In this document: positions 1-64,000 of the stretch, one piece after another
How the letters are laid out: each line of letters opens with the position of its first letter
Numbering within the stretch: position 1 is the stretch's first letter
Source: a virus
Lineage: Duplodnaviria; Caudoviricetes
Virus record (IMG/VR): IMGVR_UViG_3300037247_001786
Span: 64,001-128,000 of that record
Strand: one strand, 5' to 3'
DNA: 64,000 nucleotides
Position numbers and translations under genes: made by a program
Notes under the pieces: model-generated
Seen by the model: the letters and a program-made list of their open reading frames with translations, nothing else
The model's database searches: none
Told to the model about the DNA's origin: nothing

Positions 1-114
1 AGCGAAATAACAGCGAAGACGGGTAAAGAAAATACTATATGCTTTGTTCCAAATGACGAGTTTGAGGATTTTAGCTATCAACTAGAAAGACACGGTTTTA
101 ATTATGAGATATAA
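1..114 (+). CDS. 3' end of a hypothetical protein (partial)
   Basis: Frame 1 is open from base 1 (SEITAKTGKENTICFVP...) to TAA at 112-114, directly before the next ATG. Confidence 0.5.
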   Translation, partial: SEITAKTGKENTICFVPNDEFEDFSYQLERHGFNYEI

Positions 115-116
115 TA

Positions 117-482
117 ATGTCAAATAAACAATTAAAAGTAGAAATAGCTGATACCCCTTTTTCGAGACAGAAGGGGTTAATGTTTAGATCTAAATTAAGT
201 GAAAACGATGGAATGCTTTTTAAGTTTAACAGACCTCAAAAGTTAAAATTTTGGGGACTAAATACTTTTATTCCTCTATCTATCGCTTTCATTTCCCCTG
301 AAAATAAAATATCAAAAATAGAACAAATTTCCCCTTTTTCTCTTAAATGTGTAGAAAGTGATACAGATTGTTCGATAGCTATAGAGGCTAACCATGATTT
401 CTTCGATAATAATAATATCGGAATTGGCAGCTCGATAGATATCGTTAAAGATGATATCACTAATTACATAATTTTTAAATAG
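117..482 (+). CDS. DUF192 family protein
   Basis: Characteristic VEIADT..SRQKGLMFR..L....GMLFKF and IAIEAN motifs. Confidence 0.8.
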   Translation: MSNKQLKVEIADTPFSRQKGLMFRSKLSENDGMLFKFNRPQKLKFWGLNTFIPLSIAFISPENKISKIEQISPFSLKCVESDTDCSIAIEANHDFFDNNNIGIGSSIDIVKDDITNYIIFK

Positions 483-492
483 AGGAAAAACC

Positions 493-897
493 ATGAAAAT
501 AACTTTAGCGGAAATAAAATCACTAGAAACTAGTTTATCAAAAATATTTGATAAAGATATAAATATTAAATTGGCTTATAGATTAGGGATTTTATTAAAA
601 AAGATTTCTGAAGAAATGCAATCGCTAGAAAAAAATAGAGTTAAACTAGTTACAAAATATGGTGTCAAAAACGGAGAGGGTCAAGTATCTGTACCTGATG
701 AGAAAACGCCTGATTTTTATAAAGAGTTTAATGAGCTAATGCAGATAAGCATAGACATTGATTTTGAACCTATCCCTTTGAGTGCATTTGGCGACATTTC
801 TCTTAGTGCCGCTGATGTCATGAGATTGGATGAAAAAATAATCACAAACGATGAAGAGATTGTAGAAAAAAAAGTTTTAGAAGAAGTCAAAGGATAG
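493..897 (+). CDS. Hypothetical phage protein (DUF1617-like coiled coil)
   Basis: GAGG SD; KLAYRLGILLKKI..E......R.KLV.KYG pattern typical of small phage proteins. The family call is tentative. Confidence 0.5.
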   Translation: MKITLAEIKSLETSLSKIFDKDINIKLAYRLGILLKKISEEMQSLEKNRVKLVTKYGVKNGEGQVSVPDEKTPDFYKEFNELMQISIDIDFEPIPLSAFGDISLSAADVMRLDEKIITNDEEIVEKKVLEEVKG

Positions 898-944
898 AAG
901 ATAAAACAAGGGTTTTTTAAAAAAAAGCCTAACTCTTATCTGTT

Positions 945-3302
945 ATGAACAACAATCATCAAAGCTGGTACAAAAAAAATATTACCTCACAAAATAACCG
1001 CGTTAATGACGTTATAGATTGGGTTGATGACGACACCTCCGAAGAAATGGCTCAGATTATGAATCCTGAAATAGTAGATTTTGATGCTATAGAAAGGCAA
1101 CGAGCAGAAAACCTACCTTTAGAACAAGGAGAAATGCAAACTATTACAGAAGAAGAAATAGACGGCTATATCGTTGATGACCTGATAGAGCAAGATGAAA
1201 GATATATTAGAGACGAAAAAATGGAGCAAGATTATTTTGATGGAAAATATATTCCATCAGAAGAGGAACTTAAAGAAAGAGGTATAGAGCCGGTTATCGA
1301 CGATGAAACAGTTGTCGATGAGAATCCAGATGACGCTCCGGAGTTCGGAGAAGATCATATATCGGCAATGCAGTGGGCTATAGAGAATAATAGAGTTGTA
1401 AAGTTATCCTATCTAACTCTTGGTAAAAAAAGGGGAAGAGGAGGAAAACAGCACTTAAAAAGAGAAATAAGTGATGACAGAATCCCTGGAACAGGGGTTA
1501 ATATATGGAGAATAGTTGAACCTCATTATATTTATCCGGCGAGCAATGGACACGACATCCTAATAAGTTACGATAGATCAGTAAGGCATATCAGAGCTTT
1601 TAGAGTGTCTAATGTAACAGGAGTGGAATTTACTAAGAAAAGATCAACTAATGAACCTTCATATTTTAAACCAAGAGTTAAAATTAAAAATCCTGATGGG
1701 TTAGGGCAATCAGGTAAAATAAAAGGAATAGAAGCTATGAATGAAAATATTTTTCAAAATTTGAAAGAGATTGGTGATGATTTAGTATCAAAAGGATTAT
1801 CAAAAAATGCTGAATCAGTAACTAAAATGATGTCTCATTTGCTTAACATTAAGACAGCTCAATATGTAGGTCCTCAAGGATACTGGATCAGGCAAAAAAG
1901 ATGTTGGGATAATTGTTATAGGCATAAAAGAACAACTAGCCCAGAGAAAGCTGCTCAAACTGTATGGATGGAGTGCCGAGACGAATATAACGAGGCTATA
2001 AATAATAACTCAAGCGGTTGGGAAAAGTATGCTGAAGAAGATGCAGATCTTTTTAAATATGCTAGTAAGGAACAAGAAGATTGGGTGAAAGAAGAAAATA
2101 AAAAATTTGCTGAATCTGTTGATAAAAAAATAACAGAAGGAAAGTCTCATGGTATGTCTATTTGCTTAACTCTTGAACAGAGGAAAAATAGATATAACGA
2201 TATTCTTATTGCAGATGCCGATAATTTATCAAAAATAGCTGAAACACTAAAAGAAACAGGACAAGAGGAGCTAAGCGAGAAAATAGCAACAATTTCTATT
2301 GAATTATTAAAAAAAGCACAATTTGGAGGCGGGTTCGAAGGTGCAATGAATAAGCTGAGGAAATATAACCCTTTTTCAAGTAAGAGCCGAGCGAAAGGTC
2401 ACTCTGGTGACGTTATGACTCGTCTCAAAAATATCGCGATGCAAGCAGATAACTTGTCAACTCAATTTAATACTTTGCAAAGAGATGCCGCTCAATACGG
2501 GCAAGAGTATTCTCAAGAGCAACAGTCTTATAGAGATTTTGATCAACAACAACAAGCCAAAAAACAGCAAAGACAAGATATGTGGGGAAAAGTAAAGGAT
2601 GCTCCTGGACAAACATGGAACGCTCTGAAACAAAAAGGACAAGAGGCTTATCAGAACTTCTCAAATCCTCCTGGGCAAGCTCTTAGCGAAAGCGATACTG
2701 ATATTAAAGAAGCACAATATTCAGACAAGACAACAGGTGTAGTTTCCTTTATAAAAGATTTAAGATCACAACTTGAAGAATTTATGACTAATTTAGCAAC
2801 AGAAAAAAGTGCATTAAGTCAAATATCTGCCCAATCGACAGATACTTCATCAAGAGATAGAGCTGCTGGAGCATCTGTAGCTATTGAACAATTTATTACA
2901 AAAGCTAATCAATTTATATCATCTACGAGAACAGTTCAAGACGCTTTTAACGCAATCCCATCTATGGTAGAAGGTTTAAGTAAATTCTCTAATGATATAA
3001 ATATGATACAAAGAGGAGAGACTCCTCCAATAGATAGCGATAGAGATGGAGTGCCAGACAGTATAGATGTTGATAATAACCAGAATATGATAGCAGACGA
3101 AGAGGAGATAGCCACACCTGAAGAAGAGTTGGCTATACCTGAGAATATCCCACTTACTAGCAATCTAACAGGGGATAAACAACTAGATTTACAACAACTT
3201 ATGGAGAACGAAGATCTAAAAAGTTATCTAGCGTCATTGATGGGAATGTATAATAGTAAAATGAGAACATTAAAAAGACAACAGGCGAAAGAACAAATAT
3301 AA
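945..3302 (+). CDS. 785-aa putative head-associated protein with an N-terminal WYL-like domain
   Basis: aa ~140-230 match the WYL pattern (AIENNRVVKLSY...RIVEPHYIY...LISYDRSVRHIRAFRVSNV). Later Cys motif RCWDNCYR, KTAQ/KKAQ/KEAQ motifs and a Q-rich tract. Confidence 0.55.
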   Translation: MNNNHQSWYKKNITSQNNRVNDVIDWVDDDTSEEMAQIMNPEIVDFDAIERQRAENLPLEQGEMQTITEEEIDGYIVDDLIEQDERYIRDEKMEQDYFDGKYIPSEEELKERGIEPVIDDETVVDENPDDAPEFGEDHISAMQWAIENNRVVKLSYLTLGKKRGRGGKQHLKREISDDRIPGTGVNIWRIVEPHYIYPASNGHDILISYDRSVRHIRAFRVSNVTGVEFTKKRSTNEPSYFKPRVKIKNPDGLGQSGKIKGIEAMNENIFQNLKEIGDDLVSKGLSKNAESVTKMMSHLLNIKTAQYVGPQGYWIRQKRCWDNCYRHKRTTSPEKAAQTVWMECRDEYNEAINNNSSGWEKYAEEDADLFKYASKEQEDWVKEENKKFAESVDKKITEGKSHGMSICLTLEQRKNRYNDILIADADNLSKIAETLKETGQEELSEKIATISIELLKKAQFGGGFEGAMNKLRKYNPFSSKSRAKGHSGDVMTRLKNIAMQADNLSTQFNTLQRDAAQYGQEYSQEQQSYRDFDQQQQAKKQQRQDMWGKVKDAPGQTWNALKQKGQEAYQNFSNPPGQALSESDTDIKEAQYSDKTTGVVSFIKDLRSQLEEFMTNLATEKSALSQISAQSTDTSSRDRAAGASVAIEQFITKANQFISSTRTVQDAFNAIPSMVEGLSKFSNDINMIQRGETPPIDSDRDGVPDSIDVDNNQNMIADEEEIATPEEELAIPENIPLTSNLTGDKQLDLQQLMENEDLKSYLASLMGMYNSKMRTLKRQQAKEQI

Positions 3303-3388
3303 AATAAAATAAAGGATTTTAGGTAGTCCTGAAGTAATTAATAATAAATATACAAGTTTAACAAAAAAAATAGTTAATAAACAAGGAG

Positions 3389-4147
3389 ATGGATATGCAT
3401 TTTATTCAAAACAAGATCAGCGTTGGCGTTACAAAAACTTTTGATGACATAGTTAATGATTATGTTGCAAAGAAAAACGCCCAGGTAAAAACAGCTTCTG
3501 TTGAAGAAGTAGTGGCAGAAGTTAAAGTGGCTGAGGCAGATGAAGCCGCTTCAAGTGGACAATTAGATGTTGAACCTCTTCATCAAGAAGGCGAATCAAC
3601 GAATCAAGATTCTGTTGCTGGTGGAAAATCAGACGGCGACGGTGGAAAAGCTCCTGCTAAGAAAGCCGATGAAGAAGGCGAAGATAGCGGACAGCCAAAA
3701 GCCGAAGGTTCTGATAAGTTTACCAACGACCCTAAAGTAGACGCTGATGCTAACGCTGATGCTGATGTCAAGATAGCAGAAGCAAAATGCGAAGAATGCA
3801 AATGCGATCCTTGCTCTTGCGACGAGAAAGAAGCTAAGACTGATGAAGACGAAGAAGAAGTTAAAGAAGCTGGCATTAAGGGCAATTGTTCAAAATGCAG
3901 CAAACCTAACTTCCTTTGCAAATGTGACAAAGGTTCTGATGACTCTGATGACTCTGACGACTCCGATGACTCCGATGACTCCGATAAGGAAGATAAGGAA
4001 GATAAAGAAGCATCTGACGATAAGACTGTAAAAGTAGCTTTTAAGAAAATTGCTAATTTAACATCGCCAGAAAAAGCAAGACTCGGCAAGTACTGGAAGA
4101 ACATCTATCCAGATTCATTCGTTGATGCTATGTTGGCTGACAAATAA
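3389..4147 (+). CDS. Acidic low-complexity putative scaffold/internal head protein with Cys clusters
   Basis: AGGAG SD; D/E-rich; CEECKCDPCSC and CSKCSKPNFLCKC clusters; DDS tandem repeats; many K-x-A motifs; located in the head module. Confidence 0.55.
   Translation: MDMHFIQNKISVGVTKTFDDIVNDYVAKKNAQVKTASVEEVVAEVKVAEADEAASSGQLDVEPLHQEGESTNQDSVAGGKSDGDGGKAPAKKADEEGEDSGQPKAEGSDKFTNDPKVDADANADADVKIAEAKCEECKCDPCSCDEKEAKTDEDEEEVKEAGIKGNCSKCSKPNFLCKCDKGSDDSDDSDDSDDSDDSDKEDKEDKEASDDKTVKVAFKKIANLTSPEKARLGKYWKNIYPDSFVDAMLADK
3935..4015 (+). repeat. In-frame 9-bp tandem repeats (DDS x5, then DKE x3)
   Basis: gatgactct/gatgactcc units followed by gataaggaa units. Confidence 0.85.
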
Positions 4148-4163
4148 TTTATAACAGTTATTA

Positions 4164-4871
4164 ATGGAGTTTATTATGGCGATTATACCTGTTGGTAAAA
4201 CGCGTTTAATGGTTTCGCAAGTAATATCTACCCCTACATCACAGGGGTATGACGATGGCGTACCTAAACTTACCCCCGATGATATTGATGTTGAGGGAAT
4301 AGGGAATGACTTGCCAGAAATTCCAGAAGTCCCAGAAGCCCCTGAATCTCCAGAAGAAGGAATTCAGGGAGTCGCTGAAGATAATCAGCTAACTTTAACA
4401 GATTATATTTTTAAAACTCTTGAGGGGTTTGGTTATCCTGGTAGACGATTAGAAGAATTTAAGAAGAAATTTGTTAAAGAAAGCGTATCTCCAGATGGAA
4501 CAAAAGATATTAAGATAGAGATCCCTGATAGATATTATCCCGATAACATGGGTAATATAAAAACAGTGGAAACAGAGGAACTTGGTAAATTTGTTCAAGA
4601 AATTAATAGTAAATTTGGTCTTAATTTCAATGGTGCTGAACGGTCTGAAGGAAAATGGCTTGTTAACTTAACATCTGCTAAAAGAACAGAAGAGGATGAG
4701 GGAGGTATTGTTAGAGATAATCTTGACGAAGTTTACGGGACTCCCTCGGGCAATGGAAAGCCAAGTGTTAAAAAAGAGACAACTGTTCAAGCTTTTTCTC
4801 AACAAGAGTTAATAACAGCATCAAAAGACGATAAACTTATAGAAAATTTACAAAAATTAAATGGAGAATAA
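4164..4871 (+). CDS. Hypothetical head-module protein (probable start 4176)
   Basis: ORF track; GGAG SD precedes the ATG at 4176. Confidence 0.6.
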   Translation: MEFIMAIIPVGKTRLMVSQVISTPTSQGYDDGVPKLTPDDIDVEGIGNDLPEIPEVPEAPESPEEGIQGVAEDNQLTLTDYIFKTLEGFGYPGRRLEEFKKKFVKESVSPDGTKDIKIEIPDRYYPDNMGNIKTVETEELGKFVQEINSKFGLNFNGAERSEGKWLVNLTSAKRTEEDEGGIVRDNLDEVYGTPSGNGKPSVKKETTVQAFSQQELITASKDDKLIENLQKLNGE

Positions 4872-5700
4872 TATGCTTCGCAAAACAAAATCTCAAAATA
4901 TTTTAAATCTCTTTACTATGCCAGAAGAACCTGATAAAGTCGCTGAATTTACAGAAACAAAAAACATTAGCGATAAAGTGTCAGAAGGCAGATTAAGAGT
5001 AACTAGTAAACAAAATATTTCTGAAAATTTCTTCGGATTAGGGGAATTGGCTGAGAACGTTGCAATTGCTCAAAAAGTTTCTAAAGCTCAAGACAATGAG
5101 AACAGAAACAGCAAAGAGCACTTGGCTATATTATCAGAAGAGCAAAAGAGTAAAAGCCTTTCTGGTTTCAATCCTATGACTTCTAATGGCAGTAGTATTA
5201 TATCAGCGAATGCTGGAGGCATTACCGACATGGGCGGACCTCAGAAACAGATTAAGATACCTACATCGAATAGTATTTTTAATCCTGATAGAAATGCGAT
5301 AGAAGCGAGTAAAATTGATAGCAAAACAGAAACTAAAATAGAAAAAGAAAAAATTGCTACAAATAGAAGGTTGTCAGAGCAAAAAAGAATGGACGACATG
5401 GTAGAGTCTTTGAGAACTACTAATCAATCTAAAAGTTCATCTGCTCATAGAACTGGAACTGGCGATCTAGAGAGAACAGATTTTAAATTATCTCGAAATA
5501 ATATAAGCATTTTTGATTCAGGAGATTTCGATAGAGTTCCTGAGAAAACAAGAGGAGAAAAAGTCTCTGAACAAGTAGCTGAAAAGAATGCTCAAATTGA
5601 TGAGTCTTGGAGACAAAATGGAAAATCGTTGAAAAGTAGAGAAGTTACAAATAGATTTTTTGACAGTTTGATAGAGAAATTAGAATCTGATGGATGTTAA
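4861..5700 (+). CDS. Hypothetical head-module protein (probable start 4873)
   Basis: Overlapping operon arrangement; GGAG SD before the ATG at 4873. Confidence 0.6.
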   Translation: MENNMLRKTKSQNILNLFTMPEEPDKVAEFTETKNISDKVSEGRLRVTSKQNISENFFGLGELAENVAIAQKVSKAQDNENRNSKEHLAILSEEQKSKSLSGFNPMTSNGSSIISANAGGITDMGGPQKQIKIPTSNSIFNPDRNAIEASKIDSKTETKIEKEKIATNRRLSEQKRMDDMVESLRTTNQSKSSSAHRTGTGDLERTDFKLSRNNISIFDSGDFDRVPEKTRGEKVSEQVAEKNAQIDESWRQNGKSLKSREVTNRFFDSLIEKLESDGC

Positions 5701-6916
5701 TTATGTCCAACAAAGTTTTGGGAACGGTTTAATAGAACTAGAAACATCTATTCCTGAACTTAGAGCTTTGCCTCCTGAAGAGGCTGATCTTCAGATTCAA
5801 CAAACTAAACGAATATTAATGGACACTCAATTAAGATTGAGCAAAGCGTCAAGTAGTATGGCGGGTATAGAAAAACAGATTAATAATACGGTTGATACGG
5901 AACAACAAGCAACAAATCAACAAGTTATTACTAATCTTACTAGTAATATAGAGGGAGAAGCTATGAGTAAAAATAAAAAAGAAATTAAAGCTTTTAATCT
6001 AAAACAAGCTCAATTTGAAGCTCCGGCTGTTCCATTTGGATCAGATAGCTTTAATGACGCACCTGAACTAGGAGAAGAGAACTTTAATAGCATACAAGAA
6101 ATAAACCAAGAAAACGGACTAGATAGAAAAGCTTTTACAGATTTCTTATCTGGACTAGCATCAGAAGACGTTAATGGATTATTCCAATTTGTAAAAACAC
6201 ATTCTTCTAGCGGTAGCGAAGAGGTTGTTGATAAACTTACAGAACAATTTAATATGATATTTGAAAATCCTATGCATGTTGACGAATCAGATCAAATTGC
6301 AGGACAAATTTATGATCTATTAGATGACGAAATAAAAACTATTCCGTCTAATGCCGCAATGGGAATTCCCACCACTATATCAGAAATTAATGACATTATA
6401 AAAAAACTTGCTGAAGAGCATGTTAATAAAAAAACTAAAATAAGCTCATTTAATTTGAAGAAAACTGCTCAACATAAAACCGTTGAGAACGTTATTCTTC
6501 ATGGACCACATAATATGAAATTCGACCCTTTCCTCAGACAACCTGTTTCTGATTGGAGTATTCTTGAAAGAAATAAAGGTTTCGGATTAACATTTGATGA
6601 CGTTTGGGATGTAGATTATGAAGCTATATGGCGTGGATCTGTCATGGATAAGTATTCTCGCCCTTATAGAGATAAAGAGGGTAACTGGGTCGGTGGGTAT
6701 ATAAACAAAAGATTTGAGGTTGATAGGAATATCCCTGAAACAAATAATTTACAATTAAAACCTGGGCAATTAAGAAGACCGACTCCTCCTGAATATGGAC
6801 TAATAGAATCTCGCTTACAAGCTGCAAGAGCTAATGGCGATATCGAAGGCGGACCAGATGTAAATAGAAGTAAGCCTTTTAATTGGAAAGAAGCTTCATC
6901 TAAAAAAAAAAGTTAG
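5690..6916 (+). CDS. Hypothetical head-module protein ending at an A10 run
   Basis: 408-aa ORF with FNLKQAQF, FNLKKTAQ and FNWKEAS motifs; ends TCT AAA AAA AAA AGT TAG. Confidence 0.65.
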   Translation: MDVNYVQQSFGNGLIELETSIPELRALPPEEADLQIQQTKRILMDTQLRLSKASSSMAGIEKQINNTVDTEQQATNQQVITNLTSNIEGEAMSKNKKEIKAFNLKQAQFEAPAVPFGSDSFNDAPELGEENFNSIQEINQENGLDRKAFTDFLSGLASEDVNGLFQFVKTHSSSGSEEVVDKLTEQFNMIFENPMHVDESDQIAGQIYDLLDDEIKTIPSNAAMGIPTTISEINDIIKKLAEEHVNKKTKISSFNLKKTAQHKTVENVILHGPHNMKFDPFLRQPVSDWSILERNKGFGLTFDDVWDVDYEAIWRGSVMDKYSRPYRDKEGNWVGGYINKRFEVDRNIPETNNLQLKPGQLRRPTPPEYGLIESRLQAARANGDIEGGPDVNRSKPFNWKEASSKKKS

Positions 6917-7362
6917 CAGTTAATATTGCCCCTAAAAAACAAAAAGACCCTTTCGAAATAAAAGATCTTTTTAAAGATGAAGGAACTCAATCTAAAATAA
7001 CTTGCGAACAGTGCGGAGGAAATCTAGGAGAAAAAGATTTCTCTTGCCCTAACTGCGGTTCAAATCAAAATGATGTAGGACAAGCTCACCAGGCTCGCCC
7101 AGACAATAGAGGAAGGCAATATAATCCATTTAGTACGAATATTCATACCAATCCTATGCAGTTCCAAAAAGGAGTTCCTATTAATAGAGCTGCAAGCACT
7201 AAAGACCCCAAAGAAGGTCCTAACCCTGATATAGTCCCTTTTGAGTCAGATGAAATCTTGCAATGTACAGACCCCTCCGAAACTCGAAAAAGAAAGAGAA
7301 GAAAAAATGTCGATATTGAAGAAGTATCTAAATCATGTTTAGATCTAGAAATCGACGGTTAA
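6904..7362 (+). CDS. Start-less -1-frame extension with a zinc ribbon (probable frameshift product of the upstream gene)
   Basis: Frame 1 is open from 6904 (after TAA 6901-6903) to 7362: KKKLAVNIAPKK...CEQCGG...CPNCGS...MQFQK. The first ATG (7156) lies after the zinc ribbon. Confidence 0.6.
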   Translation, partial: KKKLAVNIAPKKQKDPFEIKDLFKDEGTQSKITCEQCGGNLGEKDFSCPNCGSNQNDVGQAHQARPDNRGRQYNPFSTNIHTNPMQFQKGVPINRAASTKDPKEGPNPDIVPFESDEILQCTDPSETRKRKRRKNVDIEEVSKSCLDLEIDG

Positions 7363-7379
7363 ATAAAAGGGAATAATAT

Positions 7380-9680
7380 ATGGCTAATATAAAAATGAAA
7401 GTATCAGATAGTAGTCCAGAGGGTAGGAGAAGATTAACGACTGCCACAGGTGGATACAATATAGGCACATCAGGCAAAGAAAATTCTGATACGATAGGTA
7501 GTAATCGAAAATATATTTCATCTCAATCAGTAAAAGTACCAATAACTAAAAATGCTCAATTTGCAGGATCAGCAGCGAACGCTGTTTGGGCACAACCAAT
7601 GTTTTTCTCACCTTTACATACCCCACAAAATTGGCAAATAGCTAGTAAAAGAAGAGAAATATATCAATGGTCAAGATTTTATTACATGAATGAACCAAAG
7701 GTCGCTGCAGGCGTTGACTTCTATGCTAATTTTTCTATGAATGGATTTAAACTAGAATGTAAAAAGAAAAAAATCTTAAAGTATTTCGAAAGATTAGTTG
7801 AAAGATTAGACTTATCTGAAAGGCTTAATGAGATAAGCCATGAATATTTTTTATTAGGAGATGTATTCCCATTTTTAGAAATAACTTGTCCTCAGTGTCA
7901 AGGAGGAGGATTTACAAAAGATGGAAAACCGTGCAATCATCCAGATGGAAGTTTTAAGTCTGTTAAAATTTTAAATCCAGACTATATGGATGTTAAGACA
8001 AATAGTATCGCAAACGATCCTAAATTTTTCTTAAAACCAGATGAAGAACTTAAGATGCTTGTTTCTAGAAAAGAACCAAAAGAACTATACGAAAGTCTTC
8101 CTCAAGATTTAATCGATCTTATCTCTACAGGGCAAGATATCCCGTTATCAGATAGATCTATAAGCCATATAAGACATAATGCTAGTCCTTATGGAGTATA
8201 TGGCGTATCTATGCTACAAAGACTGTTTACTATGTTGGCTTATAAGACAAAAATCATGACAGCCAACTGGATAGTTGCAGAAAGATTAATTCTTCCTGTC
8301 AGAGTAGTAAAAGTTGGAGACGAGAAAAGACCAGCCACAGAAGAAGATCTCCAAGATGTCGTAAATCAATTAGGGGCTGTTGCTAATGACCCCAACTTAA
8401 CGATCGTCACTCACCATGCATTTGATTATGAATGGTATGGGGCTTCAGGTAAAATTCATAATATCACTCAAGAGATGGAACATATCGGCAAAGAGATACT
8501 TGATGGACTGATGCTTAATCAAGCTTTACTTAATGGAGAAATGGGAGGTTATAATAGTGCTCAAGTTGGAATAGAGGTTCTTATCCGAAGACTTGATAAT
8601 TGGCGTAACAAGCTTAAATCTTGGGTGGAGAAACATATTTTCCTTCCAATTGCTATGATGCAAGGCTTTATAGACGAACAAGAGTCGGACATGCTTGGAG
8701 AGACAGTTTACATGTATCCGAAATTAGTTTGGAATGATTTGCAATTAAGAGACAAAACAAATAAAATACAAACTTTGATGCAATGGTATGATAAGGGAGG
8801 GGTTTCTGCTCAAACTATATGTGAAGAACTAGATTTAGATTATGATGCCGAAGTTGAGAAAATAAGGGAAGAACAAGTTATGGCAGGACCTCAAGGACAG
8901 ATGCCAGGTGGAGGCAATATGGGAACTATGGGCATGGGAGACATGGGTGGAGGAATGCCAGGCGGAGACATGGGAGGAGGAATGCCAGGCGGAGATATGG
9001 GAGGAGGAATGCCGGGTGGAGGAATGCCAGGCGGAGACATGGGTGGAGGAATGGCAGGCGGAGGAATGGGAGCTGCCCCAGGAATGGGAGCTGCAGCAGA
9101 GAGTTCTTTGCCTAAGATAACTAAAAGAGGCGGAGGCGGTGGAAAAGAAGAAGAGCAAGAACAAGCTCCTCCTCAAATGATAAAATTTACTAAATTAGAA
9201 CAACAAATGTATAAAATACTTCAACAGATTCCAGCTCCTCATGAATTGTTCGCTCAATATTCAGTTAAAGTTCCTGGAGAGCAAAGACCTTTTGTTTTAG
9301 ATTTCGCTTACCCTCAGATAGGAATAGGGGTAGAAACAGATGGAGCTATCTGGCATCAAAGAGAGGACTTCCAACAAAGAGATCTAGTAAGAGACCAAAA
9401 ATTAGCCAATGTTGGTTGGAGAATATTAAGATTTAGAGATGATGCGGTTGATGAACAATCAGATACAGTTCGAGAGGTTATCTCTAAAAATATTATAGAA
9501 GCAACAAAAACTAAAAAAGCAGCTAATGACAAAAACCTAGTTATGAAATACGCTTCAATAGAAGAAACGGGAAAAAATCCAATTTATGATTATATGCTCG
9601 CTAATGAGGGTAAAATAGGAATTAATATTATTGAATTGCCTGGAAAAATGGGACAATTATTATTGATAGGAACAATATAA
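7380..9680 (+). CDS. Portal protein with Gly/Met linker and C-terminal DUF559/Vsr-like endonuclease domain
   Basis: Position upstream of protease and capsid; portal-like core (HEYFLLGDVFPF, HIRHNASPYGVYGVSML, PVRVVKVG); C-terminal FVLDFAY..IGIGVETDGAIWH...RD..RDQKL...GWRILRF. Confidence 0.75.
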   Translation: MANIKMKVSDSSPEGRRRLTTATGGYNIGTSGKENSDTIGSNRKYISSQSVKVPITKNAQFAGSAANAVWAQPMFFSPLHTPQNWQIASKRREIYQWSRFYYMNEPKVAAGVDFYANFSMNGFKLECKKKKILKYFERLVERLDLSERLNEISHEYFLLGDVFPFLEITCPQCQGGGFTKDGKPCNHPDGSFKSVKILNPDYMDVKTNSIANDPKFFLKPDEELKMLVSRKEPKELYESLPQDLIDLISTGQDIPLSDRSISHIRHNASPYGVYGVSMLQRLFTMLAYKTKIMTANWIVAERLILPVRVVKVGDEKRPATEEDLQDVVNQLGAVANDPNLTIVTHHAFDYEWYGASGKIHNITQEMEHIGKEILDGLMLNQALLNGEMGGYNSAQVGIEVLIRRLDNWRNKLKSWVEKHIFLPIAMMQGFIDEQESDMLGETVYMYPKLVWNDLQLRDKTNKIQTLMQWYDKGGVSAQTICEELDLDYDAEVEKIREEQVMAGPQGQMPGGGNMGTMGMGDMGGGMPGGDMGGGMPGGDMGGGMPGGGMPGGDMGGGMAGGGMGAAPGMGAAAESSLPKITKRGGGGGKEEEQEQAPPQMIKFTKLEQQMYKILQQIPAPHELFAQYSVKVPGEQRPFVLDFAYPQIGIGVETDGAIWHQREDFQQRDLVRDQKLANVGWRILRFRDDAVDEQSDTVREVISKNIIEATKTKKAANDKNLVMKYASIEETGKNPIYDYMLANEGKIGINIIELPGKMGQLLLIGTI
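8905..9095 (+). repeat. GGMPGGDM-type in-frame repeats in the portal linker
   Basis: Several copies of ggaggaatgccaggcggagacatg. Confidence 0.85.
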
Positions 9681-10099
9681 TGAAAATATTTAATTTAAAA
9701 CTTGCTGGCCCTAAAAAAATTAAAGATAGGGGTATCAATTGGAAAGAAAAATATCATGAAAAATCAGTTGGACTTAAAAAGAAGTTTGATAAGGAAATAG
9801 GACCTCAAGCTTATATGAGATTTGAGGGACATGACTATACCACCAATTCAGATTATTTTGTAGTAGTTGGTCCTGCTGTCACAAAAGACCTTAAAAAAAG
9901 ATATTTTGCGGGAATTAAAAAATTACCTGATGACCCTAAAGCTAAAGTATATGCTCCTTCAGGGGAATATTTTTCTACTGTAGTTGCAGCGTATAGCCAT
10001 GCTGCTGATAAATGGAGAATTCCATTTCCAAAAGGAGTCCCTGGATATAATCTAGGTCATCTAGCGAATATAGATATACCAAGGCACGTAAAAGGATAA
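9680..10099 (+). CDS. Hypothetical protein (starts MKIFNLKLAG)
   Basis: Start overlaps the portal stop codon; 139 aa. Confidence 0.65.
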   Translation: MKIFNLKLAGPKKIKDRGINWKEKYHEKSVGLKKKFDKEIGPQAYMRFEGHDYTTNSDYFVVVGPAVTKDLKKRYFAGIKKLPDDPKAKVYAPSGEYFSTVVAAYSHAADKWRIPFPKGVPGYNLGHLANIDIPRHVKG

Positions 10100-10170
10100 A
10101 AACTTAAATAAAGGTTTTTTAAGACTATTTCCTAAATAAAAAGAATACACATTATTTGGAGACAAATATA

Positions 10171-10332
10171 ATGCTAAAGTGCGGTCAAAAAGATAATGCC
10201 AATTATACATTTGGCGTAAGTGAAAAACAAATTAAAAAAGCGAATAAAGATGCTTCAAAATTTTGTTCTGCTTGTGGCTCAAAAATAAGAGCTAATACTG
10301 ACTATTGCTCAAAATGCGGGAGTCCAGTTTAA
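10171..10332 (+). CDS. 53-aa double-CxxC zinc-ribbon protein (not in ORF track)
   Basis: GGAG SD; MLKCGQK...FCSACGSKIRANTDYCSKCGSPV*. Confidence 0.6.
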   Translation: MLKCGQKDNANYTFGVSEKQIKKANKDASKFCSACGSKIRANTDYCSKCGSPV

Positions 10333-10389
10333 CTACTCTCCTGATCAATATGGCACGACTATTTAAATTAATAATTAAGGAAATAAATT

Positions 10390-13300
10390 ATGGCTATTTA
10401 TAAAACAGCAACTTTTTCTTATAAACATGAAATTAAGGCTCTTAATAAACCTAAAGGTTGGGATATCTTTAATCTTCCTGATCAAATCAAAACAGCTTCA
10501 ACTAAACTGTCAGAGAATGAAGATCTCAATGGTTTCGACTTAAAAACAGCGACATCAGATCATCCAGATCATCTTTATTTAAAAATATTTGCTATTAAAG
10601 AAGATGAGGTAAATGATAATGGGGACGCTTTCTCATCTAAAGAACTTAAAACTGCTGCTGCATCTTTTGTAGGAGTTCCTTTATTTACTAATCACCAAAA
10701 CGACGATGTCGAAAAATCAAGAGGAGAATGCGTTCACTCTTGGTACGATAAAACCGCTGGAGGTATCTTTATTATAGGAAGAGTAGATAAAGTAGCTTAT
10801 CCTAAATTAGCAAGAGGAATTGAAGAAGGGTATATTACTGGAACATCTATGGGTTGTTCAGTAGAATACTCTATATGCTCAGTTTGCCATAATAAGGCAC
10901 AAACATCTGATGAATACTGCGAACATATTGCAGGAAGAAAAAATAAAAAATATTCTGGCGATATTAATTGCAAATATCATCAAAGCCCTATCGATACTGA
11001 CGATCAATGCCCTCTTTGTAAATCTGTTAAAGATACATCGACTTCATTAGATCATGATAAACAAGCTATTTTTGAACATAACTATGGACTTAAATTTATC
11101 GAAAACTCATTTGTTGTAAACCCTGCTTGTCATGATTGTGGCGTAAGCTGTATTCTTCATGTACCAGAATTACAAAAGAAAATAGCTTCATTTAGTAATT
11201 CTATCAACTCTTTAATTAAAAATTCAAGTAATCTTAATGAAGATGGGATAGATGATTTACTTAAAATGGGGGGAGTAGACGAGCTTAATCTTCTTAAAGA
11301 CTCTATGGGGAAACTAGAACAAGTAGTCCAGAGCATGTTAAAGCAAAAAGAAAATGTCTCTATGGACTATGTAAGCGACCTAGTTAAAGCTATGGCTGAC
11401 TTGCAAGCTACTTATGATGAGTTAAATGAAATGGGATATGCCAGACTTCCATCTGCTGTAACCGCTGATATACCAACAGATACGGCTATTACCGGAGACG
11501 CTGAGGCTGAAGCATTGCCAAACCCAGTCGCTCAACCAGCTCCAATGCCAGCTCCTGCATCTACAGGAGTAAGCTCAAATGACATGTCAGGTCTCGGGAC
11601 TATGACTACACCTAAACAATCTTCGAAAAAAATAGAGGATTTTTCAGCTATAAATCAAAAATTAGTAACTAAGGTGTCAATGTTAACAGATACCATCAAT
11701 AATGTTATAGAAAATATCAATAACCGAAATTTAAAAGAAATAGGAGTGGATATGACTGCAAAGAAAGAAACAAAAGTAGCGGCTGGCCCTGAAAACAGAG
11801 AAGTCATTACTGAAAAACAATTAGAGAAGAAGAATACAGACCTACATCCTAGAACTGATACTACTTATGAAGGGACTACTGAAAGTCCTGAACAAATAGG
11901 TGGTTCAGAGCAAAGTAATGATACCACAAGCGACAGTCCACAAGTTCGTCAAGGAACTTATGAAACTATTACTGAGGATCAACTTGGCACAACAAGTGCT
12001 GCTGTAGTCCGTTATGATGATACTCCAGAAGTTATCACAGAAAAACAATGGACAGAACTAAGCAGAACTATCAGTTCTCAGGTATCAGATGATTATATTG
12101 AAACAATTACTGAAGACCAACTAAAGCAATTGCTTCAAAACCATAAATTTGTAGGATCTTACGAAACAATTACAGAAGATCAACTTAAAGGAATAAGTAT
12201 GACAACTGATCTTAAGAGATGGGCGAATAAAGACTATTCCCTTTCTGTTATGAAAGTTGCCACAAAATCTATTGTTGACGCTATCTCTGATTATCGAAAA
12301 TCTCCTGAAGAAATAGCTAGAACAGCTTCTGCGATAGTTGATAATCCAGAAATGAGAGCAAAAGTAGCTTTCTTATCAGTTGTTAATTCATTACCACATA
12401 AAGTAGAAGATAGAAATTTGATGGCAAGTAAGTCAGCTTATTTTAGTAAAGTAGCTTCTAAAGATTCTTCAGTATCGGCTATCGATGCATTATCGTTTGC
12501 AGTCGCCGCTAATGGAGAATTAGGAATGGTAGCAGAAGATATTCTTGACTCTATCGCTCATGCAGTAAGAAATAAAACTGTTATGGCTAAAGTTGATGAT
12601 ATGGTAAAAACAAAACTTGCTTCAGGTTCTGAACAAAAAACAGTTATTAGTAAATATGACGCTATGGCATCTGCTATTAAAGCTTTAGATAAGCCTGAAG
12701 ATGGCATATATAGAATTAAAGCGACACTCGCTGATATTGATGCTCCTATTACAAACAAAGTTGCTTTCTGCGAAAGTATTAAAAAATTCGCACAAGGAAT
12801 AATGGAAGAAGAAGGAATGATGGGAGAAGAAATGACAGGAGAAGAAGGTTCTGAAGGTTCTGTAGCAGCTGTTATCAAGGTTCAAGTCGGCGATGGAGGA
12901 GAACTTATTATAGATGTATCAGAAGATGGTGCAGAAATAACTCCTGATGATATCGAAGGACTTATCGAAGGACCTGTAGATGATATCGATGTAGAGCCAG
13001 AAACAGAAGAACCTGGTTGCGACGTTTGCGAACAACCTGGCGAAGACTGTGCATGCATGGCTAAATCTAGAGAAGAAATTACTAAAGAAGCTCAAATGAT
13101 GGGCGGAGAAATGGGTGGTCAAGGAGGAGCAGCTCAAGCACCTGGTGCTGGAGCGTCCGTTCCTGGTATGCCAGCCGAAGTTGCACCTATGGAGAGCTTA
13201 ACAGAAGAACCTGCTGTTGATGAGATGGGTCTTGATGATGGAGGAGGGGAACCTCTTCCTCCTGGTTCACTTTGTCCTGCTTGCGGTAGCGAAGATGTTG

Positions 13301-15894
13301 ACGTTATCTCAGGTAAAACTAAATGTAATAATTGTGGATCTACTGGAACATTTAAAGTACAGATAGAAGTTGACAATTGGACAGGAACTACCCCCGATGC
13401 TAATTCCGAACCTGAAGAAGGTGGAGACGAATTCGGTGGAGAAGGTTTCGAGATGCCAGAAGACGCTGGTCTGGAAGAACCAGGTATGGGCGATGCAGGA
13501 ATGGGCGAAATGCCAGCAGTCGCTGCTATGATGAAAGTTACTCCTGAAATGTTACAGAAGCTCGCTGAGACTGATATAGAAATTGGAACAGTTAGCCCTG
13601 CTACAGGATCAACAAATACTATGAAGCTTGCATCAGGAGAACACGTTTGTCTTGATACAGGAACTAAATATAAAGTTGCTTATGCCACTTCAACAGATGG
13701 TAAAGAAGTATGGGCTCAATGGGAATGGACTCCATTAGTAGAAGGAATAAATGTAAAATGTTCTTCTTGCGATAGAGCGAAACAAAAATTTGTAAAAGCA
13801 CTATCTTCAATCTCTGTTACTGAAGCTCAATTTGATGCTTTAGAAATTAAAGAAAAAATTCAGACTATTAGCAAATTAAAAGAAGCTGGATCTTTAAAAA
13901 CAATTAAAACAGCTAGCAAAGAAGGGTCGGTTATAGATGATTACAAACTCGCTTACGGAGGTTATGGTAAAGATTTCCCAATAGAAAGTTGCGTAGAAAA
14001 ACTTGCTCGCAGATTTGGAGAGAATGCATTAGCTTTAAGTGGTCCATGCGAAGGCAAACCTCTTGCAGAATGCGTATGTCAACAACTTAAGAACGCTGAC
14101 ATCTATACAGATAAAGTTGCTATTAAAGTTGCTGAAAGTTGGAGCGATTGCTCAGGAGATGAGGAATGCGTTGAAGACCAGATCAGAGATGGATATAATA
14201 TCAGACAAGCCGCAAGTATTTGCGAAACTCTAAAGATAACCGTTGCTTCTCCTGAAGATCTATTAGCTGATGAGCTTTCCAATGAAGAATTTGGCGACCC
14301 TAACGGCGAACCAGACGGTCCTGAAGGACTTCCAATGGAAGAGACAGTAGAAGATGTTGATCCATTTGCAGAAGGAGATGTAGGGGGAACAGTAACCCTT
14401 GAGCTTCCTGTAGATGTTGTCGAACAACTTAGCGAACAGCTTGATGTAGCTCTCGGAGAAGGTTCGGAAGATGGATTAGAAGATGCTGATATGAATGGAA
14501 CTCCTGATATTATGGAAGACAATGGAGGAGAAATTGTTGAAGAGATCACTCCTGAAGATCTTGGAGTTGAAGAAACCTCTCCTATGATGGATATGACAGA
14601 AACAAAACCAATGGAAGACATGACAGAGTCAAAACCTGTTGATGGAATTGGAGTTAATTTCGAACAAGAAGAAAATAATAGAGGACTTTCTGCACCATTT
14701 TCAGAAAAGAAAGTTACAGTTAATGTAGATCCTGCATTGGCTGAAAGCGAATACGATTTTAAGGAAGCTTCTAATATGAAAAGTAGACAAGGAAAAGTTG
14801 GACAAGTCGGAATGGACTTATCTGGAGTTTTAGCTGTTATCACTGCTGGCGAAAAAGAAATTAGCCAAGAGAAAGCACAAGACTCAAGCGATATAGGTCA
14901 ATATACGGCAGGAGAAAATGGCAGTCAAATGGGTCATGAAAATGAAACTATTCCTACTGCTCAAAAACCTTCTATACCAAGAGACAATGCTACAATGGGA
15001 CAAGAAGATGCAGACCTTAATCCACAAGATAGTCCACAACCAGTCATACCTTCTGACAATGCTACAATGGGTCACGAAGATGAAGCTGGATTGAGTGGAG
15101 GAGACAACAGATATACTGGAGGAACAGACGGACAAGGCAAAACAGAAACTGCCTCTACCGATGAAGACTTAATGCATATGGCAGGATTTGGGAACTCAAG
15201 TTCTGGTCTCTCTCGTTTAGCTGAAAGAATCCTTGAAGCTACAAAACTAGAAGCACCAGCACCAGTTGCTGATGATAAAGATATAAAACCTATCAAAGGA
15301 GATAGCACAATTGGTAAAGAAGATAAATTCGATGCCAAGGGGCCTGAGAATACTAAAGGAACCGGAAATACTTCTATGATGGGGCACGAAAGTGAAACAA
15401 TAGGTGACAGACCTGATTCTCCTAAAGATCATCCTGATGTTGCTACAGGCAACTCACAGATGGGACAAGAAGAGTTAGACTCTGAAAAAACTACTAAAGA
15501 TAAAGGTACAGTAATCGCTGAAACTGACAGCGGTTCGAAGTCCGAGGCTTATAGAGTCGCTGCTAGAATGCTACAGTCAAAAATGATTGAAGCTTCTGGA
15601 TTAGAGTCCAAGGTTCAAGAATTAAGAACTTATAAGCCTGCCCAAATTAAAGATATCGAAAAAGCTATCTTTGCTGGCAAAAAAGGACTTGACACTGTAT
15701 CAGACGGAATGTCTCAAGCCGTAGTAATAAATGAGGCAAGTAGCGAACAACAAGCTATCAAAGAGGCTAAAGCAAATGAAGTTAATACTACAGATGAATT
15801 GCAAAAGAAAATATCTTCACTGTTTCGCTTAGAACAGCAAAATATAGAAGCTGATAATGACGAGAATATTCAGTTAAGAAGAACTTATCGTTAA
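10390..15894 (+). CDS. Giant prohead protease/scaffold polyprotein (1834 aa)
   Basis: N-terminal phage maturation-protease motifs (VNDNGDAF, LFTNHQ, GTSMGCSV..SICSVC, FIENSFVVNPA), then long acidic repeat-rich regions; sits between portal and capsid genes. Confidence 0.75.
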   Translation: MAIYKTATFSYKHEIKALNKPKGWDIFNLPDQIKTASTKLSENEDLNGFDLKTATSDHPDHLYLKIFAIKEDEVNDNGDAFSSKELKTAAASFVGVPLFTNHQNDDVEKSRGECVHSWYDKTAGGIFIIGRVDKVAYPKLARGIEEGYITGTSMGCSVEYSICSVCHNKAQTSDEYCEHIAGRKNKKYSGDINCKYHQSPIDTDDQCPLCKSVKDTSTSLDHDKQAIFEHNYGLKFIENSFVVNPACHDCGVSCILHVPELQKKIASFSNSINSLIKNSSNLNEDGIDDLLKMGGVDELNLLKDSMGKLEQVVQSMLKQKENVSMDYVSDLVKAMADLQATYDELNEMGYARLPSAVTADIPTDTAITGDAEAEALPNPVAQPAPMPAPASTGVSSNDMSGLGTMTTPKQSSKKIEDFSAINQKLVTKVSMLTDTINNVIENINNRNLKEIGVDMTAKKETKVAAGPENREVITEKQLEKKNTDLHPRTDTTYEGTTESPEQIGGSEQSNDTTSDSPQVRQGTYETITEDQLGTTSAAVVRYDDTPEVITEKQWTELSRTISSQVSDDYIETITEDQLKQLLQNHKFVGSYETITEDQLKGISMTTDLKRWANKDYSLSVMKVATKSIVDAISDYRKSPEEIARTASAIVDNPEMRAKVAFLSVVNSLPHKVEDRNLMASKSAYFSKVASKDSSVSAIDALSFAVAANGELGMVAEDILDSIAHAVRNKTVMAKVDDMVKTKLASGSEQKTVISKYDAMASAIKALDKPEDGIYRIKATLADIDAPITNKVAFCESIKKFAQGIMEEEGMMGEEMTGEEGSEGSVAAVIKVQVGDGGELIIDVSEDGAEITPDDIEGLIEGPVDDIDVEPETEEPGCDVCEQPGEDCACMAKSREEITKEAQMMGGEMGGQGGAAQAPGAGASVPGMPAEVAPMESLTEEPAVDEMGLDDGGGEPLPPGSLCPACGSEDVDVISGKTKCNNCGSTGTFKVQIEVDNWTGTTPDANSEPEEGGDEFGGEGFEMPEDAGLEEPGMGDAGMGEMPAVAAMMKVTPEMLQKLAETDIEIGTVSPATGSTNTMKLASGEHVCLDTGTKYKVAYATSTDGKEVWAQWEWTPLVEGINVKCSSCDRAKQKFVKALSSISVTEAQFDALEIKEKIQTISKLKEAGSLKTIKTASKEGSVIDDYKLAYGGYGKDFPIESCVEKLARRFGENALALSGPCEGKPLAECVCQQLKNADIYTDKVAIKVAESWSDCSGDEECVEDQIRDGYNIRQAASICETLKITVASPEDLLADELSNEEFGDPNGEPDGPEGLPMEETVEDVDPFAEGDVGGTVTLELPVDVVEQLSEQLDVALGEGSEDGLEDADMNGTPDIMEDNGGEIVEEITPEDLGVEETSPMMDMTETKPMEDMTESKPVDGIGVNFEQEENNRGLSAPFSEKKVTVNVDPALAESEYDFKEASNMKSRQGKVGQVGMDLSGVLAVITAGEKEISQEKAQDSSDIGQYTAGENGSQMGHENETIPTAQKPSIPRDNATMGQEDADLNPQDSPQPVIPSDNATMGHEDEAGLSGGDNRYTGGTDGQGKTETASTDEDLMHMAGFGNSSSGLSRLAERILEATKLEAPAPVADDKDIKPIKGDSTIGKEDKFDAKGPENTKGTGNTSMMGHESETIGDRPDSPKDHPDVATGNSQMGQEELDSEKTTKDKGTVIAETDSGSKSEAYRVAARMLQSKMIEASGLESKVQELRTYKPAQIKDIEKAIFAGKKGLDTVSDGMSQAVVINEASSEQQAIKEAKANEVNTTDELQKKISSLFRLEQQNIEADNDENIQLRRTYR

Positions 15895-15941
15895 AAAAAG
15901 ATTTTAATTAAAACAAACTTTAAATAAAAGGAGAGACAATT

Positions 15942-16529
15942 ATGGCTCTTATAGTAGAACAACACGTAATTGCTGATATGTATCCAGTTGCTGCTGCAGC
16001 GTTTGTATCAGGTATTAGTGCAGGAATGTTAGTTACTTTAAATGCTGCTGGCGAAGCGATTCAAGCAACAACATCTTTAATGGATTCAGTTATTGGTATC
16101 GCCGGTGATTCAATCTTGACAACAGCAGGACAAACTACTGCTTATTCAGCAGAGGTCGTTGTAGGTGCTCAGGATTCTGACACTGCGAGAACTCGTTGGA
16201 CAAGCAACAGGGTTTCTGATATGTATGATGAAGCCGCAGCATCCGGAAAAATTACCGTTTATAACGGTGGTGGAAAATTCCAAATTAGTGCAGACCTTTT
16301 ATCTCCAGTTGCCAATACTATCGTCCCAGGCGATGGTCTTATTGCCACTGATGGTGGATTATGGGACGAAGTAACTGACAATGCTGCAGGCGACCAGGTT
16401 GCTCTTTGTGTAGGCGTTCCTAGTGCTTATCCGTCAGGCGTTCCTGGCACGGATACTGCTGATGGATCTATCGAACTTGCAAACGGTAGTGTCGGAAACC
16501 TTTGGGTTCCAATTAGTCTTAGAATATAA
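15942..16529 (+). CDS. Putative capsid decoration/cement protein
   Basis: AGGAG SD; Ala/Gly/Thr-rich beta-type sequence immediately upstream of the MCP; late high-expression codon style. Confidence 0.55.
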   Translation: MALIVEQHVIADMYPVAAAAFVSGISAGMLVTLNAAGEAIQATTSLMDSVIGIAGDSILTTAGQTTAYSAEVVVGAQDSDTARTRWTSNRVSDMYDEAAASGKITVYNGGGKFQISADLLSPVANTIVPGDGLIATDGGLWDEVTDNAAGDQVALCVGVPSAYPSGVPGTDTADGSIELANGSVGNLWVPISLRI

Positions 16530-16614
16530 TCTAAGTAAGTAAAAAATATTAACATTTACATTTTAAGGTTATCAGAGATAAGACTTAAAAGTAATTCAAA
16601 AAAGGAGAATTATT

Positions 16615-17487
16615 ATGGCTTTTGCTAAAAATGGTTTAACAGATCACGATAAAGAAATGATCATCGCTCAGGCACTTCAGACTGACGAGGGCAGAACTGC
16701 TCTTGCACAGGCTATGGTCGAGCCAATCCGTAGAGCTTTGGAATATCAAGCTGTCGGAAGAAAATTGCTTATGGTTGACGAACTACCTCAGGGTGCTTTG
16801 GCAAGATATGAGAGAGACGTTGCTGCTATCGCTTGGGTAGTATCACGTAGAGGTGCTGTACCTGACCAGATTCAGGAAGGCGAAGAAGTACTTGTCCCTA
16901 CTTTCGAAATTGCTGCGAACCCAACAGTTCGTCTTAGCGAAATCAAAGCTCGTAGATTCTACATCGTAGACAGAGCCCAGATCAAAGCTAAGGAAGCTAT
17001 CCAGAAAGAAGAAGATACAAATATATTTAACGCTCTTCTTGCAGCAGTTCCTGCATCTCAGCAAGTTATTAATACAGGAACTCTTCAGGTTCTTGCTATT
17101 AATGAAGCCTTCAAGTTCATCGAACAGCATGACCTTGTAGCTGCTAAGATCGTTACGCATGCTTTCCAGTATGCTTCAATCAGAACATTCGGTAAGGATT
17201 TCTTCGACGAGGCAACTCAGAGAGAAATTATCACAACTGGGCTTTATGGTCACCTTTGGACTGCTGATATTCATATCAGTTCCAGAATGCCAAGCACAGA
17301 TGTTCTTATCGTTGCTTCCCCAGAGACAGTTGGAGCTTTCCCTATCCGTCAGGATATCACAGTTCTTCCTGCCGACGATCCTAAGAAATTACGATTAGGT
17401 TGGGTCATCTACGAGGAAGTTGGAATCGTTGTTATAAACGATTACGCCGTAGCGAAGATTGACGTTCAGGACGCAGACGCTAGCTAA
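16615..17487 (+). CDS. Major capsid protein, compact HK97 fold
   Basis: AGGAG SD; LAQAMVEPIRRALEY..VGRK.L.VDELPQGA, VPTFEIAANPTV, AIQKEED..IF, LGWVIYEEVG; followed by a strong terminator. Confidence 0.8.
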   Translation: MAFAKNGLTDHDKEMIIAQALQTDEGRTALAQAMVEPIRRALEYQAVGRKLLMVDELPQGALARYERDVAAIAWVVSRRGAVPDQIQEGEEVLVPTFEIAANPTVRLSEIKARRFYIVDRAQIKAKEAIQKEEDTNIFNALLAAVPASQQVINTGTLQVLAINEAFKFIEQHDLVAAKIVTHAFQYASIRTFGKDFFDEATQREIITTGLYGHLWTADIHISSRMPSTDVLIVASPETVGAFPIRQDITVLPADDPKKLRLGWVIYEEVGIVVINDYAVAKIDVQDADAS

Positions 17488-17516
17488 TCGAGAGATTAAC
17501 TAAAAGTAAATTAAAG

Positions 17517-17545
17517 AGCAGGCTCTTCGGGGTCTGCTTTTTTTT
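17517..17545 (+). terminator. Rho-independent terminator after the MCP
   Basis: AGCAGGCTC-TTCG-GGGTCTGCT followed by a T-run. Confidence 0.85.
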
Positions 17546-17630
17546 CGCGTAGAAATAAATATAAGATAGTTTTGTCGATACATATAGAGGAAGCAAAAGA
17601 GTTAATTAAAATTGGAGAATATCTATAGAA

Positions 17631-17813
17631 ATGAGAGAAATAGGGGACTGGATTACTTTAAATCATAAAAAAGAAGATCATCCTATGATCGGAGATGAGA
17701 GTTGGGATCATTATATTAATTGTCAAATAGTTTTTATTGGGATGGATGGGAGATTTAGAGTAAGAAGAAAACATGGATATGAAAGTATCGTAGAAGAGAG
17801 TGAAATTATTTAG
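17631..17813 (+). CDS. Small hypothetical protein
   Basis: 60 aa with GGAG upstream; SH3/KOW-like beta pattern is tentative. Confidence 0.5.
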   Translation: MREIGDWITLNHKKEDHPMIGDESWDHYINCQIVFIGMDGRFRVRRKHGYESIVEESEII

Positions 17814-18124
17814 TGATATTTTATCACGGAACAAGTGAAGAAAATTGGAAGAAGATACAAAAAGAGGGAGTTTTGTGGGGGAAACCTTCTTGGAATGAAA
17901 CTTGGGGAGATAGCCAACCTCGTAGATATACTTATCTATCCCCTGAAAAAGAGGTAGCTCAAACTATTAATTCAGAAGTTATTTTAGAAGTAGAATATAG
18001 TCCTGTTGGGGTAGACGGTAAAGGAATAGATAATTATGGGTTTTTCCCTCCTGCTGGACAAACGTGTTGGCAGTTTAGTGTTTTTGTTCCTATAGATATA
18101 AATAAAGTAAAAAGAGTTATTTAA
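17813..18124 (+). CDS. Putative ADP-ribosyltransferase-fold protein (GTG start)
   Basis: YHGTS at the N-terminus, then I..EG, YLS and VILEV strands, the order seen in small ART/Tpt1-like folds. Confidence 0.5.
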   Translation: MIFYHGTSEENWKKIQKEGVLWGKPSWNETWGDSQPRRYTYLSPEKEVAQTINSEVILEVEYSPVGVDGKGIDNYGFFPPAGQTCWQFSVFVPIDINKVKRVI

Positions 18125-18132
18125 TTTTTCTC

Positions 18133-18160
18133 TTGAAAGTGATTTTATATATGATACAAT
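18133..18160 (+). promoter_or_regulatory. Sigma70-like promoter with AGTGATT box
   Basis: TTGAA-AGTGATT-N10-TACAAT upstream of the TerD-domain gene. Confidence 0.65.
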
Positions 18161-18191
18161 CCCTATGAATAGAAAAGAGAGAAATTAATTT

Positions 18192-26018: not shown

Positions 26019-27563
26019 TTGGGCAAATATATAAATAATATAGATATGGCAGATACACCCATCCCAAAACCAAGAGAAACGTTTTTTGTAACAAATGTTG
26101 CAAATTTTGATATAAAAATAACAGATATTCCATCTATCCCAGTTATTAAACCGGGACAAAGAATAGATCTATTAGTATATGCTCGTAGAACCATAGTTAG
26201 CTCATCTACGGTCGTTACTAGATCTATTACTAACGGATTTTTATTAGCAGAAGAATTTGTACATACTCATGATGATAAGTCTGATACTGGACATACTCAT
26301 AAATTAAATGAGATAACAGACGTAACCGCCTCTACTGAAGAATTAACTCAACTAACCAATGGTAGCGATGCCGATGATTTACATATTCATGGCAATAGTT
26401 TAGATAGTGACCATTTAACAGATTTTGATCATGATAATATCTCTAATAATACAGACAAAAGGCACGATGAAGCCCATACTATAGTAAGCCATAGCGACAC
26501 ATCGGCTACAGGCACAGAATTAAATACCTTAACAAATGGTAATAACGCCGATGCTTTACATGTTCATAATTTAACGACTAATGTAGATCATAATTCTATA
26601 ACTAATACTCATAATTTAACAACTAATATAAACCATAATTCAATAACTAATGCTCATAATTTAACAACTAATATAAATCATAACTCTATAACTAATGCAC
26701 ATAACTTAACAACTGATATAGACCACAACTCTCTTTATAATTTTATAGCAAATAAACATATTGATTGGACGAATGCAACCCAAAATTTATTAACTACAGG
26801 AGACATCTCTATTAATTCTAACTCTTCTAGATTATATTTTGGAGAAAATCAAGAATCTTCCATCTATTTTGATGGAATAAATTTAAATATAACTCTTGAT
26901 GAGCCTTCTTCGGGAGGAGTAATAAATTTACAAGATGATGTTCATTTAATTTCAGATTTAGTCTTTGCAAAAGAAAGTGGAAATGGAATAAAGATAGACA
27001 CATCTGACCCTAGTTATGGATGGGCAGACATGATAGGAAATATCACATATCGTGGCGTCGGACCAACTGATCCATCTCTTTCTGTTTATATAACTAATAT
27101 TAGACAATATCAATTTGCTGTTAATGACGAAACCTGGATAGAATTTCATATTCCCCACGATTATGTAGAGGGGACAGATATCTATATTCATGCTCACTGG
27201 AGCCATATCGCAGGAGGAGTTACAGGAGGAAGCGTAACTTGGGGGTTTAATATAGCCTATGCGAAAGGGCATGACCAAGCGGCATTTAATTCTACAACTG
27301 TCGATACAACTGTTGTTGGTAATGCGAACACAACTCCATATCAACATATAATAACAGAAATTAAGATTTCGGGGGTCTCGCCTGCAGCATCTGAAATAGA
27401 TACAAATGATATAGAAGTTGATGGATTAGTATTAGTAAGGGCATACTTAAGTTCAAATGATATGACTGGAGCTACCCCTGACCCATTTTTGCACTTTGTC
27501 GATATCCATTACCAATCTACAGGCATTGGAACGAAACAAAAAGCTCCAGATTTTTACATTTAA
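26019..27563 (+). CDS. Putative fibre/virion protein with His-rich repeats (probable start 26046)
   Basis: LTNG..AD.LH.H repeats, four 15-aa HNLTT..HNSITN repeats and a beta-rich C-terminal domain (YGWADM...IEFHIPHDY). Confidence 0.6.
   Translation: MGKYINNIDMADTPIPKPRETFFVTNVANFDIKITDIPSIPVIKPGQRIDLLVYARRTIVSSSTVVTRSITNGFLLAEEFVHTHDDKSDTGHTHKLNEITDVTASTEELTQLTNGSDADDLHIHGNSLDSDHLTDFDHDNISNNTDKRHDEAHTIVSHSDTSATGTELNTLTNGNNADALHVHNLTTNVDHNSITNTHNLTTNINHNSITNAHNLTTNINHNSITNAHNLTTDIDHNSLYNFIANKHIDWTNATQNLLTTGDISINSNSSRLYFGENQESSIYFDGINLNITLDEPSSGGVINLQDDVHLISDLVFAKESGNGIKIDTSDPSYGWADMIGNITYRGVGPTDPSLSVYITNIRQYQFAVNDETWIEFHIPHDYVEGTDIYIHAHWSHIAGGVTGGSVTWGFNIAYAKGHDQAAFNSTTVDTTVVGNANTTPYQHIITEIKISGVSPAASEIDTNDIEVDGLVLVRAYLSSNDMTGATPDPFLHFVDIHYQSTGIGTKQKAPDFYI
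26565..26732 (+). repeat. 45-bp in-frame tandem repeat (~4 copies)
   Basis: cataatttaacaactaatataaa(c/t)cataa(t/c)tc...actaat units. Confidence 0.85.
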
Positions 27564-27664
27564 AAAATAAAAAAGGATTTTCAAAGAAATCTTAAAATAA
27601 TACTTATACGCACAATGTGCAGGAAATGAAAAATAAAATTATTGATTAAAAAAGGAGAATAATA

Positions 27665-28150
27665 ATGGCTGTTACTATTCCTAGCGACAAGGGGAAACCA
27701 GGACTTCCTCAATTTCAACTAACTGGTAACCAAATTACTAGCGAGAACCCACAGGCAACTACTGCTTTATCAAGCTCGACAATTGATGCTTGGGTAGTTA
27801 AGAGTGGAAACGACTTTACCCAACAAGACGTTATACTGATGAGTCAGACTGTTACGGTTGGCATTATCGATGCTGCAGGCGGAGGAAACTCTATCCCTAC
27901 ATATAGCACTGCTGGCGATTTTACTGGCGGAAAACCGTTTACCAACAATACAATTGGTGGCAATTTCGAAATATATTACACTCTAAATGGCAAAGACCCT
28001 GTAAGAACAAAGGCTTACTTATATACAGGTACTTTTGTTTTATCAGATAACAAATCCGGCTCAGATAATACAATTATTAAAGCAAGAAGTTATTTGAATG
28101 GTTTAGCAAGCGATGTTGCTAAAATAGAGTTAAGAATTGCCGGAGTTTAA
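27665..28150 (+). CDS. Protein with a C-terminal Fn3-like (chitobiase/hexosaminidase C-terminal type) domain
   Basis: AGGAG SD; IYYTLNGKDP...YLYTGTFVL...TIIKARSY. Confidence 0.6.
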   Translation: MAVTIPSDKGKPGLPQFQLTGNQITSENPQATTALSSSTIDAWVVKSGNDFTQQDVILMSQTVTVGIIDAAGGGNSIPTYSTAGDFTGGKPFTNNTIGGNFEIYYTLNGKDPVRTKAYLYTGTFVLSDNKSGSDNTIIKARSYLNGLASDVAKIELRIAGV

Positions 28151-28265
28151 CCTTTAAGGAAAATTAACTATGTTTAATCTACTTATAGGAAAAATAGGCT
28201 GGAATAAAATCAACAATATTGTTGATGATATTAATTAGTCTACGCAAAAAATAATAGTTTAATAG

Positions 28266-28298
28266 AAAGTCCACTTTTTTACAGAGTGGACTTTTTTT
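28266..28298 (+). terminator. Rho-independent terminator
   Basis: AAAGTCCACT...AGTGGACTTT followed by a T-run. Confidence 0.8.
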
Positions 28299-28353
28299 AT
28301 GTAAAAATTCGATATATAACTGTTAGATATTAAAAGATAGACAGGAGAAAAAG

Positions 28354-29034
28354 ATGATAATATTTGTAGATGTTAATTTAAGAGAGATTCACGTGTACGC
28401 AGAGGATGGATTAAAAAAAATAGCATTCCATAACGCACATACACTTGAGTCTGTAATTGGCAATAAAAAAGTTAGATACATTACCAATATAGTAGAAACT
28501 ACTCCAAATGAAATAGCTAATTTAGTCAGAGGGATATCTGGGCAACAACCCCTTACTACGCAAACACAAAGAACGATAGGACCAGATTTAGATGTTATAA
28601 TAAAAACAGAGTATCTTCATTCTATCTCAAAAGGAACTCTCCTAGTGTCAGATCTAGGAATAAGATTTGACGGATCAGCAGATTGTAAACCTTTTAATGA
28701 AAAGATGAAAGAACAAATTAAACAGTCTCCGATTATGAGAAATCTTATTAAAAAAGGAACTCTCGAAATTGTCGGAGAGCAAAGAAAAAATGAACTTTTA
28801 ATAGATAATAGAAAAGATCAAACAAAACAACTACAGAGACAATCGGCTAGGGACGCATCATTAGATGCAATAATTATGAAAGAAAAAGTAGGAGACTGGG
28901 ATGGGAATATAGGAATGTCAGACTCCGCAATAGAAATAAATATTAACCCAAGCAGAATAGGAGGAGGGTCAGCCGAGAGTCATGGGGCAGCTACTATGTC
29001 AGACTTGCAAGATATGATAGACGGAACGGCATAA
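28354..29034 (+). CDS. Hypothetical protein
   Basis: AGGAG SD; an internal segment resembles the N-terminal domain shared by three other genes. Confidence 0.6.
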   Translation: MIIFVDVNLREIHVYAEDGLKKIAFHNAHTLESVIGNKKVRYITNIVETTPNEIANLVRGISGQQPLTTQTQRTIGPDLDVIIKTEYLHSISKGTLLVSDLGIRFDGSADCKPFNEKMKEQIKQSPIMRNLIKKGTLEIVGEQRKNELLIDNRKDQTKQLQRQSARDASLDAIIMKEKVGDWDGNIGMSDSAIEININPSRIGGGSAESHGAATMSDLQDMIDGTA

Positions 29035-29035
29035 T

Positions 29036-29767
29036 ATGAAAATACTTATAACAAATTTCGGAACAGTAGTAGATAATATAGCATCTTCTAGCGTGTTAAA
29101 AAGGCTTAAAGGGAGAGTAGAGTCCCCCGATATAACATGGTGCGTTAAACAAAAAGATCACAAAAATATCTTTAAATATAATAAATCTATCAATAAGGTC
29201 ATATCACTAGAAGAACTAATTAGTCTAGAAGAGACATTCGATCTCCTTATCAATCTTAACCCGTTTTTACCTCATAAAATATGTAACAAAATAAAAATAA
29301 TAGATACATTAGGTTTTGGATTTAATGAGGAAAATAAATCCTTCGAGACAGTAATAGAGGGAGATAAAGAACTTGTAGGGATGAATGTCTTCCAGATGTA
29401 TTATAAGCTCGCTGGAATGACCTGGAAGGGAGAAGGGTACGATATAGGGTACAATCCTAGAAGCCGCTCAAAGAAGAATAGGGCAGGAGTAGCTGTCGCA
29501 CATGCTAATTTAAGAAACTACCTTTCAGAAGAACTAGATTTAGATTCCATGAAATTATGGCACATACCATATAAAAAAAATATATTTAAAAAAATGGACG
29601 AAATTAATAGATGCTCTAAAATAGTAACTGACGATATGCTAACATTACACCTAGCGGTCTCTCTAAGAAAATATGTTTACTTCTTAAAAACCTCTTCTAC
29701 AAATACAAAATTAGAATTATTTGGAAATGGGGAGATATACGAAGTACCTAAAAAAATATTCAAATAA
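29036..29767 (+). CDS. Glycosyltransferase family 9 (heptosyltransferase)-like protein
   Basis: MKILIT.FG.V.D.I....V...LK, FDLLINL and CSKIVTDDMLTLHLAVSL (GT9 vgnDsg..HlA pattern, divergent). Confidence 0.6.
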   Translation: MKILITNFGTVVDNIASSSVLKRLKGRVESPDITWCVKQKDHKNIFKYNKSINKVISLEELISLEETFDLLINLNPFLPHKICNKIKIIDTLGFGFNEENKSFETVIEGDKELVGMNVFQMYYKLAGMTWKGEGYDIGYNPRSRSKKNRAGVAVAHANLRNYLSEELDLDSMKLWHIPYKKNIFKKMDEINRCSKIVTDDMLTLHLAVSLRKYVYFLKTSSTNTKLELFGNGEIYEVPKKIFK

Positions 29768-29782
29768 CTACAAAGGACATAT

Positions 29783-30619
29783 ATGCATTTTAAAATGAAT
29801 AGAAGAAACGATACAGAATTTATTAATATCAATGAATTAAAAAAGAAACAAATAGTTGATAAAATACCAGAACCTATTATCTATTCTCCAGAAGACTATG
29901 GAATCTCCGCAAAATATACAGGAGAAAAAGTGAAAATACTTATCATAGATTCAGGAGTGCCAACTCATAAAAATATTAAAAATAAAAAAGAATCACATAA
30001 TTTCGCAGACGAAAATGGAGAAACAAACGACGATACAGGACACTCCACTATAGTCTCCGGACTAATAGGCTCAAAAAATAAACAATCACTCATAGGAATA
30101 GCTTACAACTCTGAACTATTATTCGCAAAAATTATAAACAATAAAGGAGATAGCGACTACAACTCAATAGTCTCCTCTATATTGTGGGGAGTAGTCGAAG
30201 ATGTTGATATTATCGTTATGGCTCTAGGATCACAATATGACTATAAAATATTACATGATGCTATTATAAAAGCACGCAATAGGGGAATATGTATCTTCGC
30301 TGCCGCCGGAAACCATATAAACGAAGAAGGAAGCGAAATAAACTACCCAGCAAGATACCCCGAAGTCTTCTCTGTAGGAAACCTAACAAGATCAAAAAAA
30401 ACCAATCTTAAAATACTCGAAAAAGTTGACTTCGCTATCAAAAATAAAATGACATATTCCACTTATTTAAAAAATAAATATGTTAAAACTAGCGGATCAA
30501 GCATCGCAACAGCTATAGTGGCAGGGATAGGATCAATACTTATAGAAAAAAATAAAAGAACAAGTAAAAAAAATATGCCAACAAAAATCTACACTGAACT
30601 ACAAAAAATAATAGGATAA
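29783..30619 (+). CDS. Subtilisin-like serine protease (S8)
   Basis: IIDSG (Asp), GHST (His), AAGN (oxyanion Asn) and SGSSIA (Ser). Confidence 0.8.
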   Translation: MHFKMNRRNDTEFININELKKKQIVDKIPEPIIYSPEDYGISAKYTGEKVKILIIDSGVPTHKNIKNKKESHNFADENGETNDDTGHSTIVSGLIGSKNKQSLIGIAYNSELLFAKIINNKGDSDYNSIVSSILWGVVEDVDIIVMALGSQYDYKILHDAIIKARNRGICIFAAAGNHINEEGSEINYPARYPEVFSVGNLTRSKKTNLKILEKVDFAIKNKMTYSTYLKNKYVKTSGSSIATAIVAGIGSILIEKNKRTSKKNMPTKIYTELQKIIG

Positions 30620-30694
30620 GATAACAAATCAAGGACTATTTGCCAAAAAATAGAATATGATTTTAAAGCTATATATTTTAAAAGGATACCTATT

Positions 30695-31120
30695 ATGGCA
30701 GATAATGACATAGTTAAAAAAGATATTTGCGAAGAAAAACATAAATCAATTAAAACTGAAATAGTTGGACTAAAAGCAAATATAACAACTTCAAAAGAAT
30801 CACTCAGCAATAGACTAGACGAAGTCGATATCGCATTACTAGGAGATAGAACCGACCCAGGAGGACTACTTAGAGATATTATAGAAATAGAAAAAGAACT
30901 AAAAGCACATCAAGAAAAAGTGACCAAAGAACTAAGAAAACAAAATAACAAAATATATGTAGGACTAATAATACTAGCCCTAATATTCGGAGGAAAATTC
31001 CTGGGAGTAAGTATCGATACTATTAAAAACTTCTTCGAAACAAAAACAACTATTAAAAATGTACAACCAGAAAAAATAGAATTCGTATACGATATCCCTA
31101 CATGGGAGGAAAATAAATAA
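30695..31120 (+). CDS. Coiled-coil protein with one C-terminal TM segment
   Basis: IYVGLIILALIFGG hydrophobic segment after a coiled coil. Confidence 0.55.
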   Translation: MADNDIVKKDICEEKHKSIKTEIVGLKANITTSKESLSNRLDEVDIALLGDRTDPGGLLRDIIEIEKELKAHQEKVTKELRKQNNKIYVGLIILALIFGGKFLGVSIDTIKNFFETKTTIKNVQPEKIEFVYDIPTWEENK

Positions 31121-32118
31121 TGCCTACAATTACAGCAGTTACAGATAAAAGAGGGAGATTCAGACAAAACGATTGGGGAGTACTAATGCTAGCAATAACT
31201 GATAGCCACGGAAACCCAAGAGATGCCGAAGATATCTCCATAAGAATATATCAAGGATCAGATACAGTCGATTTTGATTCAGATATACCAATGCAAGTAG
31301 ATGACGGAAATTATGTATTCGAATGGGACATAGATGCAGACCAATCTACAGGAGAATATACCGCAGATTGGATGTTCACTGTAAATGATGCAGACTATAC
31401 AGAAACACAAACCTTTATCGTACATCCAGGATCAGATACCTCTTCAGCAGATATACTATATAATGAAAGATTAATAGCATTTAGAGAAGGACTAGAAAAG
31501 TTAATTATATGTGCTCAACAAATACCTGTGTATTTCGAACAAGCTAAACCATCTTTTGATAGAAAAAAATTCTCATTCTCTTATGGAAGATGGAACCAGT
31601 CACAAAGAGTTAAAGTATATAGAAATAAAAAAATTATGACCGAGGGAGTAGAAGTTAATTACTTTAAAGGAACAATAACTTTTGATGAAGAAATACTACC
31701 ACAAGATATTGTTAATGTAGATTATGACTTCAGATGGTTCACTGATGAGGAACTAGATGCATTCTTAAATAATTCACTTATGGCTTTTAATAGCTTCCCA
31801 CCTGTACAAGGATTTAATCTAATGAATGTACCAGCTATCCATATGCCAGTTATATTATATGGAGCAGCGAAAGATGCTATAAGACAAATAATGATGTGCC
31901 TTATGTTCCAAGAACCACAACAAGTATTTGGAGGACCAGAAAATGCACAAAAAGCATTCGGACAAATGGAAACTCTAAAACAAAATTATGAAAAAGATTG
32001 GGACAAATTGACCGAAGTTAAAAAATATGGAAGATATCCAAAAATGCATATGGTCGTAGTCCCAGAATATACGTTGCCTGGGGGTAGATCGAGATGGTTT
32101 CGTTATTTGTTTAAATAA
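31120..32118 (+). CDS. Putative neck/head-completion protein with N-terminal Ig-like domain
   Basis: GEYTADWMFTV Ig-like strand; FRWFTDEELDAFLN helix typical of head-tail adaptors. The function is inferred. Confidence 0.5.
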   Translation: MPTITAVTDKRGRFRQNDWGVLMLAITDSHGNPRDAEDISIRIYQGSDTVDFDSDIPMQVDDGNYVFEWDIDADQSTGEYTADWMFTVNDADYTETQTFIVHPGSDTSSADILYNERLIAFREGLEKLIICAQQIPVYFEQAKPSFDRKKFSFSYGRWNQSQRVKVYRNKKIMTEGVEVNYFKGTITFDEEILPQDIVNVDYDFRWFTDEELDAFLNNSLMAFNSFPPVQGFNLMNVPAIHMPVILYGAAKDAIRQIMMCLMFQEPQQVFGGPENAQKAFGQMETLKQNYEKDWDKLTEVKKYGRYPKMHMVVVPEYTLPGGRSRWFRYLFK

Positions 32119-32187
32119 CAGAAGTCCAGAATATAATTTTTATAAAAATAAAGGAATACTTCTTTTAATTCCGAATTATAATAGAAG

Positions 32188-32210
32188 AGTGATTATATTT
32201 ATAGTATAAT
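32188..32210 (+). promoter_or_regulatory. AGTGATT-N10-TATAAT promoter for the LAGLIDADG gene
   Basis: Same motif and spacing as other copies in the window. Confidence 0.65.
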
Positions 32211-32244
32211 CTAAATTATAATTTAATTAAAAGGAGTATTTTTT

Positions 32245-33279
32245 ATGGAACAAGTAAAAAGAGACCCAACAAAAGCAGCGAAAGCAAAAATCAAAAAAAT
32301 GTTATCTAAATACAATTGGATAATAGCGGAGCCGTATTACGACACAGTAATAGACAATGGCTCAACGGGTAAAAGTAAGACATTTATAACGCTTAGACAG
32401 TTTAAGGAGCGTATAGACGAAGGACAAAGCCTTAAAGCAATGAAGGGAGAAGGAGTCTCAAAACACTTAATCCAATTCTTTAGTAATTTTCTTCAAGGTA
32501 AGATTAAATTAACAAAATCAGATTTCGAAGATAGATATAATGAAGGAAAAGAGCTAGACGAAATTTGTGCCGAATTTAATGTCCAACGAGGAGACCTTAC
32601 TTATCTTCGGCAACTTTATGGAATTAAAAGAAAAGGGGCAACTTTTATTAAGAGAAAAAAAACAGAAGAACCTCTTACCCAAATTCAAAAAGATCTTATC
32701 TATGGTTCTTTGATGGGAGACGCAAAATCCCAGAATAATAAGTGGAATACTTCAGTCGGTTTTGGGCACGGGCGAACACAAAAAGAGTATGTAGAATGGA
32801 AGCACTCTTTACTGAAGAATATTTCTACTCCAAAAGGTATAACTAAATATTCTTACTATGACGAAAGATATAAAAAAGATTACGATACATATAGATTTTA
32901 TACTCTCGCTAATTCCGACGTTGAAGAGATATTGCATAAGTTCTATACCAGTGACGGAAAACAAATTAACAACGATATCTTAGATCATTTATCTGCTTTT
33001 TCTATTGCTGTTTGGTATATGGATGACGGATATGCAGATAAAGGGAAATACGGAATAACTAATTATATCTTTTGTACTGACTCTTTCTCCTCTGAATCCT
33101 GTGACAATATAGTTAAATGGTTCGATGAAAAATGGGGGATTAAATCCCATAAGAGAGAGCGTCAACTAAGTGATAGAATAGGATATCGAATTGTTATTAG
33201 GGCAGAATCGAGAGATAGATTCATTTCTCTAGTCGAACCTCACCTCATTCCGTCGCTTCGATACAAAATAGAATTGTAA
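32245..33279 (+). mobile_element. Free-standing LAGLIDADG homing endonuclease
   Basis: LIYGSLMGDA and SIAVWYMDDG helices; FCTDSF; ends LIPSLRYKIEL. Confidence 0.85.
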
Positions 33280-33302
33280 AGTGATTAATCTTCAAGTAAA
33301 AT
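33274..33302 (+). promoter_or_regulatory. Sigma70-like promoter with AGTGATT box
   Basis: TTGTAA-AGTGATT-N10-TAAAAT overlapping the HEG stop codon. Confidence 0.65.
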
Positions 33303-33333
33303 AGTATCTTTAATATTATCAGTAAAGGAAACT

Positions 33334-33894
33334 ATGATTATTAGTGCTTTTGTATTTGGGATTATTAACAGCGTGGTATCTACAATTATCATCTCTATTG
33401 TGGTTTATTGTTATCTTCGTTTTAAAAATTATATAAGGATTAACTCTATCATTAACATAATCAATAGAGAAAGTACAGGGAGTGGAGTCCCTAGAGACAA
33501 AAATGACAGATTAATTGTTGGAGATGTCCAATGTCATATTTCGGAAAATAGAAGCTTAGAGTTTTTTAGTGTAAAAATAAAAAATATTACGTTATATACG
33601 GACGAAGGAGGTGCTCGCCGAGATAGGGAGCCTCCTCCAAAAGTTATAGATATTTCATCTTTAGGCGTTCAAAGTATATCTACTCCCTTAAATAAACTTA
33701 ATAATAACAGGTGGGGATTAATGACTCTTAACGAGATAAAATGTTGTCCTGGTTTTTATAGTAGATTTAAATGCGTGTGTTTTGATATAGATTATATTGA
33801 TACATACGGTCAGTGCCAATTTGGATTTGTATTATTAAATAAAGAAAAATCTAAAAAAATGATAGACCACTTATCTTCTACCGATTTTCTTTAA
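33334..33894 (+). CDS. N-terminally membrane-anchored hypothetical protein
   Basis: Hydrophobic first ~28 aa; has its own promoter and terminator (moron-like). Confidence 0.6.
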   Translation: MIISAFVFGIINSVVSTIIISIVVYCYLRFKNYIRINSIINIINRESTGSGVPRDKNDRLIVGDVQCHISENRSLEFFSVKIKNITLYTDEGGARRDREPPPKVIDISSLGVQSISTPLNKLNNNRWGLMTLNEIKCCPGFYSRFKCVCFDIDYIDTYGQCQFGFVLLNKEKSKKMIDHLSSTDFL

Positions 33895-33922
33895 CAAATA
33901 AGACTAACTAGCCCAAATTTTG

Positions 33923-33974
33923 CCCAAACCGTCAAAAGTTTGGGCTTTTTTAGTGATTTAATTTCTGTTAAGAT
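33923..33974 (+). terminator. Terminator fused to an AGTGATT promoter (cassette junction)
   Basis: GCCCAAAC-CGTCAAAA-GTTTGGGC-T6, then AGTGATT-N10-TAAGAT. Confidence 0.75.
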
Positions 33975-34168
33975 GAAGTGTTAAATTTAATGGAGAAGAT
34001 ATGAACAGAGAAAAGTTTTGGGCAAAAACTTTTATTTGTAGGAGATGTGGAAGTAGGAGTAGATGTAATAGTTACTGTTTAAAATTAACATGTTCTTGTG
34101 GATACGTCCTTTTTAGGAGCAAAAAGGCAAAAAGATTAGAGTTGTAGTGGTTAAATTGGAGAAATATA

Positions 34169-34600
34169 ATGAAGTTATTTTTTAGAACTAGAAGAGAAGA
34201 TTTAAAGCTATTAAATTTTATATTAGAAGAATTAGATTTTACCCAATTCGAGTTAAATTGTTTTGACGACAAAGAGAATTGTGTCATTCGGATGGAAGAC
34301 GCTTCTTTCCGCGATATTTTTAATTTTATGGATAATTTATTTTATAGTTATTCTGGTGCGGATGAAATTACGTTTCCTATGGGTTCTGTTTTAATATATC
34401 ATAAAAAAGATAGGAATATTTATATTGATTTTAAAGATTTCGAGGGGCAATCAGATATTCGTCCTTTTGATGAGGCGATTAATCCTGATTACGGATTAGA
34501 TATTGATGATTTTGACATTGATAGTGGTAATTATTTTATCGCTATAAAGTCGCCTGGTGGTTTTTATTGTTATCAATTATCTGGTGACCCTTATAAGTAA
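34169..34600 (+). CDS. Hypothetical protein
   Basis: GGAG SD; 143 aa. Confidence 0.6.
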   Translation: MKLFFRTRREDLKLLNFILEELDFTQFELNCFDDKENCVIRMEDASFRDIFNFMDNLFYSYSGADEITFPMGSVLIYHKKDRNIYIDFKDFEGQSDIRPFDEAINPDYGLDIDDFDIDSGNYFIAIKSPGGFYCYQLSGDPYK

Positions 34601-34628
34601 TTCCCAGTATGCGATACAAGATAGGCAA
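34600..34628 (+). repeat. 29-bp direct repeat, copy 1 (encodes IPSMRYKIG)
   Basis: ATTCCCAGTATGCGATACAAGATAGGCAA, identical to 36151-36179. Confidence 0.9.
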
Positions 34629-34638
34629 GTGATTTTCC

Positions 34639-34667
34639 TTTCAAAGTGATTATAGATTCACTATAAT
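34639..34667 (+). promoter_or_regulatory. AGTGATT-type promoter
   Basis: TTTCAA-AGTGATT-N10-TATAAT, followed by GAGGAGG SD. Confidence 0.7.
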
Positions 34668-34693
34668 ATGATCTTAATTTTGAGGAGGAAAAG

Positions 34694-36175
34694 GTGAGAG
34701 AGATATTAGATGATATAGATTTATTTGCGGCAAGTAGACAAGTAGTAGAATATATAATAGCCGGGAATGGAAAGCGAGGAAAATGCCTATCTATTACGCA
34801 TCCGGAAATTGCTAAAGAGTGGGATTTTACTAAAAATAAATTAACACCAAAAGAGGTTACTTATGGGACTAGTAAAAAAGTCTATTGGATTTGTCCTAAA
34901 GGTCATGAATTTGATGCGTTAATAAATAACAGGGCAAGAAGAGGCGATGGTTGTCCTTGTTGTTCTGGGCATAAAGTACATAAAGATAATTGTTTGGCTA
35001 CCCTTAGGCCCGATTTGGCTAAAGAATGGCATCCAACTTTAAACGATTTAACACCAGAAGAAGTTACTTGTGGTAACAATAAAAAAGTGTGGTGGATATG
35101 TCCTAAAGGACATGAATATGAGATAAAGATAAGCCATAGATGTTCGAGAAATCAGGGTTGTCATTATTGTTCTGGGAGGAAAGTTTGTCAAGACAATTGT
35201 TTGGCTACCCTTAGTCCCGATTTGGCTAAAGAATGGCATCCAACTTTAAACGATTTAACACCAGAAGAAGTTACTTGTGGTAGCAAGAAAAAAGTCTATT
35301 GGATTTGCCCTAAAGGGCATGAATATGACGCGACAATAAATAACAGGACTAACGGAGCTAATTGCTCCTATTGTTCCGGACAAAGAGTGCATAAAGATAA
35401 TTGTTTAGCTACTCTCAAACCCGATTTAGCTAAAGAATGGGATTTCATTAAAAATGATTTAACTCCAGAAGAAGTTACTTGTGGTAGCCCTAAAAAAGTC
35501 TATTGGATTTGTCCTAAAGGACATGAATATGACTCGACAATAAGTAGCAGGACTAACGGAACTAATTGCCCCTATTGTTCTGGACAAAGAGTTTGTCAAG
35601 ACAATTGTTTGGCTACCCTTAGGCCCGATTTGGCTAAAGAATGGCATCCAACTTTAAACGATTTAACACCAGAAGAAGTTACTTGCGGTAGCCCTAAAAA
35701 AGTGTGGTGGATATGCCCTAAAGGGCATGAATATGACGCATCTATATGGAAAAGGGCAAGGCGAAGGCAGGGGTGCCGTATCTGTTCCTATGGCAAATCT
35801 GAAAAAGAGGTAGGAGATATTTTAAAAATATATTTCGACAAGTGGAAAATTTTAAGACAGAAAAAAATATGGGATAGCTATAAAAGGTATAATCATAAAA
35901 GATATTGTGATTATTGGTTAGAGAGAAATGGGGCGAAAATTATGGTAGAATATGATGGCAGGCAACATTTTGAACCAGTTAGATTTGCAAATTTTTCTTG
36001 GAAAAAAGCACAAAAAAATCTTGAAAAAACTCAAATAAAAGACAAACTTGACGCAAAATTTTGCAAAGAGCATGGAATTATTCTTCATCGGATCAAATAT
36101 AATGAAGATAAAGAAGAGTCTATTAAGAGACTAAAAGCAAGTTTAGAGTTATTCCCAGTATGCGATACAAGATAG
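34694..36175 (+). CDS. Zinc-ribbon repeat (DUF4379-like x5) protein with C-terminal PD-(D/E)XK-like nuclease
   Basis: Five KEW....N.LTPEEVT.GS.KKV.W.CPKGHEY......R......C..C repeats; C-terminal CDYW...MVEYDGRQHF. Confidence 0.8.
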   Translation: MREILDDIDLFAASRQVVEYIIAGNGKRGKCLSITHPEIAKEWDFTKNKLTPKEVTYGTSKKVYWICPKGHEFDALINNRARRGDGCPCCSGHKVHKDNCLATLRPDLAKEWHPTLNDLTPEEVTCGNNKKVWWICPKGHEYEIKISHRCSRNQGCHYCSGRKVCQDNCLATLSPDLAKEWHPTLNDLTPEEVTCGSKKKVYWICPKGHEYDATINNRTNGANCSYCSGQRVHKDNCLATLKPDLAKEWDFIKNDLTPEEVTCGSPKKVYWICPKGHEYDSTISSRTNGTNCPYCSGQRVCQDNCLATLRPDLAKEWHPTLNDLTPEEVTCGSPKKVWWICPKGHEYDASIWKRARRRQGCRICSYGKSEKEVGDILKIYFDKWKILRQKKIWDSYKRYNHKRYCDYWLERNGAKIMVEYDGRQHFEPVRFANFSWKKAQKNLEKTQIKDKLDAKFCKEHGIILHRIKYNEDKEESIKRLKASLELFPVCDTR

Positions 36176-36234
36176 GCAAATAGAGGTTTTCTTTTATTTT
36201 CGCGGAATAAATAGTTATGAACTGGTATAAACAA
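36151..36234 (+). repeat. Junction repeat: 29-bp copy 2 and 75-bp copy 1
   Basis: 36160-36234 matches 37640-37714 at 74 of 75 positions. Confidence 0.9.
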
Positions 36235-37041
36235 ATTAAAATATCTTATACAAGAGCGAAGCAATGGGATCAAGAAACTTTAGACAGAATTGGGCAGTTG
36301 TTTTTAGAGGGTAATAATATATCTCAAGTTGCTAAAATAATGAATATTCCTCGTACAACCCTAACCTCTTTAAACAAAAAATACAAATGGAAAGAATCTA
36401 GAGTTTTTTCTCAAGACGAATTAGATACAATCGGAGAATTAATATCAGAAGGTAATTCTTTAACCGAAATTGCAAATATGCTTAATATCCCTCGTTCGAC
36501 ATTGTCTTGGATGAGAGGAAAATACAATTGGGAAAGTTTTGACGAACAAAAACGAAAATGGTGGAAACAATTAGCCGATTCTTATCTAGAGGGATTAAGC
36601 TTTGATGATGTAGCCGCCAAATTTAACACGACTAACATAAGTGTTCGTAATGCATTAATATTTTTAGGTTTAAAAGATAAGATACGGTCTCAATCAGAGA
36701 TTTCTAAACAAAAATGGCAAGATGAAGATTTTAGAAATAAGATGATGGAATACCATGGAAGTGATGAAAATAGAAAAAGGGTAAGTGAATGGTCTAAGAA
36801 GAATTGGCAAAATCCTGAAATGAGAAAGAGGTTGACAGATGCTCCTACTCAATGGTGGGCAGAGCGAGGAGGACTAGAGGGTTATTTAACATCTATTCCT
36901 AAAGAGCAAGCTATTACTTATTTAAATGGACTTGTCGCTAGAAAACATACTGAAAATCCTGATATGGCATTTGCTATTAAAAATAAATATATGCAAATAA
37001 TAGAGCGAGCCAATTCTGAACCTCAACTACCTACTATATAA
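36217..37041 (+). CDS. Multi-HTH protein with NUMOD3-like basic tail (starts MNWYK)
   Basis: Three helix-turn-helix-like units (ISQVAKIMNIPRTTL, LTEIANMLNIPRSTL, FDDVAAKFNTT) and a SK.KWQDE.FR-type tail. Confidence 0.7.
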   Translation: MNWYKQIKISYTRAKQWDQETLDRIGQLFLEGNNISQVAKIMNIPRTTLTSLNKKYKWKESRVFSQDELDTIGELISEGNSLTEIANMLNIPRSTLSWMRGKYNWESFDEQKRKWWKQLADSYLEGLSFDDVAAKFNTTNISVRNALIFLGLKDKIRSQSEISKQKWQDEDFRNKMMEYHGSDENRKRVSEWSKKNWQNPEMRKRLTDAPTQWWAERGGLEGYLTSIPKEQAITYLNGLVARKHTENPDMAFAIKNKYMQIIERANSEPQLPTI

Positions 37042-37045
37042 ACTA

Positions 37046-37075
37046 GCCCAAACCCTCAAAAGTTTGGGCTTTTTT
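37046..37075 (+). terminator. Rho-independent terminator
   Basis: GCCCAAAC-CCTCAAAA-GTTTGGGC plus T-run; nearly identical to the copy at 33923. Confidence 0.8.
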
Positions 37076-37136
37076 CTTGGACAATATACTGTCGTACCTC
37101 GTCATAGCGTGCCGTAGCTAGGAGTAAGTGATTTCT

Positions 37137-37165
37137 TTGCAAAGTGATTAAGATATCGCTATAAT
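37137..37165 (+). promoter_or_regulatory. Sigma70-like promoter with AGTGATT box
   Basis: TTGCAA-N17 (starting AGTGATT)-TATAAT. Confidence 0.75.
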
Positions 37166-37193
37166 ATATCTTTAATTATTTTGAGGAGAGAGG

Positions 37194-37655
37194 ATGCCAG
37201 AGATATTAGGCGATATAGATATGTTCGCGGGAGAAAGAAAGAAAAAATGCACTTATTGCAAAAGATTTAAAAGCTTAGATAAATTTGGAAAAGATAAAGG
37301 GCAATCTTCTGGATTAAAATGCAGATGTAAGGGATGTATGAATCTTATTCAAAGGCAGGACTATGCTAATAGTAGTAGACGCTACGAAGATATGACCAAG
37401 AGAGCTTTGAAACGCCTTTATGGAATATCTTTAGAGCAATATAAAAAAATGGCTGATGCACAAATGAACTGTTGTGCTATCTGTGGCAAACATCAAAAGA
37501 ATTTTAATCATCGCTTAGCCGTTGACCATTGCCATGAAACTGGAAAAATACGAGGGCTACTATGTGCTAAATGCAATACGGGTATCGGAAATTTTAAAGA
37601 CGATATTCACTTATTAGGACAAGCCATAGAGTATCTTCGATGCGATACAAGATAG
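37194..37655 (+). CDS. Recombination endonuclease VII-family (His-Me finger) nuclease
   Basis: CAICGK...LAVDHCHETGKIRGLLCAKCNTGIG...AIEYL. Confidence 0.85.
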   Translation: MPEILGDIDMFAGERKKKCTYCKRFKSLDKFGKDKGQSSGLKCRCKGCMNLIQRQDYANSSRRYEDMTKRALKRLYGISLEQYKKMADAQMNCCAICGKHQKNFNHRLAVDHCHETGKIRGLLCAKCNTGIGNFKDDIHLLGQAIEYLRCDTR

Positions 37656-37714
37656 GCAAATAGAGGTTTTCTTTTATTTTCGCGGAATAAATAGTTATGA
37701 ATTGGTATAAACAA
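37640..37714 (+). repeat. 75-bp junction repeat, copy 2
   Basis: Spans the nuclease stop, the intergenic promoter and the first six codons of the next gene. Confidence 0.9.
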
Positions 37715-38353
37715 TCACAATCTATAGGTAAGAGGTGGACATTAGAAGACCTACAGGTAATAAGAGAATTACTCGAAGAGGGGCATTCCTCAAGGCAAAT
37801 AGCTAAATTATTTGAAGTAGCCCACTCTACAATAAATACGTTAAACAATAAATACAATTTAAAATCTTTTCCTAAAAAACAATTGAACAGAATTAAACCT
37901 ATGGAAGATAAGATAAAAGAACTCTATCTATTACCTCCTGATGGTCAAGGTTTATCTGCTATGGAAGTTGGAAGACAATTAGATATTTCTCCTACTACTG
38001 TTCGTAAAGTTATAGGAAATTTAGGGCTAGATGTTAGAGGGGGGGCTGAAGCTTGGGATGATGATAGAAGAGAGCAAACAAGTGAAAGATTTAAAAAGCA
38101 ATGGGAAGACCCGGAACATAAGGAAATGATGAGAGGAGTTTCGGAACAGTATTGGAACAATCCCGCAAATAGGGAAAATGCGAGTCTTCGAGAAAAAGCA
38201 AGATGGGAAGATGACCCTACGATTAGAGAAAGGGCTGTTAAGAAAAGAGAAGAATATTGGGCAAATTATCCTGGTGGTTTTAATGCTTGGATACAATCCT
38301 TTCCTCCTGAGAAGCAAAAAGAAATTCTTAATGCGATAAACGCTCCAAATTAA
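37697..38353 (+). CDS. Multi-HTH protein with NUMOD3-like tail (starts MNWYK); paralog of 36217
   Basis: SSRQIAKLFEVAHSTI and SAMEVGRQLDISPTTV HTH units; ..QWEDPEHKEMM tail. Confidence 0.7.
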   Translation: MNWYKQSQSIGKRWTLEDLQVIRELLEEGHSSRQIAKLFEVAHSTINTLNNKYNLKSFPKKQLNRIKPMEDKIKELYLLPPDGQGLSAMEVGRQLDISPTTVRKVIGNLGLDVRGGAEAWDDDRREQTSERFKKQWEDPEHKEMMRGVSEQYWNNPANRENASLREKARWEDDPTIRERAVKKREEYWANYPGGFNAWIQSFPPEKQKEILNAINAPN

Positions 38354-38361
38354 TTAACTTC

Positions 38362-38415
38362 AAGCCCATCTCTTATTGAGTTGGGCTTTTTTAGTGATTT
38401 AATTTCTGTTAAGAT
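38362..38415 (+). terminator. Terminator fused to an AGTGATT promoter (cassette junction)
   Basis: AGCCCA...TGGGCT-T-run, then TGGGCTTTTTTAGTGATTTAATTTCTGTTAAGATGAAGT as at 33941-33979. Confidence 0.75.
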
Positions 38416-38438
38416 GAAGTATTAAATGGAGCAAAGAT

Positions 38439-38909
38439 ATGGGATATAGAAATTATTTATATAAGATAAAAAAAGAAGATTATGTTAAGGGGCGAGAGTT
38501 TTTCGATTATGACGATGATATTGCGACTGAGATATATGAGCTTGGCAAATATCTTGATAACGAAGTTAGAGAAGGTCTCTCTGTTATAGATGAAAATAAC
38601 TGCCCAGATACTGAATGCTTGTTAATTGATATAGAATCGGTACTTTGCATCATCTCTCATTATGCTCAAAGGCATCTTAATTTTCTCAATACTTTAAAAA
38701 GAGGAAAGAACCCTCAATATACTATGGAATCACATCTTGATGACCAGATTCGAAAATGGTCTCGCCCAGATGACTTTGTTTATGATTTAGATAGAGGTAG
38801 AGAAAATATAGTAAACAGTTGGGAATTTCAATATGAGATTTTTGATTTAGTTCGTATTTATAAGACATTTGATACTGAAAATTATTTTTTAATATGGGCA
38901 GGATATTAG
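38439..38909 (+). CDS. Hypothetical protein
   Basis: GGAG SD; 156 aa. Confidence 0.6.
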   Translation: MGYRNYLYKIKKEDYVKGREFFDYDDDIATEIYELGKYLDNEVREGLSVIDENNCPDTECLLIDIESVLCIISHYAQRHLNFLNTLKRGKNPQYTMESHLDDQIRKWSRPDDFVYDLDRGRENIVNSWEFQYEIFDLVRIYKTFDTENYFLIWAGY

Positions 38910-39025
38910 AATGAAGAAAAAATGTATTTGTTCTCGTTGTAAGAGTATATGGACTCGGCAATCAAGGAGTTGCATAAAAATAACTTGCACTTGCGGAAAA
39001 GTGGTTATGGACAGGACAAAAGAAT

Positions 39026-39292
39026 ATGAATCGAGAAGAAGACATGAGATTTAAACCTGGGCAAAAAGTAAAACTTAAAAAAAGTGCTTTAAGTAGTCAG
39101 CAAGATGGAGTTGTATCTAATTTATATCCTCCTTATGTAGCGACTATTAGTTTCGTTACCCCTGACCCTCATTCTGGTGATTATATGTACGAGTTTAAGG
39201 AATGCCCTTGGGGTTGGTACGAGAGTGAGGTAGATTGTCTTTATAGGTGGGAAAAGGCATCTAATATATTTGCGATAATAGATTTAGATTAA
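39026..39292 (+). CDS. Hypothetical protein, SH3/KOW-like (FKPGQKVKL)
   Basis: ORF track; ends FAIIDLD. Confidence 0.5.
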   Translation: MNREEDMRFKPGQKVKLKKSALSSQQDGVVSNLYPPYVATISFVTPDPHSGDYMYEFKECPWGWYESEVDCLYRWEKASNIFAIIDLD

Positions 39293-39312
39293 TATTTAGC
39301 GGGAGAAAAGTT

Positions 39313-39762
39313 ATGAAAATAGTGATAAATAGTTGTTATGGGGGTTTTGGGCTTTCTTTAAAAGCTCAAGAAGAATATTTAAAATTGTCTGGTAAGGAAG
39401 CTTATTTTTATAAGATGTCTGAATATAAAAATTTTAAAGATGGTCCAAATGAATATAAAAAAGAAGAATACAAAAGGACATCTTCTAAATCTAATTCTCT
39501 TTGGTCTCAAACATTCACAAAAGATTTTGGAGAAACTTTCGAAAGTATTCCAGACGAAGATTATAGAAAATATATCTTTAATGACTATAAAATAGAAAGA
39601 GATGATCCTATTTTAGTATCTGTTGTAGAGAGTTTGGGTAAAGAGGCTAACGGAGCTTGTGCCGAACTGTCTATTGTAGAGGTGCCAGATGATATTAAAT
39701 GGTTTATAGATGAATATGACGGACAGGAACATGTAGCTGAAGAACATAGTACTTGGTATTAG
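39313..39762 (+). CDS. Conserved-looking hypothetical phage protein
   Basis: MKIVINSCYGGFGLS...RDDP.LV.VVE.LG..ANG..A.L.IVEVPDD..W.IDEYDG.E, a pattern familiar from diverse phages. Confidence 0.65.
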   Translation: MKIVINSCYGGFGLSLKAQEEYLKLSGKEAYFYKMSEYKNFKDGPNEYKKEEYKRTSSKSNSLWSQTFTKDFGETFESIPDEDYRKYIFNDYKIERDDPILVSVVESLGKEANGACAELSIVEVPDDIKWFIDEYDGQEHVAEEHSTWY

Positions 39763-39953
39763 GAGATATATTAATGAGTACTTTAACTGAAACATTATTG
39801 TGTGTATTAATGACAGTGGCAATATTTTGTATTTTCTATACTACTTTATTTATATTTGGTATTTTTCTTAATATAGCGATGATATCTTATATTTTAGGTA
39901 TTATAATTTTACTTCTTTTTAGATATAATATGACAGGAGATGATTGTGGGTAA
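39753..39953 (+). CDS. Small two-TM membrane protein
   Basis: Two hydrophobic segments; GGAG SD before an internal ATG. Confidence 0.5.
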   Translation: MVLGDILMSTLTETLLCVLMTVAIFCIFYTTLFIFGIFLNIAMISYILGIIILLLFRYNMTGDDCG

Positions 39954-40032
39954 AGAAATTATGATGAGGATGATGCAGGGACAGATAGAGTCGAATTAGC
40001 GACAGATGCTTAATAGTTATTTTTAAAATATT

Positions 40033-40062
40033 AAAGCCTTCTTTTAAAGAGGGCTTTTTTTT
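40033..40062 (+). terminator. Rho-independent terminator
   Basis: AAAGCCTTCT-TTTAA-AGAGGGCTTT plus T-run. Confidence 0.8.
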
Positions 40063-40127
40063 CGCGAAAATTTAATTGTAAGTGATTCTATTTTATGTTA
40101 TATTGTCATTTTAATTAAGGAAACAGT

Positions 40128-40391
40128 ATGAAGATTAATCAATATAATTTTTATTTCCCGTCTAAACTTTTAAAAGAAGTATTACCTGGTGAAGTGTTTT
40201 ATTTTACTGCTCCATGTAGTGGAACTCCTTATACTCGGATAGGAGCTTCTATTGATCATACAAAATTTTACATTCTAGACATAGGATGTAGTGAATTCTT
40301 CGAACCAAAAGAAGAAGATATGGAGAAAAGGGTTTATCTTATAGATGGTGTTTTTAACTGCACAATGCTTCCCCGCCCTGAAGACAAGTAG
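40128..40391 (+). CDS. Hypothetical protein
   Basis: Preceded by TTGTA-AGTGATT...TATATT promoter (40076-40104) and AAGGA SD. Confidence 0.55.
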   Translation: MKINQYNFYFPSKLLKEVLPGEVFYFTAPCSGTPYTRIGASIDHTKFYILDIGCSEFFEPKEEDMEKRVYLIDGVFNCTMLPRPEDK

Positions 40392-40424
40392 AGGATAATT
40401 GCCTTCTTTGTAGAACTATCTATT

Positions 40425-40853
40425 ATGAGTAGTTTTACAGATAATCTAATAGTTAGCCCTCTAAAAGACAGTAAAAGGTGGGTTGTAAGAAAAGAATTTT
40501 CTTATGATGTTGGTTTCGAAGGTAGTAATAATACCATAGTTGTCCCAGCGGGATTTATTACCGACTATGCAAGTATCCCGCAATTTTTATGGAGTTTATT
40601 TCCTAATGTTGGGAAATACACTTCTGCCGCCGTGATCCATGATTTTTTGTATTACTCTCACGAAAGAACAAGAAAGGAAGCTGACGATATATTTAAGGAG
40701 GGAATGATAGTTTTAGGGGTAGAGGAGTGGAAAGCCAATTTATTTTATAGTGCTGTTAGAACTTTTGGTGAAGGAGCTTATAAAAATAATAAAAAATACA
40801 TTATTAATTTTTTAGATGAATATATAAAAATACAAAAAATGGAGAAATTATGA
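40425..40853 (+). CDS. DUF1353 family protein
   Basis: VVPAGFITDYASIP...AAVIHDFLY...RKEADDIF. Confidence 0.85.
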   Translation: MSSFTDNLIVSPLKDSKRWVVRKEFSYDVGFEGSNNTIVVPAGFITDYASIPQFLWSLFPNVGKYTSAAVIHDFLYYSHERTRKEADDIFKEGMIVLGVEEWKANLFYSAVRTFGEGAYKNNKKYIINFLDEYIKIQKMEKL

Positions 40854-41149
40854 GTTTTACATTGCAAAAAATAGGGTCAGGATTATGGATCGCGGCATTA
40901 GCATTGTTATTTTTAAAAGAAATAGCATTTTGTTATTTAGCTTTATTGGGTGTGGGGATCATTGACCTAATTTTAGTTAAGAAAAAAGAAAAAACTATCA
41001 CTCAGTGGTATAGAGCAAAATTACCTAAATTAGTAGATACTATTTTAACTGTAGGATTGGTAGGTTTATTCGTATGGGCTGGAGGGCATATCGCTGGCTT
41101 ATATTTTTTAATGGGAACAATTAATGGTCACTTAAATGGCGATTGGTAG
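40850..41149 (+). CDS. Multi-TM membrane protein
   Basis: Four hydrophobic segments. Confidence 0.55.
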   Translation: MSFTLQKIGSGLWIAALALLFLKEIAFCYLALLGVGIIDLILVKKKEKTITQWYRAKLPKLVDTILTVGLVGLFVWAGGHIAGLYFLMGTINGHLNGDW

Positions 41150-41219
41150 GACAATAGTGATGAAGAGTTAAGGGTAGTAGGGTCAATAGAGGATCGTTTT
41201 GAGATATTAGATTTATGAT

Positions 41220-41248
41220 AAGATGGTTAGCCAATAGCCATCTTTTTT
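41220..41248. terminator. Terminator between convergent gene blocks
   Basis: AAGATGGTTA/TAGCCATCTT hairpin with a T-run on the + strand. Confidence 0.65.
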
Positions 41249-41252
41249 ATTT

Positions 41253-42455
41253 TTAACCATGTTCATGTGGATAATTTTCTAAACTCCTATTTTCTACCAA
41301 TGATCTATCGGCAGTTGCAACAGTTCTACTTTCCAGCCTTCCTCCAACAGTTGCTCTAAATAATAAAAGATCTGACATATCATCAGTTACAATGACTCTT
41401 AATTCGTCATCATTTTCTCCCTTTAGAACTAATGGGGCATAATTTACTATTCTACATTGCAAGAAAGTAGTTGTATCATCTCCCCATATCTTTACATGAG
41501 TATTTGGTATACTTAGTAAATCTCCTATTGATCTTGTTGGAAGAGAAAAGACTATAACTCCATCAACGATTCTTTGATATATTACTCCTGATGCTAATGT
41601 TATTCCTAAGAATTTTGTATAATCAAGGTAGGAGACTGTAGGATGGTAAGTAGGATCTCCTGCGACAACTGGAAGAGCATTAGGAGCTGTTGCTATTGGA
41701 GCCGCTATAGTAAGGGTAATTTCATCAACATGATGCCACTGATCTCTTAATGGTACGATATTGAATATTTTAGGACCACCTCCTACTGTTGACCCCTCTA
41801 TTTGTAAATCATCTATATAGAACGTTGGACCTAATCCGCTTCTAACTTCTATTGTGACTCTAAGAGCATCTATTGTTAATCCTATTAATGCCATATCTAA
41901 CAAAGGTATAGTTAATTTTTGCCAATTTCCAGTTGAAGCAGGTGTAAAATAATTTTCTAACAACACTCTTGTTCCTACATCTACTGCTCCTCCTGTGTCC
42001 CATCCATAAATACTTATGTCATCTCCTGCTGCCCAATTTGCTGTAACATATACGAACAGAGTTATAGAAGAATAGGCAGATAGGGTTATATTTCCTGAAG
42101 GATTTAAAAATTGTATGGTATCACCAGGCTGGGAATTGATAGATTGTAGACTTTGAGTTCCTGTATTAGCCTGAGTTATACTAGTTAGATCCCAGTTTGG
42201 TCCATTTTCTATAGAACCAGTCCAATATGGGTTATCTCCTCCATCGTAGACTTCTTCTATGACCGCTCCTACTCCTGAGCTTGCATCTATATTCATGCCT
42301 ATTCCTAATTCGGAATTGGAAAAGAATTGGGTCAAGTTAGTATATTCTTTCAGATCGCGTGTGGATACAATAAGACCATTTTTTTCTCCTGGAGAGACAT
42401 CTATGTGAGCTTTATTATTATTCTTAGGATCTGTAATATAACTTTCTACGCCCAT
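41253..42455 (-). CDS. Putative structural protein with a carbohydrate-binding-like beta-sandwich
   Basis: WQKLTIPL.D...IDALRV...TFYIDDLQIEG pattern; N-terminus related to two neighbouring genes. Confidence 0.5.
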   Translation of the reverse strand: MGVESYITDPKNNNKAHIDVSPGEKNGLIVSTRDLKEYTNLTQFFSNSELGIGMNIDASSGVGAVIEEVYDGGDNPYWTGSIENGPNWDLTSITQANTGTQSLQSINSQPGDTIQFLNPSGNITLSAYSSITLFVYVTANWAAGDDISIYGWDTGGAVDVGTRVLLENYFTPASTGNWQKLTIPLLDMALIGLTIDALRVTIEVRSGLGPTFYIDDLQIEGSTVGGGPKIFNIVPLRDQWHHVDEITLTIAAPIATAPNALPVVAGDPTYHPTVSYLDYTKFLGITLASGVIYQRIVDGVIVFSLPTRSIGDLLSIPNTHVKIWGDDTTTFLQCRIVNYAPLVLKGENDDELRVIVTDDMSDLLLFRATVGGRLESRTVATADRSLVENRSLENYPHEHG

Positions 42456-42461
42456 ATTTTA

Positions 42462-43055
42462 TTATCCTGAGAATGTTGGGTGATAGTTGATACCAAATGT
42501 TAATGATATTTTTTCTGAGGTAGGTGTCTTACTATACACAGAGATGATTCTATTTCTAGGAATAATTATGTCTTGGTCGAAGTTATGATATTTAGAACCG
42601 TTTGACTCTATGTATACTCTTTGAAGAATTGTTCCTCCAGATAATCCTGTTATATCATCTCCTGCCAAAAAAGTTCCAATTGCAGTATTCCCGCTACCAA
42701 GATTCATATTAACAGGAGTCACGCTTGTGCCTCCAACAGGATCTCCTTCCTCTCCTCCTCTAATCTCAATGCAATCACTAAGTCCTGTTCCTGCTAATCT
42801 ATGTGTCATTCCTTCTATTGTCATATCTATCGCTGAAGTATTTTTCATATAGAATATGCAAACTTCTTCATCAGTATCTCCAGCAGAAGGGTCATAGGTC
42901 ATAGGAGTTTGCTCAAGAAGGATATTAAAGGCTAGACCATGACTATGATTTGTATCATGTTCTGTTGATGCAGTGATCGCAACAACTTCTAACTTATTAT
43001 CTTTATTAACGGCAACGGTTCTGCCTGATCCTGTCCCATCTTCAATTAAAATAAT
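42462..43055 (-). CDS. Hypothetical protein, paralog of 43090-43713 (extends beyond the ORF-track start; no ATG/GTG/TTG)
   Basis: The frame stays open upstream of 42902 as IILIEDGTGSGRTVAVNKDNKLEVVA, after an AAGGA SD. Confidence 0.55.
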   Translation of the reverse strand: MILIEDGTGSGRTVAVNKDNKLEVVAITASTEHDTNHSHGLAFNILLEQTPMTYDPSAGDTDEEVCIFYMKNTSAIDMTIEGMTHRLAGTGLSDCIEIRGGEEGDPVGGTSVTPVNMNLGSGNTAIGTFLAGDDITGLSGGTILQRVYIESNGSKYHNFDQDIIIPRNRIISVYSKTPTSEKISLTFGINYHPTFSG

Positions 43056-43089
43056 ACACCATCCTTTTCTTTAATTAATATTTTCATTA

Positions 43090-43713
43090 TTACCCTGGTC
43101 TTTTCATTCCGAAAGATAATCTAGTATAAAAGGTTCCAGCAGTCTTATCTCCTACATATGATAGTTCCATAGTTCCTCCTTGTCCTAGTACGACCGATGC
43201 TTCTTTATTGAAAACGTTCATATCTCCATCTTCTTTTGTATACCATCTATCAATTTCTAATGCAGTTCCAGCCAAAGTTGGATTATCTGTATAAACAGTT
43301 ACTGCTGCTTCATTGTTGCTAGCTGTATTTATATTTATAGGGTCTACTTCTATTCCTCCAGATTCGTATGTTCTTCCGAAAGCTATTCTATAATAATTAT
43401 TATCACTAGTTGCAAAAGCAGTTCCTCCAGAAGACCCAAGTATTTGATGTCTTACATATGTAACGATTATACTTTCTGATGGCGAGTTATTCCTGATATG
43501 CAAAGCAGTTGTTGTTCCGCTACTGAGTGTTACTGTTCCTATTACTTGATAAGCTTGTTGTGCGAGGAAACTTATAGCGTGTTGGACGCTTTCTGAAACA
43601 GCTACGACTTCTAATCTACCAGAAGCACTTACTCCAACTTTTTTTCCAGAGCCTTTACCATCTTCAATAATTGACATTTTATTCTCCCATTTTATCTCTA
43701 TAAGATTCAGCAT
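43090..43713 (-). CDS. Hypothetical protein (probable start 43677, MSIIEDGKGSG)
   Basis: GGGAG SD before the ATG at 43677. Confidence 0.6.
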   Translation of the reverse strand: MLNLIEIKWENKMSIIEDGKGSGKKVGVSASGRLEVVAVSESVQHAISFLAQQAYQVIGTVTLSSGTTTALHIRNNSPSESIIVTYVRHQILGSSGGTAFATSDNNYYRIAFGRTYESGGIEVDPININTASNNEAAVTVYTDNPTLAGTALEIDRWYTKEDGDMNVFNKEASVVLGQGGTMELSYVGDKTAGTFYTRLSFGMKRPG

Positions 43714-43921
43714 CTTTATAAGTTAGTTTACTATTAGTTATTATATCTAGATGCATATTAAATTTTTTCAATTCCATTAATATTTTTTGGAAAAGCATTA
43801 ATTCTTCTAAAGAAAGAGTCATTAGCTCATTATTATCTTCTCCTGCTATTCCTATAGGTTGTGCTTCTGAATCAGTATCTTTTCCAAATCCAACTACGTT
43901 TTTTATTTTCTCTGTTGACAT
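43679..43921 (-). CDS. Small hypothetical protein, paralogous to the C-terminus of 43945-44523
   Basis: AQPIGIAGEDNNE versus AQPIGISGEDNNE. Confidence 0.6.
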   Translation of the reverse strand: MSTEKIKNVVGFGKDTDSEAQPIGIAGEDNNELMTLSLEELMLFQKILMELKKFNMHLDIITNSKLTYKDAESYRDKMGE

Positions 43922-43944
43922 TCTATTTTTTTCCCCAAAAACCT

Positions 43945-44523
43945 TTAATTTTCCTGTATAGGACCTATGTCTTTATTTCTAATATGATCCCCTGTCATGA
44001 TAGCCATTTGCATATTAGCTTTTATTAATTCTAAATAGATATCTTCTAGTAGTGTTTTTGCATCGAGGTCCATTGTTAAGACTTCATTATTATCTTCTCC
44101 CGATATTCCGATAGGTTGAGCATTTCCATCGGGGTCTTTGCCGTGAAGAAGGATTCCCCCTGTTTCGACTGTAATAGGTTGTCCTGGAGTTACTTCTTCA
44201 ATTAATTGATCGGAGACATCCGTTACTTCGTTTTCTTCTGCTGGAGTAATAGCTTCATCTATTTTAGCAATAGATATTGGTCCAGGAAATTCATTGGTAT
44301 ATATTTTCTGTTTGTTAAGGGAAAATTTGCCTGATTTAAGTAATGAAGCTAATACAGTGGAATGGCTTATTTTTTCGCGAGAATAAAATCTTAATACATC
44401 TATTTTTTTACCTGGTTTAATAACAGGAAGAAGGAGCAAATCTCCAACCGCCATATTATATTTGGTATTATTTGTTACCCACCAAGATTCTCTTTTATTC
44501 TCATCTCTTCTAATATCAGCCAC
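43945..44523 (-). CDS. Hypothetical protein with the shared PVIKPG N-terminal domain
   Basis: WWVTNN...D....PVIKPGKKIDVL aligns with the 26019 protein. Confidence 0.65.
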   Translation of the reverse strand: MADIRRDENKRESWWVTNNTKYNMAVGDLLLLPVIKPGKKIDVLRFYSREKISHSTVLASLLKSGKFSLNKQKIYTNEFPGPISIAKIDEAITPAEENEVTDVSDQLIEEVTPGQPITVETGGILLHGKDPDGNAQPIGISGEDNNEVLTMDLDAKTLLEDIYLELIKANMQMAIMTGDHIRNKDIGPIQEN

Positions 44524-44528
44524 ACTAT

Positions 44529-45137
44529 TTATTCTCCTTTATTTCCTATACTAATATTGCCTGATCCAGTATTAGTTATATTTATTGTAGGAGGAGTAAG
44601 TTCGTGTCCCTGTTGATGAGGCATACGATTTCCATAGATTGAACTTCTCCAATCGGTTACGCCATCTAAATATTTAGCAGCTTCTAATGAACGACTTGGG
44701 GTAACATTTTTTCTATCAATGTCAAGATATCTCATTGCTTCCCTTGCCATTCCTTGTAGTGTTGGTCCTGGCATATCGTCATCTTCATATTCTGCTTTAA
44801 GGTCTTCTACAACGTTAACGCATCTATTAAATGTTTTAATTGCCCTTTTTGATTCTTGTTTCGGATATTTCCAAGCTTCTGAAAAGAGGGGGAATGCGTG
44901 AACATCGCTCATAAAGACAGCGGTCAATACAATCCTGCTTTTTGATTCGGTCAGTTTTACTTTACAAGTGTAGCCATCGCTATCCATTGTATCATTATAG
45001 TCTGTTTCGTGACCTTTTGACATGTAGGCAAGTTTTACCATCTTCTCTTTGCGAAAAAAGTGTTTTTCAAATGAATGAATAACTTTAGGGTCTTGACATT
45101 TTCTTTGATACCAGTTCATACTCTCATTCTTCCGCAT
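44529..45137 (-). CDS. Hypothetical protein (MNWYQ near N-terminus)
   Basis: 202 aa; contains MNWYQRK and KLAY. Confidence 0.6.
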   Translation of the reverse strand: MRKNESMNWYQRKCQDPKVIHSFEKHFFRKEKMVKLAYMSKGHETDYNDTMDSDGYTCKVKLTESKSRIVLTAVFMSDVHAFPLFSEAWKYPKQESKRAIKTFNRCVNVVEDLKAEYEDDDMPGPTLQGMAREAMRYLDIDRKNVTPSRSLEAAKYLDGVTDWRSSIYGNRMPHQQGHELTPPTINITNTGSGNISIGNKGE

Positions 45138-45168
45138 TTAGGGCAAAAACCCTTTTTTTACTTTTTCC

Positions 45169-45197
45169 TTTGAAAGTGATTCTATAAGTGGTATAAT
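45169..45197 (+). promoter_or_regulatory. AGTGATT-type promoter with extended -10
   Basis: TTTGAA-AGTGATT-CTATAAGTGG-TATAAT. Confidence 0.7.
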
Positions 45198-45358
45198 GTC
45201 TTTTGATCCCACTTATCTCACTTTGGTTTGGTTTGTTTGGGTTAATATTATTATATTAAAAACATTAATTAAATAATATATCACATAATATAAAAGAAAT
45301 ATAATAGAAATATTATAATATATAACATAACACATTAAAACAATATATAGGAGTAATT

Positions 45359-46222
45359 ATGAAGTTTCCTTGGAATAAATATATAGAGCTTCCTTTAGAA
45401 AGTAGAAATACACTTCAAGTATTTATCACTAATAAATGCAATATGAGATGTACTGGTTGTTTTGCTAGAAAGGTAATGGGAGATAATAATCAAAATATCA
45501 GTTTAGATGAGTATGAGAGGGTTATTGTTGACTTTATTAAAAAAGAGGGTAGGCAGATTAATTTATTGGGTGGAGAGCCTCTTTTACATCCTGAATTAAG
45601 AGGTATTCTTAGTATAAATAAACATTATGGGTTAAAAACGACGATTTATACGAATGGAACTGCTTTTAAAGGATATATTCCATCTGATTTTAAAGATGCA
45701 AAATTAAGAGTTTCTATATATTCTCATAGAGGAGACGATAAGTCATGTTTATCTATTCCTCATGATTCTCCTCATTTTGATGGTAATTTCATGGTTTCCC
45801 GCACAACAACAGTTAAGGAACTTATTTCTTCTGCTAATAGGTGTGAAGAGATATATGGCTGTAAAGTATTTTTCATCTCCTCTCTCAGGGAGCTTGACAA
45901 TGAGCGTAGAGAGTTCTTTGACGACACTGACCTAACTATGCCTCTCTTCGAGTATAAAGAGCTTGTGCATAGGTTCTTGGACTTATATGAGGGAGATATG
46001 GATATTCATGTATCCAAACGGGGAGTATTTGAGAGTACAACTAGTTTATGTAATAATTCTTGCCGGTTCGCGAACTATTTTATTGGGGGTAAAATTATTC
46101 AATGCCCTTATGATGTAGTTAATGAAGTGTATCAAGATGGGTATAGTTTTAATAAAAGATATTGTAGACAAAGTAATAGCTGCTTGATGAGTAAAGTGAT
46201 TTACAGGAAGAAAGATGAGTGA
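45359..46222 (+). CDS. Radical SAM protein
   Basis: CNMRCTGC (CxxxCxxC), LLGGEPLLHP and TTIYTNG. Confidence 0.9.
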   Translation: MKFPWNKYIELPLESRNTLQVFITNKCNMRCTGCFARKVMGDNNQNISLDEYERVIVDFIKKEGRQINLLGGEPLLHPELRGILSINKHYGLKTTIYTNGTAFKGYIPSDFKDAKLRVSIYSHRGDDKSCLSIPHDSPHFDGNFMVSRTTTVKELISSANRCEEIYGCKVFFISSLRELDNERREFFDDTDLTMPLFEYKELVHRFLDLYEGDMDIHVSKRGVFESTTSLCNNSCRFANYFIGGKIIQCPYDVVNEVYQDGYSFNKRYCRQSNSCLMSKVIYRKKDE

Positions 46223-46379
46223 ATCTAAGGGAAAAGTTAATAAAGAGAAGCTTGAGGCATATCAAGCTAAAAAGCAAGGATTTACCGAAGATACGAGGAC
46301 ATACGCCTCTATGCTTAAAAGAGCTTTTTTGAGAAATAAAGCGGCATCAAAAATTAAACACGTCAGATATATTGGATAA
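46215..46379 (+). CDS. Small basic hypothetical protein (not in ORF track)
   Basis: 54-aa ORF, MSESKGKVNKEKL..., overlapping the radical SAM stop. Confidence 0.4.
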   Translation: MSESKGKVNKEKLEAYQAKKQGFTEDTRTYASMLKRAFLRNKAASKIKHVRYIG

Positions 46380-46388
46380 AATAGAGTA

Positions 46389-46652
46389 TTAGTATCCTCT
46401 TCTTTTCCTGTCTTCTTTTTCCATTCTTAAGGCTGCTTCTACGACATTTAATATCGCACTGTCAAATTCTTGGTCTCCCTTTCTTTTGCAATCATAGTTA
46501 TGATCCCAATTTTTTACGATCCACTCTAGAGACCTTACATTGTTTTCGTGATCTGATATCACTGTTTCGTATGACCCTCTAATAAAACATACTACATCTA
46601 GGGATATTCCTAATATATCTTCTTTTGGGAACCATTCTGGTCTATAAGTCAT
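46389..46652 (-). CDS. Hypothetical protein
   Basis: AGGAG SD on the minus strand. Confidence 0.55.
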   Translation of the reverse strand: MTYRPEWFPKEDILGISLDVVCFIRGSYETVISDHENNVRSLEWIVKNWDHNYDCKRKGDQEFDSAILNVVEAALRMEKEDRKRRGY

Positions 46653-46726
46653 ATTTTTCTCCTTTTCTAATTTCTATATTATATCTAAATTTATAGCACT
46701 TTTCTAATTTATTCCGATAAATATAT

Positions 46727-47215
46727 ATGAAGACTATAGAGATGTATGTAAATGGAGAGAAATGGAAAAATACTACTATTTCAGATATAGAATTAGGTAG
46801 AGGTCATTTTCCTATAGATAGCTCTGTTTATAGTCATTATGAAGATAGAGGGCGTTATGATTTTGGCGGGCTTATTGTTACGCCGGAAGAAGTTCATAGA
46901 GTTGAATTCGAAATAGAATCATATTCTTATATGTATGCCAATCAATCTGTCTCTCCTATTATTTATGATGACCTTCTAAAACGTTCTATGGATAAAAGAT
47001 TAGATTTTATTTTTATGGGCAGAAGGATACACGATATAAGTTTTGATAGAAATAGTTTTATTACAACATGGTATAGAGCTGAATGCAACGATCCTAATTT
47101 TTATATTTCAGAAGAGGGAAATATAGAATATAAAAAAATTGAAAAAAAGAAGGTCATAGTTAAGATTACTATTAAAAAAAGACGAAATTATTTCGAATGG
47201 ATAGATTTGGATTAA
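46727..47215 (+). CDS. Hypothetical protein
   Basis: 162 aa; ends FEWIDLD. Confidence 0.55.
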   Translation: MKTIEMYVNGEKWKNTTISDIELGRGHFPIDSSVYSHYEDRGRYDFGGLIVTPEEVHRVEFEIESYSYMYANQSVSPIIYDDLLKRSMDKRLDFIFMGRRIHDISFDRNSFITTWYRAECNDPNFYISEEGNIEYKKIEKKKVIVKITIKKRRNYFEWIDLD

Positions 47216-47266
47216 AAAAGGTATTTTTGTTTGGTTGGGGAACTGTAATGTAAGTGAATTTAGTTA

Positions 47267-47295
47267 TTTAAAAGTGATTCATAATAGAGTATACT
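47267..47295 (+). promoter_or_regulatory. AGTGATT-type promoter
   Basis: TTTAAA-AGTGATT-N10-TATACT. Confidence 0.65.
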
Positions 47296-47327
47296 AAATA
47301 ATGACATCCTGAGGAGGTATATTTATT

Positions 47328-47615
47328 ATGGGAAATAGAAACATTGAGAGATTGAAAGAAAAAGTAGGATTTACTTCTGATTCAGAGGGCGTAGATAAGT
47401 ACTTTGAATTAATAGACAAGATATATTATGAAGAAGAGGTATACGTCGAAGACTTTAATGAAGATATAGAAGTGTCTACATGGTTTTTTGAAGATGGAAG
47501 AAGAATATCTCTAAATACAGATGAGCTAGTTAATTTAGCTTTGTTCTTATTAGATTTACATAGAGATGCAGATGAGCAATTAATGTCTTTAGAGGAATTA
47601 GAAAAAAGTTATTGA
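47328..47615 (+). CDS. Hypothetical acidic protein
   Basis: GAGGAGG SD. Confidence 0.6.
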   Translation: MGNRNIERLKEKVGFTSDSEGVDKYFELIDKIYYEEEVYVEDFNEDIEVSTWFFEDGRRISLNTDELVNLALFLLDLHRDADEQLMSLEELEKSY

Positions 47616-47624
47616 GAGGTTAAT

Positions 47625-48128
47625 ATGAAAGAATTTAAAACAAAAAATTACATTGAAAAAAAAGCTCAATTTAATACTGATTTACCAGGAGATCCAGGGT
47701 TACCTTCAGGAGTTAGTGATCAAATAATATCAGACCAATTTGACGGAGGAGATTCTACAGATTATTCAAAACAAGCTGGGGAATATGAAACGAAAGTGGA
47801 TTGGGCAGAGGAAACTCAAGAGTTAGTTAACGCTGGTTATGACGTTATGGGTCTTCCTCAGAGAGGGTTAGGAGATATAAAAGTTTATTTTGAGTACGAC
47901 GCACAGGTTTATGGAGGAGATGTTACTATCTCTAATATTCGGCTTTTAGATATCAAAGTTCTGATGGGGGGTCAATATCAAGCTTTAACAGTTAAGGAGC
48001 CAGCAACTAAAGAGGGTCTCTTTGAGGGTCTTCAGGAGGAGATAGTTGAGCAAGAGCGGATAATAATTAAAGAACAACATGAAGGAAGTATAGGTATAAG
48101 ACCTGACAGAACAGAAGAATTATATTAA
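47625..48128 (+). CDS. Hypothetical protein with N-terminal KKAQF motif
   Basis: GAGG SD; MKEFKTKNYIEKKAQF. Confidence 0.6.
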   Translation: MKEFKTKNYIEKKAQFNTDLPGDPGLPSGVSDQIISDQFDGGDSTDYSKQAGEYETKVDWAEETQELVNAGYDVMGLPQRGLGDIKVYFEYDAQVYGGDVTISNIRLLDIKVLMGGQYQALTVKEPATKEGLFEGLQEEIVEQERIIIKEQHEGSIGIRPDRTEELY

Positions 48129-48132
48129 AAGC

Positions 48133-48159
48133 AAAAGCCTCCGTTTGGGGGCTTTTTTT
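48133..48159 (+). terminator. Rho-independent terminator
   Basis: AAAAGCCTCC-GTTT-GGGGGCTTTT plus T-run. Confidence 0.85.
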
Positions 48160-48225
48160 GTGAGACTATTTTAAGTTCTCTATTTTTGTCGATTAATATT
48201 TACTTATAGATAAGGGAGAAAAAAT

Positions 48226-48522
48226 ATGTCTTTTACTCAAGAAGAAGCAGAGAAAGCTATTACTTATGCAAAAAATGGGGCTATGTTTATGTTTAGAGCT
48301 AATTCAGAGTTGTCTGGTGAGATATTAAAGGGAGGGGATTCTATAAAAGGAATGCCGATATTTATTCAAGACATGATGATGACTAGAGAGTGGATAAATA
48401 TTGACGATATTATGGTAGTAAAGTATTTTTCAAAAACTTTAGATAAAAAAAATACTTATCTATTTGATAGAGGTGATATAAAAGTGATACCAGAGCCTTG
48501 GAATCCAATTAAAATTAGTTAG
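48226..48522 (+). CDS. Hypothetical protein
   Basis: GGGAG SD. Confidence 0.55.
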   Translation: MSFTQEEAEKAITYAKNGAMFMFRANSELSGEILKGGDSIKGMPIFIQDMMMTREWINIDDIMVVKYFSKTLDKKNTYLFDRGDIKVIPEPWNPIKIS

Positions 48523-48535
48523 AGGAGAATCAAAA

Positions 48536-48823
48536 ATGGAAACAGAAAATAAAAATATAAAGAATGATACTAAAAAGAAAGTTTCTAAGAAAAAAAAGGT
48601 AGAAGAGGTTAACGAAATAATTAGTAGTGTATCTTGTATTGATCTTGAAAATAAGTTTTTATTAGTTCGAGTAGGCACAATTGATAATCCTGCATCAACT
48701 GACCAGATTAATGAAGTTCAGGAGAAATTAGAAGATATGCTTAATAAACATAATATAAAATGTTTAGCTTTTGTAACTCATCATGCGGTAGATATGACAT
48801 TGATAGAGAAGCGTGTAATTTAA
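48536..48823 (+). CDS. Hypothetical protein
   Basis: GAGGAG SD; LLVRVGT...PAS resembles the portal segment VRVVKVGD..PAT. Confidence 0.55.
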   Translation: METENKNIKNDTKKKVSKKKKVEEVNEIISSVSCIDLENKFLLVRVGTIDNPASTDQINEVQEKLEDMLNKHNIKCLAFVTHHAVDMTLIEKRVI

Positions 48824-48836
48824 ATAAGGACTTTAC

Positions 48837-49262
48837 ATGAAGAATAAAAACGATAAAACTATTTTTAATAATTTTTTAGAATATTGGTATTTTGCTAGAT
48901 TCTTTTCAGATCATCAGAAAGAGATCATATTTAATAGTTTATCATTCAAAGAGCAAGACGCTTTAATAAAATCTTGCAATAAAGGGGGATGGGATGATGT
49001 TCTAAATAGAAATATTTTAGACGAGATACTCGATGATATAAAAAAAGAAACTGGGTATAATTTAATAGATATTCGCTATAAAGTGTTGCACAATAAGAGC
49101 GTCTATATTCCTACTGAATTTTGGTTACATGTACTATCTCAATTTAAAGATTATGACAAAAAACAAATAAATTATATTTTAGGGGGCATCAAGGCTGTAA
49201 AGTGTGATCAAAATTCAGATATTACATTACTTACACCATTTTATTCTAAACTTAAGGAGTAG
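48837..49262 (+). CDS. Hypothetical protein
   Basis: AGGA SD; 141 aa. Confidence 0.55.
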   Translation: MKNKNDKTIFNNFLEYWYFARFFSDHQKEIIFNSLSFKEQDALIKSCNKGGWDDVLNRNILDEILDDIKKETGYNLIDIRYKVLHNKSVYIPTEFWLHVLSQFKDYDKKQINYILGGIKAVKCDQNSDITLLTPFYSKLKE

Positions 49263-49263
49263 T

Positions 49264-49971
49264 ATGTCAAAAAAGAAATCTCGGGCAAACGGAACTGTTA
49301 CAGAATTAAAAAGAACAAAAGATCTTGGTTTTAGCACAAAAAAGAAAGTTACCCTTTCTGCGAAAACTGAAAATCAAAAACAACTATTTAAATCAATTAA
49401 GCATAATGTAATAACTATAGCTACGGGACCACCAGGAACTGGGAAAACTCTTATATCTGTCGTGAGTGCTTTAAAATCTCTTATAGACTGCAAGTACGGT
49501 AAAATAATTTTCACTCGTCCTTGTATAGAGGCAGATGGCGAGAATTTAGGCTTTTTACCAGGCGATTTAAATGAGAAAATATCTCCATACATGATGCCAA
49601 TTTTTGATTTCTTATCAGGGTATTTAGATAAAGTTCAAATAGAAAAAATGATATTAAATGGAAATATTATGACAATCCCTCTTGCTTTTATGAGGGGTAT
49701 AACATTTGAGAACTCTTTTGTCCTATTAGATGAATGTCAAAATACCACTCCCAAACAGATGAAAATGGTTTTAACTAGAATAGGGGAAAACTCTCAAGTA
49801 GTAATGACTGGAGACCCTAATCAATCAGATATAAAAGGAACAAACGGTTTAGTAGATATTGTAACTAGACTGGATAATGTTCCTGATATAGGTATCGTTC
49901 GCTTTACAGAAGAGGATATCGTGAGACATGGAATTGTTAAAATTATAGAGAAACGTTACGAAGGAGTTTAA
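49264..49971 (+). CDS. phoH: PhoH family ATPase (start moved to 49264)
   Basis: TGPPGTGKT, GFLPGDLNEK, AFMRG.TF, LDECQN and GDP.QSD; AGGAG SD before 49264. Confidence 0.9.
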   Translation: MSKKKSRANGTVTELKRTKDLGFSTKKKVTLSAKTENQKQLFKSIKHNVITIATGPPGTGKTLISVVSALKSLIDCKYGKIIFTRPCIEADGENLGFLPGDLNEKISPYMMPIFDFLSGYLDKVQIEKMILNGNIMTIPLAFMRGITFENSFVLLDECQNTTPKQMKMVLTRIGENSQVVMTGDPNQSDIKGTNGLVDIVTRLDNVPDIGIVRFTEEDIVRHGIVKIIEKRYEGV

Positions 49972-50051
49972 CTCAATAAAATAAAGGTTTTTGCGGAAAA
50001 TATAACAATGTATAAAAATATATTTTAATATGCAATAACTGGAGTGTAGAT

Positions 50052-52793
50052 ATGTCATTTTTAAAGAAAATATTAGGAAGAGTTTATAAAAATAGTGGTC
50101 AAGGGTTCAATTTAAAGAATCAAATGATGAAAAAAGCGGTTGTGGCTGAAGAAACTGGATACCTTCCAGACACCCTTACTCCTTTAGAAGATTTTGACGA
50201 AACAGGACAGATGCAACCGAAACAAGTAGACCCTTCATATAGTGTTGCTATGGAGAGATACATAGATCAAAATGTGAATGAATCTCAACTCCCCCCAATA
50301 CCTTCAGAGTGGGTAGACGATATAAATTTAAGAATGCATTTTCAAAATATAGCTCAACAAAGAATAGGAAATATGTCTGAGTCATTTGTATCTAGAGCAT
50401 TTCAAGCTACTATGATGGCGAAAGAAGCCCCTGTTTCACCTCAACAACAAGCTCCTCAACAACAATCTCCTCAACAGCAGGGAGATGACTATGTTGACAT
50501 TGACACTGACCTGGTAACTAAATTTTTAGATACTCCTCATGCTCTTTCTGTTTTAGATTCCATATCTACATCAATACTTCAGTCTGGATACAGCCAGGTT
50601 AACAATAAAGATACGGCTGATGCTAGGGCTTGGCAATCGGTCGCCTTTGCGTTAGGTCCTCCTATCGCTAAAAAAAGAGGAGAAGGTATTAGAAGGGACC
50701 AAAGATTTAATTATTTTCTTTTTAACCCTGACAAGATGCCAGTGGATATTTCTCGCGATTATCAACAGTTTTTAGTAGCCAATCCTGAAATAAAAACAGA
50801 TCAAGCTATAGAATATTTAAAAAGTAACTTCGGCGATAAATTAATAACTGCTTTAAATGAGGATATTAATAATAATGATCCAAGTATTAAACAGTGGATA
50901 TTAAAGCAGGAAGGACATGTCGCTAAAGACGAAACGGACGAACAGATAGGAGTATCATTGACGGGAGGAGGAGATGATGCTGATGCCTATAATTTACAAG
51001 AAGAAGACATAGGCTCTATGAATTTAAACAGAGTGGAACAAAGAGAGAAAGACGTAAGAGAAATATCGGATGAAAAAAATTCTTTAACTAGATCCGTAAA
51101 GGCTTTTGCTAAATTATACATACAAGATGTGGTTAGAGATATGAAAGAAGTTTTATCAAAAGCTGTAGAAAGTAGCTATAATAAATATCCAGGTAAAGAG
51201 TCTTACAATATAGAAAGAATGAATTTATTTAACAAGAAACTATTAGATCAATATTTAGAAATATTTAATTCTGACCCTGTGATTGACCCTAAAACGGGTG
51301 CCGTCTCTTTTAGAAAATACCAACAAGACCCTAAAAATCCCAATAAACAGATATATACTGCAAGAATAGATATTCCTCAAGAAGATATAATTAGTATTTT
51401 TAAAGGAAATATAGAAAAAGACGTTACTGATCTTTATAGAGATATTAAAGATCAAAGAAAAGAAGGGAAAGCTGATTTTGATATTTTAAATTGGTTTAAA
51501 AAGTCTCAAGATAAGGGAATTCTTCCTCATACTGCGTTGCAGGATAGTTATAAAAAAGCTTATATTATTAAATCTATTATCAGAAATGCTCTCAAGAAAA
51601 ATACGATAGATGGAATTGCTTCTAACCCTGAACATATTTTTACTGGATCAAAAGAGATGGGAAGTGAGGAGATGTTAAAAATGTTATACCAGCTTTCTAA
51701 TTCAGATGAACAGGGAATATCTAAAGAAGAGAGAAAGAGAAGAGTTGCAAGATATATTGATATGACAGAAAAGGATGCACAGAACCCCAAGGGGGGTAAT
51801 TATGAGATGTATAAAACATTTGCTGATATGAAGAGGCAAAATTTAGAGCCAGGTAGTGAAGAGTCTAAAGAGATGGCAAATTCAATGAAGCCTTATGCTC
51901 AATATGACTCAATGTATCTTATGGAAGGTCTAAATGATGCGAAACAAAATCAATCAGATCCATATCATAGCGATGTTTTTAAAGCATTTTTAGGGGCATT
52001 GAATCCACACAAGAGGGTAAGAACAGGTAAGTTATCAAATATATATAATAGTTTGATGGGGAAGGGAGAAGAATATAAAGAAGATGTATCAATGCTCTCT
52101 AAAAAAGAAGCGATACAATATCGAAATTTAAAACTAAGCAAGATGCGTTACGAAAGCACGCTACAAGATAAAGAAAAAGCTATTGAAACGCAGCATGTAA
52201 AAATAAAAAAAGTAACAGACAAATATCATGCTCGCATATCTAAAGCTCTTATTTCAGCTAATAAGAAAAGAAAAATACAAGGATTAAGAGATATGAGTAT
52301 GGGAGAGTATGTAGGTAAACCAGAGTGGGACGGAAAGTCGCCTCTTCATTATGAAGATTATATCAGAGCTGGCATAAACAAAGCTAAAGATTCCCTATGG
52401 GGGAAAGACGAAGCTACTCATTGGAGAGATTTTGGACCAATGAGGCAGATAGAGACTATTAAGAATAGAGAGCCTCAACCTACATACAATGAAGCTGGAG
52501 ATAGAATAGAGCCTCCTATCAGGTCTCAAAATGTTCAATTTATTAAAAATAAAATACAAGAAGCAAATTTAGCGTTAGACGAGTTTAGAAAAACTCATAA
52601 AATTACCGATATTCAAGACAGAATGGCAGAAGCATTATGTAAGACGTATCTTGTAAAAATAGCCTCTATAAAAGAGACTGTAAGTAGATACAGTAATATG
52701 AAAATAGCTTTTAACGTATCTATATTTAATAATATGGTGCAAGATATACATAATAATTTTGAATTAGAGTTTAATAAAATATTTGGAATATAA
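50052..52793 (+). CDS. 913-aa hypothetical protein, possibly an internal head protein
   Basis: Late-type upstream motif; GFNLK near the N-terminus; KIAS and KIAF near the C-terminus. Confidence 0.55.
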   Translation: MSFLKKILGRVYKNSGQGFNLKNQMMKKAVVAEETGYLPDTLTPLEDFDETGQMQPKQVDPSYSVAMERYIDQNVNESQLPPIPSEWVDDINLRMHFQNIAQQRIGNMSESFVSRAFQATMMAKEAPVSPQQQAPQQQSPQQQGDDYVDIDTDLVTKFLDTPHALSVLDSISTSILQSGYSQVNNKDTADARAWQSVAFALGPPIAKKRGEGIRRDQRFNYFLFNPDKMPVDISRDYQQFLVANPEIKTDQAIEYLKSNFGDKLITALNEDINNNDPSIKQWILKQEGHVAKDETDEQIGVSLTGGGDDADAYNLQEEDIGSMNLNRVEQREKDVREISDEKNSLTRSVKAFAKLYIQDVVRDMKEVLSKAVESSYNKYPGKESYNIERMNLFNKKLLDQYLEIFNSDPVIDPKTGAVSFRKYQQDPKNPNKQIYTARIDIPQEDIISIFKGNIEKDVTDLYRDIKDQRKEGKADFDILNWFKKSQDKGILPHTALQDSYKKAYIIKSIIRNALKKNTIDGIASNPEHIFTGSKEMGSEEMLKMLYQLSNSDEQGISKEERKRRVARYIDMTEKDAQNPKGGNYEMYKTFADMKRQNLEPGSEESKEMANSMKPYAQYDSMYLMEGLNDAKQNQSDPYHSDVFKAFLGALNPHKRVRTGKLSNIYNSLMGKGEEYKEDVSMLSKKEAIQYRNLKLSKMRYESTLQDKEKAIETQHVKIKKVTDKYHARISKALISANKKRKIQGLRDMSMGEYVGKPEWDGKSPLHYEDYIRAGINKAKDSLWGKDEATHWRDFGPMRQIETIKNREPQPTYNEAGDRIEPPIRSQNVQFIKNKIQEANLALDEFRKTHKITDIQDRMAEALCKTYLVKIASIKETVSRYSNMKIAFNVSIFNNMVQDIHNNFELEFNKIFGI

Positions 52794-52796
52794 AAT

Positions 52797-52967
52797 ATGA
52801 ATATTACGACGGTATGCTCTCATTGTAGAAATCACGATAAAGAGCCGAATATAGAGATTAATTTCAAAGATGGAGCTGTTTATTATATTTGCCCAGAATG
52901 TAAAAAAGAGAGTAAAATACTTTTAAAAGCAGAAGGTAAACCTTTTCCTAAATTAAGAAGAGTATAA
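52797..52967 (+). CDS. 56-aa zinc-finger protein (not in ORF track)
   Basis: CSHC...YICPEC. Confidence 0.55.
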   Translation: MNITTVCSHCRNHDKEPNIEINFKDGAVYYICPECKKESKILLKAEGKPFPKLRRV

Positions 52968-52974
52968 TATTTTT

Positions 52975-53547
52975 ATGTTTTTTATTGTAAATACTACAAA
53001 GAACTCTTTATGTATCGCTGATCTAAAATTAACATTAGGACCTCGACAGGGAATAGATCTAGACAAGAGAAATAAAAGAGAAGAGGCTGAAAAATCTCAA
53101 GGATTAAAGTCTTTAGTATCTAAAGGTCTTATTTCTATTAAAAATAAAACTAAACCAGAAGTCCAGTCTAATTTTATACAAGAAATTCATAACCATAGCG
53201 AGATAGATACTGATCAGATGAAGAAAGAGATTATGGAGGGGGTTAAAGAAGCGATAGCTGAAAATATGCCTCCTCAACCAACTCCTCAACAGCCAAATAT
53301 TAATATGGAGGAATTGGCTAAGATGATAGCATCTATTATCCCTCAGTTGAACAATAATGCCAATTTAAATTCTACTCCAAAAGATGAAGAAGTTAAAGTA
53401 GATGAGGGTATTTTAGCCGATATACATAGTAGAGTTGTTAATAAAATAGTTAAAAACGTTGAAAGTGGCGATATTAATTATCAGAAAGAGAAAACAAGTA
53501 ATACTATAGATGATAATATTGATGAATTAGAAGGTTTATTAGAATAA
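52975..53547 (+). CDS. Hypothetical protein with the shared N-terminal domain
   Basis: FFIVNTTKNSLCIADL...S.GLKSLVSKGLI. Confidence 0.6.
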   Translation: MFFIVNTTKNSLCIADLKLTLGPRQGIDLDKRNKREEAEKSQGLKSLVSKGLISIKNKTKPEVQSNFIQEIHNHSEIDTDQMKKEIMEGVKEAIAENMPPQPTPQQPNINMEELAKMIASIIPQLNNNANLNSTPKDEEVKVDEGILADIHSRVVNKIVKNVESGDINYQKEKTSNTIDDNIDELEGLLE

Positions 53548-53559
53548 TAGGAGATAAAG

Positions 53560-54609
53560 ATGTCTAGAGCAATAGCGTGGGATCCTGGAACGATGTTTTT
53601 TCAGATAGCGGAAAAAAATGGAGAGGAAATAGATATAAATATAATTAGAAATGCTTTTGTTGAATTGGAAGCGACAGATGATATTGAGCAAGTGTTGGAG
53701 CAAAATAATTGGCAATATATCTCTGATGGTAAGAAGTTCTATATTATAGGTGAAGATAGTTTAAGGGTTGCGAAGATGTTCCCTGGCAAAGTTGAGCTAA
53801 GAAGACCTATGCAGGATGGAGTTCTTAATAAAGGTGAGGACAAAAAGATGTTAGTTATGACAAAGATGCTGGAAGACGTAATAGGTAAAGCATCAGATAA
53901 TAGTTCAATGGTTTGTTTTTGTGTCTCTTCTGAATCGGTAGATAACAATATTGATAACACATTTCATAAAGCTAGGCTAGAGGGGATGGCTAAAAGATTA
54001 GGATATAATACTAAGGTAATCGAAGAGGGTCACGCGGTAGTTTTAGCGGAACGCCCAGTAATGATAGAGGCAGACGGCACTGAGTCTCCTTATTCTGGTA
54101 TAGGGATTTCTTTTGGAGCCGGAAAAGTTAATTGCGTATTAGCTTATAAGGGGTTGCCAATTATCGGGATGTCAGCTACGAGAAGTGGAGACTATATTGA
54201 TCAAAAAGTATCAGAGCAAACAGATACTCCAATAGCTCAAGTTACCACTATTAAAGAAAAAAGTTTAGATTTCGACAATATAGATTATGATGATGATGTT
54301 ATTTTTGCATTAGATGCGTATTATACAAATATGTTAGAATATGTATTTAAAAACTTTTCAATAAAATTTCAGGAGGTTAAAAGTCAATTCGAGGCTCCTC
54401 TTGATATAGTCATCGCTGGCGGAACATCTATGCCTAAAGGATTTAGGAATAAGGTTCAAAGAGTTATAAATAAATTGGATTTACCATTTCAGATTAAGGA
54501 AGTTAAACTTTCTCAAGATCCTAGAAATGCGGTAGTTAAGGGATGCTTGACTCAAGCAATTATTTCTCAAAAAAAGTTTAAAGCGAAATCAGCAGATACG
54601 ATAATTTAA
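53560..54609 (+). CDS. Actin-like ATPase (ParM/MreB/FtsA superfamily)
   Basis: Phosphate-1 WDPGT, connect-1 IEEGHA, phosphate-2 ISFGAGKV, adenosine IAGGTS and connect-2 PRNAVVKG. Confidence 0.8.
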   Translation: MSRAIAWDPGTMFFQIAEKNGEEIDINIIRNAFVELEATDDIEQVLEQNNWQYISDGKKFYIIGEDSLRVAKMFPGKVELRRPMQDGVLNKGEDKKMLVMTKMLEDVIGKASDNSSMVCFCVSSESVDNNIDNTFHKARLEGMAKRLGYNTKVIEEGHAVVLAERPVMIEADGTESPYSGIGISFGAGKVNCVLAYKGLPIIGMSATRSGDYIDQKVSEQTDTPIAQVTTIKEKSLDFDNIDYDDDVIFALDAYYTNMLEYVFKNFSIKFQEVKSQFEAPLDIVIAGGTSMPKGFRNKVQRVINKLDLPFQIKEVKLSQDPRNAVVKGCLTQAIISQKKFKAKSADTII

Positions 54610-54690
54610 ATAAAGGTTTCCAGAAGAAAAAAAGAGAAGTTATACTGAATAAATAGAAGTGTAACTTCTCTTTTTTAATGGAGGCTCATA

Positions 54691-55416
54691 ATGGGTTATT
54701 GTACTCAAACAGATATAGAAAATGTTATTGCACAGGCATTAACTAGTGCAACCGCTTCAAGCCCAGACTCGTTTGGGACACTATCTTCTCTTATTAATAT
54801 AGGGAATTCTCTTGATAAAAATTTAGTTCCAGATTCGTCAGTAGATTATTATATCCAAATGGCTGATAGGGAGGTAGATGCTTCATTGAGCGAACTTTAC
54901 TCCACTCCATTTTGCGAATTAGCTAATTTTGAAACAGTTCTATTCTCTGATATTTACGAATATAATCCTTATATTGTGACAGAAAGAGCATGTCCGCTCG
55001 CCGTAGGAGACCAGGTTATTATTTTAGGTTCTGGGCAAGAGGAAAGACATGTTATAGATGAGGTTATTAGCTCTATGATTTTTTCTACCGAAGATGAAAT
55101 AGGATTTTCATTTACTGCTGATAGTAGGGTTGTTAGGGTATCTTATCCGGATCCTATTAGATTTATCTCCGCAAGAAAAGCGTCAGCTACCCTATATGAT
55201 AAATATTTTTCTTCAGAAAGTTCTCCTAACGTTTCTAAATTTGGAGAATACTTAAGGCAATTAGCATTTACTGATACTAATAATATTTTAAATGGAACAA
55301 CTATTTTACATGGACAACATAGAATAGGTCGTAGATTTTATAATAGTAATTTGGTTGACCAGTATGGATTACCTCAGGGTGGAGCTATTTCAAAAGATAT
55401 GAGGCAAATAAAATAA
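54691..55416 (+). CDS. Head-tail adaptor/connector-like protein
   Basis: MGYCTQTDIE...IQMADREVDASL..LYSTP, a Mu gp36/HK97 gp6-like pattern with an inserted beta domain. Confidence 0.6.
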   Translation: MGYCTQTDIENVIAQALTSATASSPDSFGTLSSLINIGNSLDKNLVPDSSVDYYIQMADREVDASLSELYSTPFCELANFETVLFSDIYEYNPYIVTERACPLAVGDQVIILGSGQEERHVIDEVISSMIFSTEDEIGFSFTADSRVVRVSYPDPIRFISARKASATLYDKYFSSESSPNVSKFGEYLRQLAFTDTNNILNGTTILHGQHRIGRRFYNSNLVDQYGLPQGGAISKDMRQIK

Positions 55417-55692
55417 ATGAATCAAGATCAAGATGGAATTGAATATTTAGAAGAGTTATCTTCTAAGATAAATAAGTACCAAGGAGTAAGCGAACTAGGA
55501 GAAGAGCTTCAGGTAGGAATACGATTATCGAAGACAAATAAAGGGGCAAGAACAAATGCTAGGATAGAGTCGGCTCAGAAAAAAGAACCGTTTGATGAGA
55601 CAGAAACTATTGAAGAGGAATTGATGGACGTAGAAGATGACATAACGGGTGAATTAATAAATAGAATGCTAACAGATATATTTGGAATATAA
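55417..55692 (+). CDS. Hypothetical neck-region protein
   Basis: Operon position. Confidence 0.5.
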   Translation: MNQDQDGIEYLEELSSKINKYQGVSELGEELQVGIRLSKTNKGARTNARIESAQKKEPFDETETIEEELMDVEDDITGELINRMLTDIFGI

Positions 55693-55695
55693 GAT

Positions 55696-56601
55696 ATGGC
55701 GATGCAAGAAGTTTTAGATAGTGTAAGGCGGATAGTTCATAAATGGGTGAACACTATTACTCCTATAACAGCAAACATTACGCCTGGGGACACTGTTATC
55801 TCTGTTCAGAATGTTAGGCGTTTTCAAATAGGTGATCAGATAATGGTAAAAGGGTCACAAAAGTACGAGACAGGTCTTATTATAGAAGAAACCGATTCCA
55901 CATTACAAACTATAACAGTGACAACTCCTCTTCTTAATAGTTGGGTAGTCTCTCCAAATACCACGATAATAAAAACAATAGGAGAGCAATTTGTTCAAGG
56001 TATATATATAGGAGACCCTGATGTTATTATTAAGTTTCCTGCTATCACTGTAAGTGGGGCTAGCAGGTCTTCAGAATGGCTTACTCTCGAAAGCACAAAA
56101 GAAAGATATGAAATAGAAATAGGAGTTTTTGTTCAAGACTCTACTCATGAAAAAGGATATAGATTTCTTATGGCTTTAGTTGATACAATACAAAAAGGAT
56201 TAAAAAGGAATGTCTTACCAATGATATACGATGCTGAATTTTCTGCTCTTAAAACAAACTATACAAATAATGATCCTAATATAATTGTTAGCGATAGTAG
56301 TATTTTTGAACCATATCAAAGAATATATATAGAAGATCCAACACAATTTGTTGAGACATGGACGGATGTTATTTATAGCGATGGCGAAACTATAAAGTTA
56401 AAATGGCCTCTTGACTTAGCTTTTGATAAAGACGATACCATTATTACTATCCCTCATAGATTTATATTTAATTCTTGGCCTGCAACTATTAATTATGGAA
56501 AAATACACAAAGGGCAATTACTTAAAGCCGCTACTATTAGTTGGTTTGCAGAAGAGGAAGAATCTCAGTTCTTACGAAGAGATGAGGGGAAAATATTTTA
56601 A
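55696..56601 (+). CDS. Putative tail terminator/completion protein
   Basis: FPAITV...RYEIEIGVFV; position before the tube gene. Confidence 0.5.
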   Translation: MAMQEVLDSVRRIVHKWVNTITPITANITPGDTVISVQNVRRFQIGDQIMVKGSQKYETGLIIEETDSTLQTITVTTPLLNSWVVSPNTTIIKTIGEQFVQGIYIGDPDVIIKFPAITVSGASRSSEWLTLESTKERYEIEIGVFVQDSTHEKGYRFLMALVDTIQKGLKRNVLPMIYDAEFSALKTNYTNNDPNIIVSDSSIFEPYQRIYIEDPTQFVETWTDVIYSDGETIKLKWPLDLAFDKDDTIITIPHRFIFNSWPATINYGKIHKGQLLKAATISWFAEEEESQFLRRDEGKIF

Positions 56602-56747
56602 AATAAAAAAGGATTATTCGGTAATAGAAAGAATGATTATTTATCAGCTTATTTAACTGATAAAACAAATAAAAGGAATAATAATATAATGTTAGAATAT
56701 TATTATAAGAACCTGTAATTAGTAAAGATTAATAACGGAGATAAAAT

Positions 56748-57230
56748 ATGGCAGATTTTCAAGAAACATATGTAAAAATAGCGGAAGCTACTGCTGCTTC
56801 AAGAGACGCTCTTAATGATGCTGTAACCCCTTTAGGAGACTCTACTTCTTATGATGGGCTTGGCAGTGATGGAAATGTTAAGGTTATTGTTGATGTACAG
56901 TCTTCAGGAGAAACTGGCGATTTTAATGAAAGTACTATTTCAGAGATTCAATTCGAAATAGACACATTAGTCCCAGCTAATTCTACTTGGACACAAGTAA
57001 GAGATATAGCTACATCTGATTCAGCGTACACAGTACTCGTAACAGCATTAAATAATTATGTAATTAATAATGTTTTAGGCGAGGTAAGTGATTCAGGTAC
57101 AGATAGCGGTAGTTATCAAGCAACCTTACAGCTTTTCATTGAGAACGATTGTGTTTGGAGCGATCCTAGCTTAGGATCTCCAGCATCATGGTTGTCATTA
57201 TCAACATCTGCTGGATTTACAGTACTATAA
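56748..57230 (+). CDS. Hypothetical virion protein
   Basis: GGAG SD; acidic; lies between terminator and tube genes. Confidence 0.5.
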   Translation: MADFQETYVKIAEATAASRDALNDAVTPLGDSTSYDGLGSDGNVKVIVDVQSSGETGDFNESTISEIQFEIDTLVPANSTWTQVRDIATSDSAYTVLVTALNNYVINNVLGEVSDSGTDSGSYQATLQLFIENDCVWSDPSLGSPASWLSLSTSAGFTVL

Positions 57231-57255
57231 TAAGAATTTTTAAGGGAGATAAAAA

Positions 57256-58245
57256 ATGGCTACAAATCCTTTCTTTGACCAGCCACCTGCATATATGGGA
57301 TATGTTGGTTTCGTCAATATTGATGGAAACATCATCAGGGCGACATCGGCTGATATTGCATTAACGCAAGACATTACAAAACCTGACGTTGTAGATGGAC
57401 GTATTGACAGGACAGTCTATCAGCTTGGACCTCAAGAGGTTGGAGGTTCAGTAGCTTTTCCTGCGATATATGACAATGCTGGAGGAGTAACAACGATAGC
57501 AAATATGTGGGAAAAAGTTTGCAAAAGAACAGAGTTAGGCACTTTGTTAAGTTTCCCTATTACTGTTAAGTACGCTCAAACTGGAACATATAATAGTTCA
57601 AGTTTTACTTATGATAATTGCGTAGCAAATAGTCTTCAATTTTCTGTAACTCAGGGAGACGTTATGAATGTAAGTATGGACGTTATAGGGCTAACAAGAA
57701 CGCCTGTATCGATACCAGACCCACCTGGAACTTCTACTTCTACGGATAACAGCAGAATTGTAACATGGGCTGATTCAAGAATAGAGATAAACGCAGGAGA
57801 TCAACGTCCTATTGGATTGGCAGGACAAATCGGAGGTCAATTCATTAGGTCTTTTGAAGTTAATATAAGTAACAACGTAGAAAGATTTTATACTTTGAAT
57901 AAGGCGTTATTTGCTCAAGCGGTAGCTCCTTCCAAGAGAGACGTAACAGGCAATATAGTTGTTCTCGGTAGACTACCAGGTTTATCAGAATTAGCATTTA
58001 CAAATGAAAATTATGCATACGAAGATACAGAGATCCGTTTTGGATTCACTCCTTCTATTGGCAGCTCCGAATTTATTAGAAGAATCCCTAATGTTGTTTT
58101 CCAAATTGAAGAAATGTCAATTACTAACAACTTATTTGAAACTACAATGAATTGGCATTCGCTTCCAGCTGCAAGAATTGCAAGTTCGACAACTACAGCG
58201 ACGACAGATCCTTTATTGGATACAACTTTCACTACTACCTATTAA
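57256..58245 (+). CDS. Tail tube protein
   Basis: Beta-rich (VGGSVAFP, NSLQFSV..GDV.NVSMDVIG, FEVNISNN, RDVTGNI); followed by a terminator and chaperone genes. Confidence 0.7.
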   Translation: MATNPFFDQPPAYMGYVGFVNIDGNIIRATSADIALTQDITKPDVVDGRIDRTVYQLGPQEVGGSVAFPAIYDNAGGVTTIANMWEKVCKRTELGTLLSFPITVKYAQTGTYNSSSFTYDNCVANSLQFSVTQGDVMNVSMDVIGLTRTPVSIPDPPGTSTSTDNSRIVTWADSRIEINAGDQRPIGLAGQIGGQFIRSFEVNISNNVERFYTLNKALFAQAVAPSKRDVTGNIVVLGRLPGLSELAFTNENYAYEDTEIRFGFTPSIGSSEFIRRIPNVVFQIEEMSITNNLFETTMNWHSLPAARIASSTTTATTDPLLDTTFTTTY

Positions 58246-58253
58246 ACACTTTT

Positions 58254-58283
58254 AAAAGGGGCGACAAGTTCGCCCCTTTTTTT
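58254..58283 (+). terminator. Rho-independent terminator after the tube gene
   Basis: AAAAGGGGCGA-CAAGT-TCGCCCCTTTT plus T-run. Confidence 0.85.
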
Positions 58284-58394
58284 CTTTTCCCCCCACACCC
58301 CCCCACTTATCGAAAAAAGTCTTTTTTTTCGATATATATAATGCAGGGAATCTGCATAGATATTAAATCATTATTATTAAAAGGAGGACATACT

Positions 58395-58826
58395 ATGTCT
58401 CTATTTGATGCAAGCTCTATAGAAGTAAAGCTTTATTATATCTTTAGGAAAAAAGATAATTCTACTATTTTAACAGTTTTAAGTGACGAGAAGGCTGAAA
58501 AAATGTTAGCAGATGATGAAAAGAAGAAAGAAGTAGAAGTTTTAATTACTCAATGGTCAGTTATGAGTTGGGATGAGCAAAATGCTTCAGTTAAGTATGC
58601 TTATGATAAAGTCAATGAGATAACAGGTGAAAAAATATTTGATCATGTTGCTTATCGAGATGCCATTATAAAATCCTGTTTAAAAGGTTGGGATATTGAG
58701 ATAAATGGGCAACCGGCACCATTAACACCAGAAAATATTAATAGATTGCCAGGTGAAGTAGTGATGGCTATATACTCGAAGTATGAGCAAACGTTAAGTT
58801 ACACTGAAGCTGAATTAAAAAACTAG
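58395..58826 (+). CDS. Tail assembly chaperone (start moved to 58395)
   Basis: AGGAGG SD; LKGWDI...PLTPENINRLP; ends at the slippery heptamer A AAA AAC. Confidence 0.7.
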   Translation: MSLFDASSIEVKLYYIFRKKDNSTILTVLSDEKAEKMLADDEKKKEVEVLITQWSVMSWDEQNASVKYAYDKVNEITGEKIFDHVAYRDAIIKSCLKGWDIEINGQPAPLTPENINRLPGEVVMAIYSKYEQTLSYTEAELKN

Positions 58827-59029
58827 CCTTGGCGGCTGCTGATTTAGCTACCGGACGACCAATTGGGGTGAAGCCAGTCCCAGAAGAACTCGTTTGGTTC
58901 CTACTTGGCAAAGAATTCCATTGGTCGCCACCACAAATAAAAGCGATGGACAAGAAAGATGTTGATGCTATGATTTATATCTTATCTACATATAATAGAG
59001 TAAAAAATCAAATAGTACAAAAAAAATAA
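58817..59029 (+). CDS. -1 frameshift extension of the tail chaperone (lambda G/GT-like)
   Basis: A AAA AAC at 58817-58823; the -1 frame joins ORF 58829-59029 (FHWSPPQIKAM). Confidence 0.7.
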   Translation, partial: KKLALAAADLATGRPIGVKPVPEELVWFLLGKEFHWSPPQIKAMDKKDVDAMIYILSTYNRVKNQIVQKK

Positions 59030-59544
59030 TGGAGAAAGAAATGAAAAATTTATTTATAACAGAAGATGATATCTTTGAAGTAAAAATATATGTTGCAGAA
59101 GATGAGGAAGGTTTGATATATTGCGACATAACCGAAGAAGGAGTAAATATCCTATTAGAAGATAAAGACCTTTCTATAGAAGAGTATAAAGTGGTCTTCA
59201 GAAAACCTTCTTTTGGAGATTTAAAAACGCTAACCGACATATTAACAGCCCCTAGAGAAACCGAGATGGGAATAACTTATGATATGAATCCAATTGCTAC
59301 TAGAATACAAACAATAAGCTTTTTTATTAAAGATTGGAATTTAGTTGATAGTAAAGGAGAGAAAGTGCCAACTACTGAAGAAAATATCATGAAATTAAAT
59401 CCTATTATAGCGGCAGCTATAGGCATTCAGTTAGATTTTAATTTAAGTAGCAAAGAAGTAGATAGCGTTGAAGAGCCATCTCCACCAGTTCCTCCAACTA
59501 TAGAGGAAATATCAGAGACAGATGTATCTGTAGTAAAAGTGTAG
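59029..59544 (+). CDS. Second tail assembly chaperone-like protein
   Basis: FRKPSFGD...IKDWNLVD..GEKVPTTEENIMKL parallels the first chaperone. Confidence 0.6.
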   Translation: MEKEMKNLFITEDDIFEVKIYVAEDEEGLIYCDITEEGVNILLEDKDLSIEEYKVVFRKPSFGDLKTLTDILTAPRETEMGITYDMNPIATRIQTISFFIKDWNLVDSKGEKVPTTEENIMKLNPIIAAAIGIQLDFNLSSKEVDSVEEPSPPVPPTIEEISETDVSVVKV

Positions 59545-59624
59545 CAAAAGAAGACGAATAAAGGTTTTTTTCGCGAAAAATATAATGTAAATATATCATT
59601 TTCATTTATGGAACATATTAAATC

Positions 59625-62600
59625 ATGGCTGAATCAGAAAACATAGAACAGCTTATTGAACGTACTATAAAAATATATCTTGAATCAGAGGGTTTTGCTG
59701 ATCTAGATAGAGGCGTTAAATCTGTTAAGAGAGAGATAGATGCTCTCCGTAAGTCCGCAAAAAATGCGGGAAACACTATCACTGATTTAAATAAAGAGAT
59801 GCTTGACAGTGTTAAAAAGTATATCTCTCAACAATCAAAACAGTCTAAAGAAGTAACTGGTCTTACTAAAAAATATAAAATGCTTGGACAAGCGGCTAGG
59901 GGAACTAATAGGTACCTTGGAGAAATGGGCATCGGACTTCGGAAGATAGCTGGTTTTTCTAGTTTGGGGAAAATGATAGGGGAAGCAATATCTTTTGAAA
60001 AATCTCTTCTTAAACTTTCTTCGTCTACTAACAGACTAGGGATAGGGATTACCTCTTTAGAAAATAAAATAATTAGCATGTCTATCTCTACAAAATTAAC
60101 TAGAAAAGAGACGGTGGAATTATTTTCTGAATTTAATAAAAATTATAAATTTGTTTCATTTAGAGAATTCGAATCATTGCTTGGTCGAATACAGATGATG
60201 GTTGGGACTAATAAGGAAGCAATACAGGGATATATGTCATCTGTTTCTTCTTTGTCTCAAAAATATGCTGGATTAGCACAACAAATAGCTCTAATAGGTA
60301 AGGGAGGAACTGCTGAGGATGAGAAATTTATAGCATCTAGATTACAGATGTTATATCTTACCAATCAGATTGGGGATAGCGAATATCGAAATATAATAGC
60401 GGTTGTTAGAGGAAATCGTCAATTATCTAAATATGACAGAATTCGACAACAGCAAGCGAAAGATCAGGTTGAAGCTGCTGCTAAGTTTAAATTACATATG
60501 GAAAATGTTGCCATAAGTATAGGGCAAACAATATTACCTCTTTTAGAAAAAATTTCTGACATTCTGGATAACTTAACAAATGGAGGAGAAAATTGGGGTA
60601 AGGCAATGCTATCGGGTATTGCTATTCTGGGGACAGCTAGGCTTGGGGTAGCCGCGTTATCGATGGGAGGCAGAGCTTTAGCCTCTGGTGCTATAGGAGC
60701 AGGTGGAGCCGCGGCAGCAGGAGGAGCTACTGGGATAGGGATAGCAGGGGCTGCTGGAGCATCAATGCTACCAGCCGCTGGAGTATTAGGAGGAGTCGCT
60801 GTTGGAGGAGCTGTTGCTTATGTAGGGGATAGAGCTAGAGGTGAATACGAAGATAGAAGTAGGAAACAAAGCGGTTGGGCGGCGGTAGGTACAGAGACAA
60901 AAGGGCATGCTGCAGGGGCACTGTCGGCAGGAGCTGGAGGAGCACTAATAGGTGCTGCTATCGGAACATTTATTCCCATTCCAGGATTAGGAACAGCTTT
61001 GGGAGCTGCTATAGGTTTTGCTACAGGATCTCTTATTGGGCTAGGTAGGACGATACAAGCGGATGTGGAGTATAATTCTGATAAAGCGAGAAAAGCACGA
61101 GCACGAACAGAACTGGTAAAAAGAAAAGCTGAAGCAGAAATAAATAGGGGAAGAAAGCAGGAAACGTCTGACGCTATGGAGTCAGGTCGGATGAAAGGCA
61201 CATTGGCTAGAACTCCAGGTGACATGATGAGTATTTATACTTCGGCAGCGACAGTAAGAGAGTCTTTTAAAATAGCAGAAGAAAAAGCATATGCTACTTT
61301 AGGAGGAAAAGAGGCTTTCGGGGCAAAAATAAAAACAGCCGGAGAGGGACTTCAAACTGCAAGGCAGGGAGAAGGGTCTATACGTGCAGATATTAAAAAG
61401 GTTAAAGACTCAGAGGAAGGGACTAAAAAAGAGAGAAAAGAAAGAGTAAAATCTTTGCGAGCGATGTTAGCTGTACAGAAAGAAGAGGTCGCACAAAGAG
61501 AAGCTGCTGCCGAGAAACTGAAAGAACAAGAAAATGAGATATTAGAAACTTTGCATAGTCAAAATGTAGAGCTAGTTAAATCAGAAGCTTCTTTTGATGC
61601 TATGAAAGAAAGTATTAGAGAGATGGCGGAGTATGCCAAAGAGCTTCAAGGTTTAAAAGAAGCAAAGTTTGGATTAATGGGAGCAGAAGTTGAAAGAATG
61701 GGGCTAACAGGTAATGTAGATACAGGTAGGCTATCTGATCTTAGAGAGGGCACAGTTGCTACTATACTTAAAGCTGTTAAGGCACAAGAATCTTACCTAA
61801 AAGGTGCTAGGATGATTCAGAAAATTCAAGGGGAAGAAGGGAAGAACGCTGAAAAAATAAGATTAGCCGATTTAGTCAAACGAAATATAATGACAAAAGA
61901 AGAGGCTAGTCAATACGGCGATATAAATTCTAAATTAAAAGATATAGTTATTACTGATAAGGAAATAATTAAAGCAGAATCAATTATTATTCAAAAGAAT
62001 AAAGATTTAAATAGGGTTGTGCTTGAAACAAATAAGGCATTTGATGCTAGGGTTAAATATGCGGGATTATTAGCTTCTCAGGCTGAGTTACAGGTTCAAT
62101 TAGCAGATAGTTATGCAATAAGTTTAGGAGCTTCAGCCGAAACTCGTAAAAGAGCATTCGTAGCAATAGGCGAAACGATTAATGAGTTAGAAAAGAAAAG
62201 GCAAGACATTATAAAACAGCAATCTGAACCTCAATCAGAAGCAATAATGCTATCTTTGAAAACGCAAAGATTAACGTTAGAGAATCAGATAACTCAAGAA
62301 CATATCAAGCAAGCTAATTTAGTAAAGGCATTAAGAGATGGGTGGATAGAGGCTGTTGGTGCTATGAATACTGGAGCTGGAACATTCACTAAGATTATAC
62401 TTGATCAAAATAAAGGAACAGCGGCTGCTTTAAGGCTTGCAGGCGACGCAGCTGTTATCTCTAGCGTTAGCGGTAGCATAAGACCTGGTGCAGGATATCG
62501 AACTTCAGAAAGATTTAGTCCTGTTGGAGCTGGGGGCATTTCAGATATAACCGGGGCAACAGGTAAAAGAGATTTAGCTTATAGGACAACAGCGGACGAA

Positions 62601-62912
62601 CAGCTAGGGTTAGCCGTTGGAGGTATTCAAAGAATGGGTAGGGATAGAGCCATTAGAGATATCACGGCAAGAAATAGAGCTGCTGGATCAGGAAACTTAA
62701 CAGGGGTAGCTTTCGGAGGCAGTAGGCACTATGAAGGGGCAATAGGCGAGGGAATGGCTCTTCAAAATAATGTAGGAACAGTTAATGTAAAAGTTACTTT
62801 AGAAACAGATGAGCAAAAAATAGGTGAACAAATAGGTAGGGCAGTTGCACCAGCAGTTAAGAGAATTGTTCATGAAACTTCTGCTCAAATCATTGACGGG
62901 ATTTCTCCTTAG
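59625..62912 (+). CDS. Tape measure protein
   Basis: 1095 aa helical and Ala/Gly-rich with central glycine-zipper/TM-like segments; follows the chaperones. Confidence 0.75.
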   Translation: MAESENIEQLIERTIKIYLESEGFADLDRGVKSVKREIDALRKSAKNAGNTITDLNKEMLDSVKKYISQQSKQSKEVTGLTKKYKMLGQAARGTNRYLGEMGIGLRKIAGFSSLGKMIGEAISFEKSLLKLSSSTNRLGIGITSLENKIISMSISTKLTRKETVELFSEFNKNYKFVSFREFESLLGRIQMMVGTNKEAIQGYMSSVSSLSQKYAGLAQQIALIGKGGTAEDEKFIASRLQMLYLTNQIGDSEYRNIIAVVRGNRQLSKYDRIRQQQAKDQVEAAAKFKLHMENVAISIGQTILPLLEKISDILDNLTNGGENWGKAMLSGIAILGTARLGVAALSMGGRALASGAIGAGGAAAAGGATGIGIAGAAGASMLPAAGVLGGVAVGGAVAYVGDRARGEYEDRSRKQSGWAAVGTETKGHAAGALSAGAGGALIGAAIGTFIPIPGLGTALGAAIGFATGSLIGLGRTIQADVEYNSDKARKARARTELVKRKAEAEINRGRKQETSDAMESGRMKGTLARTPGDMMSIYTSAATVRESFKIAEEKAYATLGGKEAFGAKIKTAGEGLQTARQGEGSIRADIKKVKDSEEGTKKERKERVKSLRAMLAVQKEEVAQREAAAEKLKEQENEILETLHSQNVELVKSEASFDAMKESIREMAEYAKELQGLKEAKFGLMGAEVERMGLTGNVDTGRLSDLREGTVATILKAVKAQESYLKGARMIQKIQGEEGKNAEKIRLADLVKRNIMTKEEASQYGDINSKLKDIVITDKEIIKAESIIIQKNKDLNRVVLETNKAFDARVKYAGLLASQAELQVQLADSYAISLGASAETRKRAFVAIGETINELEKKRQDIIKQQSEPQSEAIMLSLKTQRLTLENQITQEHIKQANLVKALRDGWIEAVGAMNTGAGTFTKIILDQNKGTAAALRLAGDAAVISSVSGSIRPGAGYRTSERFSPVGAGGISDITGATGKRDLAYRTTADEQLGLAVGGIQRMGRDRAIRDITARNRAAGSGNLTGVAFGGSRHYEGAIGEGMALQNNVGTVNVKVTLETDEQKIGEQIGRAVAPAVKRIVHETSAQIIDGISP

Positions 62913-62957
62913 TGGTTATCATATCTTTTTATAGAAATTTTTATTTTCAGGACGAAT

Positions 62958-64000
62958 ATGGCTTCAAGAGACACTATAGGATTTTTATGCTACAATAATT
63001 CAGAATTAGTTAGAGATGGATATATTGACTCCGTTGTAGCTCTTGAACATAATGCTGATGATTTTAATTTTCGAAAATTAACCAGAAATAGGAAAGGTGT
63101 TACATATCAACTTATAAAAGATGATCCAGATGACCCAGATAAGATAACTAAAGTAATCGAAAGAAGAAAACTTCTTCCTGCCGAAAAAATTAAGATAGAA
63201 ATTCAATTCGGAAAAACTCTTAAAAATGCAGTAACTCACCCTATCGCTCCCGGAGCTATTCCTGGATTTGTTGGTTTTTTAGTTGGAAATCCGTTAGCTG
63301 GAATAGGCTTTGGTGGAGTAACTTCAGGATATACTGATTTCGTATATGACATTATAGATTCAGAGATGAAGATAAATGAGAAAATTAAAATAACCCAAGA
63401 GGTGTTAAATACTGGTATAATTACTTTTGATTCTTTTCCTGTTTCTATTTTTGGAATAGTTAGAGAGTATCAAGAAGAATTGTTAGACGATGCAGCAGTT
63501 GCCCAATTTAAAGAAACTCATCCACAAGGAAGAGTAGAGCTAGACCCTGTTACTGGAGCAACGGTCGGTAAGGTCGGATTAGATTTTACAGGAGAGCAAA
63601 CAGAAAGGATAGGGCAGCACAGTAGAGGGTCATATCAGGGGGGACCGAGAAAAAGAATTGATGGAGCTACAAATAAAGAGGGACAATTCGGAGAAGTTGG
63701 GGTTCCTCGTATACAAATAGTGGAAAATCTTGGCGACTCTGGAGAGCCTCCGGATCAGGAAGTAGTATTACTTGCCGGTCAGGAAAATATTTTTGTTGAG
63801 ATAGTAAGAGATTATAGAAAATTAAAATTTAGAGGAGACAATAGGGACGTTAGTGGGCAAAGGCGTTATCCTTTTAAAAATAGAGGATTAGATGATGTCA
63901 CGGATAATAGCATAAGAATAGATTTAGCTCATCTTCGTTTAGATGATACTATTTATATTACTTTTTGCACATCTAGTAAGCGTAGGGTTCGCCAAGCTAT
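62958..64000 (+). CDS. Partial CDS, putative tail-tip/baseplate-region protein (runs off the window)
   Basis: Frame is open from the ATG at 62958 (MASRDTIGFLCY...) to the end of the window. Confidence 0.55.
   Translation, partial: MASRDTIGFLCYNNSELVRDGYIDSVVALEHNADDFNFRKLTRNRKGVTYQLIKDDPDDPDKITKVIERRKLLPAEKIKIEIQFGKTLKNAVTHPIAPGAIPGFVGFLVGNPLAGIGFGGVTSGYTDFVYDIIDSEMKINEKIKITQEVLNTGIITFDSFPVSIFGIVREYQEELLDDAAVAQFKETHPQGRVELDPVTGATVGKVGLDFTGEQTERIGQHSRGSYQGGPRKRIDGATNKEGQFGEVGVPRIQIVENLGDSGEPPDQEVVLLAGQENIFVEIVRDYRKLKFRGDNRDVSGQRRYPFKNRGLDDVTDNSIRIDLAHLRLDDTIYITFCTSSKRRVRQA

What the first reader, a model, noticed from the sequence alone, without database searches (positions are those of the whole stretch)
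945..15894. Recurrent K-x-A-(Q/S) motif across head proteins: a candidate protease cleavage code
Seen: KTAQY, KKAQF, KEAQY, KYAS (945 gene); KTAS, KVAE, KIAE, KEAG, KEAS, KVAF (3389); KQAQF, KTAQH, KEAS (5690); KNAQF, KYAS (portal); and about 20 in the 1834-aa protease (KTAS x2, KIAS, KVAS, KLAS x2, KEAQ, KEAS and others), often at domain boundaries. It also occurs in distant genes (KKAQF at 47625; KIAS and KIAF at 50052; KLAY at 44529). Established: T4 gp21 and phiKZ gp175 cut many head proteins at short consensus motifs ending in Glu. Inference: this phage's protease uses a different K-x-A consensus to process head proteins and polyproteins. Caveat: K-x-A also occurs by chance and a few copies are in the tape measure protein.
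Basis: inference. Interest (0 to 1): 0.75.

Follow-up and report, generated by a model that had tools for sequence, protein, structure and literature searches.

The report
Lys-x-Ala cut-site code in megaphage heads
In this 461-kb relative of the giant Bacillus phage G, the short pattern Lys-x-Ala (mostly followed by Ser or Gln) is strongly over-represented only in the head-assembly proteins and conserved where little else is, so it is most likely the cutting signal of the phage's own capsid-maturation protease, though no cut has been shown.

Summary
In the head block (ORFs 945-16529) K-x-A occurs 67 times against 28.2±5.0 in shuffles (0/2000). K-x-A-[QS] occurs 24 times against 3.3. The rest of the window is at expectation (57 vs 57.1). 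K-x-A is the most enriched of all gapped dipeptides; KA, KxxA, KxxxA and AxK are flat.

Across all 645 ORFs of the 461-kb genome, the enrichment is confined to the head block, apart from two isolated ORFs read as chance. It recurs in cultured phage G (48 vs 21.8) and in 53 related metagenomic loci (2.06x upstream of the capsid gene, 1.08x downstream).

In 51 homologues of the 1834-aa protein, K and A stay 80-100% conserved at about nine sites while their flanks drift. Two of these sites bracket the N-terminal protease domain, which has the T4 gp21/herpesvirus assemblin fold. In four unrelated head proteins, the portal among them, the motif sits just before the conserved domain.

Best reading (about 0.7): this is the cleavage code of the prohead protease, possibly with Ala at P1 as in assemblin.

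Caveats: there is no proteomic evidence and the scissile bond is unknown. Most sites in the polyprotein lie in predicted helices, not linkers.

This scan noted the same motif earlier in other phage-G-like genomes. I found no publication describing it.

The parts
945..3302 (+). 785-aa head-block protein. All 12 K-x-A sites (3.9 expected) lie in residues 287-621. In relatives the N-terminal ~290 aa and the motif-rich C-terminal part are two separate ORFs.
1851..1862 (+). KTAQ (residue 303). K-x-A-Q-Y-V-G is conserved in all six aligned homologues, directly before a conserved Cys-rich domain. In relatives it follows an N-terminal leader of about 37 aa.
3389..4147 (+). 252-aa acidic, CxxC-containing protein; 10 K-x-A (3.7 expected). 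KTAS (residue 34) and KEAS (residue 206) are conserved in relatives.
4861..5700 (+). 279-aa head-block protein; 3 K-x-A here, 5-9 in homologues of related phages.
5690..6916 (+). 408-aa head-block protein with F-N-L-K-Q-A-Q (residue 105), F-N-L-K-K-T-A-Q (258, just before the conserved C-terminal domain) and F-N-W-K-E-A-S (400, six residues from the C-terminus after the Ala). All three are conserved in relatives. Nucleotide positions: 6002-6013, 6461-6472, 6887-6898.
7380..9680 (+). Portal protein, 766 aa, with a C-terminal DUF559/Vsr-like domain.
7548..7559 (+). KNAQ (portal residue 57). P-[IL]-T-K-[NA]-A-Q-[FY] is conserved in relatives (R-K-M-A-S in phage G). It lies between a variable N-terminal ~55 aa and the conserved portal core QPMFFSPLH. 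Candidate propeptide cut.
9546..9557 (+). KYAS (portal residue 723), after the DUF559 domain. Kept only in the closer relatives.
9680..10099 (+). 139-aa basic protein. Its N-terminus M-K-I-F-N-L-K-L-A-G is followed by the conserved RKRIKDRGI core. In relatives with an insert, [FY]-N-L stays at the N-terminus and K-x-A-G stays next to the core.
10390..15894 (+). 1834-aa protease polyprotein; 31 K-x-A (11.4 expected) and 10 K-x-A-[QS] (1.3 expected). Homologues of 1660-2380 aa sit upstream of the capsid gene in all relatives. Phage G has only the 300-aa protease (gp19).
10510..11127 (+). Prohead protease domain (residues ~41-246), with the T4 gp21/assemblin fold. N101-H102 are invariant and S153-M154-G155 nearly invariant; these are candidate catalytic residues. 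It carries a Cys/His-rich insert.
10489..10500 (+). KTAS (residue 34), in a low-confidence segment before the protease domain. K-x-A is present at this column in 45 of 51 homologues.
11179..11190 (+). KIAS (residue 264), at the end of the disordered segment after the protease domain. Present in 41 of 51 homologues, and phage G gp19 has KVAS at residue 248. Analogue of the assemblin release site.
11773..11784 (+). KVAA (residue 462), in a gap-rich disordered linker. K and A are each 97% conserved in homologues under 45% identity, while flanking positions are 21-52%.
12253..12264 (+). KVAT (residue 622). Conserved (40/51) but inside a confidently predicted helix.
12448..12459 (+). KVAS (residue 687). 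Conserved (42/51), at the end of a helix.
13084..13095 (+). KEAQ (residue 899). K-x-A-Q-M is conserved (42/51), immediately before a Gly/Met-rich disordered spacer.
13906..13917 (+). KTAS (residue 1173). Conserved (46/51), in a 7-residue confidence dip between two folded domains.
14125..14136 (+). KVAE (residue 1246). K 94% and A 100% conserved, but inside a predicted helix.
15634..15645 (+). KPAQ (residue 1749), between helices of the C-terminal helical (scaffold-like) region. 32 of 51 homologues have a K-x-A within residues 1735-1755. Possible analogue of the assemblin maturational site.
15942..16529 (+). Decoration-like protein with no K-x-A. Internal negative control.
16615..17487 (+). Major capsid protein, 290 aa, 55% identical to phage G gp27, with no delta domain. 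One K-x-A against 1.8 expected. Apparently not a substrate.

Best explanation
K-x-A is the recognition and cleavage motif of this phage's own prohead protease. The fuller consensus is [L/F]-[I/V/L]-K-[T/V/I/L]-A-[S/Q/G/A/T], and many N-terminal leaders add an upstream [F/Y]-N-[L/W].

The protease is the N-terminal domain (residues ~41-246) of the 1834-aa protein. It has the T4 gp21/HK97/herpesvirus assemblin fold.

Proposed course of events inside the procapsid:
1. The protease frees itself at the flanking sites K34-T-A-S and K264-I-A-S.
2. It cuts the rest of its own polyprotein into cargo pieces and scaffold fragments.
3. It removes N-terminal leaders from the portal and at least four other head proteins. 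It also trims a few residues from the C-terminus of the 5690 protein.
4. The capsid and decoration proteins are not cut.

Shown here: the enrichment, its restriction to head genes, its positional conservation, and the protease fold. Inferred: that the motif is cut, and by this enzyme. The scissile bond is unknown. By analogy with assemblin (…Q-A|S/T) I favour a cut after the Ala, with a small P1' residue.
For: 1. Specific enrichment. Head block 67 vs 28.2±5.0 (0/2000 shuffles) and K-x-A-[QS] 24 vs 3.3. The rest of the window is 57 vs 57.1. KxA is the top gapped dipeptide and other spacings are flat.

2. Genome-wide, the surplus of K-x-A equals that of the head block. Outside it only two isolated ORFs pass p<0.01, with no sign of the full motif.

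3. Same pattern in relatives.
- Phage G head genes: 48 vs 21.8 (0/2000); neighbouring genes 19 vs 17.9.
- 53 related loci: 2245 vs 1088 upstream of the capsid gene and 535 vs 497 downstream. K-x-A-[QS] is 696 vs 124 upstream and 72 vs 55 downstream.
- Five related genomes, ORF by ORF.

4. Positional conservation in 51 polyprotein homologues (25-80% identity). K-x-A is retained at the same column in 40% of cases in homologues under 45% identity, against 14% for all a-x-b motifs. This is the highest of any motif type. Lysines inside K-x-A are 51% conserved against 30% for other lysines (p 5e-4). The alanines are 58% against 31% (p 4e-5). At eight top sites K is 68-97% and A 73-100% conserved, with flanks mostly 20-60%.

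5. Two of the best-conserved sites bracket the protease domain (residues 34 and 264). Phage G gp19 has KVAS at the matching C-terminal position.

6. In four unrelated families the motif lies at the junction between a variable leader and the conserved core. These are the portal, the C-terminal part of the 945 protein, the 5690 protein and the 9680 protein.

7. Protease identity.
- PHROG head maturation protease, E 3.4e-8.
- Foldseek probability 0.97 to T4 gp21, with HCMV, KSHV and HSV proteases next.
- VIA-align Z 7.0, 124 residues, to 5jbl.
- hhalign 99.9% to phage G gp19, which is annotated as the head maturation protease in PMC12484599.

8. Precedent. Assemblin is likewise an N-terminal protease fused to a scaffold, and it cuts at YLQA-T and VQA-S (PMC4498786). 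Giant phages are known to process many head proteins at one short motif, such as A-X-E in SPN3US (PMC10052503).

9. Trivial causes excluded. There is no paralogy among the head proteins. Codon use at the motif matches the background.
Against: 1. There is no protein-level evidence of any cut.

2. In the AlphaFold models, 26 of the 31 sites in the polyprotein lie in ordered, mostly helical segments. They are enriched there (26 vs 9.1). Only 5 lie in low-confidence linkers (2.8 expected). Two strongly conserved sites (622 and 1246) are inside confident helices, and several (87, 134, 139) are inside the protease fold. Some conserved K-x-A may therefore be structural. About 28 of the 67 copies are expected by chance.

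3. The models are of modest quality (mean pLDDT 59 and 56).

4. Related sequences are not independent samples.

5. [LI]-x-E, the T4-type motif, is mildly enriched too (82 vs 53.4). This is partly due to five I-T-E-x-Q-L repeats, so a second or different code cannot be ruled out.
Confidence: 0.7

Rival explanations
1. K-x-A, with the upstream [F/Y]-N-L, is an uncut capsid-targeting or scaffold-docking motif. It would bind the protease-scaffold or the inner shell surface to load proteins into the procapsid. Alternatively the address and the cut are separate, and K-x-A is only the address.
For: The motif sits in N-terminal leaders of several head proteins. [F/Y]-N-L and K-x-A can be separated by inserts, which suggests two functional elements. 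Many copies lie in helices rather than linkers. The T4 capsid-targeting sequence is a precedent for an N-terminal address (own knowledge; also the closest known case named in earlier scan notes).
Against: A docking motif would not be expected to bracket the protease domain. It would also not be expected six residues from a C-terminus (5690 protein) or 31 times in one polyprotein. The residue after Ala is small (S, G, A, T) or Gln in most conserved-site instances (S+G+A+Q+T = 0.76), with Ser alone at 34%. That is typical of a P1' position. In T4 and its relatives the address ends in the cut site, so the two readings are not exclusive.
Confidence: 0.12
2. The sites are cut by a host protease, for example a Prp-like enzyme of a Firmicute host, as in staphylococcal phage 80alpha. 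The phage protease would not be involved.
For: Phage G infects a Bacillus/Lysinibacillus host. Firmicute Prp cuts phage capsid and scaffold proteins that mimic the L27 leader (PMC9405229). [F/Y]-N-L-K-x-A-S loosely resembles (D/N)-L-Q-(F/L)-F|A-S.
Against: The Prp motif needs Phe at P1 and Phe/Leu at P2, directly before Ala-Ser. Here those positions are a variable T/V/I/L/E and an invariant Lys, and the spacing from N-L differs by one residue. Prp substrates are cut once, at the N-terminus, not at dozens of internal sites. The phage has its own prohead protease, flanked by the motif. It has no Prp gene of its own. The host of this uncultured phage is unknown.
Confidence: 0.05
3. The enrichment is a structural or compositional by-product. 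Examples would be a helix-packing preference of scaffold-like proteins or conserved structural residues. It would have no role as a linear motif.
For: Most copies in the polyprotein are in predicted helices, and some conserved ones are inside folded domains.
Against: Only the i/i+2 spacing is enriched. The 13,480 aa of other proteins in the window, many of them helical, show none. The head proteins are not paralogous. The motif is also conserved in gap-rich disordered linkers (residues 462 and 1173) and in leaders. The following residue is biased too, with K-x-A-[QS] 7-fold over expectation.
Confidence: 0.06
4. K-x-A marks lysines for a covalent modification, such as acylation, methylation or isopeptide cross-linking inside the head.
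For: An invariant Lys with a small neighbour at +2 could be a modification site. HK97-type capsids use Lys-based cross-links (own knowledge).
Against: No modifying enzyme was seen in the head module. The capsid protein itself lacks the motif. The placement at leader/core junctions and around the protease domain is not explained.
Confidence: 0.03

Closest known systems
Herpesvirus assemblin (UL26/UL80a protease-scaffold; release and maturational sites, e.g. YLQA-T and VQA-S in PrV; PMC4498786)
   Same: An N-terminal serine protease of the same fold is fused to downstream scaffold-like sequence. A cut site lies directly after the protease domain. Ala is followed by Ser or Thr in the motif. Some assemblins also have internal sites within the protease.
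   Different: Here a Lys is invariant two residues before the Ala, where assemblin has V/L/I or Q. The polyprotein is about three times longer, with several extra folded modules and zinc ribbons. The motif also marks the portal and other head proteins. The scissile bond is not known here.
T4 gp21 and the giant-phage proteases phiKZ gp175 and SPN3US gp245 (cleavage after L/I-x-E or A-x-E; PMC10052503)
   Same: One short motif is used to process many head proteins (portal, internal or ejection proteins, the protease itself), mostly by removing N-terminal propeptides. The protease fold is the same; T4 gp21 is the best structural match (Z 7.0).
   Different: The motif is basic/small (K-x-A) rather than ending in Glu. 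A-x-E is not enriched here (24 vs 31.4) and [LI]-x-E only mildly. The capsid protein seems uncut. The protease is part of a giant polyprotein.
HK97 gp4 prohead protease (MEROPS S78)
   Same: The gene lies between portal and capsid genes, in a phage lineage with an HK97-fold capsid. The enzyme is self-removing.
   Different: HK97 digests the capsid protein's own delta domain. Here the capsid protein has no delta domain and the substrates are separate proteins and the protease's own extension. I recall the HK97 maturation cut as Lys|Ser, but did not check this here.
Prp/L27-type cleavage of phage 80alpha capsid and scaffold proteins (PMC9405229)
   Same: A short N-terminal leader ends …x|A-S, in phages of Firmicutes.
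   Different: It uses a host cysteine protease and makes a single N-terminal cut. The motif requires Phe-Phe/Leu-Phe, which is not met here.

Membership tests
Prohead serine proteases of the HK97 gp4 / T4 gp21 / herpesvirus assemblin fold (the enzyme) | Assemblin-type protease fold | tested here: met
   Foldseek top hits are T4 gp21 5jbl (probability 0.97) followed by HCMV, KSHV and HSV proteases. VIA-align gives Z 7.0, rmsd 3.8 Å, 124 of 164 residues, model residues 13-246. PHROG head maturation protease E 3.4e-8. E-values and Z are moderate because a 900-residue model was searched.
Prohead serine proteases of the HK97 gp4 / T4 gp21 / herpesvirus assemblin fold (the enzyme) | Conserved catalytic His and Ser | tested here: inconclusive
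   N101-H102 are invariant and S153-M154-G155 nearly invariant in 35 homologues, and both are conserved in phage G gp19. I did not obtain a residue-level superposition on a solved protease to confirm that they are the catalytic pair.
Prohead serine proteases of the HK97 gp4 / T4 gp21 / herpesvirus assemblin fold (the enzyme) | Gene placed between portal and major capsid genes | tested here: met
   Portal at 7380-9680, protease polyprotein at 10390-15894, capsid protein at 16615-17487. The order is the same in all relatives.
Prohead serine proteases of the HK97 gp4 / T4 gp21 / herpesvirus assemblin fold (the enzyme) | Proteolytic activity on head proteins | not testable with these tools
   Needs mass spectrometry or an enzyme assay.
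Prohead-protease cleavage motifs (the K-x-A sites) | Over-representation restricted to head proteins | tested here: met
Prohead-protease cleavage motifs (the K-x-A sites) | Sites flank the protease and separate leaders from mature domains | tested here: met
   Sites 34 and 264 bracket the protease domain. Leader/core junctions are seen in the portal and in the 945, 5690 and 9680 families.
Prohead-protease cleavage motifs (the K-x-A sites) | Sites are accessible (linkers or termini) | tested here: inconclusive
   Five of nine top conserved sites are in or next to low-confidence linkers. Overall, though, 26 of 31 sites in the polyprotein are in ordered or helical parts of models with modest confidence.
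Prohead-protease cleavage motifs (the K-x-A sites) | Mature termini map to the motif | not testable with these tools
   Phage G virion proteomics is deposited in PRIDE (PMC12484599), but no peptide data were readable here.
T4-type L/I-x-E or phiKZ-type A-x-E code | Enrichment of the Glu-ending motif in head proteins | tested here: not met
   A-x-E is 24 vs 31.4. [LI]-x-E is 82 vs 53.4 in the window, but family-wide LxE is 903 vs 884. The IxE excess (1147 vs 811) is, by my rough estimate, about what the I-T-E-x-Q-L repeats would contribute.
Prp/L27-mimic leaders | (D/N)-L-Q-(F/L)-F|A-(S/H) at the N-terminus | tested here: not met
   The positions before Ala are K and a variable residue, not F/L-F, and most sites are internal. 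The phage has no Prp gene.

The most novel reading that the evidence does not exclude
Phage-G-like megaphages would use a two-part 'address and cut' code, with [F/Y]-N-L as the tag and K-x-A as the cut. An assemblin-fold protease with Ala at P1, as in herpesviruses, would read it. The code would let the whole packaged head proteome be predicted from sequence. It would show that the 1660-2380-aa protease gene is a self-dismantling protease-cargo-scaffold polyprotein. It would also tie herpesvirus-type substrate specificity to a phage lineage that reaches as far as the Bxz1-like mycobacteriophages.
Probability: 0.3. Interest if true: 0.72.

Novelty: new variant of a known kind. Interest (0 to 1): 0.6.

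Why it matters
Capsid-maturation proteases of giant phages decide which proteins are loaded into the head, trimmed, and later delivered into the host. So far a cutting rule has been worked out in detail only for the T4/phiKZ/SPN3US type, which ends in Glu.

A different, easily recognised rule for the phage G lineage would have several uses:
- It covers a lineage that includes the only cultured megaphage and hundreds of metagenomic relatives.
- It would allow head and cargo proteins, and their mature ends, to be predicted from sequence alone.
- It would explain the giant protease gene as a polyprotein.
- It would give a new comparison point for how specificity evolved in the fold shared with herpesvirus assemblin.

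It can be tested at once, because phage G grows in the laboratory and virion proteomics data are already public.

Tried and rejected
- Complex prediction of the protease domain (residues 41-250) with a 35-residue peptide around site 1173 gave no verdict (score 0.01). It says nothing either way.
- Profile search of the PDB by sequence found nothing useful. Pfam found no protease family at E≤0.01.
- Foldseek on the C-terminal half of the polyprotein gave no credible match, so the cargo modules remain unidentified.
- The search for related loci with the 945 protein found no relatives. Relatives were reached through whole-record searches instead.
- hhalign found no link between phage G gp21 and the C-terminal polyprotein profile. 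I could therefore not use free-standing phage G genes to fix module boundaries.
- Supplements of the phage G proteomics paper are not held.
- Three literature searches found no report of a K-x-A rule. The 2020 phage G structure paper is not in the library.
- A DNA-level explanation was rejected because codon use at the motif is like the background.
- A paralogy explanation was rejected because no pair of head proteins matches at E<0.01.
- Mycobacteriophage I3 gave only a weak echo. Its protease polyprotein gp103 has K-x-A 18 vs 8.1, and RxA is 48 vs 32 in four head proteins. That is too weak to claim the rule extends that far.
Full report
**What the window is.** The window is bases 64001-128000 of a 460,978-bp viral record with direct terminal repeats; GC is about 34%. 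Its major capsid protein (16615-17487) is 55% identical to gp27 of Bacillus phage G. The gene order is portal (7380-9680), a small basic protein (9680-10099), a 1834-aa protein (10390-15894), a decoration-like protein (15942-16529) and the capsid protein.

The 1834-aa protein matches 'head maturation protease' profiles only at its N-terminus (phrog_18299, E 3.4e-8, residues 75-187). Outside this lineage the N-terminal domain is found only in Bxz1-like mycobacteriophages and a few other phages.

| Motif | Nine head-block ORFs (945-16529) | Rest of the window |
|---|---|---|
| K-x-A | 67 vs 28.2±5.0 (0/2000) | 57 vs 57.1 |
| K-x-A-[QS] | 24 vs 3.3±1.8 | 8 vs 5.9 |
| K-[TVILEKQYN]-A-[QS] | 21 vs 1.75 | 7 vs 3.3 |

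KA, KxxA, KxxxA, AxK, RxA, KxS and KxG are not enriched. In an unbiased scan of all residue pairs at gaps 0-3, KxA is first in the head block (z 7.4), apart from CxxC zinc motifs. Nothing comparable appears elsewhere.

Across the whole genome (645 ORFs), K-x-A totals 597 against 560 expected, and the surplus equals that of the head block. Outside the head block only two ORFs pass p<0.01. One is an EF-Ts-like gene in which none of the seven K-x-A is followed by S or Q. The other has two K-x-A-[QS] but K-x-A at its expected density. I take both as chance among 645 tests.

**Trivial explanations.**
- The head proteins are not paralogues of each other; no pair matches at E<0.01.
- Lys and Ala codon use inside the motif is like that outside it (AAA 81% vs 82%; GCT 73% vs 55%), so this is not a repeated DNA word.
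- A general helix effect is unlikely. Only the i/i+2 spacing is affected, and 13,480 aa of other proteins show nothing.

**Relatives.**
- Cultured phage G: the head genes gp4, 5, 7, 11, 14, 19, 20 and 21 carry 48 K-x-A against 21.8±4.4 (0/2000). The other genes of its first 30 kb carry 19 against 17.9.
- 53 IMG/VR loci with capsid proteins 71-97% identical to this one: ORFs upstream of the capsid gene have 2245 K-x-A against 1088 expected (2.06x) and 696 K-x-A-[QS] against 124 (5.6x). Downstream ORFs have 535 vs 497 and 72 vs 55.
- KxA is also the top gap-1 pair family-wide. The runners-up reflect Gly/Met-rich spacers.
- In five related genomes read ORF by ORF, the same gene families carry the excess. 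The capsid protein, the decoration protein and a ~620-aa ORF absent from this window do not.
- Mycobacteriophage I3 has the same protease-polyprotein architecture (gp103, 1408 aa) and only a weak echo (K-x-A 18 vs 8.1).

**Positional conservation.** I aligned 51 polyprotein homologues of 1660-2380 aa and 25-80% identity.
- K-x-A is present in at least 60% of sequences at 13 columns. These include reference residues 5, 34, 264, 462, 622, 687, 899, 1173 and 1246, and two columns where this phage lacks it (near residues 292 and 1485).
- In the 38 homologues below 45% identity, a reference K-x-A is retained at the same column in 40% of cases, against 14% for all a-x-b motifs. This is the highest of any motif type.
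- Lysines within K-x-A are 51% conserved against 30% for other lysines (p 5e-4). The alanines are 58% against 31% (p 4e-5).
- At site 462 the profile reads K97-T34-A97, amid gaps and flanking positions at 21-52%. At site 1173 it reads K89-T63-A92-S76.
- Some sites wobble by a few residues between lineages (224, 1186, 1242/1246), as short linear motifs do.
- The consensus from conserved sites is [L/F]-[I/V/L/E]-K-[V/T/I/L]-A-[S/G/A/Q/T].

**Where the sites lie.** AlphaFold models of residues 1-900 and 880-1834, built on these alignments, have mean pLDDT 59 and 56.

The N-terminal β-rich domain is the protease. Foldseek gives probability 0.97 to T4 gp21, with HCMV, KSHV and HSV proteases following. 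VIA-align gives Z 7.0 over 124 residues, model residues 13-246. hhalign gives 99.9% to phage G gp19, which the phage G genome paper lists as the head maturation protease. N101-H102 are invariant and S153-M-G nearly invariant; they are the likely catalytic residues (inference).

Two of the best-conserved sites, K34-T-A-S and K264-I-A-S, lie in or at the edge of the disordered segments on either side of this domain. Phage G gp19 has K-V-A-S at the corresponding C-terminal place. Sites 5, 462 and 1173 are inside low-confidence linkers, and 899 directly precedes a Gly/Met-rich spacer.

However, only 5 of the 31 sites lie in low-confidence segments (2.8 expected). The other 26 are in ordered, mostly helical parts, where they are also enriched (9.1 expected). 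Sites 622 and 1246 are inside confident helices. So 'often at domain boundaries' holds for the most conserved sites and the K-x-A-[SQ] subset, not for the whole set. Helical scaffold segments are cut in other phages, but some of these conserved K-x-A may simply be structural.

**Other head proteins.**
- Portal: a variable N-terminal ~55 aa ends in P-[IL]-T-K-[NA]-A-Q-[FY]-x-G, directly before the conserved core QPMFFSPLH. Phage G has R-K-M-A-S there. Conservative variants (K-N-S-Q, R-S-A-Q) occur.
- C-terminal part of the 945 protein: this is a separate ORF in relatives. A ~37-aa leader, which itself carries up to two more K-x-A, ends in K-x-A-Q-Y-V-G before a conserved Cys-rich domain.
- 5690 family: [F/Y]-N-L-K-x-A-Q occurs twice, and [F/Y]-N-W-K-E-A-[S/Q] lies five to eight residues from the C-terminus.
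- 9680 family: M-x-x-[F/Y]-N-L…K-x-A-G precedes the conserved RKRIKDRGI. Where relatives carry an insert, [F/Y]-N-L stays at the N-terminus and K-x-A-G stays by the core. The two elements are therefore separable.

**Mechanism.** The most economical reading is that K-x-A is what the prohead protease recognises and cuts. The protease would free itself at 34 and 264 and dismantle its own polyprotein. That polyprotein consists of helical modules, two zinc ribbons, an α/β domain, long disordered Gly/Met- and MGHE-rich stretches, and a C-terminal helical, scaffold-like end. The protease would also trim leaders from the portal and other head proteins.

The layout mirrors herpesvirus assemblin. Assemblin is an N-terminal protease fused to scaffold, with a release site right after the protease and a maturational site near the C-terminus, cut at YLQA-T and VQA-S (PMC4498786). 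Here 32 of 51 homologues have a K-x-A within residues 1735-1755. Processing of many head proteins at one short motif is established for SPN3US (A-X-E; PMC10052503).

Which bond is cut cannot be read from sequence. The small residue after Ala suggests a cut after Ala, but a cut after Lys or before Ala is possible.

**Rivals.**
- A pure docking or targeting motif fits the leaders but not the bracketing of the protease or the near-C-terminal site. It may well coexist with cleavage.
- A host Prp-type protease is unlikely. Its motif (D/N)-L-Q-(F/L)-F|A-(S/H) (PMC9405229) is not met, the sites are mostly internal, and the phage has its own protease but no Prp gene.
- The T4-type code is not supported. 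A-x-E is 24 vs 31.4. [LI]-x-E is mildly high in this window, but not for LxE family-wide. The IxE excess seems largely due to five I-T-E-x-Q-L repeats.

**Novelty.** Three literature searches and the phage G papers held in the library gave no report of this rule. The library is incomplete, and the 2020 phage G structure paper was not readable.

Within this scan the same motif was noted earlier in other phage-G-like genomes, including an F-x-[LI]-S-K-R-A variant. Those are unchecked notes, not independent evidence, but they agree with what I measured in 53 loci. I class the finding as a new variant of a known kind: a prohead-protease cleavage code with a different specificity, read by an unusually large protease polyprotein.

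Noticed in passing
L003:2572-4200 (relative with 97% identical capsid protein); insertion between residues 139 and 223 of the window's 10390 protein: About a third of the polyprotein homologues carry a ~400-aa intein inside the prohead protease domain (Intein_splicing E 4.4e-10, LAGLIDADG_3 E 1.4e-9, Hint). The window's copy lacks it.
   Followed up: partly
window 9170-9680 (portal residues ~600-766): The portal carries a C-terminal DUF559/Vsr-like endonuclease domain (Pfam E 2.6e-9) behind a Gly/Met-rich spacer. The domain is conserved in relatives but absent from phage G gp14.
   Followed up: partly
window 6893-7362: The 5690 ORF ends in an A10 run. The next frame is open for 152 codons with no start codon and encodes a CxxC…CxxC ribbon. 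Relatives have a separate 130-230-aa ORF here. It could be a frameshift, slippage or a homopolymer error.
   Followed up: partly
window 11806-12189 (polyprotein residues 473-600): Five copies of a (V/T)-I-T-E-(K/D)-Q-(L/W) repeat lie about 20-55 residues apart in a low-confidence region. T, Q and W positions are invariant across homologues. Function unknown. The repeat formally fits the T4-type I-x-E motif.
   Followed up: no
window 10870-11020 (protease residues ~160-210): A Cys/His-rich insert (C163, C166, C177, H179, C194, H197, C207) sits inside the protease domain and is shared with phage G gp19. It looks like a zinc-binding element, unusual for this protease family.
   Followed up: no
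window 13100-13250 and 9000-9170: Similar Gly/Met-rich low-complexity spacers (MGG/GGM repeats) occur in both the polyprotein (after site 899) and the portal. They account for the MG, MxG and GG enrichment.
   Followed up: no
genome G000:C1:449719-450612 (-), outside the window: An EF-Ts-like ORF (UBA-type N-terminus) encoded by the phage. It shows K-x-A 7 vs 1.6, but none followed by S or Q, which I take as chance.
   Followed up: partly
L101 (Mycobacterium phage I3, NC_067270.1 45365-49591): Bxz1-like mycobacteriophages have the same layout. A 1408-aa 'hypothetical protein' with the N-terminal protease domain sits directly upstream of a small protein and the capsid gene. K-x-A there is 18 vs 8.1.
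   Followed up: partly

What the first reader, a model, noticed from the sequence alone, without database searches (positions are those of the whole stretch)
33247..37714. Gene cassettes joined by orphaned 3' ends of a LAGLIDADG gene
Seen: the HEG ends ATT CCG TCG CTT CGA TAC AAA ATA GAA TTG TAA (IPSLRYKIEL). The 29-bp repeat at 34600 and 36151 reads ATT CCC AGT ATG CGA TAC AAG ATA GGC AA (IPSMRYKIGK then stop), and a shorter copy occurs at 37640. So three downstream junctions are the C-terminal coding sequence of another LAGLIDADG allele. The two nuclease genes now stop inside this junction in a different frame (both end CDTR). The exact 29-bp pair brackets a promoter plus the zinc-ribbon nuclease like a target duplication. 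Inference: cargo has been inserted or recombined repeatedly at the HEG 3' end, making an expanding cassette stack.
Basis: partly seen in the sequence, partly recalled or inferred. Interest (0 to 1): 0.8.

Follow-up and report, generated by a model that had tools for sequence, protein, structure and literature searches.

The report
Orphaned gene tails mark stacked phage cargo
In a 461-kb marine-sediment phage and many of its relatives, new genes are repeatedly slotted in at the very end of one conserved nuclease gene, and each event leaves the gene's old 30-letter tail behind as a fossil, so the genome keeps a readable record of how its accessory genes piled up.

Summary
ATTCCCAGTATGCGATACAAGATAGGCAA is exact at 34600 and 36151. 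Its 20-bp core recurs at 37640. There are no other copies in the 461-kb genome.

In one frame the repeat reads (V)IPSMRYKIGK*. The closest relatives' LAGLIDADG genes end IPSMRYKIGL* and IIPSMRYKIGEK*, and they differ from the repeat almost only at synonymous sites. The repeats are therefore orphaned 3' ends of other alleles of the LAGLIDADG gene at 32245-33279.

That gene is not a recent invader. It follows the same 332-aa gene in 30 of 32 related loci. Everything to its right is hypervariable.

Orphaned tails occur downstream of it in 14 of 33 related loci (about 11 distinct), mostly starting within a few codons of the IIPSM motif. A related pair (L093 and L130) differs by a 1-kb cassette with its own extra orphan. 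On a tree of 89 homologs, tail type switches at least 9-12 times.

Both nuclease ORFs in the window lost their native ends at the junction; relatives keep theirs.

Best reading: cargo arrives serially, each time with a replacement gene tail, as with fungal mitochondrial mobile ORFs. I found no report of this for phages. Which nuclease makes the initiating break is inferred, not shown.

Several first-stage notes of this scan describe the same stretch.

The parts
32188..32215 (+). Promoter-like site of the AGTGATT-N10-TAnnAT class, upstream of the LAGLIDADG gene
   Evidence: The motif occurs 35 times in the genome against 1.35 expected. Six copies lie between 32188 and 38393.
32245..33279 (+). 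Resident LAGLIDADG_2 gene (344 aa), the fixed left border of the accessory island
   Evidence: PF03161, E 3.9e-33. It follows the 332-aa gene homolog in 30 of 32 related loci. The acidic residues of both motifs (GDA and DDG) are kept in the homologs that could be read in one frame; 3 of 47 could not.
33247..33279 (+). Resident 3' end, reading IPSLRYKIEL*
   Evidence: By my count from the sequences printed, it is 27/33 identical to the L091 resident tail, about the same as the gene-wide 80%.
33280..33894 (+). Cassette: promoter at 33280 plus orf186 (N-terminal hydrophobic segment, no family match)
33922..33986 (+). Terminator T1 plus promoter P_A. It is a junction repeat also found at 38381-38427 (47 bp, 98%), and its terminator stem recurs at 37046-37075 (30 bp, 97%).
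   Evidence: The same terminator occurs at 97% identity in L091.
34001..34600 (+). Cargo: orf48 (zinc ribbon, paralog of 38911-39054) and orf143
34596..34628 (+). Orphan tail J1. It reads VIPSMRYKIGK*, and its stop codon TGA lies inside the next AGTGATT promoter motif.
34629..34693 (+). Promoter and leader P_B, 71-77% identical to 37132-37230
34694..36175 (+). Zinc-ribbon nuclease gene (493 aa): five DUF4379 repeats plus a C-terminal nuclease-like domain. Its last 8 codons (LFPVCDTR*) are read from J2.
   Evidence: The L014 homolog (42% identity) has its own start and stop.
36147..36179 (+). Orphan tail J2 (VIPSMRYKIGK*)
36160..36234 (+). 75-bp repeat, copy 1: J core, 37-nt HTH leader and the MNWYKQ start
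   Evidence: L091 has the same leader (79% identity) in front of its MNWYKQ gene, preceded there by a terminator rather than by J.
36217..37041 (+). Multi-HTH DNA-binding gene (274 aa, MNWYKQ start)
   Evidence: It matches the DNA-binding parts of phage HNH endonuclease families phrog_59 and phrog_8446.
37046..37075 (+). Terminator T2
37128..37193 (+). Promoter and leader P_B'
37194..37655 (+). Endonuclease VII-type gene (153 aa). Its last 4 codons (CDTR*) are read from J3.
   Evidence: PF02945, E 5e-25. The 76%-identical homolog P0002 ends natively ...AIEYLKSY* and lies 149 nt after a LAGLIDADG fusion gene in another contig.
37631..37659 (+). Orphan tail J3 (VSSMRYKIGK*). The exact 20-bp core is 37640-37659, and the serine codon is TCG as in resident-type alleles.
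37640..37714 (+). 75-bp repeat, copy 2
37697..38353 (+). Multi-HTH DNA-binding gene (218 aa, MNWYKQ start). Its homolog in L093 starts 2 nt after the LAGLIDADG stop.
38362..38427 (+). Terminator T3 plus promoter P_A', the right-hand copy of the 47-bp junction repeat

Best explanation
The three J repeats are orphaned 3' ends of earlier or foreign alleles of the resident LAGLIDADG gene. They encode its last 10-11 codons plus the stop.

In this clade of huge phages the LAGLIDADG gene is the fixed left border of a hypervariable accessory island. New cargo arrives by recombination with co-infecting relatives. It enters at, or a few codons before, the conserved ...HIIPSM.YK... coding stretch about 35 nt before the stop. 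It comes together with a replacement tail that keeps the LAGLIDADG ORF intact. The previous tail is pushed downstream of the new cargo and stays there as an untranslated relic, or as a borrowed ORF end or ribosome-binding site. Repeating this stacks cargo, with the newest next to the gene. Once an orphan exists, the cargo is flanked by two sequences homologous to a recipient's single tail. It can then move by ordinary double-strand-break repair (homing) or by Campbell-type recombination.

In the window, two nuclease cassettes were joined to such tails by illegitimate junctions that removed their own last codons and stop codons. Both therefore run into J in the +1 frame and end CDTR*.

Shown: the origin of J; the conserved left flank and variable right flank; recurrence of orphans; clustering of orphan starts; tail switching; loss of the native nuclease ends.

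Inferred: that a site-specific double-strand break starts the events; which enzyme makes it (the LAGLIDADG protein or a cargo nuclease); and the order of events.
For: Origin of J:
- J reads (V)IPSMRYKIGK*.
- Resident tails of relatives read IPSMRYKIGL* (L091/L092; 83% aa identity to the window's LAGLIDADG protein; 80% nt) and IIPSMRYKIGEK* (L009).
- J1 and the L091 resident tail differ in 4 of 9 codons, all synonymous, including AGT/TCG for serine.
- In a motif-selected set of 10 short tails, 150 of 212 codon differences are synonymous in this frame, against 2 of 184 and 10 of 185 in the other two frames. That set was chosen by peptide motif, so the count is biased.

Conserved left flank, variable right flank:
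- The 332-aa gene precedes the LAGLIDADG gene in 30 of 32 loci.
- L091 shares no cargo with the window between the LAGLIDADG stop and the homologs of 39313-39762.

Recurrence of orphans:
- Orphan tails lie downstream of the resident gene in 14 of 33 loci with at least 1 kb of downstream sequence, about 11 distinct.
- All motif hits lie on the + strand downstream of the gene.
- In the looser search, multi-query hits (E 0.03 or better, 3-46 queries) lie on the + strand at the gene. All are downstream except L101/L102, where the hit is the tail of an extra LAGLIDADG gene just upstream. Stray hits elsewhere or on the - strand have E at least 0.03 and 1-3 queries.
- L009 has two orphans, each bracketing a small ORF, one of which ends inside the orphan in the +1 frame.

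Orphan starts:
- Every partial orphan is 36 aa or shorter, out of about 340.
- About 9-10 start within 3 codons of the P of IPSM.

Pair differing by one cassette:
- L130 equals L093 plus a 1-kb ORF and an extra orphan tail. The HTH module downstream is identical from its ATG onward, while the LAGLIDADG bodies are only 74% identical.

Foreign tail, native orphan:
- L098 (P0152, long tail) nests among short-tail sisters, and its orphans are short-tail.
- Tail type needs at least 20 changes on an 89-sequence tree built from the bodies alone. Well-supported branches force 9-12 of them. Shuffled labels need 23 on average.

First-cargo position of both nucleases in relatives, with native ends:
- L014 carries the zinc-ribbon nuclease homolog 590 bp after the LAGLIDADG stop.
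- P0002 (Endonuclease VII type) lies 149 nt after a LAGLIDADG fusion gene and ends ...EYLKSY*.

Known precedent for the architecture: PMC3630166.
Against: - No cleavage data exist, and no empty and filled pair is near-identical across the whole LAGLIDADG gene, so a site-specific break is not shown.
- Short orphans could partly reflect survivorship. Long duplications would be deleted by homologous recombination.
- In the window the resident tail is as similar to L091 as the rest of the gene (27/33 by my count, against 80%). It does not look foreign, so the J copies may have come in with the cargo block rather than being this lineage's displaced tails.
- J1 and J2 are identical, unlike the diverged tail and orphan pairs of relatives. 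This fits recent homologous or Campbell-type recombination, or gene conversion, better than import of a foreign tail.
- No J lies upstream of the Endonuclease VII cassette.
- Most cargo in relatives encodes no recognisable nuclease.
Confidence: 0.72

Rival explanations
1. PeSL-like shuffling. The island is a set of promoter- and terminator-bounded cassettes that recombine at any short conserved junction motif. J is just one such junction, kept because it carries expression signals (stop codon, ribosome-binding site, start codon or promoter edge). The 3' end of the LAGLIDADG gene is not a special entry site.
For: - Other junction repeats exist and are far more similar than the cargo between them: T1 and T2 (30 bp, 97%), T1+P_A and T3+P_A' (47 bp, 98%), P_B and P_B'.
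- The T1/T2 terminator is 97% identical in L091, whose LAGLIDADG gene is only 80% identical.
- Six promoters of one class lie within 6.2 kb.
- In L009, L097 and L098 the orphan supplies AGGAG plus an overlapping start codon for the next ORF.
- In J1 the stop codon is part of the next promoter motif.
- PeSL cassettes and their excised circles are documented for T4-type phages (PMC2839356, PMC4122927).
Against: - J varies like coding sequence in the LAGLIDADG frame, not like a regulatory motif.
- J2 and J3 are followed by a 37-nt leader rather than a start codon.
- Orphans are found only downstream of this one gene. None occurs elsewhere in the 461-kb genome.
- Orphan starts cluster at one codon stretch.
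- This rival complements the main explanation more than it excludes it.
Confidence: 0.18
2. Transposition-type insertion. The zinc-ribbon nuclease cassette inserted into a single J site, and the 29-bp direct repeat is a target-site duplication from a staggered cut.
For: An exact 29-bp direct repeat brackets promoter plus gene.
Against: - From general knowledge, 29-33 bp is far longer than known target-site duplications.
- No transposase or recombinase domain matched any of the ORFs scanned between 31120 and 39762. The small ORFs were not all scanned.
- No inverted repeats flank the cassette.
- In relatives the two tail copies differ at many synonymous sites, so they were not made by duplicating one target.
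- The third copy has a different left flank.
Confidence: 0.04
3. Decayed cargo homing endonuclease genes. Each cassette once carried its own complete LAGLIDADG gene, as in the tandem genes of L095, L101 and L102. The body of that gene was later replaced by another nuclease, leaving only the shared head and the last 10 codons.
For: - Whole extra LAGLIDADG genes do occur as neighbours: L095 has a tandem copy, and L101 and L102 have an upstream paralog ending ...SSMTYKIGEK*.
- The two nuclease ORFs share promoter, first 12 codons and tail.
Against: - The shared head MPE(I/V)L.D(I/V)DMF is native to the Endonuclease VII lineage (P0002), not to any LAGLIDADG homolog seen.
- No internal LAGLIDADG remnants were found in the cassettes.
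Confidence: 0.06

Closest known systems
Mobile ORF (mORF) elements with C-terminal replacement in fungal mitochondria: Allomyces macrogynus atp6; Glomus atp6, atp9, cox2 and nad3; Rhizopus atp9; Mortierella cox2 (PMC3630166). Also the cob and atp6 C-terminal duplications in Endoconidiophora (PMC6279837).
   Same: - A host gene keeps an in-frame replacement C-terminus.
- The inserted DNA follows it.
- The native C-terminus persists downstream as an orphan.
- The two copies differ mostly at synonymous sites and point to transfer between relatives.
- Endonuclease genes are among the inserted DNA.
- In-frame fusions of cargo to the host gene occur. Here these are the LAGLIDADG-methyltransferase-like fusions in L010, L109-L113 and L116, each followed directly by an orphan.
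   Different: - The setting is a phage, not an organelle.
- The host gene is itself a LAGLIDADG nuclease gene.
- Orphans are very short (10-36 codons).
- Up to three orphans lie in series, recording stacked events.
- Most cargo is not an endonuclease.
- Orphans are reused as ORF ends, ribosome-binding sites or promoter edges.
- The cutting enzyme is unknown.
PeSL (promoter-early stem-loop) cassettes of T4-type phages (PMC2839356, PMC4122927)
   Same: The region is hyperplastic and built of small ORFs bounded by near-identical promoter and terminator motifs. The junctions are more conserved than the cargo.
   Different: J is a relic of coding sequence, not a promoter or stem-loop. The island is anchored to one gene end. 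Circles have not been observed.
Intronless homing and marker exclusion by free-standing phage endonucleases (T4 SegF, SegG, MobE; reviewed in PMC2988022, PMC2790892)
   Same: Free-standing nuclease genes sit beside a conserved target gene in a phage, and flanking DNA is expected to be co-converted between co-infecting relatives.
   Different: As far as I know, classical intronless homing uses homology on both sides and leaves no duplicated gene end. No cleavage site is known here.
Tandem accretion of integrative elements at the 3' ends of tRNA and other genes (attL and attR carrying the duplicated gene end). This comparison rests on my own knowledge.
   Same: The incoming element restores the gene's 3' end and leaves a partial direct repeat. 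Repeated events form arrays.
   Different: No integrase matched any of the ORFs scanned in the island, and the repeats are from diverged alleles rather than identical att cores.

Membership tests
mORF-type C-terminal replacement elements | The host gene's 3' end is present twice: in frame with the gene, and as an orphan downstream of inserted DNA | tested here: met
   The window has three orphans. About 11 other distinct related loci also have them.
mORF-type C-terminal replacement elements | The in-frame and orphan copies come from different alleles (diverged, mostly synonymous). The orphan matches close relatives, and the in-frame tail is foreign. | tested here: inconclusive
   Met in L098: a long resident tail among short-tail sisters, with short-tail orphans. 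Met in L009: 4 of 4 differences are synonymous. Not met for the window's resident tail, which matches L091 about as well as the rest of the gene does (27/33 by my count; 80%).
mORF-type C-terminal replacement elements | The inserted DNA encodes the endonuclease that cleaves the empty site | not testable with these tools
   Nuclease genes are cargo in the window, L014, L091 (BsoBI-like, E 1e-30) and the P0002 contig. Many cassettes have none.
mORF-type C-terminal replacement elements | Related genomes have empty sites | tested here: met
   L091 lacks all of the window's cargo and has no orphans. L093 lacks the extra 1-kb cassette and orphan that L130 has.
Mobile LAGLIDADG homing endonuclease gene | Two LAGLIDADG motifs with their acidic residues | tested here: met
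   PF03161. GDA and DDG are kept in the homologs that could be read in one frame; 3 of 47 could not.
Mobile LAGLIDADG homing endonuclease gene | Sporadic presence or absence among close relatives at the insertion site | tested here: not met
   The gene is present at the same position in 30 of 32 loci that have upstream sequence. Its divergence is similar to that of its neighbour genes.
PeSL-type regulatory cassettes | A repeated composite promoter plus stem-loop motif flanks the ORFs | tested here: inconclusive
   Met by T1+P_A and T3+P_A' and by T1 and T2. J itself has no significant fold (z about 0) and is coding-derived.
Transposon with target-site duplication | Transposase, terminal inverted repeats and a short duplication | tested here: not met
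   No transposase domain matched any ORF scanned. No flanking inverted repeats were found. The repeat is 29-33 bp.
Integron | Tyrosine recombinase IntI plus attI and attC sites with a folded bottom strand | tested here: not met
   No recombinase domain matched any ORF scanned. No structure was found in J when folded as RNA on the + strand; the bottom strand and DNA parameters were not tested.
Group I intron or intein context | A ribozyme or splicing domain interrupts the host gene | tested here: not met
   No Rfam family matched in 30000-42000 at E up to 0.1, apart from one chance-level leader hit. No intein domain was found.

The most novel reading that the evidence does not exclude
The conserved LAGLIDADG enzyme acts as the engine of a gene-capture platform. 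It cuts rival alleles of its own 3' end during co-infection. Repair copies its tail plus adjacent cargo into the rival genome, so the island grows by one cassette per event. This would be a homing-endonuclease-anchored, integron-like cassette accumulator specific to a clade of huge phages, with the orphan tails as its att-like scars.
Probability: 0.2. Interest if true: 0.85.

Novelty: new variant of a known kind. Interest (0 to 1): 0.62.

Why it matters
How phages gain accessory genes is usually inferred from mosaic boundaries that leave no scar. Here each acquisition leaves a dated, allele-specific relic at a defined position. Across dozens of related huge phages the order, source and frequency of cargo gain can therefore be read directly.

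The cargo includes nucleases, a restriction-enzyme homolog, methyltransferase-like fusions and DNA-binding proteins. These are the kind of genes used in phage-phage and phage-host conflict.

The finding extends a mechanism known from fungal mitochondria to phages. It also gives a concrete, testable target for the nucleases involved: the about 30-bp HIIPSM.YK coding stretch.

Tried and rejected
- **Near-identical DNA in the phage collection:** no match. Exact J patterns in IMG/VR gave only chance 17-mers, or only the L009 contig.
- **Reads:** only one run holds the region, as Logan contigs rather than raw reads. Depth is even at about 12-14. Contigs break at the repeats longer than 31 bp. No joints or circles were seen, and the two loose ends belong to other MNWYKQ genes. 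This cannot show or exclude excised circles or cassette-less variants. The slightly lower depth of the 36192-37669 contig (11.7 against 13-14) is within noise.
- **RNA structure in J and the 75-bp repeat:** z-scores of -0.19, 0.07 and -0.87. No Rfam family matched.
- **A fourth, decayed orphan upstream of the Endonuclease VII promoter (37076-37128):** the local alignment is no better than shuffles (p about 0.1).
- **orf143 against orf156, and orf186 against L014 orf190:** no homology.
- **C-terminal domain of the zinc-ribbon nuclease against PDB sequences:** nothing found. Only a weak DUF2726 hit appeared (E 0.024).
- **Complex prediction of the Endonuclease VII protein with its HTH neighbour:** no verdict.
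- **DNA of the 71.8-kb contig carrying P0002:** could not be fetched. A viral-contig search with P0002 found nothing useful.
- **The MRYKIGD... ORF start in L008,** which resembles the J core over 18 nt: judged coincidental, because a paralog reads MKYKVGD.
- **Synonymous-change count over ten tails:** biased, because the sequences were picked by peptide motif. Only the J1 against L091 comparison is free of that bias.

Full report
**What is there.** The window is bases 64001-128000 of a complete 460,978-bp virus record with direct terminal repeats and 34% G+C. One run, from a marine-sediment metagenome, holds the region.

The LAGLIDADG_2 ORF at 32245-33279 ends IPSLRYKIEL*. Downstream, ATTCCCAGTATGCGATACAAGATAGGCAA is exact at 34600 and 36151, and extends to 33 bp with one mismatch. 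Its 20-bp core recurs at 37640. No shuffle of the window gave any copy, and there is none elsewhere in the genome.

The zinc-ribbon nuclease ORF (34694-36175) and the Endonuclease VII-type ORF (37194-37655) both end CDTR* inside the repeat, one base out of the LAGLIDADG frame.

Copies 2 and 3 belong to a 75-bp repeat at 99% identity. It continues through a 37-nt leader into the MNWYKQ start of two multi-HTH genes that are otherwise 27% identical.

A separately deposited 4.7-kb contig (L137) is identical to 32258-36967 and spans copies 1 and 2. Logan contigs of the one run cover the region at even depth.

**The repeat is a gene tail.** In the LAGLIDADG frame the copies read VIPSMRYKIGK*, VIPSMRYKIGK* and VSSMRYKIGK*.

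I fetched relatives through the upstream 332-aa gene and through the LAGLIDADG protein itself. The closest relatives are L091 and L092, at 80% nt and 83% aa identity. They end ATT CCT TCG ATG CGA TAC AAA ATA GGA CTA TAA, which reads IPSMRYKIGL*. L009 ends IIPSMRYKIGEK*.

J1 differs from the L091 tail in 4 of 9 codons, and all four changes are synonymous, including AGT against TCG for serine. That is the signature of sequence that evolved as coding DNA in this frame. J1 was defined by repetition and the L091 tail by whole-gene homology, so this comparison is not circular. The larger count is biased by how its sequences were selected.

**The gene is a fixed landmark and its right side is fluid.** In 30 of 32 related loci with enough upstream sequence, the LAGLIDADG gene directly follows the homolog of the 332-aa gene. 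Its divergence (43-53% aa in the first four relatives) parallels that of its neighbours. The acidic residues of both LAGLIDADG motifs are kept in the homologs that could be read in one frame; 3 of 47 could not. So it is a core, probably active nuclease gene, not a sporadic invader.

To its right nothing is conserved. L091 carries a BsoBI-like restriction endonuclease homolog (E 1e-30) and a dozen unrelated small ORFs before synteny resumes at the homolog of 39313-39762. Other relatives carry different sets again. Many have a methyltransferase-like domain fused in frame to the LAGLIDADG C-terminus.

**Orphans recur across the clade.** I ran six-frame motif and tblastn scans of 46 related loci.

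- In the motif scan every hit lies on the + strand downstream of the gene.
- In the looser tblastn scan the multi-query hits (E 0.03 or better, 3-46 queries) lie on the + strand at the gene. All are downstream except L101 and L102, where the hit is the tail of an extra LAGLIDADG gene just upstream.
- Stray hits elsewhere or on the - strand have E of at least 0.03 and 1-3 queries.
- Orphans occur in 14 of 33 loci with at least 1 kb downstream, about 11 distinct after removing near-duplicates.

Individual loci:

- L009 has two orphans, each bracketing a small ORF. One ORF starts on the orphan's TAATG, and the other ends inside the next orphan in the +1 frame, just as the window's nucleases do.
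- L097 has two or three orphans, one of them fused in frame as the C-terminus of an unrelated ORF.
- L098 has two.
- L010 has a frameshifted LIRPHII.SMLYKVD directly after its LAGLIDADG-methyltransferase-like fusion.
- L109-L113 and L116 show the same arrangement.
- L134 and L101 share an older event.
- L095 has a complete second LAGLIDADG gene in tandem, and L101 and L102 have an extra paralog upstream.

**Where orphans start.** Every partial orphan is 36 aa or shorter, out of about 340. About 9-10 start within three codons of the P in IIPSM. The others start 4-18 codons upstream of it. This fits a preferred entry point, or descent from a few insertion events at one position followed by homing. 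Survivorship of short repeats may also contribute.

**A pair differing by one cassette, and tail switching.** L093 has the LAGLIDADG gene followed 2 nt later by an MNWYK multi-HTH gene, then an orphan. L130 has the same HTH module, identical from its ATG onward. But between gene and module it carries a 1-kb ORF that runs into an additional orphan (SPHLIPSLQYRVSYSAYQKRNSAEKVE*). The two LAGLIDADG bodies are only 74% identical.

On a maximum-likelihood tree of 89 LAGLIDADG bodies with the tails removed, tail type (short, long or fused) needs at least 20 changes. Well-supported branches force 9-12 of them. Shuffled labels need 23 on average. Tails have therefore been exchanged or remodelled many times independently of the gene body.

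L098 is the clearest case. Its resident tail is long, its nearest sisters are short-tailed, and its orphans are short-tailed. That matches the foreign-tail, native-orphan logic described for Allomyces and Glomus mitochondrial genes (PMC3630166).

**The window's cassettes.** Both nucleases occupy the position next to the LAGLIDADG gene in other relatives, and there they keep their own ends.

- L014 has a 42%-identical zinc-ribbon nuclease 590 bp after the LAGLIDADG stop, with its own start (MKKTVADYPELVKQWHP) and its own stop.
- P0002 is a 76%-identical Endonuclease VII-type protein. It lies 149 nt after a 701-aa LAGLIDADG fusion gene, in a contig with the same 243-, 278- and 332-aa upstream genes. 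It ends ...AIEYLKSY*, where the window reads ...AIEYLRCDTR*.

The window's ORFs therefore lost their last codons at an illegitimate junction with J.

The shared head MPE(I/V)L.D(I/V)DMF is native to the Endonuclease VII lineage. The zinc-ribbon gene has acquired that promoter and head, so it has a chimeric 5' end.

J1 is followed directly by an AGTGATT promoter, with the stop codon TGA inside the motif. The resident tail, and the L091 tail with AGTGCTT, are followed by such a motif in the same way. So J1 plus P_B was once contiguous with a full LAGLIDADG gene.

The promoter class AGTGATT-N10-TAnnAT occurs 35 times in the genome against 1.35 expected, and six copies lie within 32188-38393. Terminator and promoter junctions are also repeated at 97-98% identity, and one terminator is 97% identical in L091. 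PeSL-like shuffling at regulatory junctions (PMC2839356, PMC4122927) is therefore also at work.

**What remains open.**

- The identity of J1 and J2, and the 75-bp identity of J2 and J3, point to recent homologous or Campbell-type recombination, or to gene conversion. They do not look like imports of diverged tails.
- The window's resident tail looks native (27/33 identical to the L091 tail by my count, against 80% gene-wide).
- Which nuclease, if any, initiates the events cannot be decided here.
- No RNA structure, RNA family, transposase or recombinase explains J.

**Novelty.** The architecture is known from fungal mitochondria (PMC3630166, PMC6279837). My searches of the held literature found no description of it in phages. 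Three features are new: the phage setting, a nuclease gene as the host gene, and serial stacking with reuse of the orphans. I class it as a new variant of a known kind.

Noticed in passing
window 36217, 37697; genome-wide at window coordinates -57320, -56887, -56694, -56204, -27351, -24863, 202480, 374045; L007 12773, 13901, 16721; L091 4312, 5354; L093 9071: Ten genes of this genome, and several in relatives, begin MNWYK(Q/I/K/M/F)... on otherwise unrelated proteins, with the DNA of the start conserved as well. Two recombination boundaries coincide with it. The window's 75-bp repeat ends just after MNWYKQ, and L093 and L130 become 100% identical exactly from this ATG. It could be a targeting peptide or a recombination handle. 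No paper in the library contains the motif.
   Followed up: partly
L010 3654-5705; L099, L103, L108-L113, L115-L117, L124; the P0002 contig (701 aa): In many relatives the LAGLIDADG gene is fused in frame to a C-terminal domain of about 340 aa with weak methyltransferase matches (Cons_hypoth95, Methyltransf_15, N6_N4_Mtase). It is often followed directly by an orphan tail.
   Followed up: partly
L091 717-1772: In the closest relative, the first cargo gene after the LAGLIDADG gene is a BsoBI-like restriction endonuclease homolog (PF09194, E 1.1e-30).
   Followed up: no
L009 12886-14520; L008 14303-15614; L098 9964-10346: Runs of small ORFs end with the same peptide ...(S/N)RF(E/D)ILDL*, with the DNA conserved (GATTTTAGATTTAT) and the next start codon overlapping the stop. 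This is a second kind of repeated gene-end junction in these islands.
   Followed up: no
window 34751-35776: The zinc-ribbon nuclease holds five tandem DUF4379 units of 204-207 nt that are 66-95% identical at the DNA level. The family is very large: more than 5,400 database hits at E up to 1e-30, some with DUF559/Vsr-like or DUF2726 domains.
   Followed up: no
L009 / L011 (548-kb contig): NCBI lists the LAGLIDADG homolog of this related 548-kb viral contig as a protein of a 'Candidatus Asgardarchaeia archaeon' MAG (P0132). The window has sigma-70-like -10 boxes, Shine-Dalgarno sites and intrinsic terminators, which look bacterial. This may be a binning artefact or a host clue.
   Followed up: no
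L095 4481-5563; L101 6654-7388; L102 574-1344: Whole additional LAGLIDADG genes sit next to the conserved one. L095 has a tandem second copy (40% identity to the window's). L101 and L102 have a 28%-identical paralog upstream that ends ...SSMTYKIGEK*.
   Followed up: partly
L106 3368-4563 against L107 9370-10380: Two contigs that are 98-99.9% identical differ by a duplication of about 200 bp and a replacement of about 430 bp, a few hundred bases downstream of the LAGLIDADG stop. This is cassette-level polymorphism within a population.
   Followed up: no
window 34001-34147, 38911-39054; L091 3218-3364: Small CxxC...CxC zinc-ribbon ORFs of 47-48 aa recur as cargo. The two in the window are 46% identical over 28 aa, and each lies in a cassette that starts with the repeated P_A promoter.
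   Followed up: partly

Follow-up and report, generated by a model that had tools for sequence, protein, structure and literature searches.

We report that two unrelated nuclease genes of a 461-kb phage are alike at both ends and that, with a probability of about 0.7, they share recombination joints and not a purpose-built expression frame. Both genes lie in the window, by which we mean the whole stretch of 64,000 nucleotides that was analysed. The initial annotation had proposed that nuclease payloads are swapped inside a constant frame of promoter, leader peptide and C-terminal CDTR tail. A swap behind a shared promoter, ribosome-binding site and first 12 codons agrees with our results, but a constant 3' frame does not. 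The features concerned are the following.

32245-33279, plus strand: resident LAGLIDADG_2 gene, ending ..PHLIPSLRYKIEL-stop (Pfam PF03161, E 3.9e-33)
33922-33986, plus strand: composite of terminator and generic promoter, copy 1, PeSL-like (repeat search, terminator scan)
34600-34632, plus strand: tail A, orphaned 3' end of a LAGLIDADG gene, reading IPSMRYKIGK-stop in its own frame
34627-34693, plus strand: P1, with doubled AAGTGATT box, -10 TATAAT at 34662-34667 and Shine-Dalgarno GAGGAGG
34694-34729, plus strand: leader copy 1 on nuclease 1, GTG start, REILDDIDLFA
34694-36175, plus strand: nuclease 1, 493 aa, with leader, five DUF4379 zinc ribbons and a PD-(D/E)XK-type (DUF2726/Vsr-like) domain
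36151-36183, plus strand: tail B, orphaned 3' end of a LAGLIDADG gene, reading IPSMRYKIGK-stop in its own frame
36160-36234, plus strand: 75-nt block, copy 1, made of the rest of tail B, 37 non-coding nt and the first six codons MNWYKQ
36217-37041, plus strand: HTH1, multi-helix-turn-helix gene with MNWYKQ start (Pfam HTH_7, HTH_38 and others)
37045-37075, plus strand: intrinsic terminator, 97% identical (30 nt) to 33922-33951
37076-37125, plus strand: spacer, homologous to that between LAGLIDADG end and EndoVII promoter in a relative's contig (L023)
37126-37193, plus strand: P2, with doubled AAGTGATT box, -10 TATAAT at 37160-37165 and Shine-Dalgarno
37194-37655, plus strand: nuclease 2, 153 aa, with native leader MPEILGDIDMFA, zinc ribbon and endonuclease VII (His-Me finger)
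37635-37663, plus strand: tail C, orphaned 3' end of a LAGLIDADG gene, reading IPSMRYKIGK-stop in its own frame
37640-37714, plus strand: 75-nt block, copy 2, 99% identical to copy 1 (repeat search)
37697-38353, plus strand: HTH2, 218 aa, with an 80% identical orthologue in L071
38363-38427, plus strand: composite of terminator and generic promoter, copy 2, closing the 4.5-kb block

The 5' regions of the two genes (34627-34730 and 37126-37230) are identical in 87 of 109 aligned columns (80%). Their alignment score is 58, as compared to a maximum of 14 among 2000 random windows and of 17 at the other 36 generic promoter sites of the phage, far above what other promoters reach. The homology noted in the initial annotation is hereby confirmed. 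The arrangement AAGTGATT-N(8-9)-AAGTGATT occurs at just these two sites in the window (expected number 0), and the doubled box is limited to the same two sites across the whole genome of 460,978 bases. A TATAAT promoter with a single AAGTGATT box is the genome-wide type, with 38 sites versus 1 in the control, a feature overlooked at first. The leader peptides V/MREILDDIDLFA and MPEILGDIDMFA are the sole two of their type in the six-frame translation of the genome.

The origin of this module is indicated by L023, of which 1379 bases were available for comparison. It carries P0002, an EndoVII of 76% identity, and matches 37095-37555 at 82% (blastn, the match beginning at 37095) and P1 at 74.5%. 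A LAGLIDADG-frame end (..PHLIPSMRYKIGK-stop) is followed there by 49 nt of spacer and by the doubled AAGTGATT promoter; then come the EndoVII leader, MPEVLDDVDMF, and the body of the enzyme, whose C-terminus reads ..AIEYLKSY. As this relative shows, the 5' module is very probably the native front of the EndoVII gene, and leader copy 1 on the zinc-ribbon nuclease appears to be a graft, namely a diverged copy of the EndoVII module. The leader is absent from all 119 homologues listed for each nuclease, P0002 excepted. Since none of the 119 listed zinc-ribbon homologues has it, the nuclease 1 gene is a chimera. The three leader copies follow the pattern E-[IV]-L-x-D-[IV]-D-[LM]-F; because they differ conservatively, a function of the peptide is possible and selection might have kept it on nuclease 1. 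When the three 5' leaders were folded to a consensus, no conserved pairs emerged, so that there is no support for an RNA switch that would mask the ribosome-binding site.

The initial annotation had also called for a search of phage proteins for the leader and the domains fused to it. A third gene exists, but as P0002 is simply the EndoVII orthologue, neither IMG/VR nor the JGI metagenomes added a new fused domain. A strict degenerate DNA pattern for the leader found no match in IMG/VR, and a loose pattern found one, internal to an AAA ATPase of a giant virus. Among 59 matches in JGI metagenomes, only that of L023 opens a gene and has a nuclease behind it; the others lie inside unrelated ORFs (NuoF-like and others) or in tiny frames, and an exact EILDDIDLFA in L034 sits deep within an unrelated ORF.

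The bodies behind the module are unrelated, as had been recognised, with five DUF4379 units and a PD-(D/E)XK-type domain versus Endonuclease_7. In nuclease 2, Endonuclease_7 (PF02945) spans residues 71-149 (E 5.3e-25, 87.6 bits, cut-off 23.6), and PHROG 2633 is matched with E 2.3e-38. The zinc-binding cysteines and the D-H-x-H ... N catalytic core are present; C94, C97, D111, H112, H114, C124, C127 and N128 are invariant in a 12-sequence alignment. Residues 8-11 (IDMF) are modelled by AF2 as a strand beside the zinc ribbon, not as a free peptide. The best annotated phage relative is gene 13.5 of Yersinia phage phiYeO3-12 (T7-like EndoVII), which has the same build of zinc ribbon and EndoVII and 43.7% identity over 82% of P0002, whereas EndoVII genes of T7-like phages are without the 12-residue leader.

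Nuclease 1 (34694-36175) contains DUF4379 (PF14311) five times (Pfam, E 1.3e-99), a treble-clef zinc-ribbon array encoded in five DNA repeats of 204-207 nt each. Its C-terminal 140 aa match PHROG homing and intron nuclease families (PHROG 9084 'homing endonuclease', E 6.7e-13). The DUF2726 profile gives E 0.03 for nuclease 1 itself, below the cut-off, and is matched in six of seven aligned homologues (best E 7.9e-07). D57, E70, Q75, H76 and D101 are invariant in the alignment of this domain, and a PDB sequence search with its profile yielded a zinc-ribbon match only. The best Foldseek matches to its AF2 model (pLDDT 81.7) are all PD-(D/E)XK nucleases, weak with E 0.006 or worse, with R2 endonuclease, Hjc, Bax1, TnsA, Vsr and I-Bth0305I at the top. 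I-Bth0305I (PDB 3r3p), a phage homing endonuclease of Vsr-like PD-(D/E)XK type, is matched with a TM of 0.56 by target and Vsr (1cw0) with 0.56 by query, both at weak Foldseek E of 0.33-0.35; the DNA-binding part of I-Bth0305I differs from the DUF4379 zinc-ribbon array of nuclease 1. Together, the PHROG families, the DUF2726 matches of the homologues and this modelling support the PD-(D/E)XK assignment indirectly, and the model with its conserved acidic residues agrees with a restriction-endonuclease-like fold. The N-termini of the nuclease 1 homologues from L071, L080 and P0123 are plain and their C-termini native. In nuclease 1, the 17 residues after the leader are without counterpart in homologues, the last 8 codons come from tail B, and homology to L071 ends at the start of tail B. 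A donor genome with the nuclease 1 chimera was not found.

Both ORFs indeed end in CDTR-stop, as initially described. However, this ending is in all probability no protein tail but the end of a LAGLIDADG gene read one base out of frame. In its own frame the tail is identical to the gene end in L023, which agrees with tail C in 27 of 28 bases, and native ends of nuclease homologues differ (..AIEYLKSY, ..SIKYVL, ..KQSLN). From each nuclease, about three native codons would be missing at this joint. The tail residues are of low confidence in both AF2 models. The first 29 nt of tail B (36151-36179) are identical to tail A and, in the other frame, give nuclease 1 its end ..FPVCDTR-stop; the final 4 codons and the stop of nuclease 2 come from tail C. 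The serine codon is TCG in tail C, as in L023, and AGT in tails A and B. Tail A, a third copy of the tail sequence (34596-34628) in front of the first promoter that the initial annotation had missed, is located after the stop of ORF 34169-34600. Its TGA stop lies within the first AAGTGATT, and it is joined directly to P1 without the spacer present in L023. All three tails share the reading frame relative to the preceding ORF (chance about 1 in 9), which could hint at a coding role. Orphaned LAGLIDADG ends were found in four related phages, with their starts falling 8 to 19 codons ahead of the stop, a narrow zone. In G003, two of them are situated between zinc-ribbon ORFs of small size, and those of L008 and L023 lie behind a methyltransferase fused to a LAGLIDADG body.

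The resident LAGLIDADG gene is conserved at its position in all relatives examined, and the variable region begins directly after it. Orthologues of 43-54% identity follow the same 332-aa gene in L005-L008, and the genes after the LAGLIDADG gene differ in every relative examined. Among these relatives, an EndoVII gene at this place is seen in our phage and otherwise only in the L023 contig. DUF4379 nucleases are limited to our phage, L071 and L080, and L005-L008 have neither. Both nucleases are therefore sporadically present at an otherwise syntenic place, in the manner of free-standing homing endonucleases. In L071, a DUF4379 nuclease and then a 61-aa ORF precede the HTH2 orthologue, which is followed by a terminator 100% identical to that at 37045-37075. 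The promoter part of composite copy 1 (47 nt) is 98% identical to 38381-38427. Searching the locus against 50,697 phage records with blastn gave no match. No relation was detectable between ORFs 34169-34600 and 38439-38909, nor between ORF 33334-33894 and a 190-aa ORF of L080. Fusion of nuclease and HTH ORFs by read-through or frameshift is rejected, since all intervening frames contain stops. An Rfam scan of 31-41 kb gave nothing credible and thus no intron.

We propose that the two are independent genes of homing-endonuclease type, placed as self-contained units, each with promoter, nuclease, HTH gene and terminator, in a hypervariable stretch downstream of the conserved LAGLIDADG gene. The native front of EndoVII would consist of the spacer, an extra AAGTGATT box, a generic early-type promoter, the ribosome-binding site and 12 codons. 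A diverged EndoVII front, with the LAGLIDADG end still attached, would have been fused in frame to the zinc-ribbon/PD-(D/E)XK nuclease and would thereby have given nuclease 1 its expression signals and a foreign N-terminus. Each nuclease ORF, minus about three codons, would then enter the last ~30 bases of an orphaned LAGLIDADG copy, with which the cassette of the next (HTH) gene would begin, CDTR-stop being an accidental reading. Recombination would have used the end of the LAGLIDADG gene repeatedly in this phage group, and cassettes from different phages may be stacked via short shared sequences, namely gene ends and terminator-promoter composites. The homologies, the chimerism and the orphaned ends are observed directly. 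The direction of the events and this mechanism are what we infer; both nucleases would be active and selfish, and the leader on nuclease 1 probably a passenger.

The seg and mob genes of T-even phages, free-standing genes known from intron-less homing, are small and have their own promoters. They are located amid conserved genes in regions of mosaic sequence, and their presence among relatives is sporadic. The small nuclease genes described here are likewise sporadically distributed, but their folds are EndoVII and Vsr-like PD-(D/E)XK with DUF4379, not GIY-YIG or classical HNH. In the PeSL-mediated modular shuffling described for T4-type phages, hypervariable non-essential genes are bounded by short repeated cassettes of a sigma-70-like promoter and a stem-loop terminator, and recombination between cassettes accounts for insertions and replacements (Arbiol et al. 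2010, PMC2839356; Comeau et al. 2014, PMC4122927). As in these descriptions, repeated promoter and stem-loop units flank variable genes here, with terminator-promoter composites recurring at 33922-33986 and 38363-38427 and a terminator at 37045-37075. Measured against the same descriptions, our joints differ in that they include an orphaned gene end and a gene front with 12 codons, and therefore result in chimeric proteins. The locus would provide a clean, datable case of new-gene building in giant phages, in which a whole gene front (promoter, ribosome-binding site and 12 codons) was grafted onto an unrelated nuclease and cassettes were joined through remnants of the end of a neighbouring endonuclease gene. 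It also advises caution: short N- or C-terminal peptides shared between proteins should be taken as tags only after other frames and relatives have been checked.

A different origin of the joints is suggested by the WHO elements of yeasts. At FBA1 of Torulaspora and Lachancea, WHO endonuclease genes alternate with orphaned 3' fragments of this one target gene (Coughlan et al. 2020, PMC7282813). A unit comprises the WHO gene and an upstream FBA1 3' end, the downstream fragment supplies homology, and arrays are built by repeated replacement of the FBA1 3' end (PMC7282813). By analogy, a nuclease with a LAGLIDADG end before it and a fragment behind it might be a mobile unit homing into the LAGLIDADG 3' end, which we consider rather unlikely. 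Such a unit would replace the LAGLIDADG end and push the old end downstream, and the frame would be homology arms plus expression signals, a reading that we regard as doubtful. It is an equally tentative idea that the last roughly 30-55 bases of the conserved LAGLIDADG gene are a landing site for homing cassettes and that a second, unrelated nuclease took over the arms of the first. The layout of the published model (PMC7282813), a 3' end upstream and a 3' fragment downstream of an endonuclease gene, is found here: tails A and B, with 29 identical bases in common, enclose nuclease 1, and EndoVII follows a LAGLIDADG end in L023 and precedes tail C in our phage. The narrow zone in which orphaned ends begin fits as well, and the serine codon switch among the ends (AGT versus TCG/TCT) is expected of alleles evolved as coding sequence. 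However, the array is separated from the resident LAGLIDADG gene by three other ORFs, and the identity of tails A and B leaves no resistant-versus-sensitive difference to be seen. Moreover, two unrelated nucleases would have to cut near the same site, and the genes between orphaned ends in G003 are small zinc-ribbon ORFs with no recognisable nuclease. Both systems interleave endonuclease genes with orphaned 3' ends of one gene, but WHO belongs to yeast, whereas here we deal with a phage and fragments of about 30 bases; in addition, the gene presumed to be the target here codes for an endonuclease as well, and its full-length copy does not adjoin the array. If orphaned ends did mark a homing site, 3'-end-replacement homing would extend from yeasts and fungal mitochondria to phages, one selfish nuclease gene would be the target of others, and a testable route of gene gain in hypervariable regions would be at hand.

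It is improbable that each nuclease pairs with the following HTH protein for the choice of DNA sites, with the leader as docking peptide. The HTH proteins match DNA-binding parts of the PHROG HNH endonuclease families 59 and 8446, and HTH1 also resembles those of family 664. A terminator scan found none between nuclease and HTH gene, and related gene orders occur in L076 (EndoVII, then two HTH genes) and in L071. Against such pairing, P0002 has the leader without an HTH gene behind it, the EndoVII of L076 has HTH neighbours and a leader reduced to a DIDI remnant, L074 has three HTH genes after a LAGLIDADG-methyltransferase gene and no other nuclease, and nuclease 1 already holds five zinc ribbons. 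An orphaned LAGLIDADG end lies ahead of either HTH gene, so that the neighbourhood of nuclease and HTH gene may be positional only.

Clamp-binding pentapeptides follow a consensus of QL[SD]LF type (e.g. QADMF, QLDLF), with a leading glutamine and hydrophobic positions 2, 4 and 5. Although D-[IV]-D-[LM]-F resembles their acidic-hydrophobic end, substitutions among the leader copies are conservative and many small ORFs of relatives end in a similar motif (R-[FY]-[ED]-I-L-D-L), it is most improbable that, as the initial annotation suggested, promoter, leader and tail are a kept expression frame whose leader takes nucleases to the sliding clamp at forks: DIDLF, DIDMF and DVDMF all lack the glutamine, Pfam models PF00712, PF02768 and PF09116 found no phage clamp gene, the leader is native to one gene family, its residues 8-11 are modelled as a strand beside the zinc ribbon, the tail is a non-coding feature and the promoter core is generic.

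The 75-nt block is a point against the joining of cassettes by recombination that is preferred here. The tail lies within this block, which runs into the next gene, a continuity that had escaped the initial annotation. The 37 non-coding nt of copy 1 are without a clear Shine-Dalgarno. The two blocks are 99% identical versus just 28% identity between HTH1 and HTH2, a combination that needs either recent gene conversion or strong constraint.

The nuclease locus lies in a virus record of 460,978 bases (34% G+C) that carries direct terminal repeats; the window covers its bases 64001-128000. All genes around it are on the + strand:

31120-32118, +, conserved gene of 332 aa
32245-33279, +, resident LAGLIDADG_2 gene, followed by three small ORFs
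34694-36175, +, nuclease 1
36217-37041, +, HTH1, a helix-turn-helix gene, with a terminator next
37194-37655, +, nuclease 2, the EndoVII gene
37697-38353, +, HTH2, a helix-turn-helix gene, with a terminator next

Two copies of a terminator-promoter composite lie at 33922-33986 and 38363-38427, and a further terminator at 37045-37075 is identical to one in a relative's locus (L071). Each repeated composite opens a promoter-led unit that contains a small cysteine-rich ORF (34001-34147, 48 aa; 38911-39054, 47 aa) with the common pattern C-x2-C ... C-x-C-G.

We propose, at a probability of roughly 0.7, that the pieces shared by the two nuclease genes are recombination joints, that nuclease 1 is a chimera and that the common tail is an accident of reading frame. 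As the initial annotation had stated, the middles of the two proteins are unrelated: Pfam assigns five DUF4379 zinc ribbons to nuclease 1 and Endonuclease_7 to nuclease 2. At the DNA level the five zinc ribbons (34751-35776) form a tandem array with units of 204-207 nt and identities of 66-83%. The last 140 residues of nuclease 1 hit PHROG families annotated as homing or intron-encoded nuclease, and a DUF2726 match is found in 6 of 7 aligned homologues of this domain. Foldseek with its AF2 model (pLDDT 81.7) returned only PD-(D/E)XK nucleases at the top (R2 endonuclease, Hjc, Bax1, TnsA, Vsr, I-Bth0305I), all with weak E-values. DUF4379 arrays ending in a Vsr-like, DUF2726 or MTES_1575 nuclease form a family with thousands of bacterial and phage members. 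We read both nucleases as putative selfish genes of the homing type: each has a promoter of its own, a sporadic distribution among relatives and a fold used by homing endonucleases.

The 5' regions of both genes are indeed homologous, with 87 of 109 columns identical and a score of 58, as compared to maxima of 14 among 2000 random windows and 17 among promoters of the same type elsewhere in the phage. The doubled AAGTGATT occurs only at the two nuclease sites in the whole genome, and the leader peptide, the first 12 codons common to both, only in these two genes (six frames of the genome). The second AAGTGATT box, together with TATAAT ten bases further on, makes up the general phage promoter, (c)TTGAAAGTGATT-N10-TATAAT, which is present at 38 sites, mostly 5' of genes (e.g. 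window positions 18138, 32188, 33280, 33952, 38393, 45175), versus one in a reversed-sequence control. This part of the shared frame is thus ordinary; specific to the two nucleases are the extra upstream box, the stretch from the -10 element to the start codon and the 12 codons. Of the constant expression frame proposed earlier, the common promoter and leader hold, but the promoter core is generic and the tail probably an accident of reading frame.

The closest relative of nuclease 2 among the matches listed is the EndoVII orthologue P0002 (76% identity), whose gene follows immediately on a 701-aa LAGLIDADG-containing gene in a 71.8-kb contig. The upstream gene order of this contig is that of the window, namely genes for proteins of 243, 278 and 332 aa and then the LAGLIDADG gene. 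L023, a 1379-base piece recovered of the P0002 gene, carries in order a LAGLIDADG-frame end (..PHLIPSMRYKIGK-stop), a 49-nt spacer, the doubled AAGTGATT promoter, a Shine-Dalgarno sequence, MPEVLDDVDMFTEK.. and the EndoVII zinc ribbon. It matches the window at 82% over 37095-37555 and at 74.5% over 34627-34726 of nuclease 1. This architecture and these matches indicate that the 5' module is the native front of the EndoVII lineage of nuclease 2. More distant EndoVII proteins begin at the zinc ribbon itself, and the EndoVII of another relative (L076) retains only M-DIDI of the leader. None of the 119 listed homologues of nuclease 1 has the leader, and those closest in build have plain starts (P0123, MKNNKKSISQTHKELIKEW; the gene in L080, MKKTVADYPELVKQW). 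Nuclease 1 therefore appears from these comparisons to be a chimera of a foreign promoter with 12 codons, 17 residues without counterpart and its own zinc ribbons.

Both nuclease ORFs end in CDTR, as annotated. The underlying 18-mer GCGATACAAGATAGGCAA has three copies, at 34611, 36162 and 37642, within tails A (34600-34632), B (36151-36183) and C (37635-37663). In a third frame the sequence surrounding it reads IPSMRYKIGK-stop, which is identical to the LAGLIDADG-frame end of L023 and near to ..IPSLRYKIEL-stop of the resident LAGLIDADG gene and ..IIPSMRYKIGEK-stop of G003, a related 548-kb phage. CDTR-stop is (A)TG-CGA-TAC-AAG-ATA-G, shifted one base later. Tail C matches the L023 gene end in 27 of 28 bases. 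The serine codon is AGT in tails A and B and TCG in L023 and tail C, which indicates that the tail copies derive from LAGLIDADG alleles that had diverged while still coding for protein. Judged by homologues, the native ends ..AIEYLKSY (EndoVII) and ..SIKYVL or ..KQSLN (zinc-ribbon nuclease) are lost; nucleotide homology of the nuclease 1 locus to L071 ends at 36153, the start of tail B, and the tail residues are of low confidence in the AF2 models of both nucleases. Tail A is intergenic: it follows the stop of ORF 34169-34600 and is joined to the nuclease 1 promoter without a spacer of the L023 type. Each of tails B and C forms the start of a 75-nt block; the two block copies are 99% identical and reach as far as the sixth codon (MNWYKQ) of HTH1 and HTH2, genes that otherwise are only 28% identical.

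Orphaned LAGLIDADG ends at cassette joints recur in four related giant phages, starting 8 to 19 codons ahead of the stop. G003 has two further ones between small zinc-ribbon ORFs, in the stretch directly after the LAGLIDADG gene of that phage. Fusions of the LAGLIDADG protein to an N6/N4 DNA methyltransferase occur in three relatives (L023 1-905, L008 3654-5770, L074 4482-6320); in the first two the methyltransferase is in frame with the LAGLIDADG body, while the former gene end lies stranded immediately past the methyltransferase stop. The genes downstream of the LAGLIDADG gene differ in every relative. The locus most probably belongs to a hyperplastic region in which cassettes are gained and exchanged through recombination at short common sequences. 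Here the terminator-promoter composites would be the counterparts of the promoter and stem-loop cassettes (PeSLs) of T4-type phages (PMC2839356), and the LAGLIDADG gene end would serve as an additional joint. Already known are free-standing homing endonuclease genes, chimeric gene fronts and the shuffling of modules in hypervariable regions of phages; no description was found in the literature of arrays in which orphaned ends of a single endonuclease gene lie at the joints between cassettes.

The tails also recall the yeast WHO elements, which replace the 3' ends of target genes and form a unit of a nuclease preceded by the end of the target gene and followed by a fragment of it (PMC7282813). 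Nuclease 1 fits such a unit as tail A, gene and tail B, as does EndoVII with the LAGLIDADG end in L023 and tail C here; but the array is separated from the resident LAGLIDADG gene, tail A is identical to tail B over 29 bases and the G003 cassettes hold no recognisable nuclease, and we consider homing of this type unlikely. Alternatively, each nuclease might work with the neighbouring helix-turn-helix protein as a two-subunit enzyme. A nuclease is again next to such a gene in L071 and L076, and the helix-turn-helix proteins are akin to DNA-binding parts of HNH endonuclease families. Against this, P0002 has the leader and no such neighbour, L074 has three helix-turn-helix genes behind its LAGLIDADG-methyltransferase gene, and an orphaned LAGLIDADG end precedes each helix-turn-helix gene. 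The earlier suggestion that the leader takes the nucleases to the sliding clamp finds some room in conservative leader substitutions, which would keep a peptide function possible, but has against it a motif without glutamine, a search of the phage with Pfam models PF00712, PF02768 and PF09116 that found no clamp gene, and an AF2 model that places residues 8-11 in a strand beside the zinc ribbon.

Several short peptide motifs were observed besides. Thirteen otherwise unrelated ORFs genome-wide have M-[NS]-W-Y-[KQ] as their first residues, often with x-A-Q next, among them those at 36217, 37697 and 45119(-) in the window; many more are found in L005, L071, L074 and L076. Most are without a Shine-Dalgarno sequence and have an A/T-rich TAAAT/ATATAG-like stretch right before the ATG. 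The motif, not found in the literature searched, may serve as an N-terminal tag or as a special, perhaps leaderless, start signal. Two or three tandem MNWYKR multi-HTH paralogues occur at L074 6363-8687 and L076 3950-5366, each behind a repeated upstream piece of the AAGCAGG..ATTATNTTAAT type, and a HigB-toxin-like gene and a small ORF after it (L076 2774-3345) lie just upstream of an EndoVII-HTH-HTH group. A further motif, [SN]-R-[FY]-[ED]-I-L-D-L-stop, ends many small unrelated ORFs in two relatives (L006 14133-15616, L007 12900-18200); these ends vary synonymously, and the next ORF often overlaps the stop. It has E-I-L-D..L and the 12 bases GAGATATTAGAT in common with the nuclease leader, possibly by chance, and one short remnant of it lies in the window at 41150-41221.

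What the first reader, a model, noticed from the sequence alone, without database searches (positions are those of the whole stretch)
53560..54609. Phage actin-like ATPase placed next to the head-tail joining genes
Seen: all five actin-fold motifs, with Ser in place of the usual phosphate-2 Asp (ISFGAG). It is in an apparent operon with a 913-aa protein, a zinc finger and a shared-domain coiled-coil protein whose Q/P-rich linker could be an adaptor. Established: jumbo phages use tubulin (PhuZ) spindles; actin-type phage cytoskeletons are far less characterised. Inference: a filament system that positions DNA, capsids or assembly sites.
Basis: partly seen in the sequence, partly recalled or inferred. 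Interest (0 to 1): 0.7.

Follow-up and report, generated by a model that had tools for sequence, protein, structure and literature searches.

The report
Megaphage volactin-type actin with adaptor
A 461-kb marine-sediment bacteriophage and all its detectable relatives carry, just upstream of their head-to-tail joining and tail genes, a very conserved actin-like protein of the "volactin" family plus a small partner predicted to plug into it, so these phages probably build their own actin filaments, which I found described in no paper.

Summary
ORF 53560-54609 (+) encodes a 349-aa actin-fold protein. It matches Pfam Volactin PF25216 over its full length (213 bits; cut-off 35). It is 33% identical to Haloferax volcanii volactin. 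Its AlphaFold model (pLDDT 96) matches only filament-forming actins in the PDB.

The Ser in place of the phosphate-2 Asp is real, but it is a signature of the whole family, H. volcanii volactin included. It is therefore not a defect.

The gene is a core gene of a clade of 330-550-kb phages. All 27 related loci found through the neighbouring gene have it, 26 directly upstream of that gene. It is the best-conserved gene in the block (58-78% against 24-69%). Homologues carry inteins at three sites around the ATP pocket.

The upstream 190-aa protein has a conserved N-domain, a variable Q/P linker and a conserved C-terminal NIDELExLL helix. A co-fold places that helix in the actin IA/IIA cleft (ipSAE 0.61, best control 0.00).

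The 913-aa neighbour is not conserved, and it shares no detectable domain with the 190-aa protein.

The function is inferred: a late-expressed phage actin cytoskeleton with an adaptor. The cargo is unknown.

The scan has noted the same module on other DNA (47 notes, at least 41 genomes).

The parts
53560..54609 (+). Volactin-family actin (P0001, 349 aa)
   Evidence: Pfam PF25216 213 bits. AF2 model pLDDT 96.1, pTM 0.93. Foldseek PDB top 50 are all MreB/Mbl, BeeR, MamK, actin or Arp. 33% identical to H. volcanii volactin, E 3e-61.
52975..53547 (+). 190-aa candidate adaptor (P0271): conserved N-domain 1-58, variable Q/P linker, conserved C-terminal helix ending NIDELEGLLE
   Evidence: Alignment of 31 homologues. 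Model has a confident N-domain, pLDDT about 90. Co-fold with the actin gives ipSAE 0.61 against controls 0.00. Detected upstream of the actin in 24 of 27 related loci.
52797..52967 (+). 56-aa CxxC...CxxC zinc-ribbon protein, conserved member of the trio
   Evidence: Translation. Weak zinc-ribbon Pfam hits. 39-75% identical in 24 of 27 related loci, always just upstream of the 190-aa gene.
50052..52793 (+). 913-aa protein of unknown fold; position conserved, sequence not
   Evidence: No Pfam or PHROG family. Atlas model pLDDT 0.46, no usable hit. Only one 78-aa BLAST match in relatives, none in 27 loci.
54628..54676 (+). A-tract / 19-bp hairpin / T-tract, terminator-like, in the 81-nt actin-p241 spacer
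   Evidence: Inverted repeat I2, 95% complementary. MFE -31.9 kcal/mol, z -7.8. A hairpin of different sequence lies at the same place in the four closest loci; more distant loci have only 4-13 nt between the genes.
54691..55416 (+). 241-aa probable head-tail adaptor (Mu gp36 / DUF1320-like)
   Evidence: Weak but convergent: phrog_195 head-tail adaptor E 0.008; Pfam Mu Gp36 E 0.079; Atlas neighbours Mu Gp36, Phage_connect_1 and DUF4054 at 0.91-0.95; PDB DUF1320 E 0.47.
55417..57230 (+). Three conserved genes of unknown family (91, 301 and 160 aa) between adaptor and tail tube
   Evidence: The 301-aa gene is syntenic and 31-59% identical in all 27 related loci; the 91-aa and 160-aa genes were matched in only two of the closest loci each. 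No family assigned.
57256..58245 (+). Tail tube protein
   Evidence: Pfam Phage_tube_2 PF18906 E 8.7e-16. phrog_290 E 2.9e-15.
58254..58280 (+). Strong intrinsic terminator after the tail tube gene
   Evidence: 11-bp stem with 6 GC pairs plus a T run; the only G+C-rich + strand terminator match outside coding sequence in 48000-58500.
59625..62912 (+). Tape measure protein (1095 aa)
   Evidence: phrog_794 E 5e-8. Syntenic in relatives.
49204..49971 (+). PhoH-like ATPase, upstream boundary of the conserved block
   Evidence: Pfam PhoH E 1.3e-72. Syntenic in most related loci.

Best explanation
The gene encodes a phage-made, ATP-binding, filament-forming actin of the volactin family. It is transcribed with the zinc-ribbon and 190-aa genes, directly ahead of the head-tail adaptor and tail genes, so it is made late. 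The 190-aa protein acts as an adaptor. Its conserved C-terminal helix inserts into the cleft between actin subdomains IA and IIA, the site used by ParR on ParM and by WH2 or formin-type ligands on actin. Its conserved N-terminal domain, at the end of a flexible linker, holds a cargo. Filament growth or turnover would then position that cargo inside the infected bacterium: most likely virion parts or assembly sites, less likely phage DNA. Shown here: family membership, fold, motif conservation, core-gene status and synteny. Modelled: adaptor docking. Inferred: polymerisation, timing and cargo.
For: Family and fold: Pfam Volactin 213 bits, full length. 33% identity, E 3e-61, to H. volcanii volactin, which forms dynamic filaments in vivo (PMC10869688). 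AF2 pLDDT 96. The top 50 PDB folds are all filament actins. Profile against PDB: MamK 1e-16, BeeR filament 1e-10, FtsA/MreB about 1e-7, DnaK only 0.019. Nucleotide-site residues are invariant or nearly so across the family. Selection: 120 best homologues are 66-86% identical, many on contigs of 100-548 kb. The actin is the most conserved gene of the block in every locus. It sits in a tight, short-branched clade (SH-aLRT 99) apart from the haloarchaeal proteins. Core status: loci fetched with the neighbouring adaptor gene carry the actin in 27 of 27 cases, 26 directly upstream of that gene. Inteins lie at 184/185, 192/193 and 208/209 in homologues, and free-standing HNH genes flank the actin in two relatives; inteins typically sit in indispensable, conserved sites (established knowledge). 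Adaptor: domain-linker-helix architecture. Co-fold ipSAE 0.61 (runs 0.60-0.64), best of 3 controls 0.00; that mark was reached by 58 of 80 solved complexes and 2 of 110 mismatched pairs; runs share at least 89% of contacts; partner pLDDT at least 64. Residues 181-189 touch actin 162-165, 177-178, 197-199 and 330-338. Operon: 3-12-nt gaps, and 4-13 nt between actin and adaptor gene in distant relatives. There is no tubulin/PhuZ in the 461-kb genome.
Against: No experiment exists on any phage member. Polymerisation is inferred from family and fold only. Phosphate-2 lacks the Asp and the Thr-Thr of MreB/MamK (S-x-G-x-G-K-V-N), so the hydrolysis chemistry may differ. The co-fold is a model with my own alignments, and its calibration holds only roughly. 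The N-domain of the 190-aa protein has no recognisable fold (best Z 4.0), so the cargo is a guess. In this window's subclade a terminator-like hairpin separates the actin from the adaptor gene, so co-transcription with the neck genes may be partial. Late timing is inferred from position only.
Confidence: 0.6

Rival explanations
1. A ParMRC/AlpAC-type DNA mover. The actin filaments push or position phage genomes (replication site, packaging site or plasmid-like carriage). The 190-aa protein and/or the zinc ribbon would be the DNA-binding adaptor.
For: The only characterised phage actin, AlpC with its adaptor AlpA, moves prophage DNA (PMC4446434, PMC5539076). Some distant volactin-family proteins are fused to a ParB-type HTH (P0155, P0198). 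The predicted docking site equals that of ParR on ParM (ParR site from memory, Gayathri 2012, cited in PMC5539076). One homologue of the 190-aa protein is labelled 'predicted transcriptional regulator' by JGI.
Against: No iterated centromere-like repeats in 46-58 kb, and the intergenic gaps are 3-12 nt. The module sits in the neck/tail block, not beside replication or partition genes. ParM (PF06406) is not among the Pfam matches. The N-domain of the 190-aa protein shows no DNA-binding fold.
Confidence: 0.2
2. A host-cell remodelling factor. The phage actin changes or maintains the shape or size of the infected cell, or interferes with the host's own MreB/FtsA, as volactin influences cell shape in Haloferax.
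For: Volactin is needed for the timely rod-to-disk transition (PMC10869688). MreB and FtsA are the next-best relatives after MamK and BeeR. Very large virions may need a stabilised or enlarged cell (inference).
Against: No membrane-binding helix or RodZ-like partner was seen. The dedicated soluble adaptor with a long linker suits cargo tethering better. The position in the virion-assembly block also points elsewhere.
Confidence: 0.1
3. A non-filament ASKHA ATPase that serves as an assembly chaperone or minor virion or neck component, in the manner of the closterovirus Hsp70 homologue.
For: It is embedded among neck and tail genes. In the viral structure library the best matches are viral Hsp70 homologues (TM 0.54-0.61). 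Phosphate-2 is atypical.
Against: In the PDB all top 50 matches are polymerising actins and none is Hsp70 or a kinase. Profile scores: MamK 64 bits against DnaK 17 bits. There is no substrate-binding domain; the protein is the bare 349-aa actin core. The characterised family member polymerises. The viral library simply holds no volactin-type protein.
Confidence: 0.07

Closest known systems
Volactin (VolA, HVO_2015) of Haloferax volcanii; Pfam PF25216
   Same: Same Pfam family, full-length match. 33% identity over 332 residues. Same S-x-G-x-G-x-x-N phosphate-2 and G-D-[WY]-I-D motifs. Same bare actin core of about 340 aa.
   Different: This copy is encoded by a bacteriophage (the genome has a tmRNA), not an archaeon. 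It lies in a separate, slowly evolving clade. It sits in a virion neck/tail block with a 190-aa adaptor and a zinc ribbon, whereas the haloarchaeal genes have a different upstream neighbour of about 300 aa. Volactin's known role is cell shape.
AlpC/AlpA of Corynebacterium glutamicum prophage CGP3
   Same: A phage-encoded actin-like protein with a co-transcribed adaptor of no known family that modulates or links the filaments (PMC4446434, PMC5539076).
   Different: AlpAC is an early, ParMRC-like DNA-transport system with alpS repeats in its promoter. Here there are no repeats, the actin family is different, the adaptor lies upstream, and the context is late structural genes. Sequence relationship to AlpC was not tested (no sequence at hand).
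ParM/ParR/parC (type II plasmid partition)
   Same: The predicted mode of adaptor binding is alike: a C-terminal helix in the IA/IIA cleft at the filament's barbed end (ParR site from memory).
   Different: No ParM family match. No centromere. The adaptor is not a recognisable ribbon-helix-helix protein. It is not a plasmid or partition context.
MamK (magnetosome actin) and MreB
   Same: Closest solved relatives by sequence profile (MamK 1e-16) and by fold (MreB/Mbl, MamK; TM 0.60-0.68). All are filament formers.
   Different: Only 15-17% identity in structural alignments. The MreB_Mbl Pfam score of 21.6 is below the cut-off of 27. Asp is replaced by Ser and Thr-Thr by Lys-Val in phosphate-2. 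Subdomain IIB is shorter than in E. coli MreB.
PhuZ tubulin spindle of nucleus-forming jumbo phages
   Same: A functional analogy only: a phage-encoded cytoskeletal polymer in a very large phage (PMC7950403, PMC4244570).
   Different: Tubulin fold versus actin fold. This genome has no tubulin homologue.

Membership tests
Volactin (Pfam PF25216) | Match to the family profile above the curated cut-off, over the full length | tested here: met
   213.4 bits against a cut-off of 35; residues 6-333 on profile 4-321/321. Among 14 control genomes the model passes the cut-off only in H. volcanii.
Volactin (Pfam PF25216) | Direct similarity to the founding protein, H. volcanii volactin | tested here: met
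   BLASTP 33% identity over 332 aa, E 3e-61, to P0394, named volactin [Haloferax volcanii] by NCBI.
Volactin (Pfam PF25216) | Actin fold with the five ASKHA motifs and the family's S-x-G-x-G-x-x-N phosphate-2 | tested here: met
   AF2 pLDDT 96.1. Foldseek hits are filament actins. Motifs.
Volactin (Pfam PF25216) | Dynamic polymerisation in cells | not testable with these tools
   Shown only for H. volcanii VolA (PMC10869688).
ParM / type II partition (ParMRC) | ParM-family sequence match | tested here: not met
   The Pfam scan to E 0.1 lists only Volactin, MreB_Mbl, Actin and FtsA. No ParM among the best 60 PDB profile matches.
ParM / type II partition (ParMRC) | Adjacent centromere of iterated repeats bound by the adaptor | tested here: not met
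   No repeat array in 46-58 kb. Gaps between the genes are 3-12 nt.
ParM / type II partition (ParMRC) | Adaptor C-terminus binds the IA/IIA cleft of the actin | tested here: inconclusive
   The model supports it: ipSAE 0.61 against best control 0.00 (58 of 80 solved and 2 of 110 mismatched pairs reach the mark; at least 89% shared contacts; partner pLDDT at least 64). This is a prediction, not a measurement.
MreB/Mbl (Pfam PF06723) | Score above the curated cut-off | tested here: not met
   21.6 bits against a cut-off of 27, partial match 58-167. E. coli MreB and FtsA are separated from the whole family by very long branches.
AlpC/AlpA (CGP3 prophage) | Sequence relationship to AlpC; alpS repeats in the promoter | not tested
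Repeats are absent here.
PhuZ/TubZ tubulins | Tubulin/FtsZ GTPase domain in the genome | tested here: not met
   PF00091 has no match in the 460,978-bp genome; it rings in 13 of 14 controls.

The most novel reading that the evidence does not exclude
A whole clade of 330-550-kb bacteriophages runs a dedicated actin cytoskeleton as part of its virion assembly line. Volactin-type filaments, capped or tethered by the 190-aa adaptor, would carry or position proheads, tails or the head-tail joining site in the infected cell. This would be an actin counterpart of the PhuZ tubulin spindle. It would also mean that the 'archaeal' volactin family is largely a viral and bacterial cytoskeleton.
Probability: 0.3. 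Interest if true: 0.85.

Novelty: new variant of a known kind. Interest (0 to 1): 0.7.

Why it matters
Phage cytoskeletons are known in depth only for the PhuZ tubulin of nucleus-forming jumbo phages. Among actins, only the prophage DNA mover AlpC has been studied. Here an actin is a core gene of a large clade of megaphages and the best-conserved gene in its block. It is wired into the neck/tail operon, has its own adaptor family, and is conserved enough to be an intein target.

If it polymerises, it opens a testable system for how very large virions are assembled and positioned in bacterial cells. It would also widen the volactin family, known from one archaeal study, to viruses and bacteria.

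The invariant Ser in place of the phosphate-2 Asp, shared with the dynamic H. volcanii protein, is a natural experiment on actin ATPase chemistry.

Tried and rejected
- The 101-sequence alignment was too diverse for a genome-contig scan.
- I guessed that the most acidic homologue (P0186) was haloarchaeal. It lies in a Planctomycetia MAG.
- Cluster look-ups gave almost no taxonomy.
- PHROGs has no family for the actin, the 913-aa protein or the 190-aa protein.
- The phage GenBank collection holds only two distant copies, 28-29% identical, in 485- and 595-kb uncultured phages.
- The BFVD viral structure library has no close match. Its best hits are viral Hsp70 homologues and unnamed proteins of 330-370 aa.
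- 913-aa protein: no family, and a poor Atlas model.
- 190-aa N-domain: best VIA Z is 4.0 (ribosomal L30-like, YqbF). This is too weak to name a fold.
- 'Shared domain' of the 190-aa and 913-aa proteins: BLASTP best E is 0.18.
- The protein upstream of the actin in LR745208 has a similar layout, but hhalign is not significant (E 0.15).
- No centromere-like repeats.
- Expression: no RNA holder listed among the sequencing runs; the only full holder is a marine-sediment metagenome that may be the source.
- aragorn did not call the tmRNA; Rfam did.
- dN/dS was not attempted, because the available DNA relatives are at most 78% identical in protein and synonymous sites would be saturated.

Full report
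**What is there.** The window is bases 64001-128000 of a 460,978-bp virus record with direct terminal repeats. ORF 53560-54609 (+) starts at an ATG eight bases after AGGAG and encodes 349 residues. It matches Pfam Volactin (PF25216) over the whole profile: E 7e-63, 213 bits against a cut-off of 35. MreB_Mbl, Actin and FtsA score below their cut-offs. Among 14 control genomes the Volactin model passes its cut-off only in Haloferax volcanii.

The protein that NCBI names volactin of H. volcanii (P0394) aligns with 33% identity over 332 residues, E 3e-61. An AlphaFold2 model built on 101 homologues has mean pLDDT 96.1 and pTM 0.93. Its 50 best Foldseek matches in the PDB are all polymerising actins: Mbl/MreB, the BeeR filament, MamK, eukaryotic actin and Arps, with TM 0.53-0.66 normalised by the query. 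A profile of the family finds MamK (1e-16), then BeeR (1e-10), then FtsA and MreB (about 1e-7). DnaK scores only 0.019.

**The Ser.** Aligned with E. coli MreB, the five motifs are all present:
- phosphate-1: D8-x-G-T
- connect-1: E156
- phosphate-2: S184-F-G-A-G-K-V-N191, where MreB has D-I-G-G-G-T-T-E
- adenosine: G287-G288
- connect-2: D320-P...G328

Ser184 is invariant in 117 of 117 close and 84 of 86 distant homologues, and N191 is invariant in the close set and present in 85 of 86 distant ones. The same S-F-G-A-G-M-T-N is found in H. volcanii volactin and in the Haloarcula marismortui pNG700 and Halogeometricum pHBOR01 copies. VolA forms dynamic filaments in vivo (PMC10869688). The Ser is therefore a family signature compatible with polymerisation, not a lesion in this copy.

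**Conservation and distribution.** The 120 best homologues of 614 are 66-86% identical, and many lie on contigs of 100-548 kb. An exhaustive search of 50%-identity representatives finds 823 family members at E up to 0.001, 206 of them at E up to 1e-30.

In a maximum-likelihood tree rooted with E. coli MreB and FtsA, the window's protein sits in a clade of 27 rows (SH-aLRT 99). Most end branches there are 0.05-0.3, against about 1 elsewhere in the family. The haloarchaeal proteins lie in a different clade. So this is not a recent capture from haloarchaea.

To ask whether the gene is core or optional, I fetched loci with the neighbouring 241-aa gene instead of the actin. All 27 true relatives carry the actin. 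In 26 it lies directly upstream of the 241-aa gene; in one it is divergent and 6 kb upstream. Identities to the window are as follows:

| Gene | Identity to the window's copy |
|---|---|
| actin | 58-78% (the outlier is 32%) |
| 241-aa protein | 33-69% |
| 301-aa protein | 31-59% |
| tail tube | 28-52% |
| PhoH | 38-65% |
| 190-aa protein | 24-40% |

Contigs in the clade reach 333-548 kb.

**Inteins.** Several homologues of about 700-740 aa are the actin interrupted by an intein. The three sites are:
- between S184 and residue 185, inside phosphate-2 (P0124, P0129, P0146)
- between 192 and 193 (P0130)
- between R208 and 209, just before the G-D-[WY]-I-D motif (P0121, P0125, P0135, P0147)

Pfam confirms intein splicing, LAGLIDADG and HNH domains in P0121, P0124 and P0130. 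Free-standing HNH genes are inserted next to the actin in two relatives. Inteins typically occupy the most constrained sites of indispensable genes (established knowledge). This fits the strong conservation seen here.

**Partners.** The order PhoH, large protein, 56-aa zinc ribbon, 190-aa protein, actin, 241-aa protein, 301-aa protein, tail tube, two small proteins, tape measure is kept in the relatives.

The 190-aa protein has homologues only in this phage clade (75 found). It has a conserved N-terminal domain (invariant L-G-P-R-Q...D-L-D), a variable Q/P-rich linker, and a conserved C-terminus N-I-D-E-L-E-x-L-L. Its model has a confident small alpha/beta domain (1-58), then helices separated by low-confidence linkers.

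A co-fold of the actin with residues 130-190 supports binding:
- ipSAE 0.61 (runs 0.60, 0.61, 0.64); best of three controls 0.00.
- That mark was reached by 58 of 80 solved complexes and 2 of 110 mismatched pairs.
- The runs share at least 89% of contacts, and partner pLDDT is at least 64.
- The calibration holds only roughly, because I used my own alignments.

Residues 181-189 touch actin residues 162-165 (end of the connect-1 helix), 177-178 and 197-199 (subdomain IIA strands) and 330-338 (C-terminal helix). By the canonical actin topology and the model's secondary structure, this is the IA/IIA 'target-binding' cleft. That is where ParR binds ParM and where WH2-type ligands bind actin (from memory; ParR's barbed-end, formin-like action is cited in PMC5539076).

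The 913-aa protein is different. It has no family, almost no similarity to the large protein at the same position in relatives, and no domain shared with the 190-aa protein.

**Transcription.** Gaps between the 913-aa, zinc-ribbon, 190-aa and actin genes are 3, 7 and 12 nt. The 81-nt spacer after the actin holds an A-tract, a 19-bp hairpin and a T-tract, with MFE -31.9 kcal/mol and z -7.8. The four closest loci have a hairpin of different sequence at the same place. The more distant loci have only 4-13 nt between the actin and the 241-aa gene. So the ancestral state is one operon with the neck genes. This subclade may have added a possibly leaky terminator or RNA-stability element. The only G+C-rich + strand terminator outside coding sequence follows the tail tube gene.

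**Surroundings.** The 241-aa protein is probably a Mu gp36/DUF1320-type head-tail adaptor, on weak but convergent evidence. The tail tube (PF18906, 8.7e-16) and tape measure are solid. The portal and a prohead-protease domain lie 38-46 kb upstream in the window. The genome has 36 tRNA genes and a tmRNA (101 bits), which points to a bacterial host (inference). It has no tubulin.

**Mechanism.** I commit to a phage-made actin filament system with the 190-aa protein as a cleft-binding adaptor, produced with the neck/tail genes, that positions a cargo late in infection (confidence 0.6). Family, fold, motifs, core status and synteny are shown. Docking is modelled. Polymerisation, timing and cargo are inferred.

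Rivals:
- An AlpAC/ParMRC-like DNA mover (0.2). It is helped by ParB-HTH fusions in distant family members. It is hurt by the lack of repeats and by the structural context.
- Host-shape remodelling (0.1).
- A non-filament assembly chaperone (0.07).

**Novelty.** Searches for volactin, actin-like with huge phages or megaphage, and phage actin terms returned only the haloarchaeal volactin papers, jumbo-phage reviews that discuss tubulin only, and the AlpC papers. I found no description of volactin-type actins in phages.

The scan itself has noted the same module on other DNA: 47 notes in at least 41 genomes. Those notes gave the lead for the tail-docking test, which I repeated here on this genome's own pair.
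- the family-wide Ser, including in VolA itself
- the three intein sites
- the 27 of 27 core-gene test through an independent marker
- the tree
- the terminator-like hairpin
- the fusions of distant family members

Noticed in passing
window 54628-54676: A-tract, 19-bp hairpin and T-tract between the actin and the 241-aa gene (z -7.8). The structure is conserved with different sequence in the four closest loci and absent (4-13-nt spacer) in more distant ones. Possibly a leaky terminator or an RNA-stability element.
   Followed up: partly
proteins P0121, P0124, P0125, P0129, P0130, P0135, P0146, P0147 (homologues elsewhere): Inteins (LAGLIDADG or HNH type) at three sites of the actin (184/185, 192/193, 208/209), all around the nucleotide pocket.
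   Followed up: yes
L002:8681-9595 and L004:3623-4345: Free-standing HNH endonuclease genes inserted between the 190-aa gene and the actin (L002) or between the actin and the 241-aa gene (L004). L004 also has a 588-aa ORF with a faint ArdC-N match. L038 has a 4.9-kb insertion that I did not examine.
   Followed up: partly
proteins P0155, P0198, P0180, P0131, P0159 (distant family members): Volactin domains fused to an N-terminal ParB-type HTH (P0155, P0198) or to Wzz/GNVR/ParA-like BY-kinase modules (P0180, Planctomycetota MAG), or duplicated in tandem (P0131, P0159). Many others have N-terminal extensions of 150-200 aa.
   Followed up: partly
window 50052-52793: The 913-aa protein has no family and a low-confidence fold. 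A similarly sized but essentially unrelated protein occupies the same slot in relatives, so this is a hypervariable large gene next to a very conserved module.
   Followed up: partly
window 7380-9680 and 10390-15894: The portal protein (phrog_16240, 1e-49) has an HNH-like region in its C-terminal part (residues about 574-720). The 1834-aa protein has only an N-terminal part (about 34-190) resembling a prohead protease.
   Followed up: no
window 32245-33279 and 34694-36175: LAGLIDADG and HNH homing-endonuclease genes, so the genome is rich in selfish endonucleases.
   Followed up: no
genome G000:C1 298915-299266 (L042:3916-4267) and 373-386 kb: tmRNA gene (Rfam RF00023, 101 bits) and an array of 33 tRNA genes (36 in the genome).
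   Followed up: partly
L009:2926-3834 and L010:2800-3699: Both haloarchaeal megaplasmid volactin genes are preceded by a hypothetical protein of about 300 aa on the same strand. Halogeometricum also has an SMC-related gene nearby.
   Followed up: no
L043:4325-4948 (LR745208, 485-kb uncultured phage): Upstream of a 28%-identical volactin-type actin lies a 207-aa protein with a similar layout (small N-domain, P/Q/V-rich linker). hhalign to the 190-aa family is not significant (E 0.15).
   Followed up: yes
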